Positions 1 through 64,000 of a stretch of DNA of 64,000 nucleotides are shown piece by piece. This DNA comes from Fibrobacteria bacterium (GTDB lineage Bacteria; Fibrobacterota; Fibrobacteria; UBA11236). A model generated the notes under the pieces. The model was not told the origin of the DNA. It was given only the letters and a program-made list of their open reading frames with translations, and ran no database searches. The stretch is taken from contig JAYTSD010000004.1 in NCBI GenBank assembly GCA_043745805.1, forward strand, positions 32,001-96,000, written 5' to 3'. The stretch's first letter is position 1, and every line of letters starts with the position of its first letter. The translations under genes were made by a program, and so were the position numbers.

Positions 1-1683
1 AGGATCTTTAAAGGTGATCCAAGGATGACCTGTTTCATAAAGCATGCTCAACATTTTACGCCAAAGTGCTAAAGCGGAAACTTTTTTGAATAATTTCATG
101 CGACCAGCACGCGCTTCTTCTTCATAAAACTTATAACGTTTTTCGAAAGCACTGCCATATAAGTCATGCAAATCTTCGGCATCGCTAGGACTGAATAGAT
201 GCCAATCGCCATCGTTTTGTACGCGCTTCATAAATAAATCGGGAATCCAATTCGCAGTATTCATATCATGCGTGCGACGACGATCATCACCAGTATTTTT
301 ACGTAGCTCTAAAAATTCTTCGATATCTAAATGCCAAGTTTCGAGATAAGCACACATCGCCCCTTTGCGACGGCCTCCTTGATTCACAGCCACGGCGGTA
401 TCATTGGCCACTTTCAAAAATGGAATTACCCCTTGGCTTTTACCATTGGTGCCTTTAATATGCGCGCCTAAAGAACGCACTTGCGTCCAATCATTGCCTA
501 AACCACCGGCGAATTTTGACAATAAAGCGTCATCGCGAATTGCACCAAAAATTCCGGATAAATCATCGGGTACTGTAGTTAAATAACAGGAAGACATTTG
601 GGAATGCAAAGTTCCTGAATTAAATAAAGTAGGCGTCGAACTCATAAAGCGGAAAGTGGAAAGCACTTCATAAAACTCAATCGCACGCGTTTCGCGATCT
701 ACTTCATTTAAAGAAAGACCCATAGAAACACGCATCCAAAAGGCTTGCATCAGCTCAATGACGCGGCCTTCGGCCAAATGCACGAAGTACCGATCGTATA
801 AAGTTTTAAGTCCCAAATAGGTAATACCTAAATCGCGTTCACCTTTTAAGGCCTTACCCATGCGTACCAAATCAAAATCCAACATCCGTTTGTCTAGAAG
901 ATTTTCTTTGACACCAAGTTCGATATAGCCTTTAAAATAATCGGCATAACGATCATTCATTTCGGCGGCAGTAGAACCTTCGTTTAAAACTTCAAAGCGA
1001 ATATCGTCCATTAAAATTCTAGCGGTAACAAAACTCCAAGCGGGATCTTCTTCAATATGCGTACAAGCAACCATGACTAAGGCTTTGGCCACTTCCTTCA
1101 CGGGAATGCCGGAATATAAATTGCTTAAAGTTTCTTTTAAAATTTGTTCTTCGGAAATGACATCGGTATAACCTGCGCAAGATTCAGCAATAATTTTTTT
1201 CAAGCGCTCACGATTCAGCGGTTTAACTTTTCCTTCCGCATCGGTAACGGTATATTCAATGCCTGTCGCGGCAGGAATGGGTGTAGTAACACCCAGCTTA
1301 CGCAATGCGGCACGTTCTTCACGATACAATACATAACGCTTCGCCACTTCAGGACGACCTACTCGCATCAAAGCAAGTTCCACTTGATCTTGAATATCTT
1401 CGATGTGATATGTGCCGCCATTAGGACGACGTTTTGCCAAACTGGCGAAAACTAATTCTGCAATACGTTCAACTTCTTCATTGATACGTGCAGTTGGATG
1501 TTCCAATCCTTCTTGTGCCAAAAAAGATTTAGTGATAGCGCGAATAATTTTTTCGCCTTTAAACTTCACTAATGATCCATCGCGTCTTTCGACCATATAT
1601 TTTGCCGAATCTAATCCACCAACTACACTACCTACTAAATTTATGGCTTGCTCCATTTGATTATCCGCTAAAGTCAAATTCAT
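1..1683 (-). CDS. nrdA: Ribonucleoside-diphosphate reductase alpha subunit (class I) with two N-terminal ATP-cones; 3' end runs off the window
   Basis: Translated by hand on the minus strand: ATG at 1683 follows GGAGG; MNLTLADNQMEQ...YMVERRDGSLVKFKGEKIIRAI (cone 1), IEYTVTDAEGKVKPLNRERL (cone 2), FMSSTPTLFNSG, SSCYL, NQGGRRKGA, ending MLYETGHPWITFKDP at base 1. Absent from the ORF track because it has no stop in the window. Confidence 0.97.
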   Translation of the reverse strand, partial: MNLTLADNQMEQAINLVGSVVGGLDSAKYMVERRDGSLVKFKGEKIIRAITKSFLAQEGLEHPTARINEEVERIAELVFASLAKRRPNGGTYHIEDIQDQVELALMRVGRPEVAKRYVLYREERAALRKLGVTTPIPAATGIEYTVTDAEGKVKPLNRERLKKIIAESCAGYTDVISEEQILKETLSNLYSGIPVKEVAKALVMVACTHIEEDPAWSFVTARILMDDIRFEVLNEGSTAAEMNDRYADYFKGYIELGVKENLLDKRMLDFDLVRMGKALKGERDLGITYLGLKTLYDRYFVHLAEGRVIELMQAFWMRVSMGLSLNEVDRETRAIEFYEVLSTFRFMSSTPTLFNSGTLHSQMSSCYLTTVPDDLSGIFGAIRDDALLSKFAGGLGNDWTQVRSLGAHIKGTNGKSQGVIPFLKVANDTAVAVNQGGRRKGAMCAYLETWHLDIEEFLELRKNTGDDRRRTHDMNTANWIPDLFMKRVQNDGDWHLFSPSDAEDLHDLYGSAFEKRYKFYEEEARAGRMKLFKKVSALALWRKMLSMLYETGHPWITFKDP

Positions 1684-1735
1684 GCTGCTTTGTCCTCCGA
1701 TTGGTGCTAATAGTAATGTTTTTAAAATGCCATAG

Positions 1736-1782
1736 CAACAAAATATTGGGATTATTTTTTGGCAGACCACAATATATTGTGG
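1736..1782. promoter_or_regulatory. Tandem NrdR boxes
   Basis: Perfect 16-bp palindrome CCACAATATATTGTGG (1767-1782) and a 12/16 copy CAACAAAATATTGGGA (1736-1751), 31 bp apart, upstream of nrdA. Matches the NrdR consensus acaCwAtATaTwGtg and its usual tandem spacing. Confidence 0.9.
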
Positions 1783-1904
1783 AATAACGACTTAGGACGA
1801 AAAAAAGGCCCGATTCCGTGCGAATTATTAAGTGGGATGATTAAAAAGTACTTTATCGACGCCCAAGGCAAGCTAAAAATCTGGTATTTTTATAAATTCT
1901 CACC

Positions 1905-2549
1905 ATGTATAAAAAACCTAATTCGACCCTGATTTTGGCCATTTTTACTGGTTTGCTCTGTTTTTCCTGCAAACAAGATGAAAATGTGCGCCAATATAAA
2001 GAAATAGCTCCTCCACCAACCCCCACTAACATGACCAATGGGATGGGAAATACCGGAGCAGAAATGGCCCCGCCAGAAAATACCAGTCCGGTGAATATTG
2101 ATATCACTTGGACTTTACCTGAAAATTGGAAAAAAAGTGATTCTGCCTCGGCTATGCGCGTAGGCAGCTTTATTATACCCAATGCGGACCCAGAGCTAAA
2201 TATTGATGTGTCCGTGGTGCAATTTCCTGGCATGGCTGGTGGCGTGGAAGCCAATGTGATGCGATGGATGAAGCAAATTGGTATTGCTCCAGATTCATTC
2301 GATCTAAAAGAGTTTTTACTGCATAGCGAACACTTTAAAACCTTAAGCGCTCAAGACGGTTTACTTATTGACTTAACCAATAAACTCTCGGGTGACATCA
2401 CCCAAAGCAAAAGTATTTTTGGTGCATTGATTAGCACTGCAGAATATACTGTCTTTGTAAAAGGCATGGGACATAAACAAACTTTAATCAAAAACAAATC
2501 CAGTCTAGTAACTTTTTGTAAATCACTTCGAATAGAAAATCACCCATGA
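1905..2549 (+). CDS. Putative lipoprotein associated with cytochrome c biogenesis genes
   Basis: Signal peptide with lipobox-like LCFSC; motifs WTLPENW, MRVGSF, FPGMAGGVEANVMRW; overlaps the next gene by 4 nt. Confidence 0.7.
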   Translation: MYKKPNSTLILAIFTGLLCFSCKQDENVRQYKEIAPPPTPTNMTNGMGNTGAEMAPPENTSPVNIDITWTLPENWKKSDSASAMRVGSFIIPNADPELNIDVSVVQFPGMAGGVEANVMRWMKQIGIAPDSFDLKEFLLHSEHFKTLSAQDGLLIDLTNKLSGDITQSKSIFGALISTAEYTVFVKGMGHKQTLIKNKSSLVTFCKSLRIENHP

Positions 2550-3718
2550 CCGAAACCATAGAACAATCCTCTTTGCGTCAAAAGGCGCGGCGCCATCCGC
2601 TCTTTAAATTGGCCTTACATCCTGCCATTACCATTGGTTGCTTTCTTATCCTTTTTGTTTTGGTTTTCTTTGGTACCCTGTATCAAACCGAACATGGACT
2701 ATATGAATCGCAACAAAAATTTTTCCAATATGGTTTTGTATTAATCGGTGGTTTTTTTCCTTTACCTGGTGCTACTTCAGTTTTATGGGTGCTCTCAGTA
2801 CAACTATTACTATTAATGCTACTCATTTTGCCTTTCAAATGGAACCGCATAGGTTTATGGATTTCTCATGTTGGAATATTCATTTTATTCTTCGGCGGAT
2901 ATATCACTCAACTTTTGGCCGTGGAAAGCCAAATGACTTTAGCCGAAGGCGAAACCGGTCACTTGACCACCGCCTATCATGAATGGGAATTAGCGTTTTG
3001 GGAACAACAAGGTGATACCAATACGGTTACAGCTATTGATTCGAAAGCCTTTCACAAGGGCAATTCTATTCCGTTGAATACTTATAATGCTTGGATTGAA
3101 GTGCAAAACTATCTTACTAATAGTGAAGCCTTTACCAAACAAGCCTCTACCAAAGCGTATGTAAATGCTTCGGGAATTGGATTTTTAGAAGGACGCAAAC
3201 CGGAAAAAGAAGTAACGCGTAACTTTCCAGGACTCACATTCACCTTAAGGGAAAATGGAAAACCAGATCAAGAAGTATTAATGTATGGTGCAGAAATTCA
3301 ACCTTTAATTCTCAAGTTGAACGGCAAAACCGTATTCTGTAAGTTACGACTCAAACATTATCCCCTCGACTTTTCCCTTAAGCTCACTCGCTTTGTAAAA
3401 AATGTTCACCCCGGGACCGATATTCCTAGTAGCTTCGAAAGCTATGCCGATTTACAAGAGGGGCCGTCTTCGCGTAATGTAAAGGTATGGATGAATAATC
3501 CCTTACGTTATCAAGGCTTTACCTTTTTTCAAGCTTCTTATAGTCAAATGCAAGGAGAAGTGCCGCGCTCAACTTTTGCAGTAGTAACCAATCCGGGAAG
3601 AGTTTTGCCTTATGTCTCCTCCATCACCGTATTTGTGGGTTTATTAATTCATTTTTTGCTAAAACTAACGCGGTTCATTCGCAAAGGCCAAGCCGATAAA
3701 AGCCGAGGAGAAAAATAA
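2546..3718 (+). CDS. Cytochrome c biogenesis protein, ResB/CcsB family
   Basis: N-terminal TM helices, a His in TM3 (SHVG), and C-terminal MNNPLRYQGFTFFQASY followed by a TM; adjacent to ccsA. Confidence 0.85.
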   Translation: MTETIEQSSLRQKARRHPLFKLALHPAITIGCFLILFVLVFFGTLYQTEHGLYESQQKFFQYGFVLIGGFFPLPGATSVLWVLSVQLLLLMLLILPFKWNRIGLWISHVGIFILFFGGYITQLLAVESQMTLAEGETGHLTTAYHEWELAFWEQQGDTNTVTAIDSKAFHKGNSIPLNTYNAWIEVQNYLTNSEAFTKQASTKAYVNASGIGFLEGRKPEKEVTRNFPGLTFTLRENGKPDQEVLMYGAEIQPLILKLNGKTVFCKLRLKHYPLDFSLKLTRFVKNVHPGTDIPSSFESYADLQEGPSSRNVKVWMNNPLRYQGFTFFQASYSQMQGEVPRSTFAVVTNPGRVLPYVSSITVFVGLLIHFLLKLTRFIRKGQADKSRGEK

Positions 3719-5613
3719 TGCGCAGCCTCATTTTATTTTTATTGATGGCAATATCCATATTTGCCGCCAATGATTCCGTCTCGCAAGAACTTCCTGCAGT
3801 GGGAGTGAAAGACATTAGCGCTTTGAGTAAAATGGCCTGTTTGCATGAAGGTCGCCTCAAACCCTTTGAAACTTTCGCACGGCATTCTTTATTGCTTTTA
3901 TCGGGACGCAGCACCTATGAAAAAAATAGTGCTACGCAAGAAATGGCACGCATACTTTTCATACCCGAAAAGGTAAGCGACGATAAATTGTTTTTAATCA
4001 ATAATCCCGAAGTTTTGCAAGCCCTGCAAATGAATGAAACAAAACGCGGACGTTACTCTTTTAAACAAATGCAAAACGCTTTGGCTAAGCTCGAAGAACT
4101 TGCTCAAAAAGCGATGGCATTAGAAGATGAAAAACGCGATGTGGTGCAAAAGGAAATTCTCGGTTTATACAATAATATGGTTTTCTTTGTGAATCTCACC
4201 CAAACTTTTAGTTTTGCCATGCCAAGTTCGGTGTTTACCGTGCAGTTACCCGAAACCAGAGTACAGCTTCATTTACCAGCAGATGCAAAAATCGTATCGT
4301 TTTGGGATTTAATGTCAAATGTAAACTATCTCAAACAAATTTTAGAAGCCATTGGAAAACGAAGCGAAGCAGAAAGATCCCCCGTTGAAAACGAAGTGGT
4401 ACGCATATCACAAGCTATGTATTTTAGCTCCCAAGCTTTTCGCACCTCTCCTTTTAAAATTATACCGACGGTGGGGAATGAAAAAAATGATTGGGTCAGT
4501 CCTGGCGATGTTTTGACCAATCCCAACCTTCTACATGCTACGAATAATGATTTAGAACTGCTTGCGCAAATGGCAAAAAATTATCGCAATGGACAACAAG
4601 CCGAATTCACGGAGAATACTCATAAATTCTCGGAGATTATTGATGGGCGTGCTTACGAACAATTGCAAAATACCCATTTTAATTTGGAAGTTCTCTATCA
4701 AAAATTTGATCCTTATTATTTAGCCTTAATTGGCTATTGGTTCGGATTAATCCTTTGCTTTAGTTTCTTTCTCTTCTCCCGAAAATGGCTTTATCATGCG
4801 GCCTACGGCATTACAGCCCTAAGCTTTGTTATTCATTTGTCAGGTATTATCAGCCGTATAATTATCATGCAACGGCCGCCGGTTACCTCCTTGTACGAAA
4901 CCTTTCCTTTTGTGGCCGCCGTAGCCATTTTGGTAGCAGGATTTATTGAAAAGGTTTCCAAAAAAGGCATTGGCATATTAGCCTCGTCTTTACTCGGAGT
5001 GATCTTGCTTTCGATAGCGAATCGTTATGCGGCGGAAGGTGATACCTTAAAAATGCTAGTCGCGGTTTTGAATAGTAACTTCTGGCTATCTACTCATGTG
5101 ATTTGTGTAACCATTGGATATAGTGCCTGCATACTTGCTGGCGCCATTGGACATTTTTGGCTAGTACATGCTTTATGGCCCAGTAAAAAAGGAAAAAAAG
5201 AAAGATCGAAAGAAATCGAAGCCATGGTTTATGGAGTACTTTGCTTTGGCCTACTCTTTTCCTTTTTCGGAACTGTACTCGGAGGGATTTGGGCGGATCA
5301 AAGCTGGGGGCGCTTTTGGGGTTGGGATCCTAAAGAAAATGGAGCGCTGCTCATTGTAATTTGGTGCATCATTCTTTTACATGCAAAACTTTATGGATAT
5401 ATCAAGGCAGAAGGCTTAGCTCAAGGAGCAGTTTTTGGTTCCATTGTAGTGGCATTGGCTTGGTTTGGAGTAAATCTTTTAAACGTAGGTTTACATTCCT
5501 ATGGCTTTACCCAAGGTGCGGCAACCAAGCTAATGAGCTATATCGGTTTCGAATTAGGCTTTATGCTGATTTGTGGAATCGGTCTTTTTTGGCAGCGCAA
5601 AAAACTTCGGTAA
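3718..5613 (+). CDS. ccsA: Cytochrome c biogenesis protein CcsA/ResC (system II) with a large N-terminal periplasmic domain
   Basis: GRLKPFET, RPPVTSLYET, WLSTHV, WWD domain GGIWADQSWGRFWGWDPKE, GLHSYG. Confidence 0.93.
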   Translation: MRSLILFLLMAISIFAANDSVSQELPAVGVKDISALSKMACLHEGRLKPFETFARHSLLLLSGRSTYEKNSATQEMARILFIPEKVSDDKLFLINNPEVLQALQMNETKRGRYSFKQMQNALAKLEELAQKAMALEDEKRDVVQKEILGLYNNMVFFVNLTQTFSFAMPSSVFTVQLPETRVQLHLPADAKIVSFWDLMSNVNYLKQILEAIGKRSEAERSPVENEVVRISQAMYFSSQAFRTSPFKIIPTVGNEKNDWVSPGDVLTNPNLLHATNNDLELLAQMAKNYRNGQQAEFTENTHKFSEIIDGRAYEQLQNTHFNLEVLYQKFDPYYLALIGYWFGLILCFSFFLFSRKWLYHAAYGITALSFVIHLSGIISRIIIMQRPPVTSLYETFPFVAAVAILVAGFIEKVSKKGIGILASSLLGVILLSIANRYAAEGDTLKMLVAVLNSNFWLSTHVICVTIGYSACILAGAIGHFWLVHALWPSKKGKKERSKEIEAMVYGVLCFGLLFSFFGTVLGGIWADQSWGRFWGWDPKENGALLIVIWCIILLHAKLYGYIKAEGLAQGAVFGSIVVALAWFGVNLLNVGLHSYGFTQGAATKLMSYIGFELGFMLICGIGLFWQRKKLR

Positions 5614-5622
5614 GAAAAAAGC

Positions 5623-5967
5623 TTACCAAAGCAAACCTAACCAATGTTTAATCTCTTGACGCCTTTTGTCGTCGAGAGCTAAAAAACGCAGTTGGGCATA
5701 TACATAAGCCCCATCCGTATCATAAAATAATTCTTGTACCTTACAGGGGATTTCCAAGTTACCCCTTCCCAGATAAATTCCGATATCCACGATTTGTCGA
5801 ATTTTTAATTCCGGTAATTGAGTATCAAAGCCATTATTATTCGCGAGAAAAAAAAACCCTCCCCCGACCGATTGTAAGGTATCCCATACTCCTTGAAAAC
5901 AATATCCACCCGCCATTAATTGAACGGGACAAAATGTGCAAACTTCCTCTTCAATGGTGGCGATCAT
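5623..5967 (-). CDS. Small PilZ-like beta-barrel protein
   Basis: Pattern SVGGGFF...LEIPCKV...AQLRFLALDDKRRQEIKHWL resembles the PilZ barrel and terminal helix; no N-terminal RxxxR; GGGAGA RBS. Confidence 0.6.
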   Translation of the reverse strand: MIATIEEEVCTFCPVQLMAGGYCFQGVWDTLQSVGGGFFFLANNNGFDTQLPELKIRQIVDIGIYLGRGNLEIPCKVQELFYDTDGAYVYAQLRFLALDDKRRQEIKHWLGLLW

Positions 5968-5990
5968 AAATCTCCCTAAAACACTTTTTT

Positions 5991-6019
5991 ATTGTAAAGC
6001 CGGTATTCCGTAATCGCAA
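5991..6019 (-). promoter_or_regulatory. Sigma70-type promoter for the PilZ-like gene
   Basis: Minus strand TTGCGA-17 bp-TACAAT, about 24 nt upstream of the ATG. Confidence 0.55.
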
Positions 6020-6114
6020 GAATAAACTTTATAACGGAATATCAAAAAGCAGTACTTCACTGCCTCTTTTAGTGCTTTTGCATTTTCAAATTGGGGAGAT
6101 TTAGAGATTTTATA

Positions 6115-6141
6115 AAGAAAAACCCCTCAAATTGAGGGGTT
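6115..6141 (-). terminator. Intrinsic terminator of gltBD
   Basis: Stem AACCCCTCA/TGAGGGGTT followed on the minus strand by a U-rich tract, 45 nt downstream of the gltD stop. Confidence 0.7.
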
Positions 6142-6185
6142 AAGCAAATAAAAAAATGGTTTTAGAAAAAGGTAATGATTAGCTT

Positions 6186-7649
6186 TTATGCCACTTCACA
6201 TAAGGAATGGTTTTTAGAAGCTAATAAAGACGGCTGCTTTTGCAAAAATTCATCTACCGCCTTAGCGCATTCACGACCTTCGGAAATGGCCCAAACCACA
6301 AGCGATTGACCACGACGCATATCTCCTGCAGCAAAAACCTTTTCTACTGAGGTTGCAAAATTATTATTGGTTTTAACATTACCCCGTTCATCTTTATCTA
6401 AGCCGAGTTGTTCTAATAAGCCCTTAGGTTCAGGAAAAAGAAAACCCATGGCCAAAAATACTCTTTCAGCTTGCATAAAAAACTCGGAACCAGAAATTTC
6501 CGTAGGCTTATTACCTTCCCATTGTACACGTACGCAATTAATACCTTTGAGGTTACCTGCTTCGTCTTTTATAAATTCTTTAGAAAGTACGGACCAATCG
6601 CGATGACAACCTTCACCTTGCGATGAAGAAGTACTTAACATGCGAGGACCAGGATGCGAAGGCCAAGGTGTTTCCGCTGTACGCGTTTCCGGTGGCTTGG
6701 GCAAAATTTCGATTTGAGTCACTTTGGCTGCACCCTGACGGATAGAAGTGCCTACACAGTCCGAACCCGTATCGCCGCCACCAATAACGACTACATGCTT
6801 TCCGGTGGCTAAGATTTCTTCCTGAGCAGAAATCACATCACCTTGTTGACGCTTATTACTTTGTGTTAAGAAAGTCATAGCAGGATAAATTCCTGTCGCG
6901 TCACGTCCAGGTATCGGTAAGTCACGTGCTACAGTAGATCCACCGGCCAAAACAATGGCATCATAGGAATTACGTAATTCTTCAATAGAAACATTCACAC
7001 CCACATTGGCATTGGTAATAAATTGAATGCCTTCGGCGCGCATTACATCGACGCGTCTTTGTACATTATGTTTATCGAGTTTGAAATCGGGAATACCATA
7101 ACGCAATAAACCACCAATTCTATCGGCACGTTCATAAACGGTTACCATATGGCCAGCTTTATTCAATTGATCGGCAGCGGCTAAACCCGCAGGTCCTGAT
7201 CCAATGACGGCTATCTTTTTTTCAGTACGTATTGCAGGAGTTACAGGATTTACCCAACCTTGATCGAAAGCATAATCGACAATAGCCACTTCAATGTTTT
7301 TAATGGCTACGGGAGGATTGGTAATGCCAAGTACACAAGCTGATTCGCAAGGTGCAGGACAAATACGTCCGGTAAATTCAGGGAAATTATTCGTCGCAAT
7401 CAGCGAACGATAAGCCGCTTGCCATTTGCCATTATAAACTTGATCATTAAAGTCAGGAATTAAATTACCCAAGGGACAACCGGTATGGCAAAAGGGGACG
7501 CCACAATCCATACAACGCGCGCCCTGCGTTTCCAGCTCCACCTTAGTTAAAGGGATTGAAAATTCCTTATAATTTTTAATTCGATCTTCCACTGGAAGAT
7601 ACTTGGAGGTTTGGCGAGCGAATTCTTTAAAGCCCGTAATCTTTCCCAT
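6186..7649 (-). CDS. gltD: Glutamate synthase small (beta) subunit
   Basis: ARCMDCGVPFC, NNFPEFTGRICPAPCE, GSGPAGLAAA, GGGDTGSDC, GDMRRGQSLVVWAI. Confidence 0.98.
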   Translation of the reverse strand: MGKITGFKEFARQTSKYLPVEDRIKNYKEFSIPLTKVELETQGARCMDCGVPFCHTGCPLGNLIPDFNDQVYNGKWQAAYRSLIATNNFPEFTGRICPAPCESACVLGITNPPVAIKNIEVAIVDYAFDQGWVNPVTPAIRTEKKIAVIGSGPAGLAAADQLNKAGHMVTVYERADRIGGLLRYGIPDFKLDKHNVQRRVDVMRAEGIQFITNANVGVNVSIEELRNSYDAIVLAGGSTVARDLPIPGRDATGIYPAMTFLTQSNKRQQGDVISAQEEILATGKHVVVIGGGDTGSDCVGTSIRQGAAKVTQIEILPKPPETRTAETPWPSHPGPRMLSTSSSQGEGCHRDWSVLSKEFIKDEAGNLKGINCVRVQWEGNKPTEISGSEFFMQAERVFLAMGFLFPEPKGLLEQLGLDKDERGNVKTNNNFATSVEKVFAAGDMRRGQSLVVWAISEGRECAKAVDEFLQKQPSLLASKNHSLCEVA

Positions 7650-10600
7650 TATCCATTCCCCTTTTCCATTTGCATAGTCGCTTCAGCAGCCAAATCTGCC
7701 AAAGCGCGTTTATAATCACGTGGCATTACTTTAATAAATTTGCCTTGGTTTTCTTTCCAATGACTTAAAATTTCTTTAGCTGTAGGGCTATTAGTGTATT
7801 CGAGATATTTTTCAATCATGCCTTTAACTTCAATGATTTCTTCACTCTCGCTTAACTCTTCTAGGTCCACCATTTCTTTATTGATACGGCTCGCTAATTT
7901 ACCGGCCACATCCCAGATATAGGCGATGCCTCCACTCATACCTGCCGCGAAGTTACGGCCGATTTCACCCAGGATAACGGCTTTACCACCGGTCATATAT
8001 TCACAACCGTGATCGCCTACAGATTCCACTACTACACGTGCACCGGAGTTACGTACACAAAAGCGTTCGCCGGCCATACCATAGATATAAGCTTCTCCAC
8101 TAGTGGCACCATAAAAGGACACATTACCCACAATCACATTGTCGCGAGGAATGAATTTGGAATTTTTGGGTGGATATAAAATCACTTTTCCGCCAGATAA
8201 ACCTTTGCAGAAATAATCATTGGCTTCCCCTTCGAGCTCAAAGGTTACCCCTTTAACTCCGAATGCGGAAAAACTTTGTCCTGCCGAACCTTTAGCTTTA
8301 AAGTAAATCGTGTCTTCCGGCAATCCATTTTCGCCATACTTACGTGTTACCTCAGAAGAAAGCAATGTTCCTACAGTACGATGCACATTACGAATTTTAA
8401 ATTCAGCTCTTACAGGTTTAGCATTTTCCAAAGCCGGTTTCGCCATTTCAATTAATTGCCAATCTAAGGCTTTTTCTAATCCATGATCTTGCGATTCACA
8501 GCAAAAGCTTCCACCGGTTTTCGCGCCCATATTATACAGCAATTTATTGAGGTCTAAATTTTTAGCCTTCCAATGCTTAATATCTTTTTTCGGAGCCAAT
8601 TTATCGACGCGCCCAACCATTTCAGAAATTGTTCGGAAACCCAACAAAGCCATGTGTTCACGTAAATCTTCTGCTAAGAAACGGAAAAAATTTACCACAT
8701 GATCCGCTTCACCAGAAAAGAGTTTACGTAAATCTTCATCTTGAGTGGCAATGCCTACAGGACAAGTATTCAAATGGCATTTGCGCATCATTATACAACC
8801 CATTACCACTAATCCAGCTGTAGCCACACCCCATTCTTCGGCGCCTAATAAAGTCGCAATAGCAATATCGCGTCCGGTACGTAATTGACCATCGGTTTGC
8901 ACCACAATACGGCTACGCAAACCATTTTTCAATAATACTTGATGCGTTTCTGCCAAACCTAATTCCCAAGGCAAGCCAGCATGCTTAATGGACGTTAAGG
9001 GTGAAGCACCTGTGCCACCGTCATAACCTGCGATTAACACGACATCGGAATGCGCTTTTGCTACACCTGCAGCGATAGTTCCCACGCCAACTTCTGACAC
9101 TAGTTTCACACTAATACGGGCTTTATGATTTGCATTTTTCAAATCGTAAATGAGTTGGGCTAAATCCTCAATGGAATAAATATCATGATGTGGAGGAGGA
9201 GAAATTAACCCTACCCAAGGCGTGGAATGGCGCGTACGAGCAATCCACTTATCCACTTTTTTACCGGGTAATTGTCCACCTTCACCAGGCTTAGCACCTT
9301 GTGCTACTTTAATTTGTAATTCGTCAGCATTCACCAAATAAGCAGAGGTAACACCAAAGCGACCGGACGCCACTTGCTTAATGGCCGAGCGCATGCTATC
9401 ACCATTCGGAAGTGGCTTATAACGAATAGGATCTTCGCCACCTTCGCCCGTATTACTTTTCGCGCCAATGCGATTCATGGCTATAGCCAAAGTAGTATGC
9501 GCTTCCCAGCTTATCGATCCAAAAGACATTGCTCCCGAAGCAAAACGCTTAAGAATATTTTCTACGGATTCCACTTCTTCTAAAGGAATAGGATTGGTAT
9601 TCACTAAATCCAGCAAACCACGAATGGTGTATAAGTTACGCGACTGTTCATCTACCGAACGCGCGTATTCCTTATAGGTTTTATAATTATTGGTACGAGA
9701 ACTTTGTTGAAGTTTATGAATGGTATCAGGATTAAATAAATGCCTGTCTCCACGCTGACGCCATTGATATTGACCGCCTACTTCTAAATCCCATTCATCG
9801 CCCGTTTGTTCTTGAGGATAAGCAAAACGATGACGTAATAATGTTTCTTCTTCTAAGGTATCGATTTCCGATCCACCTAAACGCGAAACTGTTCCGGTAA
9901 AATATTCATCCACTAAATCCTGACTTAAACCCACGGCTTCAAAAATCTGCGCGCCAATATACGATTGAATCGTGGATATACCCATTTTAGAAATAATTTT
10001 CATCAAACCTTTATTAATAGATTTGATATATTGATATTGTGCCTTTTCTGGAGTCAATGTATCGGCCATCAATTTGCGACGACGCATATCTTCTATGCTT
10101 TCAAAAGCCAAATAAGGATTAATCGCGCTAGCGCCATAACCAAGCAAGCAAGCAAAGTGGTGTACTTCGCGCGCTTCGCCAGTTTCAATAATAATCCCAC
10201 ATTGCGAACGCGTGCCTTCGCGAATTAAATGATGATGCACCGCAGCTACAGCGAGTAATGAAGGTACCGCAGCATGATCAGAATCCACCGGTTTATCGGA
10301 AAGGACTATAACATTATAGCCTTCTTGAATAGCTTCCGAAGCTTGGCGACGAATGCGTTCCAACGCTTTTTCTAAACGCTTTTCTCCTACCGAAGATTTA
10401 AACACAATTGGAATGGTACGCGCTTGAAAATGATTTTTATCAACCCAACGTAAACGTTCCAAATCATCATTGGTAAGTACCGGCTGTGGTAACTCAATCA
10501 CGCGACAATGCTTATCGGTTTCGTCGAGTAAATTATCTTCTTTACCTACAAAAGAGGTAAGTGACATGACCATTTCTTCGCGAATAGAATCAATAGGTGG

Positions 10601-12193
10601 ATTAGTCACTTGTGCGAAGAGCTGATGGAAATAATTAAACAGATTTAAAGATTTATCCGATAATACCGCAATCGGCGAATCGTTACCCATCGAGCCAATG
10701 GCCTCTTCTCCAAGATTAACCATTGGAGCCATGAGTATGCGTAAATCTTCCAAAGTATAGCCGAAAAACTTTTGTCTTCGAAGCAAAGTTTCGGTATCGG
10801 GTTGCTTAATTTCACGCGGCGGTTTCAGCTGCGAGAGTTCAATTTTTTCCTTGGCTAACCATTTTGCATAAGGCTTACGTGCGCAAATGCGGGCTTTAAT
10901 TTCTTCATCGGGAATAATTCGGCCTTCATCAATACTGGCAATAAACATGCGGCCAGGTTGCAAGCGGCCTTTGAGCTTAATAGTTTCCGGAGGAAATTCT
11001 AATACACCAGCTTCTGAGGCCATCACGAGGACATCGTCTTCGGTAAGCACATAGCGACTAGGACGCAAACCATTGCGATCCAAAGTAGCCCCAATTAAAT
11101 GGCCATCGGTGAAGGCTACCGAAGCAGGGCCATCCCAAGGTTCCATTAAGGTTCCATGATATTCATAAAAAGCTTTTTTCTCAGGAGACATTTCGGAATC
11201 TTTTTCCCAAGCTTCGGGAATAAGCATCATCATCACATGAGGTAAAGAGCGACCTCCTAAAACAAGCAATTCCACAACATTATCTAGTTTAGCAGAATCG
11301 GATCCGTCTTCATCGATGATAGGCAAAAGTTTTTTGATTTCATCGGGTGTGAATAATTTGGATTTTAATAAAGTTTCGCGCGAGCGCATCCAATTGACAT
11401 TACCACGCAAGGTATTGATTTCACCGTTGTGAGCAATGTAACGAAATGGATGGGCTAATGGCCAAGTGGGAAAGGTGTTCGTGGAAAAGCGGCTATGCAC
11501 TAAGGCTAATGCCGATTCAAAACTTTCATCATGCAAGTCATTGAAATACTCTAAAACTTGAGAGGAAATAAATAAGCCTTTATAAACTATGGTTTTATAA
11601 GACAAGGATCCGACATAAAAATATTCGGTTCCAGGAATACTGCTTTCGCGAATACAACGTTCGGCATATTTACGAATGACATATAATTTGCGTTCAAAAG
11701 CATCCGCATCTTTGGCATTTTTGCCGCGCTGAATAAAGACTTGCATCATTTTGGGTTCGGTAGCTTTAACCATTTCGGCAATACCCGTATTGTTTACAGG
11801 TAAATTTCTCCAACCGATAATTTTTTGACCCAATTCTTCTGTAGAACGTGTGAAAATCTTTTTGCATTCCGCCAAAGAAGTTTCATCATGAGGCATGAAA
11901 AGTTGTCCCACAGCATATTCACCTGGAGGAGGTAATGTGAAGCCTAATTCGGAACATTTCTTCAAGAAAAATTCATGTGGAATTTGGGTTAAAATACCGG
12001 CGCCGTCGCCTGCATTTTTTTCTGCACCTGAAGCACCACGATGCTCTAAGTTGGCGAGCAATTCTATTCCTTTGGAAACAATCCAATGGGATTTCTTGCC
12101 CCTCAAATTCACCACAAAGCCGACGCCACAAGCATCGTGCTCATTCTGAGGATGATACAAACCTTCCGCCGGGGGGTAACCTAGGTGCTTCAT
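7649..12193 (-). CDS. gltB: Glutamate synthase large (alpha) subunit
   Basis: EHDACGVG (catalytic Cys), HSRFSTNT, QIKVAQGAKPGEGGQLPG, CIMMRKCHLNTCP [3Fe-4S] motif, C-terminal GXGXG domain. Confidence 0.99.
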   Translation of the reverse strand: MKHLGYPPAEGLYHPQNEHDACGVGFVVNLRGKKSHWIVSKGIELLANLEHRGASGAEKNAGDGAGILTQIPHEFFLKKCSELGFTLPPPGEYAVGQLFMPHDETSLAECKKIFTRSTEELGQKIIGWRNLPVNNTGIAEMVKATEPKMMQVFIQRGKNAKDADAFERKLYVIRKYAERCIRESSIPGTEYFYVGSLSYKTIVYKGLFISSQVLEYFNDLHDESFESALALVHSRFSTNTFPTWPLAHPFRYIAHNGEINTLRGNVNWMRSRETLLKSKLFTPDEIKKLLPIIDEDGSDSAKLDNVVELLVLGGRSLPHVMMMLIPEAWEKDSEMSPEKKAFYEYHGTLMEPWDGPASVAFTDGHLIGATLDRNGLRPSRYVLTEDDVLVMASEAGVLEFPPETIKLKGRLQPGRMFIASIDEGRIIPDEEIKARICARKPYAKWLAKEKIELSQLKPPREIKQPDTETLLRRQKFFGYTLEDLRILMAPMVNLGEEAIGSMGNDSPIAVLSDKSLNLFNYFHQLFAQVTNPPIDSIREEMVMSLTSFVGKEDNLLDETDKHCRVIELPQPVLTNDDLERLRWVDKNHFQARTIPIVFKSSVGEKRLEKALERIRRQASEAIQEGYNVIVLSDKPVDSDHAAVPSLLAVAAVHHHLIREGTRSQCGIIIETGEAREVHHFACLLGYGASAINPYLAFESIEDMRRRKLMADTLTPEKAQYQYIKSINKGLMKIISKMGISTIQSYIGAQIFEAVGLSQDLVDEYFTGTVSRLGGSEIDTLEEETLLRHRFAYPQEQTGDEWDLEVGGQYQWRQRGDRHLFNPDTIHKLQQSSRTNNYKTYKEYARSVDEQSRNLYTIRGLLDLVNTNPIPLEEVESVENILKRFASGAMSFGSISWEAHTTLAIAMNRIGAKSNTGEGGEDPIRYKPLPNGDSMRSAIKQVASGRFGVTSAYLVNADELQIKVAQGAKPGEGGQLPGKKVDKWIARTRHSTPWVGLISPPPHHDIYSIEDLAQLIYDLKNANHKARISVKLVSEVGVGTIAAGVAKAHSDVVLIAGYDGGTGASPLTSIKHAGLPWELGLAETHQVLLKNGLRSRIVVQTDGQLRTGRDIAIATLLGAEEWGVATAGLVVMGCIMMRKCHLNTCPVGIATQDEDLRKLFSGEADHVVNFFRFLAEDLREHMALLGFRTISEMVGRVDKLAPKKDIKHWKAKNLDLNKLLYNMGAKTGGSFCCESQDHGLEKALDWQLIEMAKPALENAKPVRAEFKIRNVHRTVGTLLSSEVTRKYGENGLPEDTIYFKAKGSAGQSFSAFGVKGVTFELEGEANDYFCKGLSGGKVILYPPKNSKFIPRDNVIVGNVSFYGATSGEAYIYGMAGERFCVRNSGARVVVESVGDHGCEYMTGGKAVILGEIGRNFAAGMSGGIAYIWDVAGKLASRINKEMVDLEELSESEEIIEVKGMIEKYLEYTNSPTAKEILSHWKENQGKFIKVMPRDYKRALADLAAEATMQMEKGNG

Positions 12194-12434
12194 CTTAGTT
12201 CTCTTCTCATTAAATCAAAATCAATAACATTACTTAAAAAACTTACCGATATTTTCGCAAACCGAAAACCACCGTCAAAGCGATACCATAGAGTGGTATG
12301 CCTTAGCGAGGCCCACAATAGCGCTTTCTGGCACTATCGGGCACTATCTTGGCGGGCTTTTCAACCCAGCCCAAAAATAAGAAGATTTTGGATTTAGTCA
12401 CCTTTTTAATTACTCAAGAGGCGAACTTTCTCTT

Positions 12435-13004
12435 TTAAGGGTTAAATTGAGAAATGTCCCCGTGCTCTTCAGCGCTTAACAAATAGGCTTTGACATCGAT
12501 ATTTAGGACTTCCCAAGACCCTGCAGCAATTTCATTTTCCAATTGGCCGACTCCCCATCCAGAGTACCCCAAAAAAAGTCGAGAAGTTTTCAGGTCAATA
12601 TCAAGAATAGATTGAATGGATGCCCATTCCCCTCCAAGAAATAAATTAGGCAATATTTCCATTGCTCCAAAAGCCGGATTTTCCGTGATTTGCAAAACTT
12701 GTAATTCCTCGCTTTGAACTGGCCCGCCAATAAAAATCGGTCTGAGATTTTTAGCCTCAAATCCTTGTCCTTCAAATACTTCCGACAGTGGCATATGCGT
12801 TACACAGTTTAACACCAGCCCATAAGCGCCTTGTTCATTATGGCGGCAAATGAGGATTTTGGAACCCTTAAAATTTGGATCCAATAAGCTTTGCCTTGCC
12901 AACAAAATACAACCCGAACTCAGTCGTTTTATATGGTCGGCAGGTACGAAATCACCTACGTGATTTTCGGGTGAATCTTCTGGTTGCGAATTTTTAGATT
13001 TCAT
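12435..13004 (-). CDS. YqgE/AlgH (DUF179) family protein
   Basis: DPNF...GAYGLVLN, FIGGPV, RLFLGYSGWGVGQLENEI. Confidence 0.9.
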   Translation of the reverse strand: MKSKNSQPEDSPENHVGDFVPADHIKRLSSGCILLARQSLLDPNFKGSKILICRHNEQGAYGLVLNCVTHMPLSEVFEGQGFEAKNLRPIFIGGPVQSEELQVLQITENPAFGAMEILPNLFLGGEWASIQSILDIDLKTSRLFLGYSGWGVGQLENEIAAGSWEVLNIDVKAYLLSAEEHGDISQFNP

Positions 13005-13214
13005 CCCTTTGAATATAAAATAATCATAGCGTTACTTCGCTTTTACTTGAGGTTTGACAAGGACTTAAGCCCCTTAAACCAGTATATTCCAAAATGCCCA
13101 AAAACTGAGTTAAAAGATTCTGAAAAGCTATTCAAGTTCACCTCCTCTTTGCCGATAAAGTCCGTAGGTATCGCAAATTTCAGTAGATCCAAGTGGATCT
13201 CAAGGGAGAAAAAA

Positions 13215-13736
13215 ATGCCACAGACCGTTATGAATCCCTCACTTATCAGTCCCTCCCGAATTCGACGTGAAACTCGCCAATGCAAACATCCAGCTTGCGG
13301 CAAAAAATTTGATGGCTCCCCAACATCACTTTATTGCCCCGAGCATAGAACTCGCAAAAGCCGTGCTGAACGTTTTGTCCCTAAACAAGTAGCTTCTCCT
13401 GCAGAAAACAATTTGGTGTTTCAGGATATTCCCTCAACCCAATCGGTTCCGGTACAAAAAACTATGGCCTGCGCTTTAGCCCAATGCGGCAGGCATTATA
13501 CCTTTGCCGTATATTCGGATCATACTATTTACCCCATGTATTGTGATTTACATCGAACTGAGTTTAAGCGACGATTCTTCTTGCGCATGGCAGAACAAGG
13601 GAAAAACATTCATTATGAAAAATCGCAAATAAAAAAATGGAGCGATTATGAAGTTCAATTTGAGGATTATGCATTGCAACAACAGCCATTAGATGCTTTT
13701 TTAACTCGCAAACCTCGATCTTCGCGGCCGCAATAA
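13215..13736 (+). CDS. Hypothetical protein with two Cys/His (putative zinc-binding) modules
   Basis: Start moved to ATG 13215 (AGGGAG RBS, removes the overlap with yqgE); CKHPACG...YCPEHR and CALAQCG...YCDLHR. Confidence 0.7.
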   Translation: MPQTVMNPSLISPSRIRRETRQCKHPACGKKFDGSPTSLYCPEHRTRKSRAERFVPKQVASPAENNLVFQDIPSTQSVPVQKTMACALAQCGRHYTFAVYSDHTIYPMYCDLHRTEFKRRFFLRMAEQGKNIHYEKSQIKKWSDYEVQFEDYALQQQPLDAFLTRKPRSSRPQ

Positions 13737-13773
13737 TTTTTTTTAATCCTTAAGTTTCTACAATAAAAAAATA

Positions 13774-13814
13774 TTACCTTCCTTCTCTTTCTCGGTTAAA
13801 GATAAGGAAGGTAA
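13774..13814. terminator. Long hairpin (17-bp stem, 1 mismatch); terminator or regulatory stem
   Basis: TTACCTTCCTTCTCTTT-ctcggtt-AAAGATAAGGAAGGTAA; no U-tract on the plus strand. Confidence 0.45.
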
Positions 13815-13875
13815 CATCTCGGTTTCCCCACAATTCCCCATCAATGTTGCGATTAACCAGCGTGATACCCTACTT

Positions 13876-14481
13876 TTGTTCACAAAGTTTCCTGAACTCG
13901 GAAAGTGTAAAACCCGCTTAGCCAAAACATTGGGTGTAGATAAAGCCTTACAAATTTATCGAGCATTGCTGGGATATACCCTAAGCACAATTAAGCAAAC
14001 TCCTTTTTATAAAGTAGCAGTGATCACTCCAGATGATAGCATGGCTACTTCTGGGCAGTGGGCCGCTAATTTGGATGATTATTGGCCCCAAGGCGAAGGT
14101 GATTTAGGACAAAGAATATTTCGCGCCATTGAATTGGCATTTCAATCGGGTGCAAGATCAGTAATAATTTTAGGTGCAGATTGCCCACAAATTACTCCAA
14201 TAACTATTAAAAAGGCCTTTACTGAGTTAGAAAAAGTTGATTTAGTCCTTGGACCAAGTCATGATGGAGGCTATTATTTGCTCGGTTGCAAAAAAGCTTT
14301 TCCCTTTCTTTTTCAGGGTATTCCTTGGAGCACGGAAGATGTTTTAAAAATAACGCGGAACATTCTAAATTTGCACGACTTAAGCTACATTTTGCTCGAA
14401 AAATTGTTCGACATCGACACAGAAGAAGACTTAAACCAAATAAGAAACTTCACTTCACTTAATAATTTGGGAATCGATTAA
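13876..14481 (+). CDS. DUF2064 / TIGR04282-type GT-A fold (CofC/MobA-like) transferase; true start probably a few codons upstream
   Basis: FTKFPELGKCKTRL, QGEGDLGQRI, ILGADCP, LGPSHDGGYYLLG, IPWST, DIDTEEDL. Confidence 0.88.
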   Translation: MFTKFPELGKCKTRLAKTLGVDKALQIYRALLGYTLSTIKQTPFYKVAVITPDDSMATSGQWAANLDDYWPQGEGDLGQRIFRAIELAFQSGARSVIILGADCPQITPITIKKAFTELEKVDLVLGPSHDGGYYLLGCKKAFPFLFQGIPWSTEDVLKITRNILNLHDLSYILLEKLFDIDTEEDLNQIRNFTSLNNLGID

Positions 14482-15986
14482 TGCGGGATTCACTTGTCTA
14501 TTTACTCTTCGGCCTATATGCCATCGCCTCAGTTGGCCTATTTATTTACGGAATTAATTGCTATTGGCTGCTGACATTATTTTTAAAAAATAAACGCAAG
14601 GAGGTTGTGCATGACCGCCGCAAGCTCAGAGTATTTTATGCGGGTCAAGGTTTAGAAAAACTCCCCTTGGTAACCACACAGTTACCCGTTTACAATGAAC
14701 GTAATGTGGTAGAGCGACTATTAGACGCTGTTTGCGCTATGGAATACCCTGCTGGTCGTCATGAAATTCAATTGCTCGATGATTCCACGGATGGAACCGA
14801 TAAATTCAATGCCGAATTAGTGGCAAAGAAAAGAGCGGAAGGCCATGATATTGTGCATATTCACCGCACCCATCGCCATGACTATAAAGCAGGGGCCTTA
14901 AACGAAGGTATGGATGTCGCTAAAGGCGAATTCCTCGCCATCTTTGATGCAGACTTTGTTCCTCCTACGGATTATCTCTTAAAATGCGTACCCTTTTTGA
15001 CTATGGATGATGGCATTGGCCTAGTACAGGCACGCTGGGGTCATTTAAACTCACAAGAATCCTCATTAACATTGGCACAAAGCATTGGCATTGATGGACA
15101 TTTTGTAATTGAACAAAGTGCCCGCTCATGGGGCCGTTTATTCATGAACTTTAATGGCACCGCTGGAATTTGGCGTAAACAAGCCATTATTTCATCGGAA
15201 GGCTGGCAAGGCGACACCCTCACCGAAGATATGGATTTATCCTACCGCGCACAACTTGTTGGCTGGAGAATGAAGTTCCTTTATGATGTGGTCGTGCCTG
15301 CGGAGTTACCTTCGGATATCAATGCTTTTAAATCCCAACAATTCCGCTGGGCTAAAGGCTCCATTCAAACGGCGATGAAATTGTTGCCTAAAGTTTTGGC
15401 TTCCAAGCAAAGCTTGGCGGTTAAAGCCCAAAGCGTTTTACATACTACCCATTATATGATTCATCCTTTGATGTTAATCACCGCTCTATTAGCCATGCCA
15501 CTGCTATTGTACTTTCCATTCAAATTGGGAAATTATGCTTTTGCCAGCCTTTGTATGCTGATTTTAGTTTCTTCCTTGGCGCCGTCCATACTTTATTTGG
15601 TTGCGCAAAAAATGTCTCGCAAAAACTGGAAGAGTCGCATGCTTTCTTTGCCAACCCTTATGGCACTTGGTGTAGGCGTTGCTTTTAATAATACACGCGC
15701 CGTTGTCAGCGCTTTGTCTGGTCAAAAAGGTGCTTTTATTCGTACGCCTAAAGCCGGTGATAAAACCGTACAAATTTATGCTTCCAAATTTCCTGTGACT
15801 TCTATAATTGAATTAAGCCTTGCCGCTTATTGCTTTATGGGTTTCAAGGTTTATACAGCGCATCAAAAGTTTTTAGTAGGTCCATTTTTAGGACTTTATG
15901 CAGTAGGCTTTTTAGTAGTAGGAACCATGTCGCTTTTTCATCACTTACGCAAAGTATTTCAACTTCGCGTGAGAGCTGGCGCCTAA
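14481..15986 (+). CDS. Cellulose-synthase-like (CslA-type) membrane GT2 glycosyltransferase
   Basis: QLPVYNE, LDDSTD, KAGAL, FDADF, FNGTAG, TEDMD, QQFRWAKG (QxxRW), multiple C-terminal TMs. Confidence 0.93.
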   Translation: MRDSLVYLLFGLYAIASVGLFIYGINCYWLLTLFLKNKRKEVVHDRRKLRVFYAGQGLEKLPLVTTQLPVYNERNVVERLLDAVCAMEYPAGRHEIQLLDDSTDGTDKFNAELVAKKRAEGHDIVHIHRTHRHDYKAGALNEGMDVAKGEFLAIFDADFVPPTDYLLKCVPFLTMDDGIGLVQARWGHLNSQESSLTLAQSIGIDGHFVIEQSARSWGRLFMNFNGTAGIWRKQAIISSEGWQGDTLTEDMDLSYRAQLVGWRMKFLYDVVVPAELPSDINAFKSQQFRWAKGSIQTAMKLLPKVLASKQSLAVKAQSVLHTTHYMIHPLMLITALLAMPLLLYFPFKLGNYAFASLCMLILVSSLAPSILYLVAQKMSRKNWKSRMLSLPTLMALGVGVAFNNTRAVVSALSGQKGAFIRTPKAGDKTVQIYASKFPVTSIIELSLAAYCFMGFKVYTAHQKFLVGPFLGLYAVGFLVVGTMSLFHHLRKVFQLRVRAGA

Positions 15987-16043
15987 TTTCTTATTTCTAA
16001 ACAGAAACAAATTATTTCATTAGGGTTATATGCCCTACCCTTT

Positions 16044-17282
16044 TTGGGAATCGCCATTATACATCGTCCCGAGGCCCATTTTTGGGCCTTTATTTTTTGC
16101 TTCCTTTGCGCTTATAGTCTCTACTGGTTTTATTGGATTCATCGCGCAATACCTTTGTCTATAGGCTTATTAGTCGGTTTGGGTTTATTACTTAGAGTAC
16201 TTTTTTTAACTCTCCAATCGGGCGATGATATTTACCGTTATCTCTGGGAAAGTAAAATGTGGGCCCAAGGATTAAATCCTTATCACTTGGCACCAAATAA
16301 CTTATCCTTAATAGCATTACGCGATGCCAATTGGGCATCTATAAATCATCCAAATTTTCCAGCCATCTATCCTCCGCTTACCCAGTTCTTTTTTTTCCTC
16401 TTCGGATTGATTTCTCGATCGATTTGGTTTTTCAAAAGCATGTTACTGGTTTTTGATTTAGCCTGTTTAATCCTATTCCTAAAACTAAGTTGCTGCATTT
16501 CCCCAGTAACAGAAAAACAAAATCAATGGTTAGCTTTATTTTTTTTAAATCCATTATGGATATTAGAAGGCGCTGGACGTGGACATTTCGAAAGTATTTT
16601 TCTGTTTTTTATTTTACTTATGCTTTGGAGTTTGCAAAAAAATCAAATCGTGAGAAGCCATATTTATTGGGCTGCCAGTCTATTGATTAAAAGTACTTCG
16701 CTATTTTTAATGCCTCTTATGGTTTTGGAATTTAATCGAAAAAATGGTGTGCTAAAAATTATCCTTAGTGCGCTAACTTTAGCTATAACTTTTACCTGTA
16801 TGCAATTAAGCGGTAATCTGGCAAATTTGCAACGCTTTGCTTTAGATTTTCAATACAATTCTTTAATCCCATTTTTGTGGCAAAAAATTTTAGGTCAAAT
16901 TCACTATACGCCACAAACTGCATTTTATACCTCGCTGACTTTGATCAGTGTGGGAATATGGGGATTATGGAATCAATGGTTCAGTAAAAATTCTTGGAAG
17001 CAACAAGGTTTATTCTGGATGGGACTAGCCCTTTTTTTTACTCCCACTTTGCATGCATGGTATTTTTTGTGGATACTTCCCTTTGCTATTTGGAATGAAT
17101 CCAAACCGTGGCTATTGGCCTGCGGAACTGTGGTATTAACTTATGCCGTGGATGCACAAGCCTTTCACACAGGGCAATGGCAAGAAATTACTTGGCTAAG
17201 ATTTCCGGAATTTGTACCGCCCTTATTGCTCCTTTTTTATTCTTGGAAGTTACATGGAAAACGCCAAAAAATTTTCGCATAG
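16044..17282 (+). CDS. Polytopic GT-C (GT87-like) glycosyltransferase
   Basis: SGDDIYRYLW, INHP..PAIYPP, NPLWILEGAGRGHFE, PTLHAWY; about 10 TMs. Start uncertain. Confidence 0.8.
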   Translation: MGIAIIHRPEAHFWAFIFCFLCAYSLYWFYWIHRAIPLSIGLLVGLGLLLRVLFLTLQSGDDIYRYLWESKMWAQGLNPYHLAPNNLSLIALRDANWASINHPNFPAIYPPLTQFFFFLFGLISRSIWFFKSMLLVFDLACLILFLKLSCCISPVTEKQNQWLALFFLNPLWILEGAGRGHFESIFLFFILLMLWSLQKNQIVRSHIYWAASLLIKSTSLFLMPLMVLEFNRKNGVLKIILSALTLAITFTCMQLSGNLANLQRFALDFQYNSLIPFLWQKILGQIHYTPQTAFYTSLTLISVGIWGLWNQWFSKNSWKQQGLFWMGLALFFTPTLHAWYFLWILPFAIWNESKPWLLACGTVVLTYAVDAQAFHTGQWQEITWLRFPEFVPPLLLLFYSWKLHGKRQKIFA

Positions 17283-17970
17283 TTGCATTATTATCCCCGT
17301 ACTCAATGAAGAAAAATCCATTGCCGCCGTATTGCAGGCTTTACCTAAAGGTTTTTTAGAAATTATTGTAGTGGATAATGGCTGCACTGACTCGACTCCC
17401 GAAATAGCACGTAACCTAGGCGCTACTATACTAAAAGAGCCGCGCAAAGGCTATGGAGCGGCTTGCCTGAAAGGCATTTCCGCCTTAAATCCAAAAACAG
17501 AAATTGTCGTTTTTATGGATGGGGATTATAGTGATTTCCCCGAAGAAATAAATAACCTGATAGCGCCGATAATAAATGATAATTATGATATGGTCATTGG
17601 TTCGCGAGTACTCGGGGCTTCTGAAAAAGGTGCGCTTTTACCGGTCGCTCGTTTTGGCAATTGGCTTTCTACTCGGCTTATTTACTGGGGTTGGGGATTT
17701 CAATATACGGATCTAGGCCCCTTTCGCAGTATTCGCTATGCGGCCTTAAAAAAAATAAATATGGTCGATCAAAATTTTGGATGGACTGTTGAAATGCAAG
17801 TCAAGGCTTTGAATTTGAAATTAAAAATAATCGAAGTTCCAGTAAGTTATAGAAAACGCTTGGGACAATCTAAAATTTCGGGAACTCTATTAGGAAGTAT
17901 CAAAGCCGGTCATAAAATTCTGTGGACTATTGGTAGGGAATGGCTCAAACTATGTTGCAAAAAAATCTAA
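17254..17970 (+). CDS. GT2 glycosyltransferase, polyprenol-phosphate glycosyltransferase-like
   Basis: IIPVLNEE, VVDNGCTD, GYGAACLKG, MDGDYSD, TDLGPFR, GWTVEMQ; the in-frame ATG at 17254 is the more likely start. Confidence 0.9.
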   Translation: MENAKKFSHSCIIIPVLNEEKSIAAVLQALPKGFLEIIVVDNGCTDSTPEIARNLGATILKEPRKGYGAACLKGISALNPKTEIVVFMDGDYSDFPEEINNLIAPIINDNYDMVIGSRVLGASEKGALLPVARFGNWLSTRLIYWGWGFQYTDLGPFRSIRYAALKKINMVDQNFGWTVEMQVKALNLKLKIIEVPVSYRKRLGQSKISGTLLGSIKAGHKILWTIGREWLKLCCKKI

Positions 17971-18019
17971 GTGAAAAAAATTCAGGCCAAGTTGTTACCT
18001 TTGCCAGGGTAGAAAAAGT

Positions 18020-19396
18020 ATGAGTTCTAATTTTTATCCCTTATCTCTTGATTTAAAAAACCAACCTGTTTTGGTAGTGGGTGCGGGCAAAATTGCTGCG
18101 CGAAAAATTCCGGAACTTTTGCAATGTGGCGCCAAGATTACCGTCATATCACCAGAGCATTCAGAAGCTTTGCAGCATTTGGCTTCGGCTTTGGATATAC
18201 GCCCAAAGGCTTATGTTTCCGGCGATGAAAATGGATATTATTTGGTATTTGCCTGTACCGATTCCGAAGCACTTAATGAAAGCATTGCTTTAAGCTGTCT
18301 CGGAAAAAAAATCCTTTGTAATACCGCCCATTCGGCAGAAAAATCTTCTTTTCACGTACCCGGTGTGATACGTAAGGGTGAAGTAACGGTAGCCATAAGT
18401 AGCGGAGGAGCCGCTCCCGGACTCACCCGTTATTTAAAAAGTAAGCTTAGTGCCTATTTGGGAGACTCCTTAGCAGGATTAACGCTTTTGCTGAAAATTT
18501 TGCGGCAAAAAGTTCGTCAAGATTATTCCCCTGCACAAGCTATTGCTTGGTTAGAGAGCTTGCCTTATGCATTGGTTTATAGTCTAGCCGACGAAAAAGG
18601 ATTAACCGAAGCCGAAGCATGGTTAGAAAATTGGCTCGAAGAAAAAAAACACCCTAAAGTTATACCTAAACGTATTATTCACCCTGTGATACTTGCTGGT
18701 GCAGGCCCTGGGCATCCTAAATTACTTACTCTAATGGCCTTAGAAGCCATACAAAATGCCGAAATCATTTTACATGACAGACTTATTCCCTTAGAGATTT
18801 TGCAAAAAGCGGCTCCCACTTGCCGATTAATTCCCGTGGAAAAAAGAGGCCATCAAGAAAGTATGCGCCAAGAGCATATCAATACTTTGCTTCTTGAGTA
18901 TGCACAAAAAGGATTTAAAGTCTTACGCCTCAAAGGTGGCGATCCCTTTATATTTGGCCGTGGTTATGAAGAAATTCAAGCTTTGGAAACGGCAAATATT
19001 GCCTGGCAAATTATTCCTGGGTTAAGCTCTGCCCTTGCAGCACCAGCGCTTGCAGGGTTACCTCTCACCCATCGGGGCATGGCGCGTTCCTTCGCGGTAA
19101 TGTCGGGCATGGCCTATGCACAAACGAATGTCGATATTCCCAAGGCGGATACCATTGTGCTACTCATGGGCTATCAACGCTTACAGGAAATTATTCCAGC
19201 TTTTATAGAAAAAGGCTGGTCGCCAGAAACACCGGTCGCCGCTATTCAAAATGGAACGCGACCGGAACAAAGACTTTGCATTTCCACTTTAAAGGACATT
19301 GCATTCGAAACTGCAAAATTGGGTTTTGATTCTCCGGTACTGCTAGTCATTGGTGAAGCCGCTGCTTTGGCAAAAACCCAAATCACTAAATCATAA
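18020..19396 (+). CDS. cysG: Siroheme synthase (precorrin-2 dehydrogenase/ferrochelatase fused to uroporphyrinogen-III C-methyltransferase)
   Basis: N-terminal VVGAGKIA and AISSGGAAP; C-terminal GAGPGHPKLLT, RLKGGDPFIFGRGYEE, PLTHRG. Confidence 0.93.
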   Translation: MSSNFYPLSLDLKNQPVLVVGAGKIAARKIPELLQCGAKITVISPEHSEALQHLASALDIRPKAYVSGDENGYYLVFACTDSEALNESIALSCLGKKILCNTAHSAEKSSFHVPGVIRKGEVTVAISSGGAAPGLTRYLKSKLSAYLGDSLAGLTLLLKILRQKVRQDYSPAQAIAWLESLPYALVYSLADEKGLTEAEAWLENWLEEKKHPKVIPKRIIHPVILAGAGPGHPKLLTLMALEAIQNAEIILHDRLIPLEILQKAAPTCRLIPVEKRGHQESMRQEHINTLLLEYAQKGFKVLRLKGGDPFIFGRGYEEIQALETANIAWQIIPGLSSALAAPALAGLPLTHRGMARSFAVMSGMAYAQTNVDIPKADTIVLLMGYQRLQEIIPAFIEKGWSPETPVAAIQNGTRPEQRLCISTLKDIAFETAKLGFDSPVLLVIGEAAALAKTQITKS

Positions 19397-19449
19397 GGCA
19401 ATAAGAGTCTCCGTATTTTGCAACCCTGTATTTTTCTACCTTTGGGCCG

Positions 19450-21504
19450 ATGCAAGTAAAGCCAGTGAAAAAAACTTTTTATGTCACTACTCCCATCTAT
19501 TATGTGAATGATGCCCCTCATATTGGTCATTCCTATACCACGGTTTTAGCAGATGTATTAAATCGCTATCATCGCTTAGCGGGTGATTCTGTTTACTTTT
19601 TAACTGGTACCGATGAACATGGCCAAAAAGTTCAACAAGCCGCTGAAGCCAAAGGTTTAAATCCACAGGCACATTGCGATTTATATTCCGAACGCTTTCG
19701 TCAAGCGTGGACAAAGCTCAATATTGGTTATGATGATTTTATCCGTACCACGGATCCTAAACATAAAGCCTATGTACAAAAAATTCTTTCCCAACTTTGG
19801 GAGGCCGGTCAAATTTATGCGAATGAATACGAAGGCTGGTATTCCACGGGCGAAGAACGCTTCTTCACGGAAAAAGAATTAGTCGATGGCAAAGATCCTA
19901 TTAGTGGACGTCCCGTCGAAAAAATTCGTGAGAAAAATTATTTCTTTAAAATGTCTACTTATCAAACATGGTTGATAGAGTACATTCAACAAAATCCAGA
20001 TTTCATTTTACCGGATTTTCGCCGCAATGAAGTGCTGGGTTTTTTACGTCAGCCTTTAAATGATCTTTGCATTAGTCGACCCAAAAGCCGTTTGTCTTGG
20101 GGAGTTACCTTGCCCTTCGATGAAGATTATGTGGCCTATGTTTGGGTGGACGCTTTATTTAATTATTGCTCTGCGGTTGACGGAAAAACTCATGCGAGCG
20201 GTGAACGCATTTGGCCAGCCAGCTGTCATTTGATAGGCAAAGATATTCTCACCACCCATGCCGTATATTGGCCAACACTTTTAAAAGCCGTAGGTTACCC
20301 TTTGCCCAAACATATTTTGGCGCACGGCTGGTGGTTAATTGATAATGCCCGTATGAGTAAAACTACTGGTAATGTCGTCGATCCTTTTGTTATGGCCGAA
20401 AAATATGGCGTAGATGAATTTCGTTATTTTCTCATTCGCGATATGGTACTTGGCCAAGATGCCTCCTTTAGTGAGACGGGTTTTGTTTTACGTTTAAATT
20501 CCGATCTCGCTAATGATTTGGGAAATGGCTTAAGTCGAATTTTAAAATTATCCCAAGCTTTACAAGGTAACCTAGAAGTTAAACCTTCTTTATTACCTGA
20601 AGATATTGAATTACGCAACCTTGCAATAAACATGGCCTCCTCCTGCTTAGAAAAAGTAGCGGCCTATAAATTATCCTTTGCCGTAGAAGATATTTTACAG
20701 GTGATTCGTGCCGTGAATAAATATTTGGAAAACACGGCTCCTTGGAAATTAGTAAAACAAGGTGCCGACAATACGGAAGCCTGGGTGCGCTTGCAAACCG
20801 TGTTATTTCATGGTGCCGAAACTTTACGCCTAGTTTGCACGCTCATGCAACCTATTATGCCAGTTAAAATGGAAACCGCCCTTAAGGCTTTAGGATTCAC
20901 TTCCGAAAAATCATTATTACACTGGGGCCTAGCGCCTTTACAAACTCAGGAAATCAGCCCTTTATTTCCCCGTATTCACGATGGGCTAGAGAAATTGCCT
21001 GGTAACTCAGGGGCTACCTCCATCCAGCCAACTGATCCCTTTTCCTGCGTACAGCTTAAAGTGGCTGAAATTGTTGCGGTAGAAGATCATCCTAATGCTG
21101 AAAGCTTATATAAACTCCAAGTTCGAGTAGGTGAAGACATTCGTACGGTATGTGCGGGATTAAAAAAATATTATACTCCCGAAGCCCTACTTCATCACAA
21201 AGTGATTTTGGTTGCCAATCTTAAGCCTGCCAATTTACGGGGAGTGGAAAGTGCGGGAATGATTTTGGCTGCCGATTTACCCGAAGGCCGCATAACTTTG
21301 ATACAGGCTAGCAAAGGTGAATCCGGTGAGGATATTCACTGCGAAGGAATTTCTTCGATCCCCAAACCACAGCTTACATTAAAAGAATTTGAAAAATGTC
21401 GCTTAAGCATAAAAGAAGGCAAAGTCCAATATGCCAATAAACCTTTACTTTGCCAAAATGATTTTGTTTTTGCGAATGCCCCCGATGGAGCATCCGTACA
21501 TTAA
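19450..21504 (+). CDS. metG: Methionine--tRNA ligase with C-terminal tRNA-binding OB domain
   Basis: TTPIYYVN..PHIGH, GTDEHG, YVWVDAL, RMSKT, NLKPANLRGVESAGM. Confidence 0.97.
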   Translation: MQVKPVKKTFYVTTPIYYVNDAPHIGHSYTTVLADVLNRYHRLAGDSVYFLTGTDEHGQKVQQAAEAKGLNPQAHCDLYSERFRQAWTKLNIGYDDFIRTTDPKHKAYVQKILSQLWEAGQIYANEYEGWYSTGEERFFTEKELVDGKDPISGRPVEKIREKNYFFKMSTYQTWLIEYIQQNPDFILPDFRRNEVLGFLRQPLNDLCISRPKSRLSWGVTLPFDEDYVAYVWVDALFNYCSAVDGKTHASGERIWPASCHLIGKDILTTHAVYWPTLLKAVGYPLPKHILAHGWWLIDNARMSKTTGNVVDPFVMAEKYGVDEFRYFLIRDMVLGQDASFSETGFVLRLNSDLANDLGNGLSRILKLSQALQGNLEVKPSLLPEDIELRNLAINMASSCLEKVAAYKLSFAVEDILQVIRAVNKYLENTAPWKLVKQGADNTEAWVRLQTVLFHGAETLRLVCTLMQPIMPVKMETALKALGFTSEKSLLHWGLAPLQTQEISPLFPRIHDGLEKLPGNSGATSIQPTDPFSCVQLKVAEIVAVEDHPNAESLYKLQVRVGEDIRTVCAGLKKYYTPEALLHHKVILVANLKPANLRGVESAGMILAADLPEGRITLIQASKGESGEDIHCEGISSIPKPQLTLKEFEKCRLSIKEGKVQYANKPLLCQNDFVFANAPDGASVH

Positions 21505-21548
21505 AAATGTTAATCTTAAATTTTATCCCGTAGCAAGTAGGAAATATT

Positions 21549-22991
21549 ATGAACGCTGAAAACCCTCAATTAACGCCCTCAAATGCTACTTCTGCAGCTG
21601 CGCCGAGTATGAAAATTATTGAGCCACAACCTCCTTTACCCGATTATTCACTCGATCAATTTCCGGCTGATATTCGTGCCATGATTGCAAAGCATAATTG
21701 GAAAGATTTAATGTTGGTGCAAAAAAAGGCTATTCCTTATTTGCTTAATGCCCAAGATATTATTGTGCAAAGTAAAACGGGTTCTGGAAAAACCGGCGCC
21801 TTCGTGTTACCTCTTTTGCAAATCATCGAAAAAAGTCATGTGGCGCCACAGGCTTTAATCATGGTACCAACACGTGAATTAGCGGTACAAGTTTATGAAG
21901 AAACCTTAAGACTTTGTGAACCCTTAGGCATCAAAGCCGTTTCTATTTTTGGAGGCGTTTCATATGGACCGCAATTAGAAGCTCTAAAAAATGGAGTGCA
22001 TATTGTGGTGGGTACTCCTGGACGCTTGCTCGATCATATTTTGAATGGCCATTTTAAATTGGATTCTATTCGCGACTTGGTTTTAGATGAAGCCGATGAA
22101 TTATTATCCATGGGTTTTTATCCCGACATGAAACGTATTCATGGTTTATTGCCGAAAGATCGTTGCACCTATTTATTCTCGGCTACTATCCCCGTTAATG
22201 TGAAAAGATTAGCCTTAGAATTTATGCGTCAGCCCAAATTCTTGAGTTTATGTCCTACCGAAATTTCGGTATCAAATATGGAACATGAATATTATGTTGT
22301 GGATTTAGCCGACAAAGATAAAACGCTCTTTCAACTCATAGAATGGACTAATCCGGAGTCCGCCATAATTTTTTGTAATACCCGTAAAGATACCAGTTAT
22401 GTTTATGAATTTTTACGCGCACGCGGATTAAAACTGGGAATTATCTCCGGCGAAATTGAGCAAAAAAATCGTCAAAAAGTAATGAAAGAATTAAAAAATG
22501 GAGAAATTCGTTTTCTAGTCGCAACGGATGTAGCCGCTCGGGGCATTGATATACAAGGCCTTACCCATGTATTTATGTACGATCATCCTGCCGATCCCGA
22601 AATTTATGTGCATCGTTCTGGACGCACCGCTCGCGCAGGAAATTCAGGTTTAGCGATTTCTATTGTAGGTCATGTAGAAGAAATTTCATTACGCAATACA
22701 GCTAATCAATTCGGCATTCCTTTTGTAAAAAAATCTTTGCCTAGCGAAGCGAGTATTACGGCTTTAATCAGCGAAAGAACTACAGTTTATTTGGAACAAG
22801 AATATCGCCAAATCAAACAACCCGAAAGACAAGGTGCGGAACGCATGTTACCCCTCCTCAATGCCTTAATCAATTCCGAAGATGAGAAAAAAGTTTTAGG
22901 AATGATACTGAATAAATTCTATTGGGAAAAATTTACTGGCTTAAAGGCAGATGAAATTGTCCCCAAATTAGCGCAAGAGTCTGAAGCTTAA
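21549..22991 (+). CDS. DEAD-box ATP-dependent RNA helicase
   Basis: SKTGSGKT, PTRELA, GTPGR, LDEAD, SAT, ARGID, HRSGRTAR. Confidence 0.96.
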   Translation: MNAENPQLTPSNATSAAAPSMKIIEPQPPLPDYSLDQFPADIRAMIAKHNWKDLMLVQKKAIPYLLNAQDIIVQSKTGSGKTGAFVLPLLQIIEKSHVAPQALIMVPTRELAVQVYEETLRLCEPLGIKAVSIFGGVSYGPQLEALKNGVHIVVGTPGRLLDHILNGHFKLDSIRDLVLDEADELLSMGFYPDMKRIHGLLPKDRCTYLFSATIPVNVKRLALEFMRQPKFLSLCPTEISVSNMEHEYYVVDLADKDKTLFQLIEWTNPESAIIFCNTRKDTSYVYEFLRARGLKLGIISGEIEQKNRQKVMKELKNGEIRFLVATDVAARGIDIQGLTHVFMYDHPADPEIYVHRSGRTARAGNSGLAISIVGHVEEISLRNTANQFGIPFVKKSLPSEASITALISERTTVYLEQEYRQIKQPERQGAERMLPLLNALINSEDEKKVLGMILNKFYWEKFTGLKADEIVPKLAQESEA

Positions 22992-23221
22992 TTTTTTAAG
23001 CCTAACATTTTCATTCTTTCTTCCGTTAATTTAATTTTTGATTGCGCCTGCGAGCAGGCGGAATCCTCTTTCCAAGCCTGTTCATATTGCCTCAAAGCGT
23101 TTTTATAATTGCCTTGAGAAAACTCGAAATCCCCCGTTTGCACGGTTTTAATGCAGTCCGTTTCACAGCCTAATAATCCCACTAAGCTCAAAATTCCCAT
23201 AATTTTTAAGGTCAAATGCAT
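22988..23221 (-). CDS. Small TPR-like lipoprotein
   Basis: Lipobox LLGC; TPR-like GDFEFSQGNYKNALRQYEQA; GGGAG RBS upstream. Confidence 0.6.
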   Translation of the reverse strand: MHLTLKIMGILSLVGLLGCETDCIKTVQTGDFEFSQGNYKNALRQYEQAWKEDSACSQAQSKIKLTEERMKMLGLKN

Positions 23222-23319
23222 TTGGTTACTCCCATATTGCTGAACCCACCGATTTTCAATGTAAAAGGCTTTTAACTGCCCTTTCCCTAAAGTTACGCAT
23301 TTTCTAATTTCCTACTTGG

Positions 23320-24075
23320 ATGAATAAAATTAAAATCAAAACCGAAAAAGAAATTGGGCTAATGCGCGAAAGTTGTCGCTTAGCGGCAGAAGTTTTAGCC
23401 CGCGCGGGCGAACTTGTTAAACCTGGTATTTCCACTTTGGAAATTGATAGGTTTGTTCACGATTATACCGTGAAAAATGGAGCCTATCCTTCCCCACTCA
23501 ATTATCATGGTTTTCCTAAATCAGTCTGTACATCCGTTAATCACGTGGTATGTCACGGTATTCCAAATTCACAGATTTTAAAAGAAGGTGATATCATTAA
23601 CATTGATGTTACCTGTTATTTAAATGGTTATCATGGCGATACTTCCAAAACTTATGCCGTAGGAAAAATCAGTTCCGCGGCCAAAAAACTAATGGATGTT
23701 ACCTATCGCTGTTTAGAAGAAGGTGTCGCGGCGGCAAGCCCTGGAAATTATTTTGGAGATATTGGACGAGCCATTCAAGATTTAGCGGATGAATACGACT
23801 ATGGAGTCGTTCGCCAATTTTGTGGTCATGGTATTGGCCGTGCTTTTCATGAAGATCCTATGGTATTGCATTATCGCACTTCTGGTCGCGGTACAAAAAT
23901 TACTGAAGGCATGGTGTTTACGGTAGAGCCGATGATTAATGAAGGTTCTGATGATGTTTATGTAGCAGAAGACGGTTGGACCGTTTTTACGAAGGATGGC
24001 AAGCTCTCCGCTCAATACGAACATACTTTGGCGATGACTCGAAATGGACCGGAAGTATTAACTCGTTTTGAGTAA
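23320..24075 (+). CDS. map: Methionine aminopeptidase, type I
   Basis: FPKSVCTSVN..CHGIP, NIDVT, HGDTS, GHGIG..FHEDP, FTVEPM, SAQYEHT. Confidence 0.98.
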   Translation: MNKIKIKTEKEIGLMRESCRLAAEVLARAGELVKPGISTLEIDRFVHDYTVKNGAYPSPLNYHGFPKSVCTSVNHVVCHGIPNSQILKEGDIINIDVTCYLNGYHGDTSKTYAVGKISSAAKKLMDVTYRCLEEGVAAASPGNYFGDIGRAIQDLADEYDYGVVRQFCGHGIGRAFHEDPMVLHYRTSGRGTKITEGMVFTVEPMINEGSDDVYVAEDGWTVFTKDGKLSAQYEHTLAMTRNGPEVLTRFE

Positions 24076-24102
24076 ATACTTTAATACTTCCCAGTTAAAA
24101 AC

Positions 24103-24591
24103 TTAAAAATCCTCTTCCTCATCCTTGATAACAAGAAGATCACTGGCATCCATTCCTTTTTCTTCCCATTTTCTCTTCAAACGATATAAATCATCTAAAC
24201 GAACATGAAAGCCTTTGGAATCATCATCCGTAATGCCTTGTAAAATTAAGAATTCACAAACCTCAATAGCCTTGTCTAAATTCTTTTGATTCTGATAATA
24301 AGTAATCAATGCCTTGCATTGGGTGCCTGTGAATTTGGGATTATAGCTATAGGATTTAATACTACGACGAAAAAAATCTAAAGAAAACTGAGCTAGAATT
24401 TCTTTATTCATTTTTGATCGACTTTCTTTTATTTTAAAAGTCAATAAATCCAAAAATTCATGCGCCAATTCCACTTTTTCGAAAAAGCTGGCTTCGCTGT
24501 TTTGATAGGCTGTATAGTCCTCCAGAATTTCAATTTGATCTTCTTTTAAACCATTAAGCAATTTTTCTAAAATTTCTTCTTTAGAATTCAC
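24103..24591 (-). CDS. Hypothetical helical protein with an acidic tail
   Basis: 162-aa ORF with GTG start and AAGGA RBS, downstream of the kinase gene; TPR-like YYQNQKNLDKAIEVCE. Confidence 0.65.
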   Translation of the reverse strand: MNSKEEILEKLLNGLKEDQIEILEDYTAYQNSEASFFEKVELAHEFLDLLTFKIKESRSKMNKEILAQFSLDFFRRSIKSYSYNPKFTGTQCKALITYYQNQKNLDKAIEVCEFLILQGITDDDSKGFHVRLDDLYRLKRKWEEKGMDASDLLVIKDEEEDF

Positions 24592-24653
24592 GAATTTCCT
24601 TTTTCAAAAATAGAGGTGTCAAAAAATTAAAACACCCTCTGTGTAGCTGTAAC

Positions 24654-25553
24654 CTAATACCCTCGAGCAAAAATTTGGGGTAAAATAATCTTCAAATGTT
24701 TCATCATTTCATGGGCATCACGAAAACGATTTTCCTTTTTCGGAGCCACAGCCTTAGCTAAAAAGTCACTCCATTCTGCAGGAATGGTAGGCATATGGTC
24801 GATTGCCATTCCCGTAAACATGTCTGGACTTTCTTTGGCTCGCGTCATAAATACCTTTTCAGGCCTTTCAACTTTCACTGGTAAAAATCCTAATGTAAGT
24901 TCTAAGAGTACACAACCAAAGGAAAATATATCGGCGCGTCCATCTACTGTTTCACCGCGCGCTTGTTCAGGAGAAACATACAATGGAGAACCTAAAACAA
25001 AGGATTTTTCTTCGCTATATACCGTATGAAAAACGGCGGCCAAACCAAAATCAGTGATCAATATTCTTTGGGTTTTTTCTAGCCACATAATATTTTCGGG
25101 TTTAATATCGCGATGTACCACCCCTTCGTCATGGGCAAAACCCAGTACATCTAATCCTTGTTCGGCTATGCGAGCTAATTCTTCCAGATTGGGTAGGCGC
25201 TTTAAGGGCGAGGGATGCTTCTTTTTTTGCTTTAACCATTGGCTTAAATTGATGCCATCTACCAATTGCATCACAAAATAAAGCAAATCTTCTCTTTCTC
25301 CGAATTCATAAATGGTCACAATATTTGGATGCATGAGATTCGCAGCCAACTCCGCCTCTTGGCGAAAACGCTCCGCGCTTAATAAGGGGTTCAAACGGCT
25401 ACGGAAAACCACTTTCATAGCGACAGGTCGACTCAAATTGTTTTGGAATCCTCGATAAACCACCCCCATACTGCCTTCCCCAATTTTTTGCAAAAGGGTG
25501 AAGTTGCCAAAAGTTTGTCCTGCGAGGTCGGGATGAGGTGTTTTTTGATTCAT
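24654..25553 (-). CDS. Soluble Hanks-type Ser/Thr protein kinase
   Basis: IGEGSMGVVY, VAMK, HRDIKPEN, DFG, GSPLYVSPEQ, DIFSFG; no TM. Confidence 0.95.
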   Translation of the reverse strand: MNQKTPHPDLAGQTFGNFTLLQKIGEGSMGVVYRGFQNNLSRPVAMKVVFRSRLNPLLSAERFRQEAELAANLMHPNIVTIYEFGEREDLLYFVMQLVDGINLSQWLKQKKKHPSPLKRLPNLEELARIAEQGLDVLGFAHDEGVVHRDIKPENIMWLEKTQRILITDFGLAAVFHTVYSEEKSFVLGSPLYVSPEQARGETVDGRADIFSFGCVLLELTLGFLPVKVERPEKVFMTRAKESPDMFTGMAIDHMPTIPAEWSDFLAKAVAPKKENRFRDAHEMMKHLKIILPQIFARGY

Positions 25554-25724
25554 TAATTAGGAACTCTTGCTTTGCGATGTTAACTTTATGTCGTTAAATG
25601 TAGCCCATTTTAATTTTATTATACACAAAATTAAGACTTAGGGTATAATTTTTGAAGCTTAGCTAGGAATGGCAAAATGCGAGATACGAAAAATGGAATG
25701 CCAAACCTTTGGAACAAAAAATAA

Positions 25725-27890
25725 ATGAGTAATGAAAAAGTATTTAGTCGCACCGATGCTGAAAATTTGGTACGGCAATGGAATTTATTTTACAATCGTA
25801 CCGTAGCTTATTCATTTGATCATCCCGTAGTACAAGAAACCATTCCCAAGGTGCACGAAGCCTTTTCTGTGCTACTGGCCGGTCAAAACCCACTCTCTTT
25901 ATTGTTTCAGGAGTTTGGATACTATATCGGTTATGTTGATTTAGTTTATCAGCCGAATAATCGTCGCGTAGCCGATCATTTACGTCGCTTTGGTCTAGAA
26001 TCCATTAGTATCACCGCTCCACTCAGCTTACATGATTTGTCTTTCTTTTTAGATGCTTGCACTTTAACCCATGCCAACCCTGCAAGCTTTGTGAGTTATC
26101 TCGTGAGTAATCATGTGAGCAGCTTTTCAGTAAATGATGTGAGCTTACAAACGGTAAAAGAGGGCGAAGTCGTCACGCATCATGGAAATGTAGGTAGTGG
26201 TGGCTCTGCAAGTGGAATGTCTGGAATTAGTGGAACTTATGATATTTCACCACAAAAAAGTTCTTTCGAAGAAATGGCTATGCGTATTGCTTTGGGGCAT
26301 ATTACCGCACAAGAACTCAATGCTAATTTAAATCTATTGCAAGTCTTAGAAAACCCCATGGCTTTGCCACAAGCGGTTTTAGAAAATTCGGCAAATGCCA
26401 AACCGGGTGATGAACCGATTGCCATTAAGCAAGCTCTGAACAATGTGATGCGTACTTTTAAAACTTCGGCTGAACAAGGCGATATGGCCATCGAAGATTT
26501 ATTAGCTGGCATGTACAATATGCGCGGAGAAATGTTACGCGCTATCAAAGCCCAACAAGGAATTGCTCAGTTTCTCAGTAAGCCCGATGAATTAGTGGAT
26601 TCGGCCAATGATATTTTCGCCCAAACTGCCGCACAACTTATTGTGACTGAGCATCAAAAATCCAATGGGAACATTAAAAAAACTGCACAAATCATTAAAC
26701 GTATAGTACCTGAAAAACAACATATGCAAAAGGTATTACCGTTGTTACGTACGGAACTACTCAAAGTGGGCGTGCCATTAATTGAGTATTATAATTTAAT
26801 CAGCGAATTGAATACTTTTTTAAATGCCGATGAAAGTTATTTGGAATTTTTGCATGCGGGCCAAAGCATAGGCGTTAGTCCGGATGAATTATTAAAAGAA
26901 CTCAATCAAAATCCCAAGCAAGCCGCACAACTTATAATTCTAGCCAGTGAAGTGCGACGCGTACAAAACAAAGATGGATCGGAAGATTTAATTCAGTCCC
27001 TTTCGGAATATGTAGAACGCGTAGGCGAAAGCATGGTCAAACAAGCAGAGTCCGCGCCCAATGAAACAGGGAAACTAAGTTCATTGCTTTTCCAAATGGA
27101 AAATGCCATTTCCTTAGAATTGCAAGATAAAGATATCCCTCCCGAAGCCAAGGTAATGGGACAACAAAAATTACGTATGCGCATGCAAAAAAATGTGCAA
27201 GATATTAAGACCAAAGCCGCCTTAACGCAACTGCGTAATGAAGGTTTAACTGAAGCCGAAAAAGCCCAATTTCTTTTAGAAATTTTTACCGACGAAAAAG
27301 AAATTGAAGAAACCTTAGATTTATTAACGGGTGGGGCTGGAGGCGATCAAGTCGCCAAAGAGATTGCGGACCAGGTAATGTCCAAGGTACGTCATGAAAC
27401 ACAAATACGTCGTGAAAAAAATAATTCTAAAGATTTACCGGCCGGTGTTTATGTCAAAGCCGTTTTAGATTTTTTTATTAAATTCGAAATTAGTCGCTCT
27501 CTGCGCTATAGCCTTCCCTTCAGTACGATATTACTTTCATTTCAAGGCTTATCCGAAGACAAAGCCAGTCATGATGCACAACCCGATGCTTTGCGTGGCC
27601 TGCAAAATGTATTAATTGGCGATTTGCGAAAATGCATGCGCGACTCCGATTTCATTGGTTATTTAAGCTTCAATCGCTTCTTAGTAGTTTTACCGATGAC
27701 GCAAGCAGCGGACCTAACACCGGTATTAAAAAAATATCGCGATCATTTAAATCGCCAAGTTGCCTTACCCAATGGACAAAGAATTTGGATACGTCCACGT
27801 TGTGGCGTAGCGAGCTTTGATAAAGAAAACCTAAATAGCTATCCCAAAATTTACCAAGAGCTGGTCAAGAGCTGGCAAAACGATCGGTAA
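25725..27890 (+). CDS. Large helical protein with a C-terminal degenerate GGDEF domain
   Basis: EISRSLRYSLPFSTILL...LRKCMRDSDFIGYLSFNRFLVVLPMT...CGVASF follows the GGDEF fold, with the signature replaced by SFNRF. Confidence 0.8.
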   Translation: MSNEKVFSRTDAENLVRQWNLFYNRTVAYSFDHPVVQETIPKVHEAFSVLLAGQNPLSLLFQEFGYYIGYVDLVYQPNNRRVADHLRRFGLESISITAPLSLHDLSFFLDACTLTHANPASFVSYLVSNHVSSFSVNDVSLQTVKEGEVVTHHGNVGSGGSASGMSGISGTYDISPQKSSFEEMAMRIALGHITAQELNANLNLLQVLENPMALPQAVLENSANAKPGDEPIAIKQALNNVMRTFKTSAEQGDMAIEDLLAGMYNMRGEMLRAIKAQQGIAQFLSKPDELVDSANDIFAQTAAQLIVTEHQKSNGNIKKTAQIIKRIVPEKQHMQKVLPLLRTELLKVGVPLIEYYNLISELNTFLNADESYLEFLHAGQSIGVSPDELLKELNQNPKQAAQLIILASEVRRVQNKDGSEDLIQSLSEYVERVGESMVKQAESAPNETGKLSSLLFQMENAISLELQDKDIPPEAKVMGQQKLRMRMQKNVQDIKTKAALTQLRNEGLTEAEKAQFLLEIFTDEKEIEETLDLLTGGAGGDQVAKEIADQVMSKVRHETQIRREKNNSKDLPAGVYVKAVLDFFIKFEISRSLRYSLPFSTILLSFQGLSEDKASHDAQPDALRGLQNVLIGDLRKCMRDSDFIGYLSFNRFLVVLPMTQAADLTPVLKKYRDHLNRQVALPNGQRIWIRPRCGVASFDKENLNSYPKIYQELVKSWQNDR

Positions 27891-28012
27891 TTTGGGAATA
27901 TACTGAAAGAATAGCGCTAAACAGAGCATACACAGAACACGTAAAAAGTCCTATTTTTGGGCCGCGGTGGATATTTTAAATTCATCCTTCTGGAAAGTTT
28001 TGGAAAGCACTC

Positions 28013-29011
28013 ATGTTTATTGACGAAACACTCATTTATGTCTCAGCGGGTCGAGGTGGCAGAGGCTGCGTTGGATTTCGCCGCGAAAAATATGTTCCCC
28101 GCGGTGGCCCCGATGGTGGCAATGGTGGTCGAGGTGGCCATATTATTTTTGAAGCTTCCGAAAATTATCATACCCTTTATGATATCGGTCAAAAAAGAAG
28201 ATTCCAAGCCGAGCATGGCGCACCGGGTAGTGGCAGCTTATCCACCGGAAAAAGTGGCGAGGATATCATTATTAAAGTTCCGGTCGGCACGCTCATTAAA
28301 GATGCCGAAACCGGCGAGTTACTCAAGGATTTACAAATCCATCAGGAAAAATTTATTGTCGCTAATGGTGGACGTGGCGGCTTAGGCAATGCTGTTTTTA
28401 AAAGCTCTATACAACGCACACCCTTAAAAACCGTTCCAGCAGCTGAAGGTGAAAGTCGCAAAATACTACTCGAACTAAAATTACTTGCCGATTGCGGTTT
28501 AGTTGGTTTTCCCAATGCCGGTAAAAGTTCGCTCATTCGCAAAATTTCTTCGGCAACACCCAAAGTAGCGGATTATCCTTTTACCACCATTAAACCTCAT
28601 TTAGGTTTAGTAAATGTGGGCGTGGGTCATAGCTTAGTTATTGTGGATATTCCAGGATTAATCGAAGGCGCTGCCGATGGCAAAGGTCTTGGACATCAAT
28701 TTTTAAAACACGTAGAACGTAGTTTTTGTTTGATCTTTGTAATCGATTTATCCGTTGAATCACCTTATGCGCAATACAAAACCTTACTGGCTGAATTAAA
28801 AAAATTTCAACCTTTATTGCTCAAAAAACCTCGCTTGATCGTTTTGAACAAAATTGATTTAGGCGAATATGAATTGGAAAAAGGATTTAAAAAAGAGAAA
28901 TGTCCTATTCTAAAAGTTTCGGCCATAGCGGGCACTGGCATGAAAGATTTAAAAAATGCTGCATGGAAAATGGTCGTCGATAGCGGCGGAAAAAATCTGG
29001 ATAAGTTTTAA
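28013..29011 (+). CDS. obgE: GTPase Obg/CgtA
   Basis: FRREKYVPRGGPDGGNGG, GFPNAGKS, YPFTT, DIPGLIEGA, NKID. Confidence 0.98.
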   Translation: MFIDETLIYVSAGRGGRGCVGFRREKYVPRGGPDGGNGGRGGHIIFEASENYHTLYDIGQKRRFQAEHGAPGSGSLSTGKSGEDIIIKVPVGTLIKDAETGELLKDLQIHQEKFIVANGGRGGLGNAVFKSSIQRTPLKTVPAAEGESRKILLELKLLADCGLVGFPNAGKSSLIRKISSATPKVADYPFTTIKPHLGLVNVGVGHSLVIVDIPGLIEGAADGKGLGHQFLKHVERSFCLIFVIDLSVESPYAQYKTLLAELKKFQPLLLKKPRLIVLNKIDLGEYELEKGFKKEKCPILKVSAIAGTGMKDLKNAAWKMVVDSGGKNLDKF

Positions 29012-29016
29012 TTAAA

Positions 29017-29058
29017 AATTTTCCGAGGTTTCATCCGCGATGCGAACCTTGGAAAATT
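29017..29058. repeat. Palindromic element, copy 1 (also a likely terminator between convergent obgE and actP)
   Basis: AATTTTCCGAGGTT-tcatccgcgatgcg-AACCTTGGAAAATT; core 29024-29045 is 21/22 identical to 31165-31186. Confidence 0.7.
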
Positions 29059-29110
29059 ACAAATACGTTTTGACTCCAATTTTTAAGGGAAGCATTTAGC
29101 TTCTCTTTTT

Positions 29111-30658
29111 TTATTCCGCTCCTACCCCTAGGTAGCTGCGGATTTTTTCTTCCTCAAATAAAACTTCCGAATTTGGCTCTCGTTTAAGTAAGGACACGCT
29201 AATTCCAGCGATAAAAGCACCGGCCATAGAAAAAAGCCCTGGGTTTTTGAGTGGAAAAATAGGTGTGGCATGTTTAAAAATATCCACCCACACGGTGGGA
29301 CTAAGAATAATCAACGACACCGCTAAAACCAAGCCAGTCACAATACTGGAAATGGCTCCTGCAGTGGTGAAACGTTTCCACATGATAGACAATATCAAGG
29401 CAGGAAAATTAGCACTAGCAGCGACCGCAAAGGCCAAGCCCACCATAAAGGCCACATTTTGTCCTTTAAATAAAATACCTAGAAGAATTGCCAATAGTCC
29501 CAAAATTAAAGTGGCCCATTTCGCCATGCGAACCTGATCTTTTTCATTGGATTGACCTTTTTTAAAAACACCCAAATACAAATCATGAGAAAGAGCCGAT
29601 GCTCCGGCTAATGTTAAACCGGCTACCACAGCCAATATAGTGGCAAAAGCTACCGCAGCTAAAAATCCCAGAAAGACGCTGCCCCCTAAGACTTCCGCAA
29701 GCAGAGGGGCAGCCATGTTACCCCCTTTATCCATACCTCTAATAATGTCTTGTCCCACAAATACCGCTGCACCAAATCCAATGGTGAAAGTAAGTATGTA
29801 GAAGTAACCTATAAATCCGGTTGCGAAGAAAACGGATTTGCGCGCTTCCTTGGCATTAGGTACGGTGTAAAAGCGCATGAGAATATGGGGTAACCCCGCT
29901 GTGCCAAACATCAAAGCCAAGCCGAGAGAGATAGCATCTAGTGGGTTTGCCACTAATCCACCCGGACTTAAAAAACCCGCGCCATATTTTAAAGTTGCTT
30001 CATGAAAAAGCCAGCCATAATTAAAATGAGCTTTGATCAAAACCATAATCACTAATAAAGTGGCGCCTCCCAAAAGTAAACAGGCCTTAATGATTTGTAC
30101 CCAAGTGGTCGCTAACATTCCGCCAAACAATACATAGGCGGTCATCAATACACCCACTACCGCTACCGCCAATTCATAGGGCAATGAAAACATGAGTTTA
30201 ATCAAACTGCCTGCACCCACCATTTGCGCGATCAAATAAAAAAGTACCGTGGTAATGGCCCCTACTGAAGCTGCCACTTTTATTGGTCCTGGATTCAACC
30301 GATAAGCGGTAACATCGGTAAAAGTATATTTCCCTAAATTACGTAAAGGTTCCGCGATTAAACAAAGTACCACCGGCCAACCGACCAAAAATCCAACTGA
30401 ATAAATAAGTCCATCATATCCTTTTAAGGAAACGAGTCCGGCAATTCCCAAGAATGAAGCCGCGCTCATATAATCTCCTGCTAAAGCTAAGCCATTTTGA
30501 AATCCGGTAATGTTGCGGCCTGCGGCATAAAATTCTTTTGCTGTTTTGGTGCGTTTAGCAGCCCAATAGGTAACCCCCAAGGTAAGCAATACAAAAAGTA
30601 AAAAGAAGGCGATGGCAATAGGATTGAGTTGACCAATAACGGTTTGATTAGGTAGCAT
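29111..30658 (-). CDS. actP: Cation/acetate symporter (SSS family)
   Basis: [63 protein letters not shown]. Confidence 0.95.
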
Positions 30659-30990
30659 TATTTCTCTCCCAATTTATTTTTTATTGCCGCAATAGCAGGA
30701 TCATAAAACTTATTAGCCCAATAAACATAGACACCGGTGATAAGGCAAGAGAGTAGAATAACGCTTATGCCCAAAGGGATTCCCAGGGGAATGTTATCGG
30801 TGACTAAAATACTGAGAACATTTTTTTTAAAAGCCACCATGAAAAGAAAGCCAAAATAAACCAGCATGGTAATTAACGTTAGACCCAAACTAAGCCTTGT
30901 TTTTTTTCGCACCAAATCCTGAAATTCCTGTGACCTCAATATCGGAGGAGAAGCCGTGGATGATGATTTCAATGTTACCGTTTCCTGCAT
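30658..30990 (-). CDS. yjcH: DUF485 inner membrane protein, ActP partner
   Basis: EFQDLVRKK, two TMs, [10 protein letters not shown]; translationally coupled to actP. Confidence 0.9.
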
Positions 30991-31162
30991 ATTACCCTCT
31001 TTTCCTCGATCTAAGTATGAGTATTTTCCACCTTAGAACAATCAGCCAAGAGACCACTCACTCAGTTCTAAAAATGAATGCTAGCAACGATAAAAAAAAA
31101 GCCGGTCAATAAACCCTGTTGAGTTTAATAATTTTACCATCGACTCCATTGTTAAAAAAATA

Positions 31163-31193
31163 TTCGAGGTTTCATCCGCTATGCGAGTTTGAA
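31163..31193. repeat. Palindromic element, copy 2 (degenerate)
   Basis: TTCGAGGTTTCATCCGCTATGCGAGTTTGAA, same orientation as copy 1. Confidence 0.65.
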
Positions 31194-31208
31194 GAAGAAT
31201 CCAAGGAC

Positions 31209-31239
31209 AAAAAAAGGGAGGCTTTCGCCTCCCTTTTTT
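31209..31239. terminator. Bidirectional intrinsic terminator downstream of the SH3 gene
   Basis: A-tract, GGGAGGC-tttc-GCCTCCC, T-tract. Confidence 0.9.
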
Positions 31240-31283
31240 AATCTCATGAGTAAAGATTAAAATTCTTTTTTCTTTCTCATTTT

Positions 31284-31742
31284 TTAATTTTCGTCGTAAG
31301 CTCTTTCGACTTGTTCACGATCTTTAGGCTCTACAATTTCATTGCTGAAGCTGCGATCAATAGGCAATGCATTCATATCGGGATTGCCATTATCCAAAAT
31401 GTATACGGCGCTGGGATTATCGAGCCAACCTACCACTTCCACGTCTTTCAAATTATGCGTAGAACCACCAGTTACTTTTACCATCTCAATTGAGCCATTA
31501 TCTACCCAGCCTTTAATTCCTCCATTAGTTTTAACCAAGGAGCGGGCTTTGCCTTCTTTAACCATATTCACTTCATCGCCAGAAGTTAATTCACCTGCTT
31601 TTTCAGATGCATCACTGGATTCACTTTTATATACCACCGCACCACCTGATTTAACACGCGTTACTGAAGTCGTAGTTGTAGCTGATTTTGCAAAATTAAT
31701 GGAGACTATGGCCAAGACCAAAATAGTGATAAATTTTTTCAT
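31284..31742 (-). CDS. Secreted bacterial SH3 (SH3b)-like domain protein
   Basis: Signal peptide MKKFITILVLAIVSINFA; GELTSGDEVNMVKE...VKTNGGIKGWV. Confidence 0.75.
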   Translation of the reverse strand: MKKFITILVLAIVSINFAKSATTTTSVTRVKSGGAVVYKSESSDASEKAGELTSGDEVNMVKEGKARSLVKTNGGIKGWVDNGSIEMVKVTGGSTHNLKDVEVVGWLDNPSAVYILDNGNPDMNALPIDRSFSNEIVEPKDREQVERAYDEN

Positions 31743-31926
31743 AAATCCTTCCCGAAAAATCCTTTGTTCAGCAATATATAGTCAAAAATACAAAATCACA
31801 AGCTCTATTGTGGTTCTTAAAATTCATTGTCCCATTTTACTTTAAAAATCACTTTAAGTCCCCATTCAAAAAGTCTGAAATCGAGTGAATTAAGGCTTGA
31901 GTTTGCCTAATATCAAACAATTCCAG

Positions 31927-31956
31927 TAGACATAAAAAATACAAGAACGGTATAAT
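31927..31956 (+). promoter_or_regulatory. Sigma70-type promoter of the motor/polysaccharide operon
   Basis: TAGACA-18 bp-TATAAT, 37 nt upstream of the ATG at 31994. Confidence 0.6.
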
Positions 31957-31993
31957 CTTTAAAAAATAAAATCCCTAGGCATAAAGGTGTTCT

Positions 31994-32650
31994 ATGCAAT
32001 TCTTGATGAAGATCGCAAAATTTGTACAAGAAGGTGGTCCTGTTGAATATATGATTCTGGGCCTCCTCGCTTTAGGATTCTCCATAATGGGAGAGCGCAT
32101 TTGGTTTTTTTATGTTAAATGTCGGATCAACTCCAAACAATTGCTGGCTGATGTCACCGCACTCATTCGCAAAGAAAAACCAATGGATGCCAGAAAGCTT
32201 TGCAGCCAAACTAAAACACCCTTAGGATATATTCTCGAAGCAGGTATTTGGAAATTCGAACAAGCCGGTTCGCCACAAGAAATAAAAGATGCCGTGGAAG
32301 AAGTGGCTTTACGAGAAATACCTCGCTTACAAAAACGCACGCATTATTTAGGCTTGCTCGCCAATCTATGTACTCTGGTAGGATTGCTCGGAACTATTTT
32401 TGGATTGCAAGAAGCTTTTTCCGCTTTAGAAGCGGCCGACCCTTCCCAAAAGAGTAAACTTTTAGCGCGTGGTATCACCTTAGCACTTAATGCCACGGCC
32501 TTAGGATTAATGTCGGCAATGATATGCATGTCTGCCTTTTCCTATTTGGGCGCACGCTCCAACTTTCTATTAGAACAGGTCGATGAAACGGTTTTGCGCT
32601 TACTGAATTTTTTAAATGCGCAAAAAAAACCGCTTGTGGAAAAGCCCTAG
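31994..32650 (+). CDS. MotA/TolQ/ExbB proton channel protein (AglR-like)
   Basis: Three TMs; LANLCTLVGLLGTIFGL, DPSQK, GITLALNATALGL. Confidence 0.93.
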   Translation: MQFLMKIAKFVQEGGPVEYMILGLLALGFSIMGERIWFFYVKCRINSKQLLADVTALIRKEKPMDARKLCSQTKTPLGYILEAGIWKFEQAGSPQEIKDAVEEVALREIPRLQKRTHYLGLLANLCTLVGLLGTIFGLQEAFSALEAADPSQKSKLLARGITLALNATALGLMSAMICMSAFSYLGARSNFLLEQVDETVLRLLNFLNAQKKPLVEKP

Positions 32651-32662
32651 TCGGAATTTCCT

Positions 32663-33142
32663 TTGAGATCTAAAAGCCACAGCTCCCGCGAAAGCGCTAT
32701 CCCAGCGGAGCCAATTGATTTAGATATGACACCTATGATGAATATGCTCATCATTTTAATCTCCTTTCTAGTCACCATGGTAGTCTTTACGCATCTTGCA
32801 GTAATCAAATTTAGTCTTCCTCCTGGGCAAGGCAATGCGGCAGCCGATACGAGTACTGCACCTAAAGGTGCGGAAGTAGATATTACGGTTTTGGTTTCGG
32901 AAGAAGGTTATCGCATTATTGGCGAGGGACGCAAACTCGATCCCATTCCAAAAAATAAAGGCCAATATGATTTACCCACCTTAGGTAAATATTTGCAAAA
33001 ATTAAAAGAAGAATTTGCAACTGCCGAAACCGTGGTGTTACTCATAGATACCTCAGTTATTTATCAAGATGTAATTTCCACTATGGATCAATGCCGCGAA
33101 AGCAAATTTCCAAAAATACTTTTATCCGGTGGTTTTGAATGA
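32663..33142 (+). CDS. ExbD/TolR family protein 1 (Asn at the conserved TM Asp position)
   Basis: DLDMTPMMNMLIILISFLV; C-terminal YQDVISTMD..R. Confidence 0.88.
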   Translation: MRSKSHSSRESAIPAEPIDLDMTPMMNMLIILISFLVTMVVFTHLAVIKFSLPPGQGNAAADTSTAPKGAEVDITVLVSEEGYRIIGEGRKLDPIPKNKGQYDLPTLGKYLQKLKEEFATAETVVLLIDTSVIYQDVISTMDQCRESKFPKILLSGGFE

Positions 33143-33621
33143 GTTTAAAGCGTCGGAAAACAACTGAAGCTATTAAACCGCAAATGACATCTTTAGTCGA
33201 TGTCCTTACAGTTTTAGTTTTTTTTCTATTAAAAAACTTTTCTACCGAAGGCGATATATTAACGCCTTCCAAAAATCTGGAATTACCTGTAAGCACTGCC
33301 ATTGCGAGGCCCGAAAAAGTTTTAACTATATCCATTAGTCGTGAAAATATTCTAGCGGATGGCCAAGCCATCGCGTCGGTAGGAGAAGAAGCGGCACGCA
33401 AAGACATTAATATCCCAGCTTTAGCGGAATGGTTAATAGAGCAAAGAAAAAATACCGAAGAGATTGCTCAATACGATGCTAATGTGAGTTTCAAAGGGGA
33501 TTTAGTGATTCAAGGCGATAAACAAATCCCGTACTGGTTACTACAAAAAGTACTGCATACCTGCGGAGAAAATGGATATGGTTCTTTTTCCTTAGCCGTA
33601 TTACAAAAAAATGATGGATAA
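33139..33621 (+). CDS. ExbD/TolR family protein 2 (AglS-like)
   Basis: QMTSLVDVLTVLVFFLLKNFS, LELPVS, IQGDKQIPY..LQKVLHTC..GY. Confidence 0.88.
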   Translation: MSLKRRKTTEAIKPQMTSLVDVLTVLVFFLLKNFSTEGDILTPSKNLELPVSTAIARPEKVLTISISRENILADGQAIASVGEEAARKDINIPALAEWLIEQRKNTEEIAQYDANVSFKGDLVIQGDKQIPYWLLQKVLHTCGENGYGSFSLAVLQKNDG

Positions 33622-34627
33622 AGAAACCGAAAAAACCAAGGTGCAAAACTATCGGGGAGGAATATTCGATCAAATCGACACGCCGGCAATAATCAGTTTT
33701 TTCATTTGTTTACTTTTATTCATCCTTTTGATTTTAGGTGTACATTCCATTGATTATAAACCTTTAGAAAAAGCGACCTTAGATAATATTTCCGATCGTG
33801 TAGCAAAAATTTTAGTTCCCCAAAGGCTCGCAAAAAAAAAATCAGCGACACCCTTAGCTAAATCAACCGTAACACGTAATTCCAAAAACCATGAAACGTC
33901 GAGTCCATCCGGAACGCAAAATGCAGCGTTAAATCGTATTGAGCGCTCGCGTAAAAGCGTACAATCACAAATCACCCACACACAAGAACGCATAACTAAA
34001 GCCGCGGTATTAAACATATTATCGGGAAGTGGGCCGGGCACACAAGGTCCAAGCGTAGGACATAGTCGCAAAAGTAATACGCAGGATGAATGGGGAAACT
34101 TAGACCAAAAGTTAAACTCGATTGAAGGTTTAACTAAAGTAGATGCGAAGCATGGGAGCATTAATCGTGACGGCTATAGCGCAAATGCCTTAAATGAAGA
34201 TGAGGCAAAAACTTCTGCAATAGAGCATTTAGCTAAAGGATTTAAAAACGCCAAAGTAAGTAGCATTGCAAAAATTGGAAGCCTAGAAGTTGAAAAACCA
34301 GAAATTTTGGGAAAATCTGCACGTTATACTGGAAACCGTGACTTGCAGGAAGTGGCTGCATTTATTGGGCGAAATCAAGGTGCTGTGAGTTTGCTCTATG
34401 AAGAGAAATTAAAAATCAATCCCAGTTTAGAAGGTAAAATCACTTTAGTCATCACCATTGAAGCCGATGGAAGAGTTTCTACGGTAAGAATTTTAAATAG
34501 TGAAACAACCTTGAATGATACTGGTTTTCAAAACGATTTAATTAGGAGAATAAAGAGTTGGGTTTTTCCACCCGCAACGGGAGGCCCTTTGGAAATGAAA
34601 TCGCCATTTATCTTTAAACCGGTTTAA
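33611..34627 (+). CDS. TonB/TolA-like energy transducer with an AgmX/PglI(GltG)-type C-terminal domain
   Basis: Single N-terminal TM, low-complexity linker, C-terminal LYEEKLKINPSLEGKITLVITIEADGRV...IRRIKSWVFP. Confidence 0.82.
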   Translation: MMDKETEKTKVQNYRGGIFDQIDTPAIISFFICLLLFILLILGVHSIDYKPLEKATLDNISDRVAKILVPQRLAKKKSATPLAKSTVTRNSKNHETSSPSGTQNAALNRIERSRKSVQSQITHTQERITKAAVLNILSGSGPGTQGPSVGHSRKSNTQDEWGNLDQKLNSIEGLTKVDAKHGSINRDGYSANALNEDEAKTSAIEHLAKGFKNAKVSSIAKIGSLEVEKPEILGKSARYTGNRDLQEVAAFIGRNQGAVSLLYEEKLKINPSLEGKITLVITIEADGRVSTVRILNSETTLNDTGFQNDLIRRIKSWVFPPATGGPLEMKSPFIFKPV

Positions 34628-34631
34628 TATT

Positions 34632-35543
34632 ATGCCCTTTAGCAAATCAACTTATAATCTGACATTAGTATATTCATTAATGCTATTGATATTTAATAGT
34701 ATGCCCTTATCGGCTGCCGTCATTAAAGCGGGAATGACGCTAAGTATTGTGGTTAAAAATGATCCTGCCCTTTCCCAAATGGTAAAAGTTCAAGATAATG
34801 GCACGATTGATTATCCTTTGTATCAAGACGCTTCCGTGATTGATAAAACTACTAGTGAATTACAAGATTTATTAACTTATAAATTAGCCAAAGTGGTAGA
34901 CGCACCCTTAGTTTTAGTAACGCTACTGAATGAAGTCCCAATTAGTATTTATGTATTGGGACAAGTTAAAAAACCGGGTTTAGTTAATGTTTCGTCAAAA
35001 GCCAGTTTGCAAGAAGTGTTATTGTCCGCCTTAGGAACTACCGAACAAGCAGACTTACAAAAAATAAAAGTCGTTCACAAAAACCAAGGTGATGAAAATG
35101 CGAGTTTTTATGATTTGCAAAAATTTTTGAATTCAGGCGATTTAAATCTCCTACCAACTATACTCGATGGAGACAGAGTCATAGTACTCTCCAGCAAAAA
35201 ATCAAAGTATGTGAAAGTGTTAGGAGCTGTGGTAAAACCAGGTTTTTATCCAATTACCGAAAGTGCTTCCGTTTTTGATATGCTTTATTTAGCAGGTGGG
35301 CCTAGTCCTGAAGCGAATTTAAATAAAGTAAGAATTATTGGCGGTGCCCCTAATTTAGATTTTTTACTCGATATGCAAAAATTTATCGATGAAGGAAAAA
35401 CCGCTAATTTACCTTTGTTAAATGAAGGCGATGTCATTATTGTCTATAACAAAACCTTTACTTGGTCCAAAAGTTTAGAAGTGGTACGCGATTTAGTGAC
35501 CTTAGTTACGGCATGGTTTGTCATTTCACAGGTGATTAAATAA
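34632..35543 (+). CDS. Polysaccharide export (OPX/Wza-like) protein with SLBB domains
   Basis: VQDNGTIDYPL..KTTSELQ (Poly_export), two VLGxVxKPG SLBB repeats, amphipathic C-terminal helix. Confidence 0.88.
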   Translation: MPFSKSTYNLTLVYSLMLLIFNSMPLSAAVIKAGMTLSIVVKNDPALSQMVKVQDNGTIDYPLYQDASVIDKTTSELQDLLTYKLAKVVDAPLVLVTLLNEVPISIYVLGQVKKPGLVNVSSKASLQEVLLSALGTTEQADLQKIKVVHKNQGDENASFYDLQKFLNSGDLNLLPTILDGDRVIVLSSKKSKYVKVLGAVVKPGFYPITESASVFDMLYLAGGPSPEANLNKVRIIGGAPNLDFLLDMQKFIDEGKTANLPLLNEGDVIIVYNKTFTWSKSLEVVRDLVTLVTAWFVISQVIK

Positions 35544-35544
35544 T

Positions 35545-37683
35545 ATGGTTAGTCATGGTAAAAAGGAATTAGGACTTGGTGATTACGTTAACCTAGTCAA
35601 TAAGAACAAGTATGTTCTTGTCCTAAGCATTATTTCCTTTATGTTACCGACATGGTATTTTATTCATAAAGTACCCGATTATTTTATTGCAAGTAGTCAA
35701 ATCGTAATGGATGAGAAAAAGAATAATCTCATGCTTACCGAAGAACCTGCCATGCAAAAAAATATTGGCTATTATCGTGCAATATTTCAAAGCCAAGCTT
35801 TTCTTGATAAATTACAAGAGTCGCTATCCAAAGAATTAGATAAGGCTAAGGTTAAAACGAATCGTCACACTTACTTACTTGGGCATATCACCATGGAGGA
35901 AGGTAGTTTTGAATCATTCCTTTCAATAAAAAGCAAAACCCCTTCCCCGCAACTCAGCTATGCCTTAACTAAAACGGCTACCGATAGCCTCATTATCTTT
36001 TGTCGTAAAGTGGAAAATGAAGAAGTAGAAAATGCAGTGACGGCTATCCGTGAGCAAATTGAAATTTGTGTACGTAAACGAGACGATATTCAAAAAGAAA
36101 AAAATCTTTATACTGATGCCACGCAATTAGCAAATTTGGGAGACATGGCTGGCTTGAATGCCTTAGAAAAAAACTACCAAGAAGAACTGGTGAAGCTGGA
36201 ATTAGATAAAGCCAATTTAGAAGCTAAAAAAAATTATTTTCATGGACTGGATCAAGCTGTCAATAAGTCTTCGCAAGGACCAAATGATTCGGCACTTTTG
36301 GAATATCGCAAACAATTACATATTTTAGAAAAAGAAAAAGAAAAAATGTTACGTATGGGAATTCCCGTCTCCGCTGAAAGTAAAATCACTATTGATTTAC
36401 AAGCCGCTGAAGAAAAAATTGTGCGCCTCAGCAAAAAAAATGAACCGCAAGATTTAAATCTCCTTAATCAATGGCAAGGTACACGTAAAGAAGTGGTTGC
36501 TAGCGAAGCCGAATTGCAAATGAAAAAAGCCCGGCTCGATGCCTTTAAGCGGGCAATAGTCAACTATCGCCAAAACCATCCGGATTTAGGAAAACAAGAA
36601 ATTGAAATCCAACAGCTTGATGCTTTGCTTGAACGCTATCGCGAAACGCATAAACGCTTAACGGAAAGATTAGAAGATGCAGTTATTCATTTGCAAAGTA
36701 AATCGGGAGGCTTAAAACTTGTGGATGCTGCTCAAGTCCCTACAGATCCTATTCCAAGACGCGACTTGGTGTTCTATCTCATATCTTTGCTTATTGGCTT
36801 AGCTGCAGGCATTGCATTAGGTTTAGTTCGTGAATTTATGGACGACAGTGTAAAATCTCCGGATGATGTTGAAAAACGCTTAGGACTTACTTTATTGGGA
36901 ACTATTCCCCATGTTACCGTCAAAAAAACGGATATTGAAATTCGTCGTAACTTTAAAAAGGACAATCGTACCACTATCAATAATAAATATCCTGAATTAT
37001 TATTAAGCGCCGAAAATCAAGAAAGTATTGTAGCCGAAGCCTATCGTTCCTTAAGAACCAATATCGTTTTTGCCAGCCCCGATAAAACTATTCAAACCTT
37101 ATTAATTAGTAGCAGTGGACCGGGCGAAGGAAAATCACTCACCATGGCCAATACGGCTTTAACCTTTGCGCAACAAGGCGAGCCTACTTTAATTATTGAC
37201 ACCGATTTACGTCGTCCAGTGACACATCATCTTTTTGGATTTGACCGAGGTCCGGGTTTTGGGGAATTATTTGCAGGTTCACGTACTCTCGATGAGGTAA
37301 TACGCAAGGTACCTGGAACTAATTTAAATTTAATCACCGCGGGTGCTTATACGCCTAATCCAGCTGAACTATTAGGTTCAAAAAAAATGGATAGTTTATT
37401 AGAAGAATTAAAAAAGCGTTTTCGTTTTATCCTTTTTGATACGCCTCCGGTTATCGCCGTAACCGATGCCTGTATTTTAGCCACCAAGGTAGATGGGGCG
37501 GTCATTGTGATCCGTGCGGGAAAAACAAGCTTAGCCGTTAGCGAAAGAACATTACAAAGTTTAAGGAATGTAAATGGCAAAGTACTAGGATGTATTTTAA
37601 ATGATGTGGATTTAACTAAAGGCTATAGCTCTTATGGATATTATAAACATTATTATCACAATTACGTCACCAAAAAAGATTAA
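35545..37683 (+). CDS. wzc: Polysaccharide co-polymerase / BY-kinase
   Basis: Two TMs around a coiled coil, EAYRSLRTN, Walker A GPGEGKS, IDTDLRRP, FDTPP, Tyr tail GYSSYGYYKHYYHNY. Confidence 0.95.
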   Translation: MVSHGKKELGLGDYVNLVNKNKYVLVLSIISFMLPTWYFIHKVPDYFIASSQIVMDEKKNNLMLTEEPAMQKNIGYYRAIFQSQAFLDKLQESLSKELDKAKVKTNRHTYLLGHITMEEGSFESFLSIKSKTPSPQLSYALTKTATDSLIIFCRKVENEEVENAVTAIREQIEICVRKRDDIQKEKNLYTDATQLANLGDMAGLNALEKNYQEELVKLELDKANLEAKKNYFHGLDQAVNKSSQGPNDSALLEYRKQLHILEKEKEKMLRMGIPVSAESKITIDLQAAEEKIVRLSKKNEPQDLNLLNQWQGTRKEVVASEAELQMKKARLDAFKRAIVNYRQNHPDLGKQEIEIQQLDALLERYRETHKRLTERLEDAVIHLQSKSGGLKLVDAAQVPTDPIPRRDLVFYLISLLIGLAAGIALGLVREFMDDSVKSPDDVEKRLGLTLLGTIPHVTVKKTDIEIRRNFKKDNRTTINNKYPELLLSAENQESIVAEAYRSLRTNIVFASPDKTIQTLLISSSGPGEGKSLTMANTALTFAQQGEPTLIIDTDLRRPVTHHLFGFDRGPGFGELFAGSRTLDEVIRKVPGTNLNLITAGAYTPNPAELLGSKKMDSLLEELKKRFRFILFDTPPVIAVTDACILATKVDGAVIVIRAGKTSLAVSERTLQSLRNVNGKVLGCILNDVDLTKGYSSYGYYKHYYHNYVTKKD

Positions 37684-37743
37684 TGCTTCTTGCGCATTCT
37701 TTGCACAAGTTTTAATAACCAATTGATATAGGTCACTCACGAT

Positions 37744-39357
37744 ATGCAGGAACAACTCCGAAAAATTCTTTGGAATTGTTTTCATTTCTTTTTTTCCAAT
37801 ATTTTAAGTTTTGGATTAGGGCTAGTGGCTTCCGTAGTGATGGCACGTACCTTAGGACCCAATGATTTAGGAATATATCATCAAGTGGCCTGGTTTTCGG
37901 GAACGGTTTCCGTGATAATTTCCTTAGGATTTATTACATCCATCACAAAATTTACGGCTCAGTATAAAGCGGCTGGACAAACCGCACGTATTGGAGCGGC
38001 CATTCGTTTTATTTTTATAGTAGAAGGGGGCATGGCGCTTGTTTCTACCCTTGGACTACTACTATTTGCCTCACATATTGCAGACTACTATTTCAATCCC
38101 AAACAAGTATGGCTTTTTAGTTTGTCTTTTATTGCCATTACACCGGGCATACAAACGGCAATTTTTTCTGCTACCTTAGAAGGAGCGCAAATTTTTAAAT
38201 ATCAAACCGTACATGCCTTTACGGTTACTCCTTTGGCAATCATTACCAAAGTCTATTTATTAATTAATCATTATGGATTAATCTCCTTATTCTGGTGCAA
38301 TTTAGCCTTTGCGGTGATTAATCTCAGTTTTTTTTATTGGGCCGTAAAGCGCGAAGGTCTATTACAAAATTGGCGCAACCCCAAAGAAATTGAAAGCGAT
38401 GTACGAAAAGAAATCTGGAAATATAATCGCTCATTAATTGGCATTCATTTTTTAGATCTCATTGTTTGGTCGCGTTCCGAAAATTATTTTTTAGGTCGCT
38501 TTTGCGCCGCCCCCCAAATTGCCTATTACAATCTCGCTCAAAATTTGGTTGCAAAATTAACCGGTTTAATTCCCACCCTGATGTGGAAATTATTGTTACC
38601 CTTAACCGCTGCACAACATGGACGATCCGAACATGAAAAGCTCCATCGTACATTTACGCAATCATTGCGTATCTCAGGGCTTGCCGCTTTTCCCACCATC
38701 GTAACTTGCTTTATTTCCGCTTATGAATTAATTATAATTTTTTTTGGCCATGAATATTCCGAAGTAAAAAACTGCTTTCAAGTACTCTGTATTGGCGCCT
38801 TATTTACCTCCCTCACACAAGCAGGATCTGCGGCTATCTACGCCAGTAATCGGCAAAAATTTATTCTTTATTATGGCAGTGTCTTGGCGGTTTTAAATTT
38901 AGGATTGAATTTTTATATCATTCCCAAATATGGTGCTATGGGTGCATCTATAAGTTACAGCTTAACTACTACCCTCGGAGTATTAGGAGGTTTTATTTTT
39001 ACTACGCAACAAATGCATTTAAAATTACCTTGGCGGGCTTGGCTAAAATGCGCCTTAGCTTCGGTAATTATGGCTGTGGTGCTAAGTAAATGTTTACATC
39101 AAGAATTTCTATTTTTTCATATTTTTGATTCTTTGCAAGTTTATTTAAAAAATCATATTGGCCATGATTTACATTATTTGCTAGGCGCTCGCACCGTACG
39201 TTTTGCATGCTCAATTTTCATCGCCATTTTAGTATATATTGTCGGAATTCTATTATTATTTCGCCCCAATGCGGATGACTTAAAAATGTTACATGCTTTA
39301 CAAAAAATATTTCCTAGAATTAATTTACGTATGCTTTATCGTAAAAAGGAAATATAA
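37744..39357 (+). CDS. wzx: Polysaccharide flippase (MOP family)
   Basis: ARTLGPNDLGIY, 12-14 TMs, YYNLAQ, IIPKYGAMGA. Confidence 0.9.
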   Translation: MQEQLRKILWNCFHFFFSNILSFGLGLVASVVMARTLGPNDLGIYHQVAWFSGTVSVIISLGFITSITKFTAQYKAAGQTARIGAAIRFIFIVEGGMALVSTLGLLLFASHIADYYFNPKQVWLFSLSFIAITPGIQTAIFSATLEGAQIFKYQTVHAFTVTPLAIITKVYLLINHYGLISLFWCNLAFAVINLSFFYWAVKREGLLQNWRNPKEIESDVRKEIWKYNRSLIGIHFLDLIVWSRSENYFLGRFCAAPQIAYYNLAQNLVAKLTGLIPTLMWKLLLPLTAAQHGRSEHEKLHRTFTQSLRISGLAAFPTIVTCFISAYELIIIFFGHEYSEVKNCFQVLCIGALFTSLTQAGSAAIYASNRQKFILYYGSVLAVLNLGLNFYIIPKYGAMGASISYSLTTTLGVLGGFIFTTQQMHLKLPWRAWLKCALASVIMAVVLSKCLHQEFLFFHIFDSLQVYLKNHIGHDLHYLLGARTVRFACSIFIAILVYIVGILLLFRPNADDLKMLHALQKIFPRINLRMLYRKKEI

Positions 39358-40547
39358 TGAAGCTGGTTTTTATTGATTCCGAACCTCCATTGACTCATGG
39401 CGGCGGCATTCGAACTTACTTACTCAATCATCTATCACTTGCGCAATCCGCTGGAATCACTACGGTAATTTATACGCATAATATTGAAGCCTATAAAGGC
39501 TACAATGCAAAGCCCATACACAGAAAACCCTGCTTATCTTGGCCATGGTTAAGCATCGCGCATCGATGGTTTTATGGAAATTTGGTAAACTTGGAATATG
39601 CTTATGGTTTAGTTTCGGTTTTAGAACAAGAAATCGAGCCACACACTATTTTTGAATTTCCTGATTATGGCGCTTATGGATTTTTTTGTTTCCAATCTCC
39701 CCGATTAGCACTGCATAGTTATATGCGTATTCATACACCGAGCTATTTGATTAGCCCCGCTGAAATAAATATTAAAAAGCGATTACAAGGTTATGTCATG
39801 GGGTTTTGTGAGCGATGGGCCATAAAAAGATCGCCTACTATTCTGGCTTTATCTGCTGCTTTTATGCAAGAAAAACTTCCTTGGATAAAATCCTATAAAA
39901 CCTTACTCCCCACTTTGCCTAGCCTTGCTAACATGGACTCTATTACCCCTTTAGCAGATTCATCTTTCCCAAATAAATCAGCATTGCAAATCTCAAAAAA
40001 AAAATCCCGCCGATTACTTTTTATCGGCAGAATAGAAAATCGCAAAGGAGTGCATGTTTTAGTATCGGCCTTTTTAAACTTTGTACAATCCCATCCAGAT
40101 TATGAATTACAGATTATAGGTAGCATTGGCGAACCTTCATACTATCAAACATTACTCCAACAACAAAACCAGCATCCTCAAGGCCAATCCATTCAGTTTT
40201 TACCGACTTGCACGCGCTCCGAATTATTTCAATCTATGCAAGAAGCCTTCTGTTTAATCATTCCTTCATTATGGGAAAATTGTCCCAATGTATTTTTCGA
40301 AGGATTAGCGGCGGGGATTTTTTGCTTAGTCTCCGCTACCGGTGAAATGAAAACCTTGGGTGAAAAAATGGGACTACCGCTTTTCAAACCAGGAGATAGC
40401 GAATCTTTAGAGGAGGCATTAATACACATTACCGCTTCCGATTTTCCTCGCCCAAATTTTATTGAAAAGCAAAACAATTTTTTGCGACAAGCTAAACCAC
40501 AAGGCGATTTGGACATTCTGAATTTTTACCATGAGAAAAGTGCATGA
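39357..40547 (+). CDS. GT4 glycosyltransferase
   Basis: GGIRTY, FIGRIENRKG, PSLWENCPNVFFEGLAAG. Confidence 0.9.
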   Translation: MKLVFIDSEPPLTHGGGIRTYLLNHLSLAQSAGITTVIYTHNIEAYKGYNAKPIHRKPCLSWPWLSIAHRWFYGNLVNLEYAYGLVSVLEQEIEPHTIFEFPDYGAYGFFCFQSPRLALHSYMRIHTPSYLISPAEINIKKRLQGYVMGFCERWAIKRSPTILALSAAFMQEKLPWIKSYKTLLPTLPSLANMDSITPLADSSFPNKSALQISKKKSRRLLFIGRIENRKGVHVLVSAFLNFVQSHPDYELQIIGSIGEPSYYQTLLQQQNQHPQGQSIQFLPTCTRSELFQSMQEAFCLIIPSLWENCPNVFFEGLAAGIFCLVSATGEMKTLGEKMGLPLFKPGDSESLEEALIHITASDFPRPNFIEKQNNFLRQAKPQGDLDILNFYHEKSA

Positions 40548-41785
40548 AAATTGGAATTATAAGTCGCGAATATCCACCCGATACCCATATAGGTGGGATT
40601 GGAACATACAGTCACATGGCGGCTACCCTACTCGCGGAAAATGGCCATGAAGTGCATGTATTTTGTAATGGCTTACAAACACACAAATCCATGCAAGAGG
40701 GTATCACCGTGCATCGTATTGCCATGCAAGCGCAAAAGTTTTGGAAGTCGAGAATTTGGTATTTATATCGAAAATGGTTTCGCAAAAATTTTCCCCATTT
40801 TTTGGAAGCGATTACTTGGGCACGATCTGTCGGCGATTATTTAAAAACTTGTGCCGAGTGGAAAATTTTAGAAGTATTGGAATACCCAGAAACCAATGGA
40901 GAAGGTGCCCTTCTTCCCCCAATTCCAAAAAATTTAAACGTCGTATGTCGCATTCATTCATCTTGGCTAAAAATTTATACCACCGGAAATTGGGAACAAA
41001 AAAAGCTATTGCGATTACAAAGAAAAAGTTGCGCTAAAGCACATAGAATTGTAAGTCCGAGCCAATACATGATCGAACATTATGCCTATTCCATTTTAGG
41101 CTTAAAACAAAAAGTAACTTTAAATAGAAACCCCTTAAGGCTTTGGCAAGAAAAACCCCCTCTCGAAAATAAAACCACTCAACATTTGCTTTTTGTAGGG
41201 CGTGTGGAGTATCGCAAAGGCTTAGATATTTTATTGGAGGCTCTTGATCAACTAGGCGATGCGGCTAAAGATTTAACCTTAAGGGTAGTCGGCGCTATGC
41301 ATCCTCATCAAGAAATTAGGGATGATCAATGCATTGAGATATTTAGGCAACACTTGAATTTATCACAAAATAAAAAACTGCCTTATACTTTGGAATATTT
41401 TCCAGCCGTACCCCAAAGCCAATTAAGAGAACATTATGATTGGGCAGGATTACTTATTTTACCCTCGCGTATGGACAATTTTCCTTATGTGGGATTAGAA
41501 GGTTTATCACGAGGCTGTTACTTAATTGCCAGCGATGTCGGGGGATTGCCGGAATTGCTGCTTCACAATAATTTTGGTAAAATCTTCCTCACAAAAAACA
41601 GCTTACTTTTGGGGCAAATTATACGACAATGTAGGGAACATGAAAGGGAGATTTTAAGCGGAATGGCGAATGCCGTACAAGGCATGGAATCTGCTTTTAG
41701 CGCAAAAGCTTGTTATCAACGTTTACTGGAAGCCTATGATAAAAAAGTTGGAGAAAAGGACAACACAACTTTACCCTTGGATTAA
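40544..41785 (+). CDS. GT4 glycosyltransferase
   Basis: EYPP..GGIGTY, FVGRVEYRKG, PSRMDNFPYVGLEG, SDVGGLPE. Confidence 0.9.
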   Translation: MKIGIISREYPPDTHIGGIGTYSHMAATLLAENGHEVHVFCNGLQTHKSMQEGITVHRIAMQAQKFWKSRIWYLYRKWFRKNFPHFLEAITWARSVGDYLKTCAEWKILEVLEYPETNGEGALLPPIPKNLNVVCRIHSSWLKIYTTGNWEQKKLLRLQRKSCAKAHRIVSPSQYMIEHYAYSILGLKQKVTLNRNPLRLWQEKPPLENKTTQHLLFVGRVEYRKGLDILLEALDQLGDAAKDLTLRVVGAMHPHQEIRDDQCIEIFRQHLNLSQNKKLPYTLEYFPAVPQSQLREHYDWAGLLILPSRMDNFPYVGLEGLSRGCYLIASDVGGLPELLLHNNFGKIFLTKNSLLLGQIIRQCREHEREILSGMANAVQGMESAFSAKACYQRLLEAYDKKVGEKDNTTLPLD

Positions 41786-42368
41786 AAGGGCCATTGATAT
41801 TTTAGGGGCATTTTTAGGATTAATGCTACTCTTCCTCTTATTCTTCATACTTGTTCCCATCATGAAATTAACTTCACCTGGTCCGATTTTTTTTGTGCAA
41901 ACAAGAGTAGGACAATATGGCCGTCATTTTAAATTCATAAAATTCCGTACCATGAATGTGAACGCTCATTTAAAACAATGGGAACTCGATAATTTAAATG
42001 AAACGGGTGGATTAACTTTTAAAGTTACCCATGACCCCCGTATTACAAAATTCGGTAATCTACTACGTAGAAGTAGTTTGGATGAAATGCCACAATTTTG
42101 GAATGTCCTCAAAGGCGAAATGTCTTTGATTGGGCCTCGCCCTCCTCTATTGCATGAAGTTTTACAATATAATGAAACCCAAAAAATACGCATGACGGTT
42201 CCCCAAGGCATGAGTGGATTATGGCAAGTGCGCGGCCGCTCTAATTTGAAATTTAAAGAAATGGTAGATTTAGATACTTATTATGCATTACATGCCAACG
42301 CCCATTTAGATTTAAAAATTTTAATTTCCACTTTACCCGCCGTCATATTAGGCCGAGGCTCAGCTTAA
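41736..42368 (+). CDS. Initiating phosphoglycosyl transferase (small Bac_transf domain only)
   Basis: KRAID, KFRTM, DPRIT, SLDEMPQ, MSLIGPRP, GLWQV; the in-frame ATG at 41736 is the more likely start. Confidence 0.93.
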   Translation: MIKKLEKRTTQLYPWIKRAIDILGAFLGLMLLFLLFFILVPIMKLTSPGPIFFVQTRVGQYGRHFKFIKFRTMNVNAHLKQWELDNLNETGGLTFKVTHDPRITKFGNLLRRSSLDEMPQFWNVLKGEMSLIGPRPPLLHEVLQYNETQKIRMTVPQGMSGLWQVRGRSNLKFKEMVDLDTYYALHANAHLDLKILISTLPAVILGRGSA

Positions 42369-42384
42369 TATAAATAGGGCAAAT

Positions 42385-43287
42385 ATGGCAGAAATTACTT
42401 TAGCATTAGTGACTTATAATCAAGCATATTATTTAAAAATTTTTCTCCAAAATTATTTATTACATAATCATATGGGTATTCCCTTACTAATTATTGATGA
42501 TGGCTCTACAGATGAAACCTCTGCATTATTAAAAAAAGTTCCCCCTTCGATTAAAGTATTCAACACCTCACATCAAAGCATTGCCGCCGCACGCAATTTG
42601 GCTTTAAAAAATTGTGAGACCCCATGGATAGCTTTTTCGGATACCGACTGCATTTTAAGTGAAACCTATTTTAATTGTATACAGCAAATACCGAATAAAT
42701 ATGCCGGTTTCCCTGCCTTAGAAGGTTCGGTTTGGCCTCCTTATAAATCCATTCCACCCCTAACCCATTTTGTAATGAACCGTAAAGGTGGCATGTATGT
42801 TACTGCAAATATGGCTTACCATATTGAGTCTATAAATACATTGGGTGGATTTGATTTGGCCTTTGGAAATTATCGTGAAGATGTGGATTTAGCGCTAACT
42901 ATTTTGGAACAGAAAAAAACTATTCCTTTTTGGCTTGAATGGAAAGTGGAACACCCGTATATTCCGCGTAAATTTTGGAAAACTTTAAAAAATCTCTATA
43001 CAGATCAATACAAAATTGTGCAGACGGAAATTCGCTTATATGTAAAGCATCCGCTTACTTATAATAAAGTTCGCTTTGCAAACAATGCTGAAAGAACTTT
43101 AAAGAATTGGTGCCAAAGACATACCTTTGAAATTATTAAACAAAGATGGATTTATTTAAAAGAAAACAAATCCACTTCTTGGGGTGAATGGCTACATCGG
43201 ATAATCTTAAGTGGAGAAAGCATAATTATTGCTGTCGTGGAACAAGCTTGTCTTAATATATTTTATTTAAACCGTAGTAAAAATTAA
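42385..43287 (+). CDS. GT2 glycosyltransferase
   Basis: VTYNQ, IDDGSTD, AARN, FSDTD, REDVDL. Confidence 0.88.
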   Translation: MAEITLALVTYNQAYYLKIFLQNYLLHNHMGIPLLIIDDGSTDETSALLKKVPPSIKVFNTSHQSIAAARNLALKNCETPWIAFSDTDCILSETYFNCIQQIPNKYAGFPALEGSVWPPYKSIPPLTHFVMNRKGGMYVTANMAYHIESINTLGGFDLAFGNYREDVDLALTILEQKKTIPFWLEWKVEHPYIPRKFWKTLKNLYTDQYKIVQTEIRLYVKHPLTYNKVRFANNAERTLKNWCQRHTFEIIKQRWIYLKENKSTSWGEWLHRIILSGESIIIAVVEQACLNIFYLNRSKN

Positions 43288-43293
43288 CTCTTC

Positions 43294-44430
43294 ATGTTAC
43301 CCACTAATCCCAAAAAGAAAATCCTAATCATTTGGCATGGATCTATCGTTCCTGCTTATCAAGATTTTTTCGTAGCTTTGTCGAAATTTTATCAAGTCAG
43401 AGTATTAGTACCCAAACAATGGACGCATGGTTCCGCATTATATTCTAGCCACGAAACACTTCCTAAATCAAAAAACAACATCCCTTGTGAATTTATACTT
43501 TCCACTTATTGGCCTAAACATAGCGCAAAATATTTAGTTCCGGCCTTAATACCACAACTCATAAGTTACCATCCCGATATCCTTTATATCATGGATGAAA
43601 GGGATAGAATAAATACGGCGATTCATTTAGGCTTGGCCAAATTATTAAGGCCGAAAATAAAAACTGCAACCTATTCTTTGCAAAACATTTTAAATCCCGC
43701 TTATCACAAAAGTTATCATCGATTAGCTTATGTAATCAATAATCATTTAACCGATATTGCCTTAGCCGCCAGCACTGAGGCATTAGAAGTATTACAACAA
43801 ATGGATTACCGAGGAGTTATGGCAACCATTCCACTTTCCGTGAATGCTGAGCTGTTCATTCCCCTCCCAAAATCAATGCTCACTTCCGAAACATTAAACA
43901 CAAAAATCCATTTACTATATGCTGGAAGTTTACATCAAGCAAAAGGACTGGCTCTCTTATCCCAAGCTTTACCACTTTTTCCCCATATACAATTACATAT
44001 TGCAGGTAATGGTCCCTTACTCCCTACTCTGCAAAAACAATTAGGGCCACAATTAATTTATCATGGAACATTAACAGGACAAGATTTAATTGCCTTTTAC
44101 CATTTGGGTGATTATGTAATTTTACCTTCACTCATAACTCAAAACTGGAAAGAACAAATTGGTCGCGTACTTTTGGAAGCCATTTGTTGTGGCTGCACCG
44201 CTTTGGGAAGTAATTCAGGTTATATTCCCCAACTCACTTTGTTTCCAGAAGTTACCTTTCAAGCAAATGAACTTTCATCATTGCAAGATTTATTAACTCG
44301 ATTAATTTCCTTAGACAAGCAAAACATTTGGCAAAAACAATATGAAAATATTTTGCAAAATTATAGCAATCCAAAAATAGCTGAAAAAACTTTTCACGCA
44401 CTAAATCAAACAAAAAATAAAACCTTATGA
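43294..44430 (+). CDS. GT4 glycosyltransferase
   Basis: YAGSLHQAKG, WKEQIGRVLLEAICCG. Confidence 0.88.
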   Translation: MLPTNPKKKILIIWHGSIVPAYQDFFVALSKFYQVRVLVPKQWTHGSALYSSHETLPKSKNNIPCEFILSTYWPKHSAKYLVPALIPQLISYHPDILYIMDERDRINTAIHLGLAKLLRPKIKTATYSLQNILNPAYHKSYHRLAYVINNHLTDIALAASTEALEVLQQMDYRGVMATIPLSVNAELFIPLPKSMLTSETLNTKIHLLYAGSLHQAKGLALLSQALPLFPHIQLHIAGNGPLLPTLQKQLGPQLIYHGTLTGQDLIAFYHLGDYVILPSLITQNWKEQIGRVLLEAICCGCTALGSNSGYIPQLTLFPEVTFQANELSSLQDLLTRLISLDKQNIWQKQYENILQNYSNPKIAEKTFHALNQTKNKTL

Positions 44431-45512
44431 AAATTGCTTTCCTGCATCGCGATCTACCTCCCGACTCTTATACCGGAGTGGCCCTACAGGTGCATAGGCT
44501 GGCCAATGCTTTGACGCGATTAGGACATAGCGTGACTATTTTTACGCATACGTCGCCCTCACCCGAAGCGCTTTATCAAGTACAATTAATCAATTCTATT
44601 TACTTTCGTATCGTCCAAAAATACTTTTCACCTTGGAAACGCTTACTTTTCCCAATCGGTTATCGGTTTTTAAGTTTTTCAGAATTTGACATTATACATA
44701 TTCATGGCGATGGCGGATTTTTAAAATACCAAACAAATTATTTACGCTCCTTTTATGGTACGGCCGCCTTAGAAAGAAAATTTTCTTTACACTGGAAAGG
44801 CAAGTTAGCACAAAGCATTTCTTATTTATTGGAAAAGAGAGAAAGTCAGCGGTCGCCACTGAGCACTGGTATTTCGCCCCATATAACAAATTATTTGCCC
44901 CAAGTAAAAAATATTATTCCTTGTATGTTACCGCAACCTATTTCTGAAACACCCTGTGAAAAATCAACTGCCCCAATGCTTTTGTTTTTAGGATCCAGAA
45001 ATTCTCGAAAGCAAGGAGACGCCATGCTTACACTTTTTAAAAAAATCCATTTACAAATCCCTACTGCCATTTTGGAATATGTGAGTTCGATTCATGATGC
45101 TGAATCCTTGAAAAAAACCGTGGCTTTAAATTCCGAAAGTTGGGCAAAACAAATTCGAATTAGTTATAAGTTATCCTCCGACGACTTACAAAAATTATAT
45201 GGCAAAAGTTGGATCTATATAAGCCTTTCAACCTATGAAGGTTTTGGCGTTAGTTTAATAGAAGCCATGGCCGCAGGTTGCATAGTATTCTCTACTTTAC
45301 ATCCTGGCTCAGAATTTATTTTGCAGGATGGAAACAATGGATATTTTCTCGAAAACTCCATTTCGCCTGAAAAAGTAATCTGGGCTTTACAAAATTACTC
45401 CACACAAAAAAAAATCGGCCTAAATGCGCAGAAATTTGCCCATCCATTTGAACCCCAAGAGATTGCTGAAAAGTACCTTACACTCTATGCTACAATTAAA
45501 GCAAAATGCTGA
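44427..45512 (+). CDS. GT4 glycosyltransferase
   Basis: YEGFGVSLIEAMAAG; N-terminal LPP..TGV. Confidence 0.88.
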   Translation: MKIAFLHRDLPPDSYTGVALQVHRLANALTRLGHSVTIFTHTSPSPEALYQVQLINSIYFRIVQKYFSPWKRLLFPIGYRFLSFSEFDIIHIHGDGGFLKYQTNYLRSFYGTAALERKFSLHWKGKLAQSISYLLEKRESQRSPLSTGISPHITNYLPQVKNIIPCMLPQPISETPCEKSTAPMLLFLGSRNSRKQGDAMLTLFKKIHLQIPTAILEYVSSIHDAESLKKTVALNSESWAKQIRISYKLSSDDLQKLYGKSWIYISLSTYEGFGVSLIEAMAAGCIVFSTLHPGSEFILQDGNNGYFLENSISPEKVIWALQNYSTQKKIGLNAQKFAHPFEPQEIAEKYLTLYATIKAKC

Positions 45513-47032
45513 ATTATTTAGTGAATAAGTTTAAGCAAAATAGCTTCCAAACATGGATGCTAATTTTGCTTCCTCTTGTGGGAACGCTCTTTGCTTATCG
45601 CCTAGTTAAAATTCCCTCTCGTATTGAGATCGCCATTTTTTTTATTGGCGTCTTTCTATTTCCCAGTTTAAAGTTCCCTAATTTTTCGATCTACTATTTA
45701 TTTAGTATACCTTGCTTTATACCCATGTTTCGCCGAATGTATTACTTGGTCGCCGATAGGCCTACGGTTGATTATTTGATGCTTATCTCAGATGGTATTA
45801 TGGTTTTCTTTTTTATTGCTTTGGTTTTTCTTTGGGTTTATAACAAAGAGAAAGTCGAAGATAAAATGTCCGTACTTATTATGTCCTATAGTTTTTGGCT
45901 ATTTTCGAAAATATTCATATTAAATGAAAGTACCGTGCTGGAAGGTTTCTATGGCTTTAAATTCAATGGACTCTATATTCCTTTTTATTTTGCAGGGAGT
46001 TATTTGATACGTAACTCTTTAGAATTAAAAAAAATTTTACGTTTCGTAACCTATATTCTGATATTCACCGCGCTTTATGGCATTAAACAAATTGTGTTTG
46101 GATTTAGTAATTTTGAGCAAAGTTGGATTGACTCTATTGCCTTCACTACTTTAAAAATCGAAGGTGTAGTACGCCCTTTTTCCACATTTGTATCTCCTGC
46201 AGCGATGTCGGATGCTATGAGTGCGCTTATTTTATTCGGTGCATTTTGGTTAATTATAAAACAAAATTTTTGTTGGGCATTGGGATTATTAGCTATAGTT
46301 TCAGCTATACCTCCTATATTAATCGCTACGGTGCGTACTAATTGGTTTGCATCCATAGCTGGACTCGGATTTTATTTTGGCTATTTACGGATAAAACAAA
46401 AATGGCTAAAAATTGCGGGTCTATTGTTAATTATTTGCTTTAGTATTTTTTATTCCTCCAAAACCGACACCAAAATCGATAGTGATAATGCGCGCTTGTC
46501 CGGTCAAAGCAAACATGAAAAACGTTCGCTTAGCGATATAATGATTAAAAATCGTACCCAAGCTTTAACCAATCCCTTACAAGAATATAGTCTACAAAAG
46601 CGTATGGAAATTTGGACGGATATTTGGAACGGATCATTTGTACAGCCTTTAGGAAAAGGCATGGGAACGTCCGGCTATGCACACAGTTATTATTTTCAGC
46701 TCCTAGGCGAAGCAGGTTTTCCCGGCATAGCGCTTTATCTCACCATACTCATTATTTTATTTCGAAGGTGTTTTATCATTCTTAAAAATAATCTGGACAA
46801 AAATGATTTAGAAATGACTCGATTTTTTTTAACTATACTTTTCACGTTCTCTATTTTAAATATTACTGGAACGCATTTATGTTCAAACCCTGCTGACATT
46901 TTATTTTGGTTTAGTGGGGGAGCCATTTCTTATTTATTTAAAAAAACTTTAGCAGAAAAAACTATCGCTAATGCCATGGCAATTACAAGTAAATTTCCTC
47001 CCCTTTCGGAACTCGAAGCGAGACAACTTTAA
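45506..47032 (+). CDS. O-antigen ligase / Wzy-like polymerase
   Basis: About 12 TMs, RPFSTF, TVRT, R..IW..PLGKG.G...AHSYYFQLLGEAG (Wzy_C-like). Confidence 0.82.
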   Translation: MLNYLVNKFKQNSFQTWMLILLPLVGTLFAYRLVKIPSRIEIAIFFIGVFLFPSLKFPNFSIYYLFSIPCFIPMFRRMYYLVADRPTVDYLMLISDGIMVFFFIALVFLWVYNKEKVEDKMSVLIMSYSFWLFSKIFILNESTVLEGFYGFKFNGLYIPFYFAGSYLIRNSLELKKILRFVTYILIFTALYGIKQIVFGFSNFEQSWIDSIAFTTLKIEGVVRPFSTFVSPAAMSDAMSALILFGAFWLIIKQNFCWALGLLAIVSAIPPILIATVRTNWFASIAGLGFYFGYLRIKQKWLKIAGLLLIICFSIFYSSKTDTKIDSDNARLSGQSKHEKRSLSDIMIKNRTQALTNPLQEYSLQKRMEIWTDIWNGSFVQPLGKGMGTSGYAHSYYFQLLGEAGFPGIALYLTILIILFRRCFIILKNNLDKNDLEMTRFFLTILFTFSILNITGTHLCSNPADILFWFSGGAISYLFKKTLAEKTIANAMAITSKFPPLSELEARQL

Positions 47033-48138
47033 TGCCCACTATTCTGATCATTGGACATCCTTTAGTAGCCATCGAAAACAGTTTAGCTTTTGAACCTTTG
47101 GAAGGTTTTAATATTTATCTTATTGCACCTACATCATGGAAGGCTCGTAGTTTGGGACATAGTTATACCAAACAATATTCGTTAACAAAGTCCAATACAA
47201 ATTTAAAACAACTGTTTCTACCCGTTTGGTTTTCTGGTTATAATTCTTTATTTCTTTGGCGTGGCTTAAGCAAACAATTAAAAAAAATCCGTCCCGATTT
47301 AATTTATTGTTGGGAAGAACCATGGTGCCTAGCCACTTGGCAAATTCGTAAAACCGCATCCTATTTAAATAAACCTTGGATTTTTTATTCCGCAGAAAAT
47401 AGACCTAAAGCACTACCTTGGTTTTTCCAAAGACTACAAAAATTAGCATTTATCAGTAGCATGGGTTGTATTGCGCCTACCGATGCAGTAACTCATCAGT
47501 TACGTTATTTGGGATTTAAAAAACCTGTGGGAATTGTTCCTCTATGGGTTCGTCCTTCCCAAAACCATCTCTTTGATACCAACAAACCCTGCCTAGCTTA
47601 TGTAGGTCGACTCATTACTTTAAAGCGAGTAGACTGGTTGATTGAAGCACTAATTTGGCTGCCTGATTTTACCTTAAAAATTATTGGAGATGGTCCAGAA
47701 CGCTCCGCCTTAAAAAATTTAGCCCAGCAATGCAAATGCGAAAATCGAGTTTTATTTTTTGGGCATTGTCCTAATGAAAAAATCCCGGAGGCATTAATAG
47801 ATTGTGGACTAGTTGTTATTCCCACTGCAGAAACATCACAACGTGCAGAGCAATTTGGCAAAGCCGCATTAGAAGGTATAGCTTATGGGTTACCTGTACT
47901 AACGAGCCGAAGCGGGCATTATCCTGAATTAGAAAAACAAATCCCCACTTTAAGCGCCCAAGATTTTACAAATCCACAAGGACTTGCCGAAAGTATTAAA
48001 TCTATTTTTGCGAATTATCCCAGCCTAGAAACGCGCTTGATGGCTCGCGAAAGAGTTAATCGCTTGTATGGCCCGACAGCGGCGGCTGCCGCCATACATA
48101 CATTTTTCATTTCTCTATTTCAAAAAATCGATGGCTAA
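47032..48138 (+). CDS. GT4 glycosyltransferase
   Basis: YVGRLITLKRV, IGDGPER, EQFGKAALEGIAYGLPV. Confidence 0.88.
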   Translation: MPTILIIGHPLVAIENSLAFEPLEGFNIYLIAPTSWKARSLGHSYTKQYSLTKSNTNLKQLFLPVWFSGYNSLFLWRGLSKQLKKIRPDLIYCWEEPWCLATWQIRKTASYLNKPWIFYSAENRPKALPWFFQRLQKLAFISSMGCIAPTDAVTHQLRYLGFKKPVGIVPLWVRPSQNHLFDTNKPCLAYVGRLITLKRVDWLIEALIWLPDFTLKIIGDGPERSALKNLAQQCKCENRVLFFGHCPNEKIPEALIDCGLVVIPTAETSQRAEQFGKAALEGIAYGLPVLTSRSGHYPELEKQIPTLSAQDFTNPQGLAESIKSIFANYPSLETRLMARERVNRLYGPTAAAAAIHTFFISLFQKIDG

Positions 48139-49264
48139 AAGTAATGCTCACCTACGTCGCTGCGAAGAATTTATTTCACGCATTTTATTGTCCATTTATG
48201 GTTTTTTTTATCTTAAAAAAAAGCCTCCATCCAAGCCCATAGGTCGCATTTTATTATGTAAAACCTGTTGTTTAGGTGATGCGGTATTAACGCTCTATGC
48301 CATTCGCGCCTTTAAATATCAATATCCGGATATCGAATTGCATGTATTAGCCAGTCGTCGCGTAGAAAATGTGTATGTGCAATCCTCACTCATCACTCAA
48401 GTACATACACTTCCCTTAACAGGCCGTAACTTAGTCCAAGAATTATTGCAAATAAGTTTTTGGGTAAATCTTATGCGAACTTTTATACGGCTGCGCCAAT
48501 TAGAGTTTACTCAATATATTGATTTTGAATTATATCGCAGCTATGGGAGTTTTGTAAAAACCCTTTTGGGAATTCCTTTTTCACGCGGATTTTCGGTTAC
48601 CGGCGCTCCCGATAAATTTCATGACTTAAATATCGAACGACAACGAAACATTCCGGAATGGGAGTGTTTTTATGCCTTACTTGGCTTAAATATTCCAACC
48701 GAAAAACCAGCCCCAATTTATTTTCCCTTAAAAAAGAGTATGCCTTTAAAAAGACTCGGTATTGTGTTTGGCTCCTCATTTAATTGGCCGCAAAAAAAAT
48801 GGCCGCGAGAAAATTTTGCAACTGCCATTCAACAATTAGGATTAATATATCCGGATTTGGAAATAATAATTTTTGGTGTACCCTCCGAAAACGAAGATGG
48901 AAAGTGGATTGAAACACATACTTCATCAATTCTGCGCATCCAAAATACCGTTGGCCAACTTCACTTTAATGGATTAATTGAAATGCTATCCACTTGCGAT
49001 GCTGTATTTGGAAATGATACGGGAACCATGCATGTCGCTGCCGCATGTGGAATCCCCACCTTTACTTTATTTGGACCCACACGGCCTTTAAAATGGAATC
49101 CGTTGACCTCGATTCCCATTTTTATCGACCTACCTTGTCGCCCCTGTTATTATTTGGGATCGATGCCCGATTGCAATCATTTCAGTTGCCTTAAACAATT
49201 AAAACCCGAAATTGTGGTCGCACAAATAGAAAAGTTCTTCGGTAAAAAATCAGTTTCGTGTTAA
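48131..49264 (+). CDS. GT9 (heptosyltransferase-like) glycosyltransferase
   Basis: LGDAVL, KKWP, GNDTGTMHVAAA, LFGPT, CRPC...C..FSCL; the in-frame ATG at 48131 is the likely start. Confidence 0.9.
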   Translation: MAKSNAHLRRCEEFISRILLSIYGFFYLKKKPPSKPIGRILLCKTCCLGDAVLTLYAIRAFKYQYPDIELHVLASRRVENVYVQSSLITQVHTLPLTGRNLVQELLQISFWVNLMRTFIRLRQLEFTQYIDFELYRSYGSFVKTLLGIPFSRGFSVTGAPDKFHDLNIERQRNIPEWECFYALLGLNIPTEKPAPIYFPLKKSMPLKRLGIVFGSSFNWPQKKWPRENFATAIQQLGLIYPDLEIIIFGVPSENEDGKWIETHTSSILRIQNTVGQLHFNGLIEMLSTCDAVFGNDTGTMHVAAACGIPTFTLFGPTRPLKWNPLTSIPIFIDLPCRPCYYLGSMPDCNHFSCLKQLKPEIVVAQIEKFFGKKSVSC

Positions 49265-49275
49265 ATTAAACTTAC

Positions 49276-50310
49276 ATGAAAAAGAAAAAAACTTGGGCCA
49301 TGCCCTCTGCATTCGTTTTGATTTTGGGCTTTTGTCTTTGCACCATTGGACTCGCCTTAATTTGGAAAAGTACACCCAATCCACAACTAGAAAAAGACCC
49401 TGCCAGCGGATTTGTGCTTTATGAAGTGACCTCAAAATTATCCTTAGGTGAATTATCTACCGACTTACAAGCCAAAGGTTTAATTCCCGAAAAACATTTG
49501 TTCAAATGGTTTTTACGCCTCACACAGCAAGACCGAAAAATCCGCGCGGGCTATTATTATTTATCACCCTCCAATTCCACTTTGAAAATGGCTTGGAAGC
49601 TAACTACTGGTAAAATGGCTACACGTTCCGTGTCTATTCCCGAAGGTAAAGCCAGTTGGGAGATTTATTCGCTTATAAATAATATTATCCCCATCGACAG
49701 TTTGCAGTTCGACTCATTAGTCCATAGTCAAGCCTTCGCCAAAGAACAGGGCATCCATGCGCCGAGCTTGGAAGGTTATTTGTTTCCCGAAACCTATGTG
49801 TTACCTTTAAAAATTTCGGCCCATGACATATTGAAAATCATGACCCAGCAATTTCATACCGTGATTGGAGATGTCGCCAAGGACTCGCCAGTGATACAAA
49901 AATATGGCGTCAATGGATGGATCACTTTAGCATCCATTGTGGAAAAAGAAGCGGCGGTAAAAAGTGAACAAAGTTTAATTGCAGGAGTATTTTATAAACG
50001 CTTACAATTAGGTTGGAGTCTAGGAGCGGATCCCACGGTGCGTTTTATTTTGCATAAATTAACTGGACCCTTGTACGCTTCGGAACTCGATAACAATTCG
50101 CCCTACAATACCCGTAAATTCCCAGGCCTTCCTCCCGGTCCTATTTGCAGCCCAGGGAAAATGGCTTTGCTCGCTAGTTTAAATCCTCCCGAAACGAATA
50201 ATCTTTATTTTGTGGCCAAAGATGATGGCTCCAGAGAACATTTTTTTTCGCGTAATAATGAAGAACATATGCGGTATAAATCTCGCGCTGCGGCAAATCG
50301 GGGAAAGTAG
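49276..50310 (+). CDS. mltG: Endolytic transglycosylase MltG (YceG family)
   Basis: IPEG, LEGYLFPETY, LASIVEKE, DPTV, SPYNT, GLPPGPICSPG, LYFVA. Confidence 0.96.
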   Translation: MKKKKTWAMPSAFVLILGFCLCTIGLALIWKSTPNPQLEKDPASGFVLYEVTSKLSLGELSTDLQAKGLIPEKHLFKWFLRLTQQDRKIRAGYYYLSPSNSTLKMAWKLTTGKMATRSVSIPEGKASWEIYSLINNIIPIDSLQFDSLVHSQAFAKEQGIHAPSLEGYLFPETYVLPLKISAHDILKIMTQQFHTVIGDVAKDSPVIQKYGVNGWITLASIVEKEAAVKSEQSLIAGVFYKRLQLGWSLGADPTVRFILHKLTGPLYASELDNNSPYNTRKFPGLPPGPICSPGKMALLASLNPPETNNLYFVAKDDGSREHFFSRNNEEHMRYKSRAAANRGK

Positions 50311-50636
50311 TATTACTCCCCATATTCCCTTTTTAAAGGGGAAACATTAAAGTTACGGTTAAAAAAAATATTTTACAAATTTGGAATTGTTAAAAATGAA
50401 GTGGCAAACTTTGTAAATAGAGTGTCGAAAATACCTTGTTTTAAAGGATTTTAACCAACGACACTTGGCTATGCCCCAATATTGGCAGGGGTTGTAAAAC
50501 AAATCGATTTCTCCTTATATGTAAAATCCCCCGAATGGGGGATGCCATACCCCCATTCTCGCATGTAGCCTTCAAATACAGACCAAGCGCAGCCCTACTC
50601 TAAGGTCTGATGCAGCAGAATAAAAGGAGAGGACCT

Positions 50637-51311
50637 ATGAGCACAGTGACAGTCCAAGCCGAACCCCAAGCCATTGAAATTGATCCCGCCAAAACAGCTA
50701 TTGTGATAATCGATATGCAAAGAGATTTTTTGTTACCTGGTGGTTTTGGGGAATCCTTGGGAAATGATGTATCCCTTTTGCAAAAGGCTGTCGGACCAAT
50801 TGATGCCTTGCTCAAAGGCACGCGAAAATTAGGCATGTTAATCATTCATACACGCGAAGGGCATCTTCCCGACTTGAGCGATGCACCCAAAGCAAAAATC
50901 GAACGCGGCGCGCCAAGCATACGTATCGGAGCGCCAGGTCCTATGGGACGCATTTTAATTCGCGGTGAAATGGGCCATGACATCATAGATGCTTTGAAAC
51001 CTATGGCTGGAGAAGTGATTATCGACAAACCGGGTAAGGGTGCCTTTTATGCTACGGAACTCGGCGCGATACTGAAACAAAATCATATTGAAAATCTCAT
51101 CGTCTGCGGCGTAACCACCGAAGTCTGCGTACATACCACGGTCCGTGAAGCCAATGATCGCGGTTATAAATGTATAGTGCCTGGTGATTGTTGCGCCTCG
51201 TATTTTCCAGAATTCCATGAAATGGGTTTGAAAATGATTAAAGCACAAGGCGGTATTTTTGGTTGGGTTTCTGATTCAACGAAAGTACTTGATGCTCTTA
51301 GCAAAGCCTAA
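50637..51311 (+). CDS. trtA: Isochorismatase-family cysteine hydrolase with triuret hydrolase (TrtA) signature
   Basis: Asp-Lys-Cys triad (IDMQ, DKPGKG, EVCV); GGFGESLGND, TTEVC, ASYF and QGGIFG match the TrtA-type residues rather than BiuH (GGYxxxMGYD, TTDVC, GAT, QGGVFG), as recalled; ATG 50637 follows AGGAGAGG. Confidence 0.78.
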   Translation: MSTVTVQAEPQAIEIDPAKTAIVIIDMQRDFLLPGGFGESLGNDVSLLQKAVGPIDALLKGTRKLGMLIIHTREGHLPDLSDAPKAKIERGAPSIRIGAPGPMGRILIRGEMGHDIIDALKPMAGEVIIDKPGKGAFYATELGAILKQNHIENLIVCGVTTEVCVHTTVREANDRGYKCIVPGDCCASYFPEFHEMGLKMIKAQGGIFGWVSDSTKVLDALSKA

Positions 51312-51359
51312 TGAAGTTTATTTTCACTAAACAATTCACATAACATAGGAGTACTCAAT

Positions 51360-52976
51360 ATGAATGCCACCACAATGTCATCCTCAATGTTCAAACCAAA
51401 ACTTTGGGTACCCGGTGACTGGAATGCCTTATTTGGTTTCGGCACAAATATATTGGTGAATATGCTCACATTAAGTGGCTTGCTGCTTTTTGTATTGCAA
51501 ATGCCGCGCGAAATGGTATTTGGCCATATACTTCCCGCTGCGGGTATGATGATGTGCATGAGCACCATGTATTATGCATGGCTCGCTTATCGCCTCGCGC
51601 AAAAAACTGGTCGCACTGATGTATGCGCATTACCTTCAGGTATCAGTGTACCCCATATGTTTATCGTAACCTTAGTGATTATGTTACCCATAAAACTTGC
51701 AACGGGTGATCCAGTGAAAGCCTGGCAGGCAGGTCTTACATGGGTGTTTATTCAAAGCTTTGTATTAATGGGCGGCGGCTTCCTCGCTCCTATTATCCGA
51801 AGAATCACTCCTAAAGCCGCCTTGCTTGGCGCGCTTGCCGGTGTAGCTATAACTTTCATTTCCATGAAACCTGCTCTTGAAATGTTTATGACTCCTGTAG
51901 TGGGTGTGGTATGCTTCGCCATTATTATGGTCAGCTGGTTTGGCGGTGTGAAATATGGCGGCATCCCTGCAGGCCTTGTCGCTATTGCTGCAGGCTCACT
52001 CGTTGCTTGGGGTTCCAATTTATTTGGATTAAACTATGGGGGCATGACGGCGGAATCGCTTAAGGCTTCTTTTGGAACATTTGGATTTTCGGTGCCGCAT
52101 CCAGTAATCGGTTTAGTACTCGGTGGTTTACATTGGTCTTTTTTAAAAGTAATACTTGTTACGGCTATTCCTTTCGGCATATATGATCTCGTGGAAGCTA
52201 TGGATAATGTGGTAAGCGCTTCGGCAGCTGGCGATGAATATCCCACCACTCGCGTACTCACCGCCGATGGTGTAATAAGCCTTATCGGTTGTTTGATGGG
52301 CAATCCTTATATCAATGCTGTATATATCGGGCATCCCGGTTGGAAAGCGATGGGCGGTCGCATAGGTTACTCCGCCGCTACGGGGGTTATGATTATTATA
52401 CTCTCTTGGTTCGGCGTTATTTCTCTGATGACAGCCTTTATTCCCGTCGTCGCCATCTCCCCAATTCTGCTCTATATCGGCATGCTTATAGGCTCGCAAG
52501 CCTTTCAAGAAACCCCTCATCGCCATGCACCAGCTATCATTGTCGCCTTAGTCCCTTCACTCGCGGCTTGGGCTAAATTACAAATCGACAATTCTTTAGG
52601 CGCGGTATCCGGCATTCATCAAATTACGCCGGACATGATAGGTGCGATGAAACAAGTCGGCATAATGTATCATGGCCTTTCTATTTTGGGAGGTGGATCT
52701 ATTCTTTCGGGCGTTATACTCGGCGCAGTCACCATATTCATCATTGATCGTAGCTTTATGAAAGGCGCATGGTTCTCCATGGCTGGTGGTGTACTAACTT
52801 TCTTCGGTCTAATGCATGGCGAAGAAGTAGGTGCTTTTCAAAATCCAGGATTAGTATTTGCTTACTTTGCTGTAGGCGGTGTACTTTTCGCTTGCGCGCG
52901 TTTTTCCAAAGAACCCATTATGGTTCCTGACGAAGTGCAAGTAGAACATGAGCAAACGGCTGAGCTGGTGCATTAA
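51360..52976 (+). CDS. NCS2/AzgA-like permease of the type found beside biuret/triuret hydrolases
   Basis: About 14 TMs; PGDWNALFG, ALPSGISVPH, VYIGHPGWKAMGGRIGYS; AGGAG RBS. Confidence 0.8.
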   Translation: MNATTMSSSMFKPKLWVPGDWNALFGFGTNILVNMLTLSGLLLFVLQMPREMVFGHILPAAGMMMCMSTMYYAWLAYRLAQKTGRTDVCALPSGISVPHMFIVTLVIMLPIKLATGDPVKAWQAGLTWVFIQSFVLMGGGFLAPIIRRITPKAALLGALAGVAITFISMKPALEMFMTPVVGVVCFAIIMVSWFGGVKYGGIPAGLVAIAAGSLVAWGSNLFGLNYGGMTAESLKASFGTFGFSVPHPVIGLVLGGLHWSFLKVILVTAIPFGIYDLVEAMDNVVSASAAGDEYPTTRVLTADGVISLIGCLMGNPYINAVYIGHPGWKAMGGRIGYSAATGVMIIILSWFGVISLMTAFIPVVAISPILLYIGMLIGSQAFQETPHRHAPAIIVALVPSLAAWAKLQIDNSLGAVSGIHQITPDMIGAMKQVGIMYHGLSILGGGSILSGVILGAVTIFIIDRSFMKGAWFSMAGGVLTFFGLMHGEEVGAFQNPGLVFAYFAVGGVLFACARFSKEPIMVPDEVQVEHEQTAELVH

Positions 52977-52990
52977 TTAATAAGTTTACG

Positions 52991-53027
52991 AGAAGGCGAT
53001 CTTTGAAAAAAGATTGCTTTTTGTTTT
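52991..53027 (+). terminator. Intrinsic terminator of the hydrolase-permease operon
   Basis: GAAGGCGATCTTT/AAAGATTGCTTTT stem (with G-U pairs) followed by T-rich sequence. Confidence 0.7.
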
Positions 53028-53050
53028 GTGAATAATATCATTCCTATTTT

Positions 53051-53748
53051 TTACAACTTTTTAATAACAAGTAATGTACTTACCAGATCATAAGCCGGAC
53101 TCAATGAAAAGCTTCCATTAGCTTTTTCAAGCATAGAGAAGTTTTTCAAATGCATGTCGGCATTGCCGCTAATAAAACTAAACATGGTCAGCTCGAAATA
53201 GTGTAAAGCATCTAGACCTGCTTGGGTAGAAAACTGTTTAATAGTTTTTCCAGTTTTTTCATAACTGCCTCGGCATTTATGCTCCGTCAATGTTTCTGTA
53301 TGCTGACATAAATCTTCGCAAGCTAATTTATTATTCTCGACTCTTTCAAATCTCTGCGTGAGATAAGCCAATCTACCACTGGGTAATCGGCCTAAACCAT
53401 GTTTAGCCACTTGAATACCAAAACCCTCAGCAAGATGCATACATAGATCTTCATTCTCAGGTAAAGCCTTAAAGGTCTCACTTTGCGGTTTAATGATATA
53501 ATTGCTTTTATCATCGACTACTGTAAAACGAATATTTTTTTCCTCTTTTCCAGCCATAAACTTAATTTAGGCTGCACGCCAGTAATAGCGGTATTTGCGC
53601 CTATAATTTCCTTAGCATAATCGCTGAGTTTTTTTTCATCAATATCAATTATCGGCATTTCCTTTAAGCCGAAAATTTTCTGCACACATTTGGAGTGATA
53701 GTCGGTTTCCGATTTATCCAAGGTTGTATAACAAAGCAAGCATTTCAT
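53051..53748 (-). pseudogene. hipA: HipA-family kinase toxin, frameshifted and 3'-truncated
   Basis: MKCLLCY...ITGVQPKLSL in one frame continues as YIIKPQ, ENEDLCM, RFER, EDLCQ, GNADMHLKNFS, LSPAYDL in the -1 frame; it stops shortly after PAYD. Confidence 0.85.
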
Positions 53749-53960
53749 TTTATTTTGTCTTTGCGAATGTTCATCCTAATGCTAATGTCGCCTATGCAGT
53801 CTTTACATACAGTCAATAATAATTGCATTCTGTCCTTTGGATTCAACTTCCAATTGTCTATAGCAATTTCCAATAACCATCCCTCGGGTATGAGTCCATC
53901 GAAAAAGGGTAACATATTTTTATCGGTAAAGATTTCCGTTCGCAAAGGTAAAGTACGACC
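53745..53960 (-). pseudogene. HipA N-terminal (couple_hipA) domain gene, 5'-truncated
   Basis: RTLPLR..LPFFDGLIPEGWLL..DRMQLL..DCIG is the C-terminal half only; an in-frame TGA lies just upstream and the N-terminal half is missing. Confidence 0.8.
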
Positions 53961-54045
53961 ATCTAACGTTTCAAATTGTAAAGAATTTCAGTTCCCTAAA
54001 AATTGGATTTAGTTATACCGATTCAAATATTTTAGTACTAACCAC

Positions 54046-55458
54046 CTACCCCCCAACCTTAATCTTCCCCGGCGTACGCGGAAAAGGAATCACATCACGA
54101 ATATTCCCCATTCCCGTTACAAACAGCACAAGCCGCTCAAATCCCAAACCAAAACCCGCATGCGGCACCGAACCAAAGCGCCGTAAATCCAAATACCATT
54201 GCAACTCTTCCACCGGCAATTTCATTTCCTCAATACGCTTTTGCAAAAACTCCAAACGATCTTCGCGTTGCGAACCGCCGATAATTTCCCCGATGCCTGG
54301 CACTAACACATCCATGGCCCGTACGGTTTTGCCATCCTCATTTTGCTTCATATAAAAAGCCTTGATGTCCTTGGGATAATCCGTAAGTATGACTGGGCAT
54401 TTAAAAGCGGTTTCCGTGAGGTAACGTTCATGTTCGGATTGTAAATCCATGCCCCAGCTTACGGGAAATTTAAATTCGGAAGAATGCGGTTCCAATAAAG
54501 TTATAGCTTCCGTATAAGTTAATCTTTTGAAATCCTGAGAGACTACTGACTGCAAGGTCTTGATAATGTTAGGCTCTATGCGTTCTTGAAAAAACTCCAT
54601 TTCGCGCGGACACTGTGTTAATGCGGCATTCAATAAAAATTTCAAAAAACTTTCTGCAAGTTCCGCATCATCATTCAAATCCGCAAAAGCCATTTCCGGC
54701 TCCACCATCCAGAACTCCGCGAGATGACGCGAAGTATGCGAATTCTCCGCACGAAAGGTAGGACCAAAAGTATATACATCACCCATAGCGCAAGCATAAG
54801 TTTCCGCTTCCAATTGACCGCTCACTGTAAGATTAGTTTGTGCGGCAAAAAAATCTTGTGCATAATCCACTTGCCCATTAACCATAGGTATTTTATCCAA
54901 AGGCAAAGTCGTGACATGAAACGTTTCGCCTGCACCTTCACAATCATTGGCAGAAAGAATCGGCGTATGCACCCAAATGAAACCGCGTTGTTGAAAAAAA
55001 TCATGCACCGCTCGCGCCAGCACATTGCGTACTCGCGCAATAGCACCGAAAGTATTTGTTCTCGCCCGCAAATGGGTATAGTCGCGCAAATATTCGTAAG
55101 ACATTTTTTGTTTCCCTATGGGGTAACTCGCAGGATCTGCGGCGCCCAAAAGTTCGGCTTCCAACACTTGGATTTCAACACTTTGATTTTTGCCTTGTGA
55201 CGCCACTAAAGTTCCGCGCACAGCAATGGAAGATCCGGTATGTAATTGAGCAATTAAAGTGGCGTAACCTGGAAGTGATGCAGGGAGCACCGCTTGCATA
55301 TTCGCAAAACAGGAGCCATCGTTGATTTCTACGAAGGAAAATCCACCTTTGGAATCGCGGCGCGTGCGTACCCAGCCTTTAACCCAAATTTCAGTGCCGA
55401 TTTCAGGATGAGCAAACAAGGCTTGGATTTTGACTCTTTTCACTTTTCCATCACTCAT
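54046..55458 (-). CDS. asnS: Asparagine--tRNA ligase
   Basis: GWVRTRR, LTVSGQL, FGPTFRAENSHTSRHLAEFWMVEPE, GEIIGGSQRE, PHAGFGLGFER. Confidence 0.98.
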   Translation of the reverse strand: MSDGKVKRVKIQALFAHPEIGTEIWVKGWVRTRRDSKGGFSFVEINDGSCFANMQAVLPASLPGYATLIAQLHTGSSIAVRGTLVASQGKNQSVEIQVLEAELLGAADPASYPIGKQKMSYEYLRDYTHLRARTNTFGAIARVRNVLARAVHDFFQQRGFIWVHTPILSANDCEGAGETFHVTTLPLDKIPMVNGQVDYAQDFFAAQTNLTVSGQLEAETYACAMGDVYTFGPTFRAENSHTSRHLAEFWMVEPEMAFADLNDDAELAESFLKFLLNAALTQCPREMEFFQERIEPNIIKTLQSVVSQDFKRLTYTEAITLLEPHSSEFKFPVSWGMDLQSEHERYLTETAFKCPVILTDYPKDIKAFYMKQNEDGKTVRAMDVLVPGIGEIIGGSQREDRLEFLQKRIEEMKLPVEELQWYLDLRRFGSVPHAGFGLGFERLVLFVTGMGNIRDVIPFPRTPGKIKVGG

Positions 55459-55506
55459 AAAACCTCTTTTTTAGCTTAAAAACAATAATTTTTACCGTCT
55501 TATCTT

Positions 55507-55531
55507 ATTGTCTATAAATTTTGTAGACAAT
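55507..55531. promoter_or_regulatory. 25-bp imperfect palindrome, candidate Fe-S regulator operator
   Basis: ATTGTCTATAAA-T-TTTGTAGACAAT (11/12 arm match) in the divergent asnS / nfu-suf intergenic region. Confidence 0.5.
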
Positions 55532-55602
55532 TAATTATCTTTACCGATTATACTTATTAAAACTTAATACCACATAAATAATACGTGGAATGAGGCAGCT
55601 TA

Positions 55603-56421
55603 ATGCAGTCCAATACAGAAAATCCGGTTCTTGCAGAAAATTCGAATTCCTCCACTGAGAGCAATAAGATGAATACTCCTCCTAAATTCTCTCAAAAAAT
55701 AGAAAGCCTTGCCAGTTCTCCGAAATTTCGGGGAGCATTTTTTACCGAAGATGCGGCGAGCAAAAATTTAGCCTTGGTCACGGCCAAATATCGCGACATC
55801 AAAGTGTATTGGCTAGTCGATCCTTATAGCGATTTAATTTATGATGCCAAGTTTTTTTCTTATGGCGGCACACTTTCCATCGCTATGGGTGATACGCTTT
55901 GCCAATTAGCCAAAGGCATGAAAGTTGAAAGCGCTTGTTCACTCAGTATTGCTGGGCTCGAATCCATGTTACGTGATACGCCTGATATGCCTGCGACAGC
56001 AATACCTATGGATGAAGCATTCGTGTCCTTGCCTTCTTTATTGAAAGCGGTTTTGGATAGCTATCCATCAGCCAAAGCCATGGCCTTTGCCACTATTCAA
56101 GTGAAGGCCACGCAAAACCCTGCGCAACGCACGGTGACCTATGCGGACCTCACGGCTGCCGATGAATTGTGGTTGAAAAAAAGTAAAGAAGAACAGATTG
56201 CAACCATTGATGAAATTATTGCTAAGGATATTCGTCCTGGTTTAAATTTTGATGGTGGCGATTTACAAATTATGGATATTGAAAATGGCGCGAAGTTGAC
56301 CATTAAATATCAAGGGGCTTGCGGTAGCTGCGGCTCCTCAACGGGTGCAACCTTATCCTTTATCGAAGACACTTTGCGTCGCCAAGTTTTTGGTGGCATG
56401 CAAGTTGTTCCTGTAGAATAA
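55603..56421 (+). CDS. NifU-like protein: degenerate IscU-like domain plus C-terminal Nfu domain
   Basis: IYDAKFFSYGG..IA (IscU-like); IRPGLNFDGGDL...YQGACGSC (Nfu CxxC). Confidence 0.85.
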   Translation: MQSNTENPVLAENSNSSTESNKMNTPPKFSQKIESLASSPKFRGAFFTEDAASKNLALVTAKYRDIKVYWLVDPYSDLIYDAKFFSYGGTLSIAMGDTLCQLAKGMKVESACSLSIAGLESMLRDTPDMPATAIPMDEAFVSLPSLLKAVLDSYPSAKAMAFATIQVKATQNPAQRTVTYADLTAADELWLKKSKEEQIATIDEIIAKDIRPGLNFDGGDLQIMDIENGAKLTIKYQGACGSCGSSTGATLSFIEDTLRRQVFGGMQVVPVE

Positions 56422-56439
56422 CGGGAACTGAAAGTTAAC

Positions 56440-57924
56440 ATGAGTGATACTCCTAATACTAATACGGAAAATACTCTTCCTCCTAATATCCCAACAACTC
56501 TCCCCTATGCTGCGGAAGAGTATAAATATGGTTTTACCACCGATGTAGAAATGGAAGTCTTGGTTAAGGGTTTGAATGAAGACGTGATACGCGCGCTTTC
56601 CACAAAAAAAAATGAACCTGCTTTTTTATTAGAATTTCGTTTGAAGGCTTATCAAAAGTGGTTAACCATGAAAGAGCCTACTTGGCCCCATGTCCATTAT
56701 CCACCGATTGATTATCAAAATATTGTGTATTTCGCGGAACCGAAAAAACGTAAAGTGCTTTCCGGTTTAGATGAAGTAGATCCAGAAATTTTAAAGACTT
56801 TTGAAAAGTTAGGCATACCTCTCGACGAGCAAAAACATTTGTCCAATGTAGCCGTGGATGCGGTATTCGATAGTGTTAGTGTGGCAACCACGCATAAGAA
56901 AAAACTTTTGGAATCCGGCGTTATCTTTTGCTCCTTCAGCGAAGCGGTTAAAGAATATCCGGAACTGATTGAACAATATTTAGGCAGCGTAGTACCTATT
57001 GGCGATAATTATTTTGCCGCTTTAAACTCTGCGGTATTTACCGATGGATCCTTCGTGTATATTCCACCGAATACCATAAGCCCTATGGAGCTATCCACCT
57101 ACTTTCGTATCAATACCGAAGAGTCGGGACAATTCGAACGCACGTTGATTATTGCTGCGGAGAGTAGCTATGTATCGTATCTCGAAGGTTGCACAGCGCC
57201 AAAATTTGATACTAATCAATTACATGCTGCTGTGGTAGAGTTGGTAACACTCGATAATGCGGAGATCAAATACAGCACCGTACAAAACTGGTATGCAGGG
57301 GATCCGGTAACCGGTAAAGGCGGCATTTATAATTTTGTGACTAAGCGCGGAAAATGCTTAGGTAAAAAATCTAAAATCTCTTGGACGCAAGTGGAAACCG
57401 GTTCGGCCATCACTTGGAAATATCCAAGTTGTGTTTTGGTGGGCGATGAATCGGTGGGTGAATTTTATTCGGTGGCTTTAACCGCAGGATTTATGCAAGC
57501 CGATACGGGATCAAAAATGATTCATATCGGGAAGAATACCAAGTCGAGTATTATCTCCAAAGGTATTGCCTCAGATAATAGCAGCAATGCTTATCGTGGC
57601 CTAGTACGTGTAGGTAAACATGCGACTGGCGCGCGCAATTTTTCGCAATGCGATAGTATGCTTGTGGGCCATAAAAGCAGTGCGCATACTTATCCCTATA
57701 TTGAGAATGCCAATAGCAGCTCACAAATTGAACATGAAGCGTCTACTTCCAAAATCAGCGAAGACCAACTCTTTTATTTTGAAAGCCGCGGCATTTCGCG
57801 CGAAGATGCTATTAGTATGATTATTAATGGTTTTTGCAAAGATGTATTTAAACAGCTCCCTATGGAATTTGCCGTAGAAGCACAGAAGTTACTGGCCTTA
57901 AAACTTGAAAATAGTATTGGATAA
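56440..57924 (+). CDS. sufB: Fe-S cluster assembly protein SufB
   Basis: [47 protein letters not shown]. Confidence 0.98.
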
Positions 57925-57927
57925 AGC

Positions 57928-58668
57928 ATGTTAATTGTAAACGACATCACTGCAAATATTGAAGAAACCTCCATTCTCAAAGGCATTAACTTACACGTTA
58001 AAGCGGGCGAAGTACATGCTATTATGGGTCCCAATGGATCGGGCAAAAGTACTTTATCCAAAGTAATTGCCGGTCATCCCGACTATAAAGTTTCCGCAGG
58101 TGAAGTTTTATTCCAAGGGGAAAACATTCTCGCACTCGCTGCCGATGAACGTGCGCGCAAAGGCATATTCTTAAGCTTTCAATATCCCGTGGAAATTCCG
58201 GGTGTGAGCAATAGCGAATTTTTACGCATGGCTTATAATGCGCGTCGTAAAGATAAAGGCTTAGAAGAAGTAGATCCTTTGGACTTCGATGAAATTCTTT
58301 CGCAAAAAATGGCCGCGCTGGATATGGGCGATAAATATAAAGATCGATCGGTGAATGAAGGCTTTTCTGGCGGTGAAAAAAAACGCAATGAAATTTTACA
58401 AATGTCCGTACTCGATCCGGTCCTAGCTATTCTCGATGAAACCGATTCGGGTTTAGATGTGGATGCTTTGAAGGTGGTGGCGAATGGTATTAATCGTTTT
58501 CGCGGTCCCACTAAAGGCATTGTTTTAATTACGCATTATCAACGCTTGCTCGATTATGTGCAACCGGACTTTGTGCATATTCTCAGCGGTGGAAAAATTA
58601 TTAAATCCGGCGGTCCCGAATTGGCTTTGGAAGTGGAAAAACAAGGCTATGATTGGTTGGTAAAATAA
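57928..58668 (+). CDS. sufC: Fe-S cluster assembly ATPase SufC
   Basis: [45 protein letters not shown]. Confidence 0.98.
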
Positions 58669-59894
58669 TGTCCCTTAGCCCATTATCGAATGCGCCTAAA
58701 GAAATGGATAGTGAAGCTTTCACTTATATTCGTGTAAATGATTTTTTGCCTTTTTTAAAGGAAGGGCAAAATCTTGCTTGGACTAATACCCACCCCACAC
58801 TCGAACAAATTTCAAAAGAAGTTTTACCCGAATGCCAAAATAATTTTGCGGTAATCCTTAATGGTGTATATGTGCCTAGCTTAAGTCGCTTATTATCGGG
58901 CATTACTATACAATCCATTTCTGAAATCATAAAACTTTCGGATTTTCACAGTGAAGATCCTGCGGCAAGTAGCGCGCGCGCTAACTCCCATCCTATACGC
59001 ATCGATATTGCTGCGAAATCCCAAATCGCTGAACCTTTATTGCTTTTATTCTATCAAAATTTTCCTCAAGAAGAAATTCGCGATCAAGAAAAAAATCATT
59101 ATTTTCGCGGCGACAGCTTTATTCAGGTGCAGGCGAATGAACAATCCGAAATGACCCTTCTTACTAAATCTATAAGTAGCGTGCCTGTTACGGGTCATTT
59201 TATGAACAATCTACATATACATATTGATCTAGCCGACGAAGCCTCGGTGAAATATGCCTCAGCAGGTGAGCAAGCCGAAAATCTGATTTATTTTTCCAAA
59301 CTCAGTGCTGATTTAAATCGCAATAGCCGACTATTTGCCGCCACTGCCGCTTCAGGAACACGCTTAACCCGCCAAAGTTTTTCCTTTGATTTAAAAGCCG
59401 AAGGTGCCGAAGCGGAAGTAAATGGCGCGAGCGTATTAACCGGATCGCGACAAGCGCATCAATTTGTGCAAATCCGTCACAGTATGCCCCATGGACAAAG
59501 TCGTCAACATTTTAAAACCGTAGCGGCCGAAAAATCTAAAGCCTCTTTCGATGGAACGGTTATTGTTGCAGAAGGGGCGCAACAAACTAATGCCTCGCAA
59601 TTGATCAATAATTTAATGCTCTCGGATGAGGCGCGTGCCGATACTAAACCGCGTTTGATGATATATGCGGATGATGTTAAATGTGCACATGGAGCCACAG
59701 TAGGCAAACTCGATCCCGCGCAAGCCTTTTATTTACAAAGCCGCGGACTCACGGCCGTACAAAGTCAAATGTTATTGACTCTCGCATTCATTGGCGAAAT
59801 CGTCCTTAAAGTACCGAGTGCAGGATTACGCGGCGAATGGGAACGGTTGCTCATTGAACCTTTAAAAGCCCAACTTTTGGGAAAGGGTGTATAA
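58668..59894 (+). CDS. sufD: Fe-S cluster assembly protein SufD
   Basis: KPRLMIYADDVKCAHGATVG, FYLQSRG; ATG 58668 overlaps the sufC stop (TAATG). Confidence 0.93.
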   Translation: MSLSPLSNAPKEMDSEAFTYIRVNDFLPFLKEGQNLAWTNTHPTLEQISKEVLPECQNNFAVILNGVYVPSLSRLLSGITIQSISEIIKLSDFHSEDPAASSARANSHPIRIDIAAKSQIAEPLLLLFYQNFPQEEIRDQEKNHYFRGDSFIQVQANEQSEMTLLTKSISSVPVTGHFMNNLHIHIDLADEASVKYASAGEQAENLIYFSKLSADLNRNSRLFAATAASGTRLTRQSFSFDLKAEGAEAEVNGASVLTGSRQAHQFVQIRHSMPHGQSRQHFKTVAAEKSKASFDGTVIVAEGAQQTNASQLINNLMLSDEARADTKPRLMIYADDVKCAHGATVGKLDPAQAFYLQSRGLTAVQSQMLLTLAFIGEIVLKVPSAGLRGEWERLLIEPLKAQLLGKGV

Positions 59895-61148
59895 ATGTCA
59901 CAAATATTACAAACCTCACAACCTTCCAATAACAAACTTTTGCTCGATATTAAAAAAGATTTTCCTTTATTGAATAAATTGCATGGCGGCAAACCTCTAT
60001 ACTATCTCGACAGCGCGGCGACTACACAAAAACCGCTTGCTGTGATTGAATCCATGCATCATTTTTATTTGGAAAATTATGGAACCGTGCGTCGCGGAGT
60101 TTATCGCTTAAGTGAAAAGGCTACCGAAGCCTATGAAAGCACACGGAAAAAAGTGGCTAAACTTTTAAATGCCACTTCAGAAAAAGAAATCATTTATACT
60201 AGTGGTACCACGCAAAGTATTAACTTGGTGGCTTATACTTATGGCCGCAAATTTTTAAAAACGGGCGATGAAATTATTCTTTCGCAAATCGAGCATCATG
60301 CGAACATTGTGCCTTGGCAAATTATTGCCGAACAAACGGGTGCCGTGATTAAAGTAATACCAGTCAATGATGCGGGAGAATTAATACTAGAAGAGTATGA
60401 TAAACTCCTATCGCCACGCACCAAAATTGTCGCGGTGAATCATGTGTCCAATGCTTTAGGCACGATAAATCCGGTTGCCGAAATTATTCGCCGTGCGCAT
60501 TTAGTAAATGCGGTAGTACTCATCGATGGCGCGCAATCTACGCCACATATGAAAGTGGATGTACAAGCTTTAGACGCTGATTTTTATGCCTTCTCTGGTC
60601 ATAAAATTTTTGGACCCACTGGTATCGGCATACTCTATGGTAAAATGGCCTTGCTCGAAAGCATGCCTCCTTATCAAGGCGGCGGCGATATGATTCAAAA
60701 GGTAACCTTTGCCAAAACTACTTATCAAACACCCCCGCATCGTTTTGAAGCCGGTACGCCTCCTATTGTAGAAGTAGTAGGCCTTGGAACAGCTATAGAT
60801 TATGTGCAAGAAGTAGGCTTGGATAATATGGCTGCGCATGAACATGCCTTGCTGCTTTATGGCACTGAACAATTACAGAAAATTCCTGAGTTACGTATCA
60901 TTGGCAATGCCAAAGATAAAGCCACGGTATTAAGTTTTTATTTGGATGCCGTGCATCCGCATGATATTGGGACTTTGCTGGATGAAGAAGGTATTGCGAT
61001 TCGCGCCGGACATCATTGCGCACAACCCACTATGGATCGATTTGGAGTACCCGCCACCGCACGCGCGTCCTTCGGCCCTTATAATACCTATGAAGACATC
61101 GATGCCTTAGTGCGTGGCATTCACAAAGTTTTGGAGCTCTTTGCTTAA
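59895..61148 (+). CDS. sufS: Cysteine desulfurase, SufS type
   Basis: YLDSAAT, EHHANIVPW, DGAQ, SGHK, RAGHHCA. Confidence 0.97.
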   Translation: MSQILQTSQPSNNKLLLDIKKDFPLLNKLHGGKPLYYLDSAATTQKPLAVIESMHHFYLENYGTVRRGVYRLSEKATEAYESTRKKVAKLLNATSEKEIIYTSGTTQSINLVAYTYGRKFLKTGDEIILSQIEHHANIVPWQIIAEQTGAVIKVIPVNDAGELILEEYDKLLSPRTKIVAVNHVSNALGTINPVAEIIRRAHLVNAVVLIDGAQSTPHMKVDVQALDADFYAFSGHKIFGPTGIGILYGKMALLESMPPYQGGGDMIQKVTFAKTTYQTPPHRFEAGTPPIVEVVGLGTAIDYVQEVGLDNMAAHEHALLLYGTEQLQKIPELRIIGNAKDKATVLSFYLDAVHPHDIGTLLDEEGIAIRAGHHCAQPTMDRFGVPATARASFGPYNTYEDIDALVRGIHKVLELFA

Positions 61149-61175
61149 TGAAAGATTATGGAAAGATTATAAATC

Positions 61176-61634
61176 ATGGCCTTTAGCAGCGAACTGTATC
61201 AACAAGTGATTTTAGATCACAATCGTAATCCACGCAATTATAAAATACTTGAACAGGCTACGCATTTTTGTGAAGGGCATAATCCCCTTTGCGGCGATCA
61301 TATTACCGTATATTTAAATTTAAGTCCTGCGCAAATTGTGGAAGACATCACCTTCCAAGGCAATGGCTGCGCTATTTCCAAGGCCAGTGCTTCATTGATG
61401 ACTACCTTTTTAAAAGGCAAATCGCTGGATGAAGTAAAACAAATTTTTTCCGAATTTCATGCCATGGTTAAAGGCGATCTCGATCCGGAAAAAACCGAAA
61501 ATCATTTAGGCAAATTGATTTTGTTTCAAGGGGTGCGACAATATTCTTCCCGCATTAAATGCGCCTCTTTAGCTTGGCATGCCTTGATGGGTGCTTTAGA
61601 AAAAACCGATTCCACCTCCACGGAAGCCGAATAA
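61176..61634 (+). CDS. sufU: SufU sulfur acceptor / scaffold
   Basis: LYQQVILDH, NPLCGD, GCAISKASAS, SufU-type insertion, RIKCA. Confidence 0.93.
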   Translation: MAFSSELYQQVILDHNRNPRNYKILEQATHFCEGHNPLCGDHITVYLNLSPAQIVEDITFQGNGCAISKASASLMTTFLKGKSLDEVKQIFSEFHAMVKGDLDPEKTENHLGKLILFQGVRQYSSRIKCASLAWHALMGALEKTDSTSTEAE

Positions 61635-61732
61635 ACAATTTTTACAGATTTGAAATAATTTCTTTATTAAAAATCGTGATAAAACATCACACTAAATTGT
61701 ATTTTATACGCTATTCTACTTAATGAGTCTAC

Positions 61733-61749
61733 TTACGATTTAATCGTAA
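61733..61749. promoter_or_regulatory. 17-bp perfect palindrome upstream of the kinase gene
   Basis: TTACGATT-T-AATCGTAA, about 40 nt before the ATG at 61789. Confidence 0.35.
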
Positions 61750-61788
61750 ACCCACTCCATCAATCACCTTTTAGAGGTCAAAGTTCTT

Positions 61789-63603
61789 ATGCCAGAATCC
61801 TTAGATAGCAAAGCTTTTACCGATACCGCCAGTAATATTGACAGTGACCACTTCACACAATTAAAAACGCTCACGCTCCCTGAAAATGGAATGCTTAATA
61901 CCGCGACAGCCCTTATTACTAAAAAACCTGGTGAAACGGTAACCCCCTTGTTTCCTGAATCGGGTAAGCATCATCTTTTAAATTCGCAAGTGCATGATGT
62001 ATTTAGCGAGGATCCTTTTATTGGAAAAATGGTGGGTAATTGCAAAATCTTGGAAAAAATAAATGAAGGCGGTACCTCCTTAATTTATCGCGCCCATAAT
62101 ATGAGTTTTAATTTGGATCGCGTGGTTAAAATTTTAAAACCGATTTTTGCTGACGATCAAGAATACTTTGAACGTTTTAAACAAGAAGCCCAACTCACCG
62201 CCCGTTTAGATCATCCTAATATTTTGCGCATTTTTGATACCGGAGAAATCGGCAAACAATTTTTTATTGAAATGGAATATGTCGAAGGACAAAGTCTTCG
62301 CGCCTATATGGGATCAAATTTTAAAATTCGCGAGCAAGAAATACTCTCCATTGCGGCCGACTTAGTAAATGCTTTAGAATATGCGCATTCAGTTGAAATA
62401 AAAACTCCCCAAGGACATTTGATTCAAGGCATATTGCATCGCGATATCAAGCCAGAAAATATTATGCTCACACCAGGAAAAGTGGTAAAGCTCATGGATT
62501 TTGGAGCTGCCAAACCACTCAGTGTCAATTCACGTACCATGCAGGGTAACATTGTAGGGACGCCCCATTATATGTCACCAGAGCAAATCAATGGCCAAAG
62601 TTTAGATGCCCGCAGCGATTATTTTTCTTTAGGTGTTTTATTGTATGAACTCTGTTCTGGAAAAAGACCTTTTGAATCCGAACATTTAGCTGCACTCATG
62701 TGGAAAATCGATGCCGGAAAATACGAACCCTTGCATAAACTTCGACCTTCTATTTCACCCCTTACCGAAGAATTAATCGATCAATTACTTTCGCGTGATG
62801 TTGCGCATCGACCGGCTTCCGCCAAAGAAATTTGTGCAACCTTACGCATTAGTTTGCAAACTTTGAATCAATGGGGTAATGGCGCAAAGGTGAAAGTACC
62901 TTTTTCCCTCAAACGTTACTATTCTTTAATTGCCTTGAGTCTTTCCAGTATCGCGCTATTACTTTCGATATTTAATTTTTTTCGTGGCAGCTCCTTTTTA
63001 CATCATGCGCCTAGCTATTCACAAAGTCATGATCATTATGCAGCCCTCTTACAAAAAGGGGTGCAAGCCGAAATAAAAAAAGATATAACCGAAGCCCAAT
63101 CCATTTATGAATTAATTCCTGCGCCCGAAGCCGGCGGTGATCCCGATATTTATTTGGAAAGCCAATTACGCTTGGCCGTCATTTATTTTAAGCAAAAAGA
63201 TCAATTAACTAAGGCCAGAAATTTATTGGAACAATTGCATCGCAAATATGAAGATGCCGCCATTGAGGGTTACTTAGGTCAATTGTATTTCAATATGGCA
63301 CTCTATTTAGAAGCCCAAGAAAAATTAGAAGTCTCCATTAAAAACCAGCACCCCACGGTGTTAAAGAATTCCTCCTACTTTAATCCTAATGAATTTGAAA
63401 AAGAAAACCGGTATTTTTATGCCAATGCTCTAGATGGTCAATTCACCTATATCGAACAAAAGCCCGAAATTTTATCCCTTGCTATAAATGCTTGGCAAAG
63501 TTTTATTGAGTTTTCATCCTGCACCACCGATACCGAAGAAAAACGCTGTCGTTTTGCGGAAAAAAGATTAGGTGAATTGAAAGCCTTAGTAAAACACAAT
63601 TAA
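61789..63603 (+). CDS. Membrane Hanks-type Ser/Thr kinase with an extracytoplasmic TPR-like domain
   Basis: VVK, HRDIKPEN, DFG, GTPHYMSPEQ; TM YYSLIALSLSSIALLLSIF; C-terminal TPR-like helices. Confidence 0.93.
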   Translation: MPESLDSKAFTDTASNIDSDHFTQLKTLTLPENGMLNTATALITKKPGETVTPLFPESGKHHLLNSQVHDVFSEDPFIGKMVGNCKILEKINEGGTSLIYRAHNMSFNLDRVVKILKPIFADDQEYFERFKQEAQLTARLDHPNILRIFDTGEIGKQFFIEMEYVEGQSLRAYMGSNFKIREQEILSIAADLVNALEYAHSVEIKTPQGHLIQGILHRDIKPENIMLTPGKVVKLMDFGAAKPLSVNSRTMQGNIVGTPHYMSPEQINGQSLDARSDYFSLGVLLYELCSGKRPFESEHLAALMWKIDAGKYEPLHKLRPSISPLTEELIDQLLSRDVAHRPASAKEICATLRISLQTLNQWGNGAKVKVPFSLKRYYSLIALSLSSIALLLSIFNFFRGSSFLHHAPSYSQSHDHYAALLQKGVQAEIKKDITEAQSIYELIPAPEAGGDPDIYLESQLRLAVIYFKQKDQLTKARNLLEQLHRKYEDAAIEGYLGQLYFNMALYLEAQEKLEVSIKNQHPTVLKNSSYFNPNEFEKENRYFYANALDGQFTYIEQKPEILSLAINAWQSFIEFSSCTTDTEEKRCRFAEKRLGELKALVKHN

Positions 63604-63660
63604 TCGCTTTTAATCCTTAACTTTTTCCCCAATCTTTGCTAAAAATGTTACAATAAGGCC

Positions 63661-64000
63661 ATGCCAAAAAAACTTCGTCAAGCGCTTCGCCGCTGTAGCA
63701 TTTCCCTAATTCTCACCTTGGTTTTTTTCATCGTTTTAAGTCAACGATTTGGGTTCGTCCCGCCCATGGGAAAATTCCTCGATCCTTTTCAAGGCTTTTG
63801 GCAAAATGCGGAAGCCTTTCAACACTCTACAAAAAGCATATCCCTTAATGGATTACAAAAACCTGTCGATATTGTTTTTGATTCCTTAGGTATTCCCCAT
63901 ATTTTTGCTCAGGCAAATGAGGATTTGTTTTTTGCGCAAGGTTATGTTACGGCTCGCGATAGACTTTGGCAAATGGAATTTCAAACTCAGGCTACTGCTG
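63661..64000 (+). CDS. Penicillin acylase (Ntn-hydrolase, peptidase S45) family protein, 5' part
   Basis: Hand translation: MPKKLRQ...PPMGKFLDPFQGFWQNAE...GLQKPVDIVFDSLGIPHIFAQ..DLFFAQGYVTARDRLWQMEF; runs off the window. Confidence 0.93.
   Translation, partial: MPKKLRQALRRCSISLILTLVFFIVLSQRFGFVPPMGKFLDPFQGFWQNAEAFQHSTKSISLNGLQKPVDIVFDSLGIPHIFAQANEDLFFAQGYVTARDRLWQMEFQTQATA

Follow-up and report, generated by a model that had tools for sequence, protein, structure and literature searches.

Which envelope process is served by a proton motor whose genes run directly into an operon for polysaccharide synthesis and export? Such an arrangement occurs in a 64,000-nucleotide stretch of DNA (hereafter, the window) from an uncultured Fibrobacterota lineage. 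The motor is of the inner-membrane, proton-driven kind represented by ExbB/ExbD-TonB, TolQR-TolA, and AglRQS-GltG, and we found no description of its pairing with an outer-membrane polysaccharide export protein (OPX) and Wzc in the literature searched. Here we report the gene content of the locus, the preservation of key motor residues, the fold of the transducer and the type of its domain, a promoter conserved among relatives, and a six-gene block kept in much of the phylum. From this gene context, we infer that a surface glycan is handled in a step energised by the proton motive force (PMF); the motor-Wza-Wzc pairing points to an undescribed energised step that puts polysaccharide on the cell surface.

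Organization of the locus

An earlier reading of the letters alone (hereafter, the sequence-only reading) had described a co-directional block of 17 genes at positions 31994-50310, and the ORF list with Pfam and NCBIfam assignments confirmed 17 ORFs on the + strand (Table 1). Its claim of overlaps or gaps of at most 60 nt throughout is borne out by the ORF coordinates, the widest intergenic gap being 60 nt (37683 to 37744) and the remaining junctions being 1-16 nt gaps or overlaps; the transducer gene ends 4 nt before the OPX gene. Taking the longest ORF for the PGT and GT9 genes produced the two long overlaps (116 and 71 nt); in the PGT, which overlaps the preceding gene by 116 nt, the Bac_transf domain begins at residue 39, and the real start is probably downstream of 41670. 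As proposed, the motor, OPX, wzc, and wzx come first and mltG last, but the series of five GT4, a PGT, and a GT2 in between did not hold: by domain content, the order after Wzx is GT4, GT4, PGT, GT2, GT4, GT4, Wzy_C-like, GT4, GT9, and MltG, and thus slightly unlike that given earlier. MltG had been considered a possible remodeller of peptidoglycan around the glycan machine. It is the sole copy of this genome, and 39 of the 41 genomes searched have a single match, including genomes without the motor and EPS operon; MltG is a housekeeping syntenic neighbour and no specific part of the system.

Table 1. Positions of the promoter and genes of the motor-polysaccharide locus within the window
Feature	Position	Strand	Basis
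Divergent small secreted protein, 152 aa	31284..31742	-	Signal peptide; conserved neighbour of operon start
Sigma70-like promoter of the block	31927..31956	+	TAGACA-18-TATAAT, 11/12 matches
ExbB/TolQ-like stator channel subunit, 218 aa	31994..32650	+	PF01618, 85.8 bits
ExbD/TolR-like subunit 1 (ExbD1)	32663..33142	+	PF02472, 51.8 bits
ExbD/TolR-like subunit 2 (ExbD2)	33139..33621	+	PF02472, 53.7 bits
GltG/PglI-type TonB-like transducer, 338 aa	33611..34627	+	NF033768, 75.2 bits (cut-off 40)
Wza-like OPX, 303 aa	34632..35543	+	Poly_export and two SLBB
Wzc-type polysaccharide co-polymerase / BY tyrosine autokinase, 712 aa	35545..37683	+	TIGR01007, 182 bits (cut-off 108)
Wzx-type flippase	37744..39357	+	Polysacc_synt_3, 85.1 bits
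GT4	39357..40547	+	Glycos_transf_1, 63.9 bits
GT4	40544..41785	+	Glycos_transf_1, 67 bits
Initiating polyprenyl-phosphate sugar phosphotransferase (PGT)	41670..42368	+	Bac_transf, 199 bits
GT2	42385..43287	+	Pfam
GT4	43294..44430	+	Pfam
GT4	44427..45512	+	Pfam
Wzy / O-antigen-ligase-like membrane protein	45506..47032	+	Wzy_C, 27.9 bits (under cut-off 31.7)
GT4	47032..48138	+	Pfam
GT9	48068..49264	+	Pfam
MltG	49276..50310	+	TIGR00247, 180.6 bits

In agreement with the statement that no TonB-dependent receptor (TBDT) or tolB/pal is nearby, no Plug, TBDT, TolB, or Pal domains were detected in the 34 flanking ORFs scanned, and all six Plug-domain genes of the genome lie on other contigs. The divergent 152-aa protein, without a match in the family search, is syntenic in 15/17 loci (those with sequence extending far enough) and also adjoins the motor-less operon of a sister family.

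The promoter of the block, taken alone, proves little, since the scan found fewer promoter-like sites (47) than in shuffled sequence (60.8). The -10 hexamer nevertheless occupies the matching position in all 16 aligned family loci, as exact TATAAT in 12 and with one mismatch in four, and a -35 element TTGCAT/TTGAAT is present in 15 of the 16. A single promoter had been proposed for the whole block, but in 8 of 18 family loci the spacer preceding the OPX gene contains a conserved -10-like element, which is likely an internal promoter in one genus and allows separate OPX transcription there. As had been noted, the block has no strong + strand terminator; the scan found only 5-pair stems (17 sites vs 18.9 expected).

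Motor and export proteins

The ExbB-like protein falls under the NCBIfam equivalog cut-offs of both TolQ and ExbB, scoring 54 bits with the TolQ model and 33 with the ExbB model, and the TolQ and TolR cut-offs are far from reached (54 vs 221 and 27.6 vs 127 bits). Its sequence retains what we take to be the TM2 and TM3 motifs, GT and T. ExbD1 carries the transmembrane motif TPMMN, in which Asn replaces the usual Asp of the membrane proton site, and ExbD2 retains the membrane Asp (TSLVD). The nearest relative of the ExbB-like protein is the TonB/TBDT-linked ExbB stator, as sister (support 98/95); the same system is closest in the ExbD1 tree (91) and forms one joint clade with the motor in the ExbD2 tree (91), and TolQ lies outside the clade containing the motor. 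An AU test rejected grouping of the motor with the Agl/Glt core-complex-like paralog (p = 0.03), the Agl/Glt side of these trees being represented by the Fibrobacterota paralog. One TolQ plus two TolR homologs had been taken as the mark of an Agl motor, yet the same set heads ExbB-ExbD-ExbD-TonB-TBDT operons in the phylum, and a preprint reports that TonB loci of Bacteroidota likewise contain two ExbD genes.

The transducer consists of an N-terminal transmembrane helix (residues 24-46 in the AF2 model; SxxxH in other families, SxxxC in that of the window), a long periplasmic linker with conserved motifs, and a TonB-CTD-like head (245-337, pLDDT >90), whose top Foldseek matches are TonB C-terminal domains. 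The PglI/GltG-type C-domain claimed for it is substantiated by NF033768 (AgmX/PglI), which recognises the transducer and its orthologs and not the tested TonB/TolA proteins. The GltG model NF033760 aligned over residues 19-337 (59 bits, far under the cut-off of 650) and over 4-328 in the L042 sequence. These sequence models place the transducer in the GltG/PglI type and set it apart from ordinary TonB. Grouping with TonB-ExbBD uptake systems, which the sequence-only reading had named as evidence against its proposal, was therefore found in part: for the stator, given its sister position to the TonB/TBDT-linked one, and not for the transducer.

The OPX is one of six Poly_export matches located at five places in the genome. 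It has a signal peptide without a lipobox Cys, and its AF2 model (mean pLDDT 86.4; C-terminal helix 278-302) retrieved E. coli Wza chains as all of the best nine Foldseek matches, with E-values from 7e-19 down. It has no N-terminal extension able to act as a TonB box, and its architecture is identical with and without the motor, 0 of 56 conserved columns differing in the motor-less family. Wzc combines GNVR and P-loop domains with a Tyr-rich C-terminal tail.

Because the genome separately encodes a complete TolQRA-TolB-Pal-CpoB cluster, MotAB, and three TonB2-type systems to serve its six Plug-domain proteins, the motor needs no other client. A separate core-complex-like cluster (TPR, TolQ-like, two TolR-like, GltG-like, and two further genes) adjoins mreBCD; it is conserved in five families of the class and present in other families too. 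The motor before OPX is an old paralog of this core-complex-like motor, and its downstream partner differs. In the TonB system of the phylum, the transducer gene is followed by a TBDT; weak leads suggest that a beta-barrel protein may follow the GltG-like gene of the core complex. By operon analogy, the slot after the transducer holds outer-membrane candidates in both paralogous systems and is filled here by OPX.

Conservation in Fibrobacterota

We surveyed 295 other genomes of the phylum, taking ExbB at least 49% identical as the motor ortholog and judging adjacency by eye from ortholog coordinates. The motor type and the OPX ortholog are both present in 68 genomes, and in 62 of these OPX lies ~3 kb downstream of the motor on the same contig and strand (17/18 in the family of the window, 45/50 in other families). 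The adjacency, whose conservation in relatives had been proposed as a check, is thus kept far past close relatives, the ExbB-like orthologs showing identities of 64-82% inside the family and 49-57% elsewhere in the phylum. Among the six exceptions, two end at contig edges; in G276 (L026), the GltG-like gene is still beside OPX and the contig breaks inside the motor; and G116, G044, and G295 keep both motor and OPX-Wzc, but apart. OPX without the motor type was found in five genomes, and the reverse in one (84% complete). Neither was found in five other families (0/151, 0/12, 0/2, 0/2, and 0/2 genomes). The small genomes of genus g4 lost the two jointly, each being found in 1/12.

Only ExbB-ExbD1-ExbD2-GltG-like-OPX-Wzc is common to distant families, whereas upstream genes and glycosyltransferases vary; in other families the motor comes after two large TPR genes, and the family of the window has none at the locus. 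Sixteen of 17 family loci have a transducer-OPX spacer of -4 to 92 nt; in other families, the spacers of 13 loci measure 8-35 nt. The ExbB and OPX+Wzc trees broadly agree. The three genomes of a sister family (G027, G029, and G030) keep an ortholog of the OPX-Wzc-Wzx operon that is preceded by a similar promoter and lacks the motor in front. Elsewhere in these genomes, too, this motor type was not found, and they do carry a different GltG-type motor; export as such therefore does not require the motor.

Possible role of the motor

The adjacency across much of Fibrobacterota points to an energised step in the placement of surface polysaccharide. We tentatively favour a proton motor dedicated to Wza-Wzc export, whose transducer head would most likely act on the OPX/Wzc conduit. 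The ExbB-like channel and a mixed ExbD1/ExbD2 pair, with the protonatable Asp solely on ExbD2, would drive the transducer, whose membrane helix may dock on the stator and whose TonB-like head may extend to the outer-membrane side. There, the head could open, hold, or pull the Wza-like translocon, releasing the polymer made by Wzx/Wzy across the outer membrane. The protein contacts, the partner touched, and the use of energy are all proposed from gene context.

It is rather unlikely that the motor instead acts after export, as Myxococcus AglRQS-Nfs does on the Exo spore-coat polysaccharide, moving exported polymer or export sites over the surface or anchoring them there without opening the translocon. 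The precedents of Agl-Nfs and of the AglR-GltG interaction (PMC3858216 and PMC3169522) argue for such a role, as do the homology of the transducer to that half of GltG which spans membrane and periplasm, its recognition by the AgmX/PglI model, and the TPR genes of other families, comparable to GltD/GltE of the core complex; loss of the motor from a family that kept the EPS operon likewise fits an accessory function. However, no outer-membrane or periplasmic partner genes of the GltA, B, C, or K type were seen in the window, the TPR genes are missing at the locus in its family, the stator is nearer to the TonB/TBDT-linked one than to the core-complex paralog, and the cluster beside mreBCD already provides a core-complex-like motor.

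Less probable still is a Tol-like support of the envelope, in which the motor, co-regulated with EPS genes, would tether or remodel the outer membrane or peptidoglycan during bulk export, leaving the export proteins untouched. The preference of the ExbB-like protein for the TolQ model, the TonB/TolA-type head fold, the OPX devoid of any motor-specific feature, and the persistence of export in the motor-less family are compatible with this, but the genome has its own complete Tol-Pal cluster, and near-perfect co-occurrence and adjacency with one OPX-Wzc pair among six Poly_export matches are not predicted. Finally, it is improbable that the motor is an unrelated neighbour, energising uptake in the TonB manner or serving an outer-membrane protein encoded elsewhere, and placed by inertia of gene order behind a shared promoter region: the stator phylogeny, the three genomes with motor and OPX-Wzc apart, the motor-less family, and the likely internal promoter speak for it, but the adjacency has outlasted ExbB divergence and differing flanks, spacers are short or overlapping, the transducer is unlike the TonB type paired with TBDTs in the phylum, and genus g4 lost motor type and OPX together.

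Comparison with known systems

The motor favoured here for Wza-Wzc export shares its stator family with Tol-Pal, the TolQ model giving the highest score, but differs in its scores far under the TolQ/TolR cut-offs, in the position of TolQ outside its clade, and in the existence of a TolQRA-TolB-Pal cluster elsewhere. The ExbB-ExbD-ExbD-TonB-TBDT systems provide the closest stator relatives, the same ExbD1 Asn / ExbD2 Asp pattern, and a TonB-fold head; their fourth gene, however, is a true TonB (recognised by TonB_C and not by NF033768) followed by a TBDT, whereas here a GltG/PglI-type gene is followed by OPX. Like the E. coli Wza-Wzc systems (group 1 capsule, colanic acid), the locus combines Wzx, a PGT, and a Wzy-like protein with an OPX that matches the Wza fold over its full length and a Wzc that carries a BY-kinase domain and a Tyr-rich tail. 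The OPX is shorter than Wza, is no predicted lipoprotein, and has a helix of ~25 residues; Pfam did not report Wza_C. The described Wza-Wzc systems include no motor, and the OPX papers examined do not mention TonB or ExbB, nor TolQ where it was searched for.

The Agl/Glt core complex (aglRQS with gltD, E, G, and C), which Luciano et al. (2011; PMC3169522) report also in non-gliding bacteria including Fibrobacter, has the same kind of stator and transducer, and two TPR genes precede the motor in other families; the cluster adjoining mreBCD fits this complex better than the OPX-linked motor does. The Myxococcus xanthus AglRQS-GltG/NfsG machinery, which serves gliding (Agl-Glt) and spore-coat deposition (Agl-Nfs), likewise comprises one TolQ-like and two TolR-like proteins and a transducer with an AgmX/PglI C-terminal domain. 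The present locus differs in having no Glt/Nfs outer-membrane or periplasmic genes, a transducer without the N-terminal half of GltG, and a stator that is not closest to the core-complex-like paralog of the phylum. In Agl-Nfs/Exo, a motor of this kind has been linked functionally to a polysaccharide with Wza-type export (PMC3858216); there, the exo genes form a separate locus, whereas in Fibrobacterota the motor genes stand in line with OPX-Wzc.

Organization of the gene block and its promoter

The block that starts with the motor genes comprises 17 plus-strand open reading frames with a largest gap of 60 nt, the same set of co-directional genes that the sequence-only reading had described. 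Pfam and NCBIfam models identify them, in order, as ExbB/TolQ-like, ExbD-like 1, ExbD-like 2, TonB-like (the transducer), OPX, Wzc, Wzx, GT4, GT4, PGT, GT2, GT4, GT4, Wzy_C-like, GT4, GT9 and MltG, with 4 nt between the transducer stop and the OPX start. For the Wzx/Wzy pathway set, Wzx and the PGT score over their cut-offs, and the Wzy_C match reaches 27.9 bits (cut-off 31.7). The block is flanked by housekeeping genes, and none of the 34 flanking ORFs scanned carries a TBDT, TolB or Pal domain, in agreement with the initial observation that no TonB-dependent receptor or tolB/pal lies nearby; the six Plug-domain genes of the genome are all on other contigs. The last gene had been proposed as a possible part of the system. 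It belongs to the MltG family (TIGR00247, 180.6 bits), and MltG occurs as one copy per genome in 39 of the 41 genomes searched, including that of the window, as well as in small genomes that have neither the motor nor the EPS operon. It lies about 14-15 kb downstream of OPX, in a motor-less genome too. Since it is single-copy also in genomes without the system, we regard MltG as a housekeeping neighbour, and its role as a specific part of the system is not upheld.

The sigma70-like promoter site found by scanning the window gains weight from its recurrence in family loci. All 16 aligned loci have a -10 hexamer ahead of the ExbB start (exact TATAAT in 12, one mismatch in 4), at a distance of 35-45 nt, or 105 nt in two loci, and 15 of the 16 have a TTGCAT/TTGAAT -35 element. 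A second element, GATCC-N5-GTATAATC with the -10-like GTATAAT, is located 20-45 nt before the OPX start in 8/18 family loci (L029, L030, L032-L036 and L038) and is absent from the window with its 4-nt spacer; it is likely an internal promoter in one genus. The proposal of a single transcription unit is thereby supported in its first part, the conserved promoter before the motor, and weakened in those loci that have a promoter-like element before OPX.

Two further features were observed upstream. The promoter-like site of the divergent gene for a 152-aa secreted protein sits within the motif AGCAATATATAG ... ACACAAGG, which is kept in about half of the family loci. The gene of a 721-aa cytoplasmic protein is syntenic in 15/15 family loci that have the upstream flank, and the C-terminal part of its product looks like a degenerate GGDEF domain by sequence.

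Coordinates of the features discussed (L, fetched loci; G000, the genome of the window; C, contig)
Feature	Location	Strand	Remarks
Gene block	window 31994-50310	+	17 ORFs
Motor (ExbB-ExbD1-ExbD2-transducer)	window 31994-34627	+	
Transducer	window 33611-34627	+	338 aa, GltG/PglI-type, TonB-like
OPX	window 34632-35543	+	
Wzc	window 35545-37683	+	
Promoter-like site of the block	window 31927-31956		sigma70-like
Promoter-like site of divergent 152-aa protein gene	window 31773-31801	-	TTGTGA-17-TATATT
721-aa protein gene	window 25725-27890		no family match
STAS-domain gene	L042:6886-7212		108 aa, 64.8 bits
TBDT with N-terminal TonB_C, TBDT-linked system	L056:9131-11821		
TBDT with N-terminal TonB_C, TBDT-linked system	L059:6693-9566		
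Second motor/glycan adjacency (L003)	G000:C43:28000-47000		same genome
ORFs of L003	L003:8177-17443	-	
ORFs of L003	L003:4295-8154	+	

Conservation of the motor-OPX junction

In 17/17 loci fetched from genome contigs the transducer gene lies between an upstream ExbD-like gene and a downstream OPX gene. The complete ExbB-ExbD1-ExbD2-transducer-OPX order was present in all 16 fetched loci that reach ExbB, with Wzc next in 16, and Wzx and the first glycosyltransferases come next in the fetched family loci wherever the contig extends far enough. The spacer between transducer and OPX ranges from -4 to 92 nt in 16 family loci and is 245 nt in one. The fetched family loci overlap the species set of the phylum-wide search, and the two sets are therefore not independent.

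For that search, 296 genomes were queried with the ExbB-like protein and with OPX, positions were matched by eye, an ExbB at least 49% identical was taken as a motor ortholog, and the genome of the window was left out of the counts. Sixty-eight genomes have both the motor-type ExbB and an OPX ortholog, and in 62 of them OPX follows on the motor's own contig and strand, about 3 kb downstream (17/18 in the family of the window and 45/50 in eleven other families labelled as the same phylum; 16/17 and, for all families, 61/67 when the unpublished genome G021 is left out). The adjacency of motor and OPX-Wzc, proposed from a single genome, is thus conserved across its relatives. Among the exceptions, G276 has a GltG-like gene adjoining OPX, its contig opening within the motor (L026), G120 and G108 run into contig edges, and G116, G044 and G295 have unrelated genes after the motor and OPX-Wzc elsewhere. 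In G026, a seventieth genome, from another family of the order, the ExbB gene is in the same neighbourhood and OPX at the contig end. OPX without the motor type was found in five genomes, three from the sister family described below and two of 77% and 88% completeness, and the motor type without OPX in one genome of 84% completeness. Five further families, represented by 151, 12, 2, 2 and 2 genomes, yielded neither of the two.

From other families 15 loci were fetched, of which 14 contain the whole block, with spacers of 8-35 nt between transducer and OPX in 13. The glycosyltransferase set after Wzc differs from that of the window, and the two groups share no more than the six genes from ExbB to Wzc. 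No TPR genes are present at the locus of the window; a Pfam scan of one other-family locus, L042, placed two TPR genes (791 and 982 aa) ahead of the motor, and TPR-like tblastn matches were obtained upstream of the block in 13/15 other-family loci. L042 also has a STAS-domain gene between ExbD1 and ExbD2, at the same place as in three other loci (L041, L047 and L074), which hints at partner-switching control of the motor in other families. The named relatives of the organism are uncultured Fibrobacterota/Fibrobacteria MAGs; by source name, the transducer family extends to Chitinispirillaceae MAGs and the cultured species Chitinispirillum alkaliphilum, which NCBI places in another class of the phylum.

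A sister family without the motor

Three genomes belonging to a sister family lack the motor at this place: their orthologous OPX-Wzc-Wzx-GT operon begins immediately behind the divergent 152-aa gene known from the window, and it is preceded by a similar TTGCA-N17-TAnAAT promoter. No motor of the studied type was detected in any of the six genomes of this family. The concatenated OPX+Wzc tree places the motor-less family as sister to the family of the window (100), both apart from the other families (100). This topology, together with the presence of the block in other families, implies that the motor was lost in the sister family and not gained in that of the window; a recent insertion of the motor into an older EPS operon was rejected on these grounds.

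The motor-less genomes have a different GltG-type motor at secA. This fourth motor type was found between the gene of a 1706-aa protein and secA in L020, L021 and L022 (G030:C36, G027:C33 and G028:C176). It encodes a 255-aa TolQ-like protein, a 429-aa TolQ-like/ExbD1-like fusion, a 160-aa ExbD, a 325-aa GltG-like protein and a 204-aa protein of unknown type; in the genome of the window secA directly adjoins the 1706-aa gene, and no motor lies between them. Relocation of the studied motor to the secA locus in the motor-less family was rejected, as the secA cluster is a lineage apart, closer to the core-complex type.

Paralogous motors and phylogeny of the stator

The genome of the window, 99% complete, has ten genes of the MotA/ExbB family. 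Its other motors include MotAB, a complete TolQRA-TolB-Pal-CpoB cluster, three DUF3450-ExbB(long)-ExbB-ExbD-TonB-TPR clusters, and a cluster beside mreBCD with genes for a 1190-aa TPR protein, a TolQ-like, two TolR-like and a GltG-like protein plus two more genes. The mreBCD-linked cluster is kept in five families of the class and fits the Agl/Glt 'core complex', which Luciano et al. report in Fibrobacter in the available part of their paper (PMC3169522). The locus L003 presents a second motor/glycan adjacency in this genome: a DUF3450-ExbB(long)-ExbB-ExbD-TonB-TPR cluster continues on its own strand, across gaps no larger than 65 nt, into genes for a 390-aa unknown protein, a Wzy_C protein and Wzx, and a divergent OPX-GT4-methyltransferase-GT2 set adjoins the run. 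The other two TonB2-type clusters do not run on into glycan genes.

One TolQ/ExbB-like and two TolR/ExbD-like genes in a row, which the earlier reading had taken as an Agl signature, are present by Pfam and NCBIfam. This set does not discriminate, because it also heads the TonB/TBDT operons of the phylum and because Bacteroidota TonB loci with two ExbD genes are described in the available part of a preprint on Porphyromonas gingivalis TonB. The ExbB-like protein is a PF01618 member and scores 54.1 and 33.2 bits with the TolQ and ExbB equivalog models, below their cut-offs of 221 and 206. In the ExbB tree built from a careful search, the motor proteins of both groups constitute one clade (97/97) that is sister to the ExbB-ExbD-ExbD-TonB-TBDT system (98/95); the core-complex-like and secA-locus types branch next, and TolQ and the TonB2-type ExbB fall outside. 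A constraint that unites the motor with the core-complex type lowers the log-likelihood by 21.6 units (AU p = 0.03, for a group named after the tree had been seen). The expected grouping with Agl-type stators, which the tree represents by the in-phylum core-complex-like paralog only, gave way to the sister relationship with the TBDT-linked stator, and a clade with that paralog is rejected.

The ExbD tree consists of two old paralog lines, D1 and D2, each with members in all four systems. In the D1 line the closest relative of the motor is its sister, the TBDT-linked system (91); in the D2 line both fall in a joint clade (91) but are not cleanly resolved as sisters. The membrane Asp is kept in ExbD2 and is replaced by Asn in ExbD1 (Gly in the secA-locus fusion), and the paralogous systems are alike in this respect; from these residues we infer that D1 and D2 would form a mixed pair in which there is a single proton site. 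In the TBDT-linked loci L056 and L059, a separate TonB gene is followed by a TBDT in which an N-terminal TonB_C and a CarboxypepD_reg domain precede the Plug and the barrel. The stator thus belongs to a '1 ExbB + 2 ExbD' superfamily that spans TonB-type and GltG-type systems, and the transducer is of the GltG type.

The transducer

The transducer matches the AgmX/PglI C-terminal domain model NF033768 with 75.2 bits (cut-off 40), three of its other-family orthologs score 83.5-94.7 bits, and the core-complex and secA-locus GltG-like proteins are also above the cut-off, which none of the two TBDT-operon TonBs, the genome's three own TonBs and TolA reaches (20.4 bits or less). The assignment of a PglI/GltG-type C-domain is supported by this distribution. 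The GltG equivalog NF033760 gives 59.4 bits versus a cut-off of 650, with the whole transducer aligned to the C-terminal half of the model (positions 332-647). TonB models score near their thresholds (TIGR01352, 29.9 bits, cut-off 27.1; Pfam TonB_C, 22.2 bits, cut-off 24.6), and a phmmer search of the PDB returned TonB C-terminal domains only (E 0.03-0.39). In the AF2 model, a membrane helix at residues 24-46 is followed by a disordered segment and then by a long helix at 102-138, and the C-terminal domain at 245-337 has pLDDT above 90. Foldseek ranks TonB or FusB C-terminal domains in its five top places, with probability 1.00, TM by target of 0.51-0.60 and E values of 2e-3 to 7.5e-3, none reaching 1e-3; in the model, then, the C-terminal domain is predicted to have the TonB C-terminal-domain fold.

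Within the linker, several short motifs are kept in both groups. In the membrane helix, the family of the window has SxxxC and, at the same columns, most other-family rows have SxxxH, which we take to be the membrane-helix motif of E. coli TonB/TolA. In a tree of the last 105 residues, the TBDT-linked TonBs group with the ordinary TonBs of the genome (98), and the motor transducer and the core-complex GltG-like proteins lie outside this group, with weak resolution among them.

The export proteins

OPX, a protein of 303 aa, contains Poly_export and SLBB domains by Pfam, and its AF2 model (mean pLDDT 86.4) consists of a PES domain, two SLBB domains and a helix at the C terminus. Its best structural matches in Foldseek, which extend over the full length, are Wza chains of E. 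coli (Wza 2J58 and 9R6x chains). The C-terminal helix (278-302) spans about 25 residues at pLDDT 85-94 and is kept in 20/20 aligned orthologs; Pfam detects no Wza_C at an E of 0.01 or below. The signal peptide closes on Ser-Ala-Ala; it lacks a Cys and hence a lipobox, and no N-terminal extension precedes the PES domain. The available sections of PMC9603273 give 35 residues for the E. coli Wza helix and a lipoprotein signal for about 78% of class 1 OPX proteins; under the scheme set out there, the protein looks like class 1, with a helix shorter than that of Wza and no Wza_C match. Wzc matches TIGR01007 (182 bits, cut-off 108), and has a kinase domain and a tail with 7 Tyr in its last 17 residues.

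The architecture of OPX is the same with and without the motor, and 0/56 columns conserved in the motor-linked proteins differ in all three motor-less sequences. For Wzc the corresponding count is 18/148, nine of them in the first 400 residues. These columns are a weak hint that Wzc may have changed after motor loss through relaxed contact with the motor, and no stronger one, because lineage drift may explain them as well.

Discussion

We propose that the proton motor would drive the transducer and that the transducer head would act on the OPX-Wzc conduit. This reading, by analogy with the paralogous systems, is the one we rank first, at somewhat less than an even chance. OPX-Wzc is favoured as the target because those systems place the gene of an outer-membrane partner after the transducer, where OPX stands here; the gene there is a TBDT or, in the core-complex-like cluster, a possible barrel protein (weak leads). 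The genomic evidence argues for a functional link between the motor and OPX/Wzc, since the junction is deeply conserved while its surroundings change, the spacers are short or overlapping, the promoter before the motor is conserved, and co-occurrence is near-perfect. A strict requirement for the motor is disfavoured, because one family has lost it, three genomes have the parts separated, OPX shows no motor-specific feature, and eight of the 18 family loci have the -10-like element before OPX.

The second-ranked explanation is an Agl-Nfs-like role, in which the polymer would be spread or anchored after its export. We consider it unlikely. In its favour, the transducer is of GltG type. In the available parts of two reports, Agl goes with Glt or Nfs and the exo genes form a separate locus (PMC3858216, PMC3169522). 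Tol-like envelope support, third in rank, has a slimmer prospect still. An unrelated neighbour, ranked last, is improbable in view of the conserved junction.

The preferred reading, an action of the motor on OPX-Wzc, leads to a bolder proposition, which we advance tentatively and regard as doubtful: that Wza-type outer-membrane export in Fibrobacterota may be energised, with an ExbB-ExbD1-ExbD2-driven TonB/GltG-like transducer mechanically gating or pulling OPX-Wzc. If true, Wzx/Wzy-pathway export would gain its first example of a dedicated PMF motor, and the finding would point to glycan handling rather than motility as the old function of the GltG-type motors, a family that includes the enigmatic Agl/Glt 'core complex'. 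To our knowledge, Wza-Wzc export is regarded as proceeding without energy input at the outer membrane, and the Tol, Exb and Agl proton motors known to us are linked with uptake, the integrity of the envelope, gliding or the spreading of the spore coat. The phylum-wide six-gene block is a testable candidate for energised polysaccharide export or placement, small enough for transfer to a laboratory host, and offers a way into the function of the 'core complex' motors of GltG type.

Full-text literature searches, judged by listings and abstracts and with most subscription journals outside them, turned up no account of a motor-OPX operon. Of two papers on OPX proteins, neither PMC12819527 nor the available part of PMC9603273 mentions TonB or ExbB, and PMC12819527 does not mention TolQ. 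A thinner capsule is reported for a P. gingivalis tonB mutant in the available part of the preprint, and its link to the present system is indirect.

What appears to be new is the partner class of the motor; the motor itself is of a known kind. In the Myxococcus Agl-Nfs system the exo genes lie apart from the motor, according to the available part of PMC3858216, whereas in the Fibrobacterota block the motor is in line with OPX-Wzc. The Agl/Glt core complex has linked gltD/gltE-type TPR genes and gltC, unlike the locus of the window, which has no TPR genes. In the TBDT-linked system TonB is followed by the TBDT, and in the studied motor a GltG-type transducer is followed by OPX. Together with the core-complex-like cluster and its putative barrel protein, the phylum holds three parallel systems with one stator design and three different outer-membrane partners.
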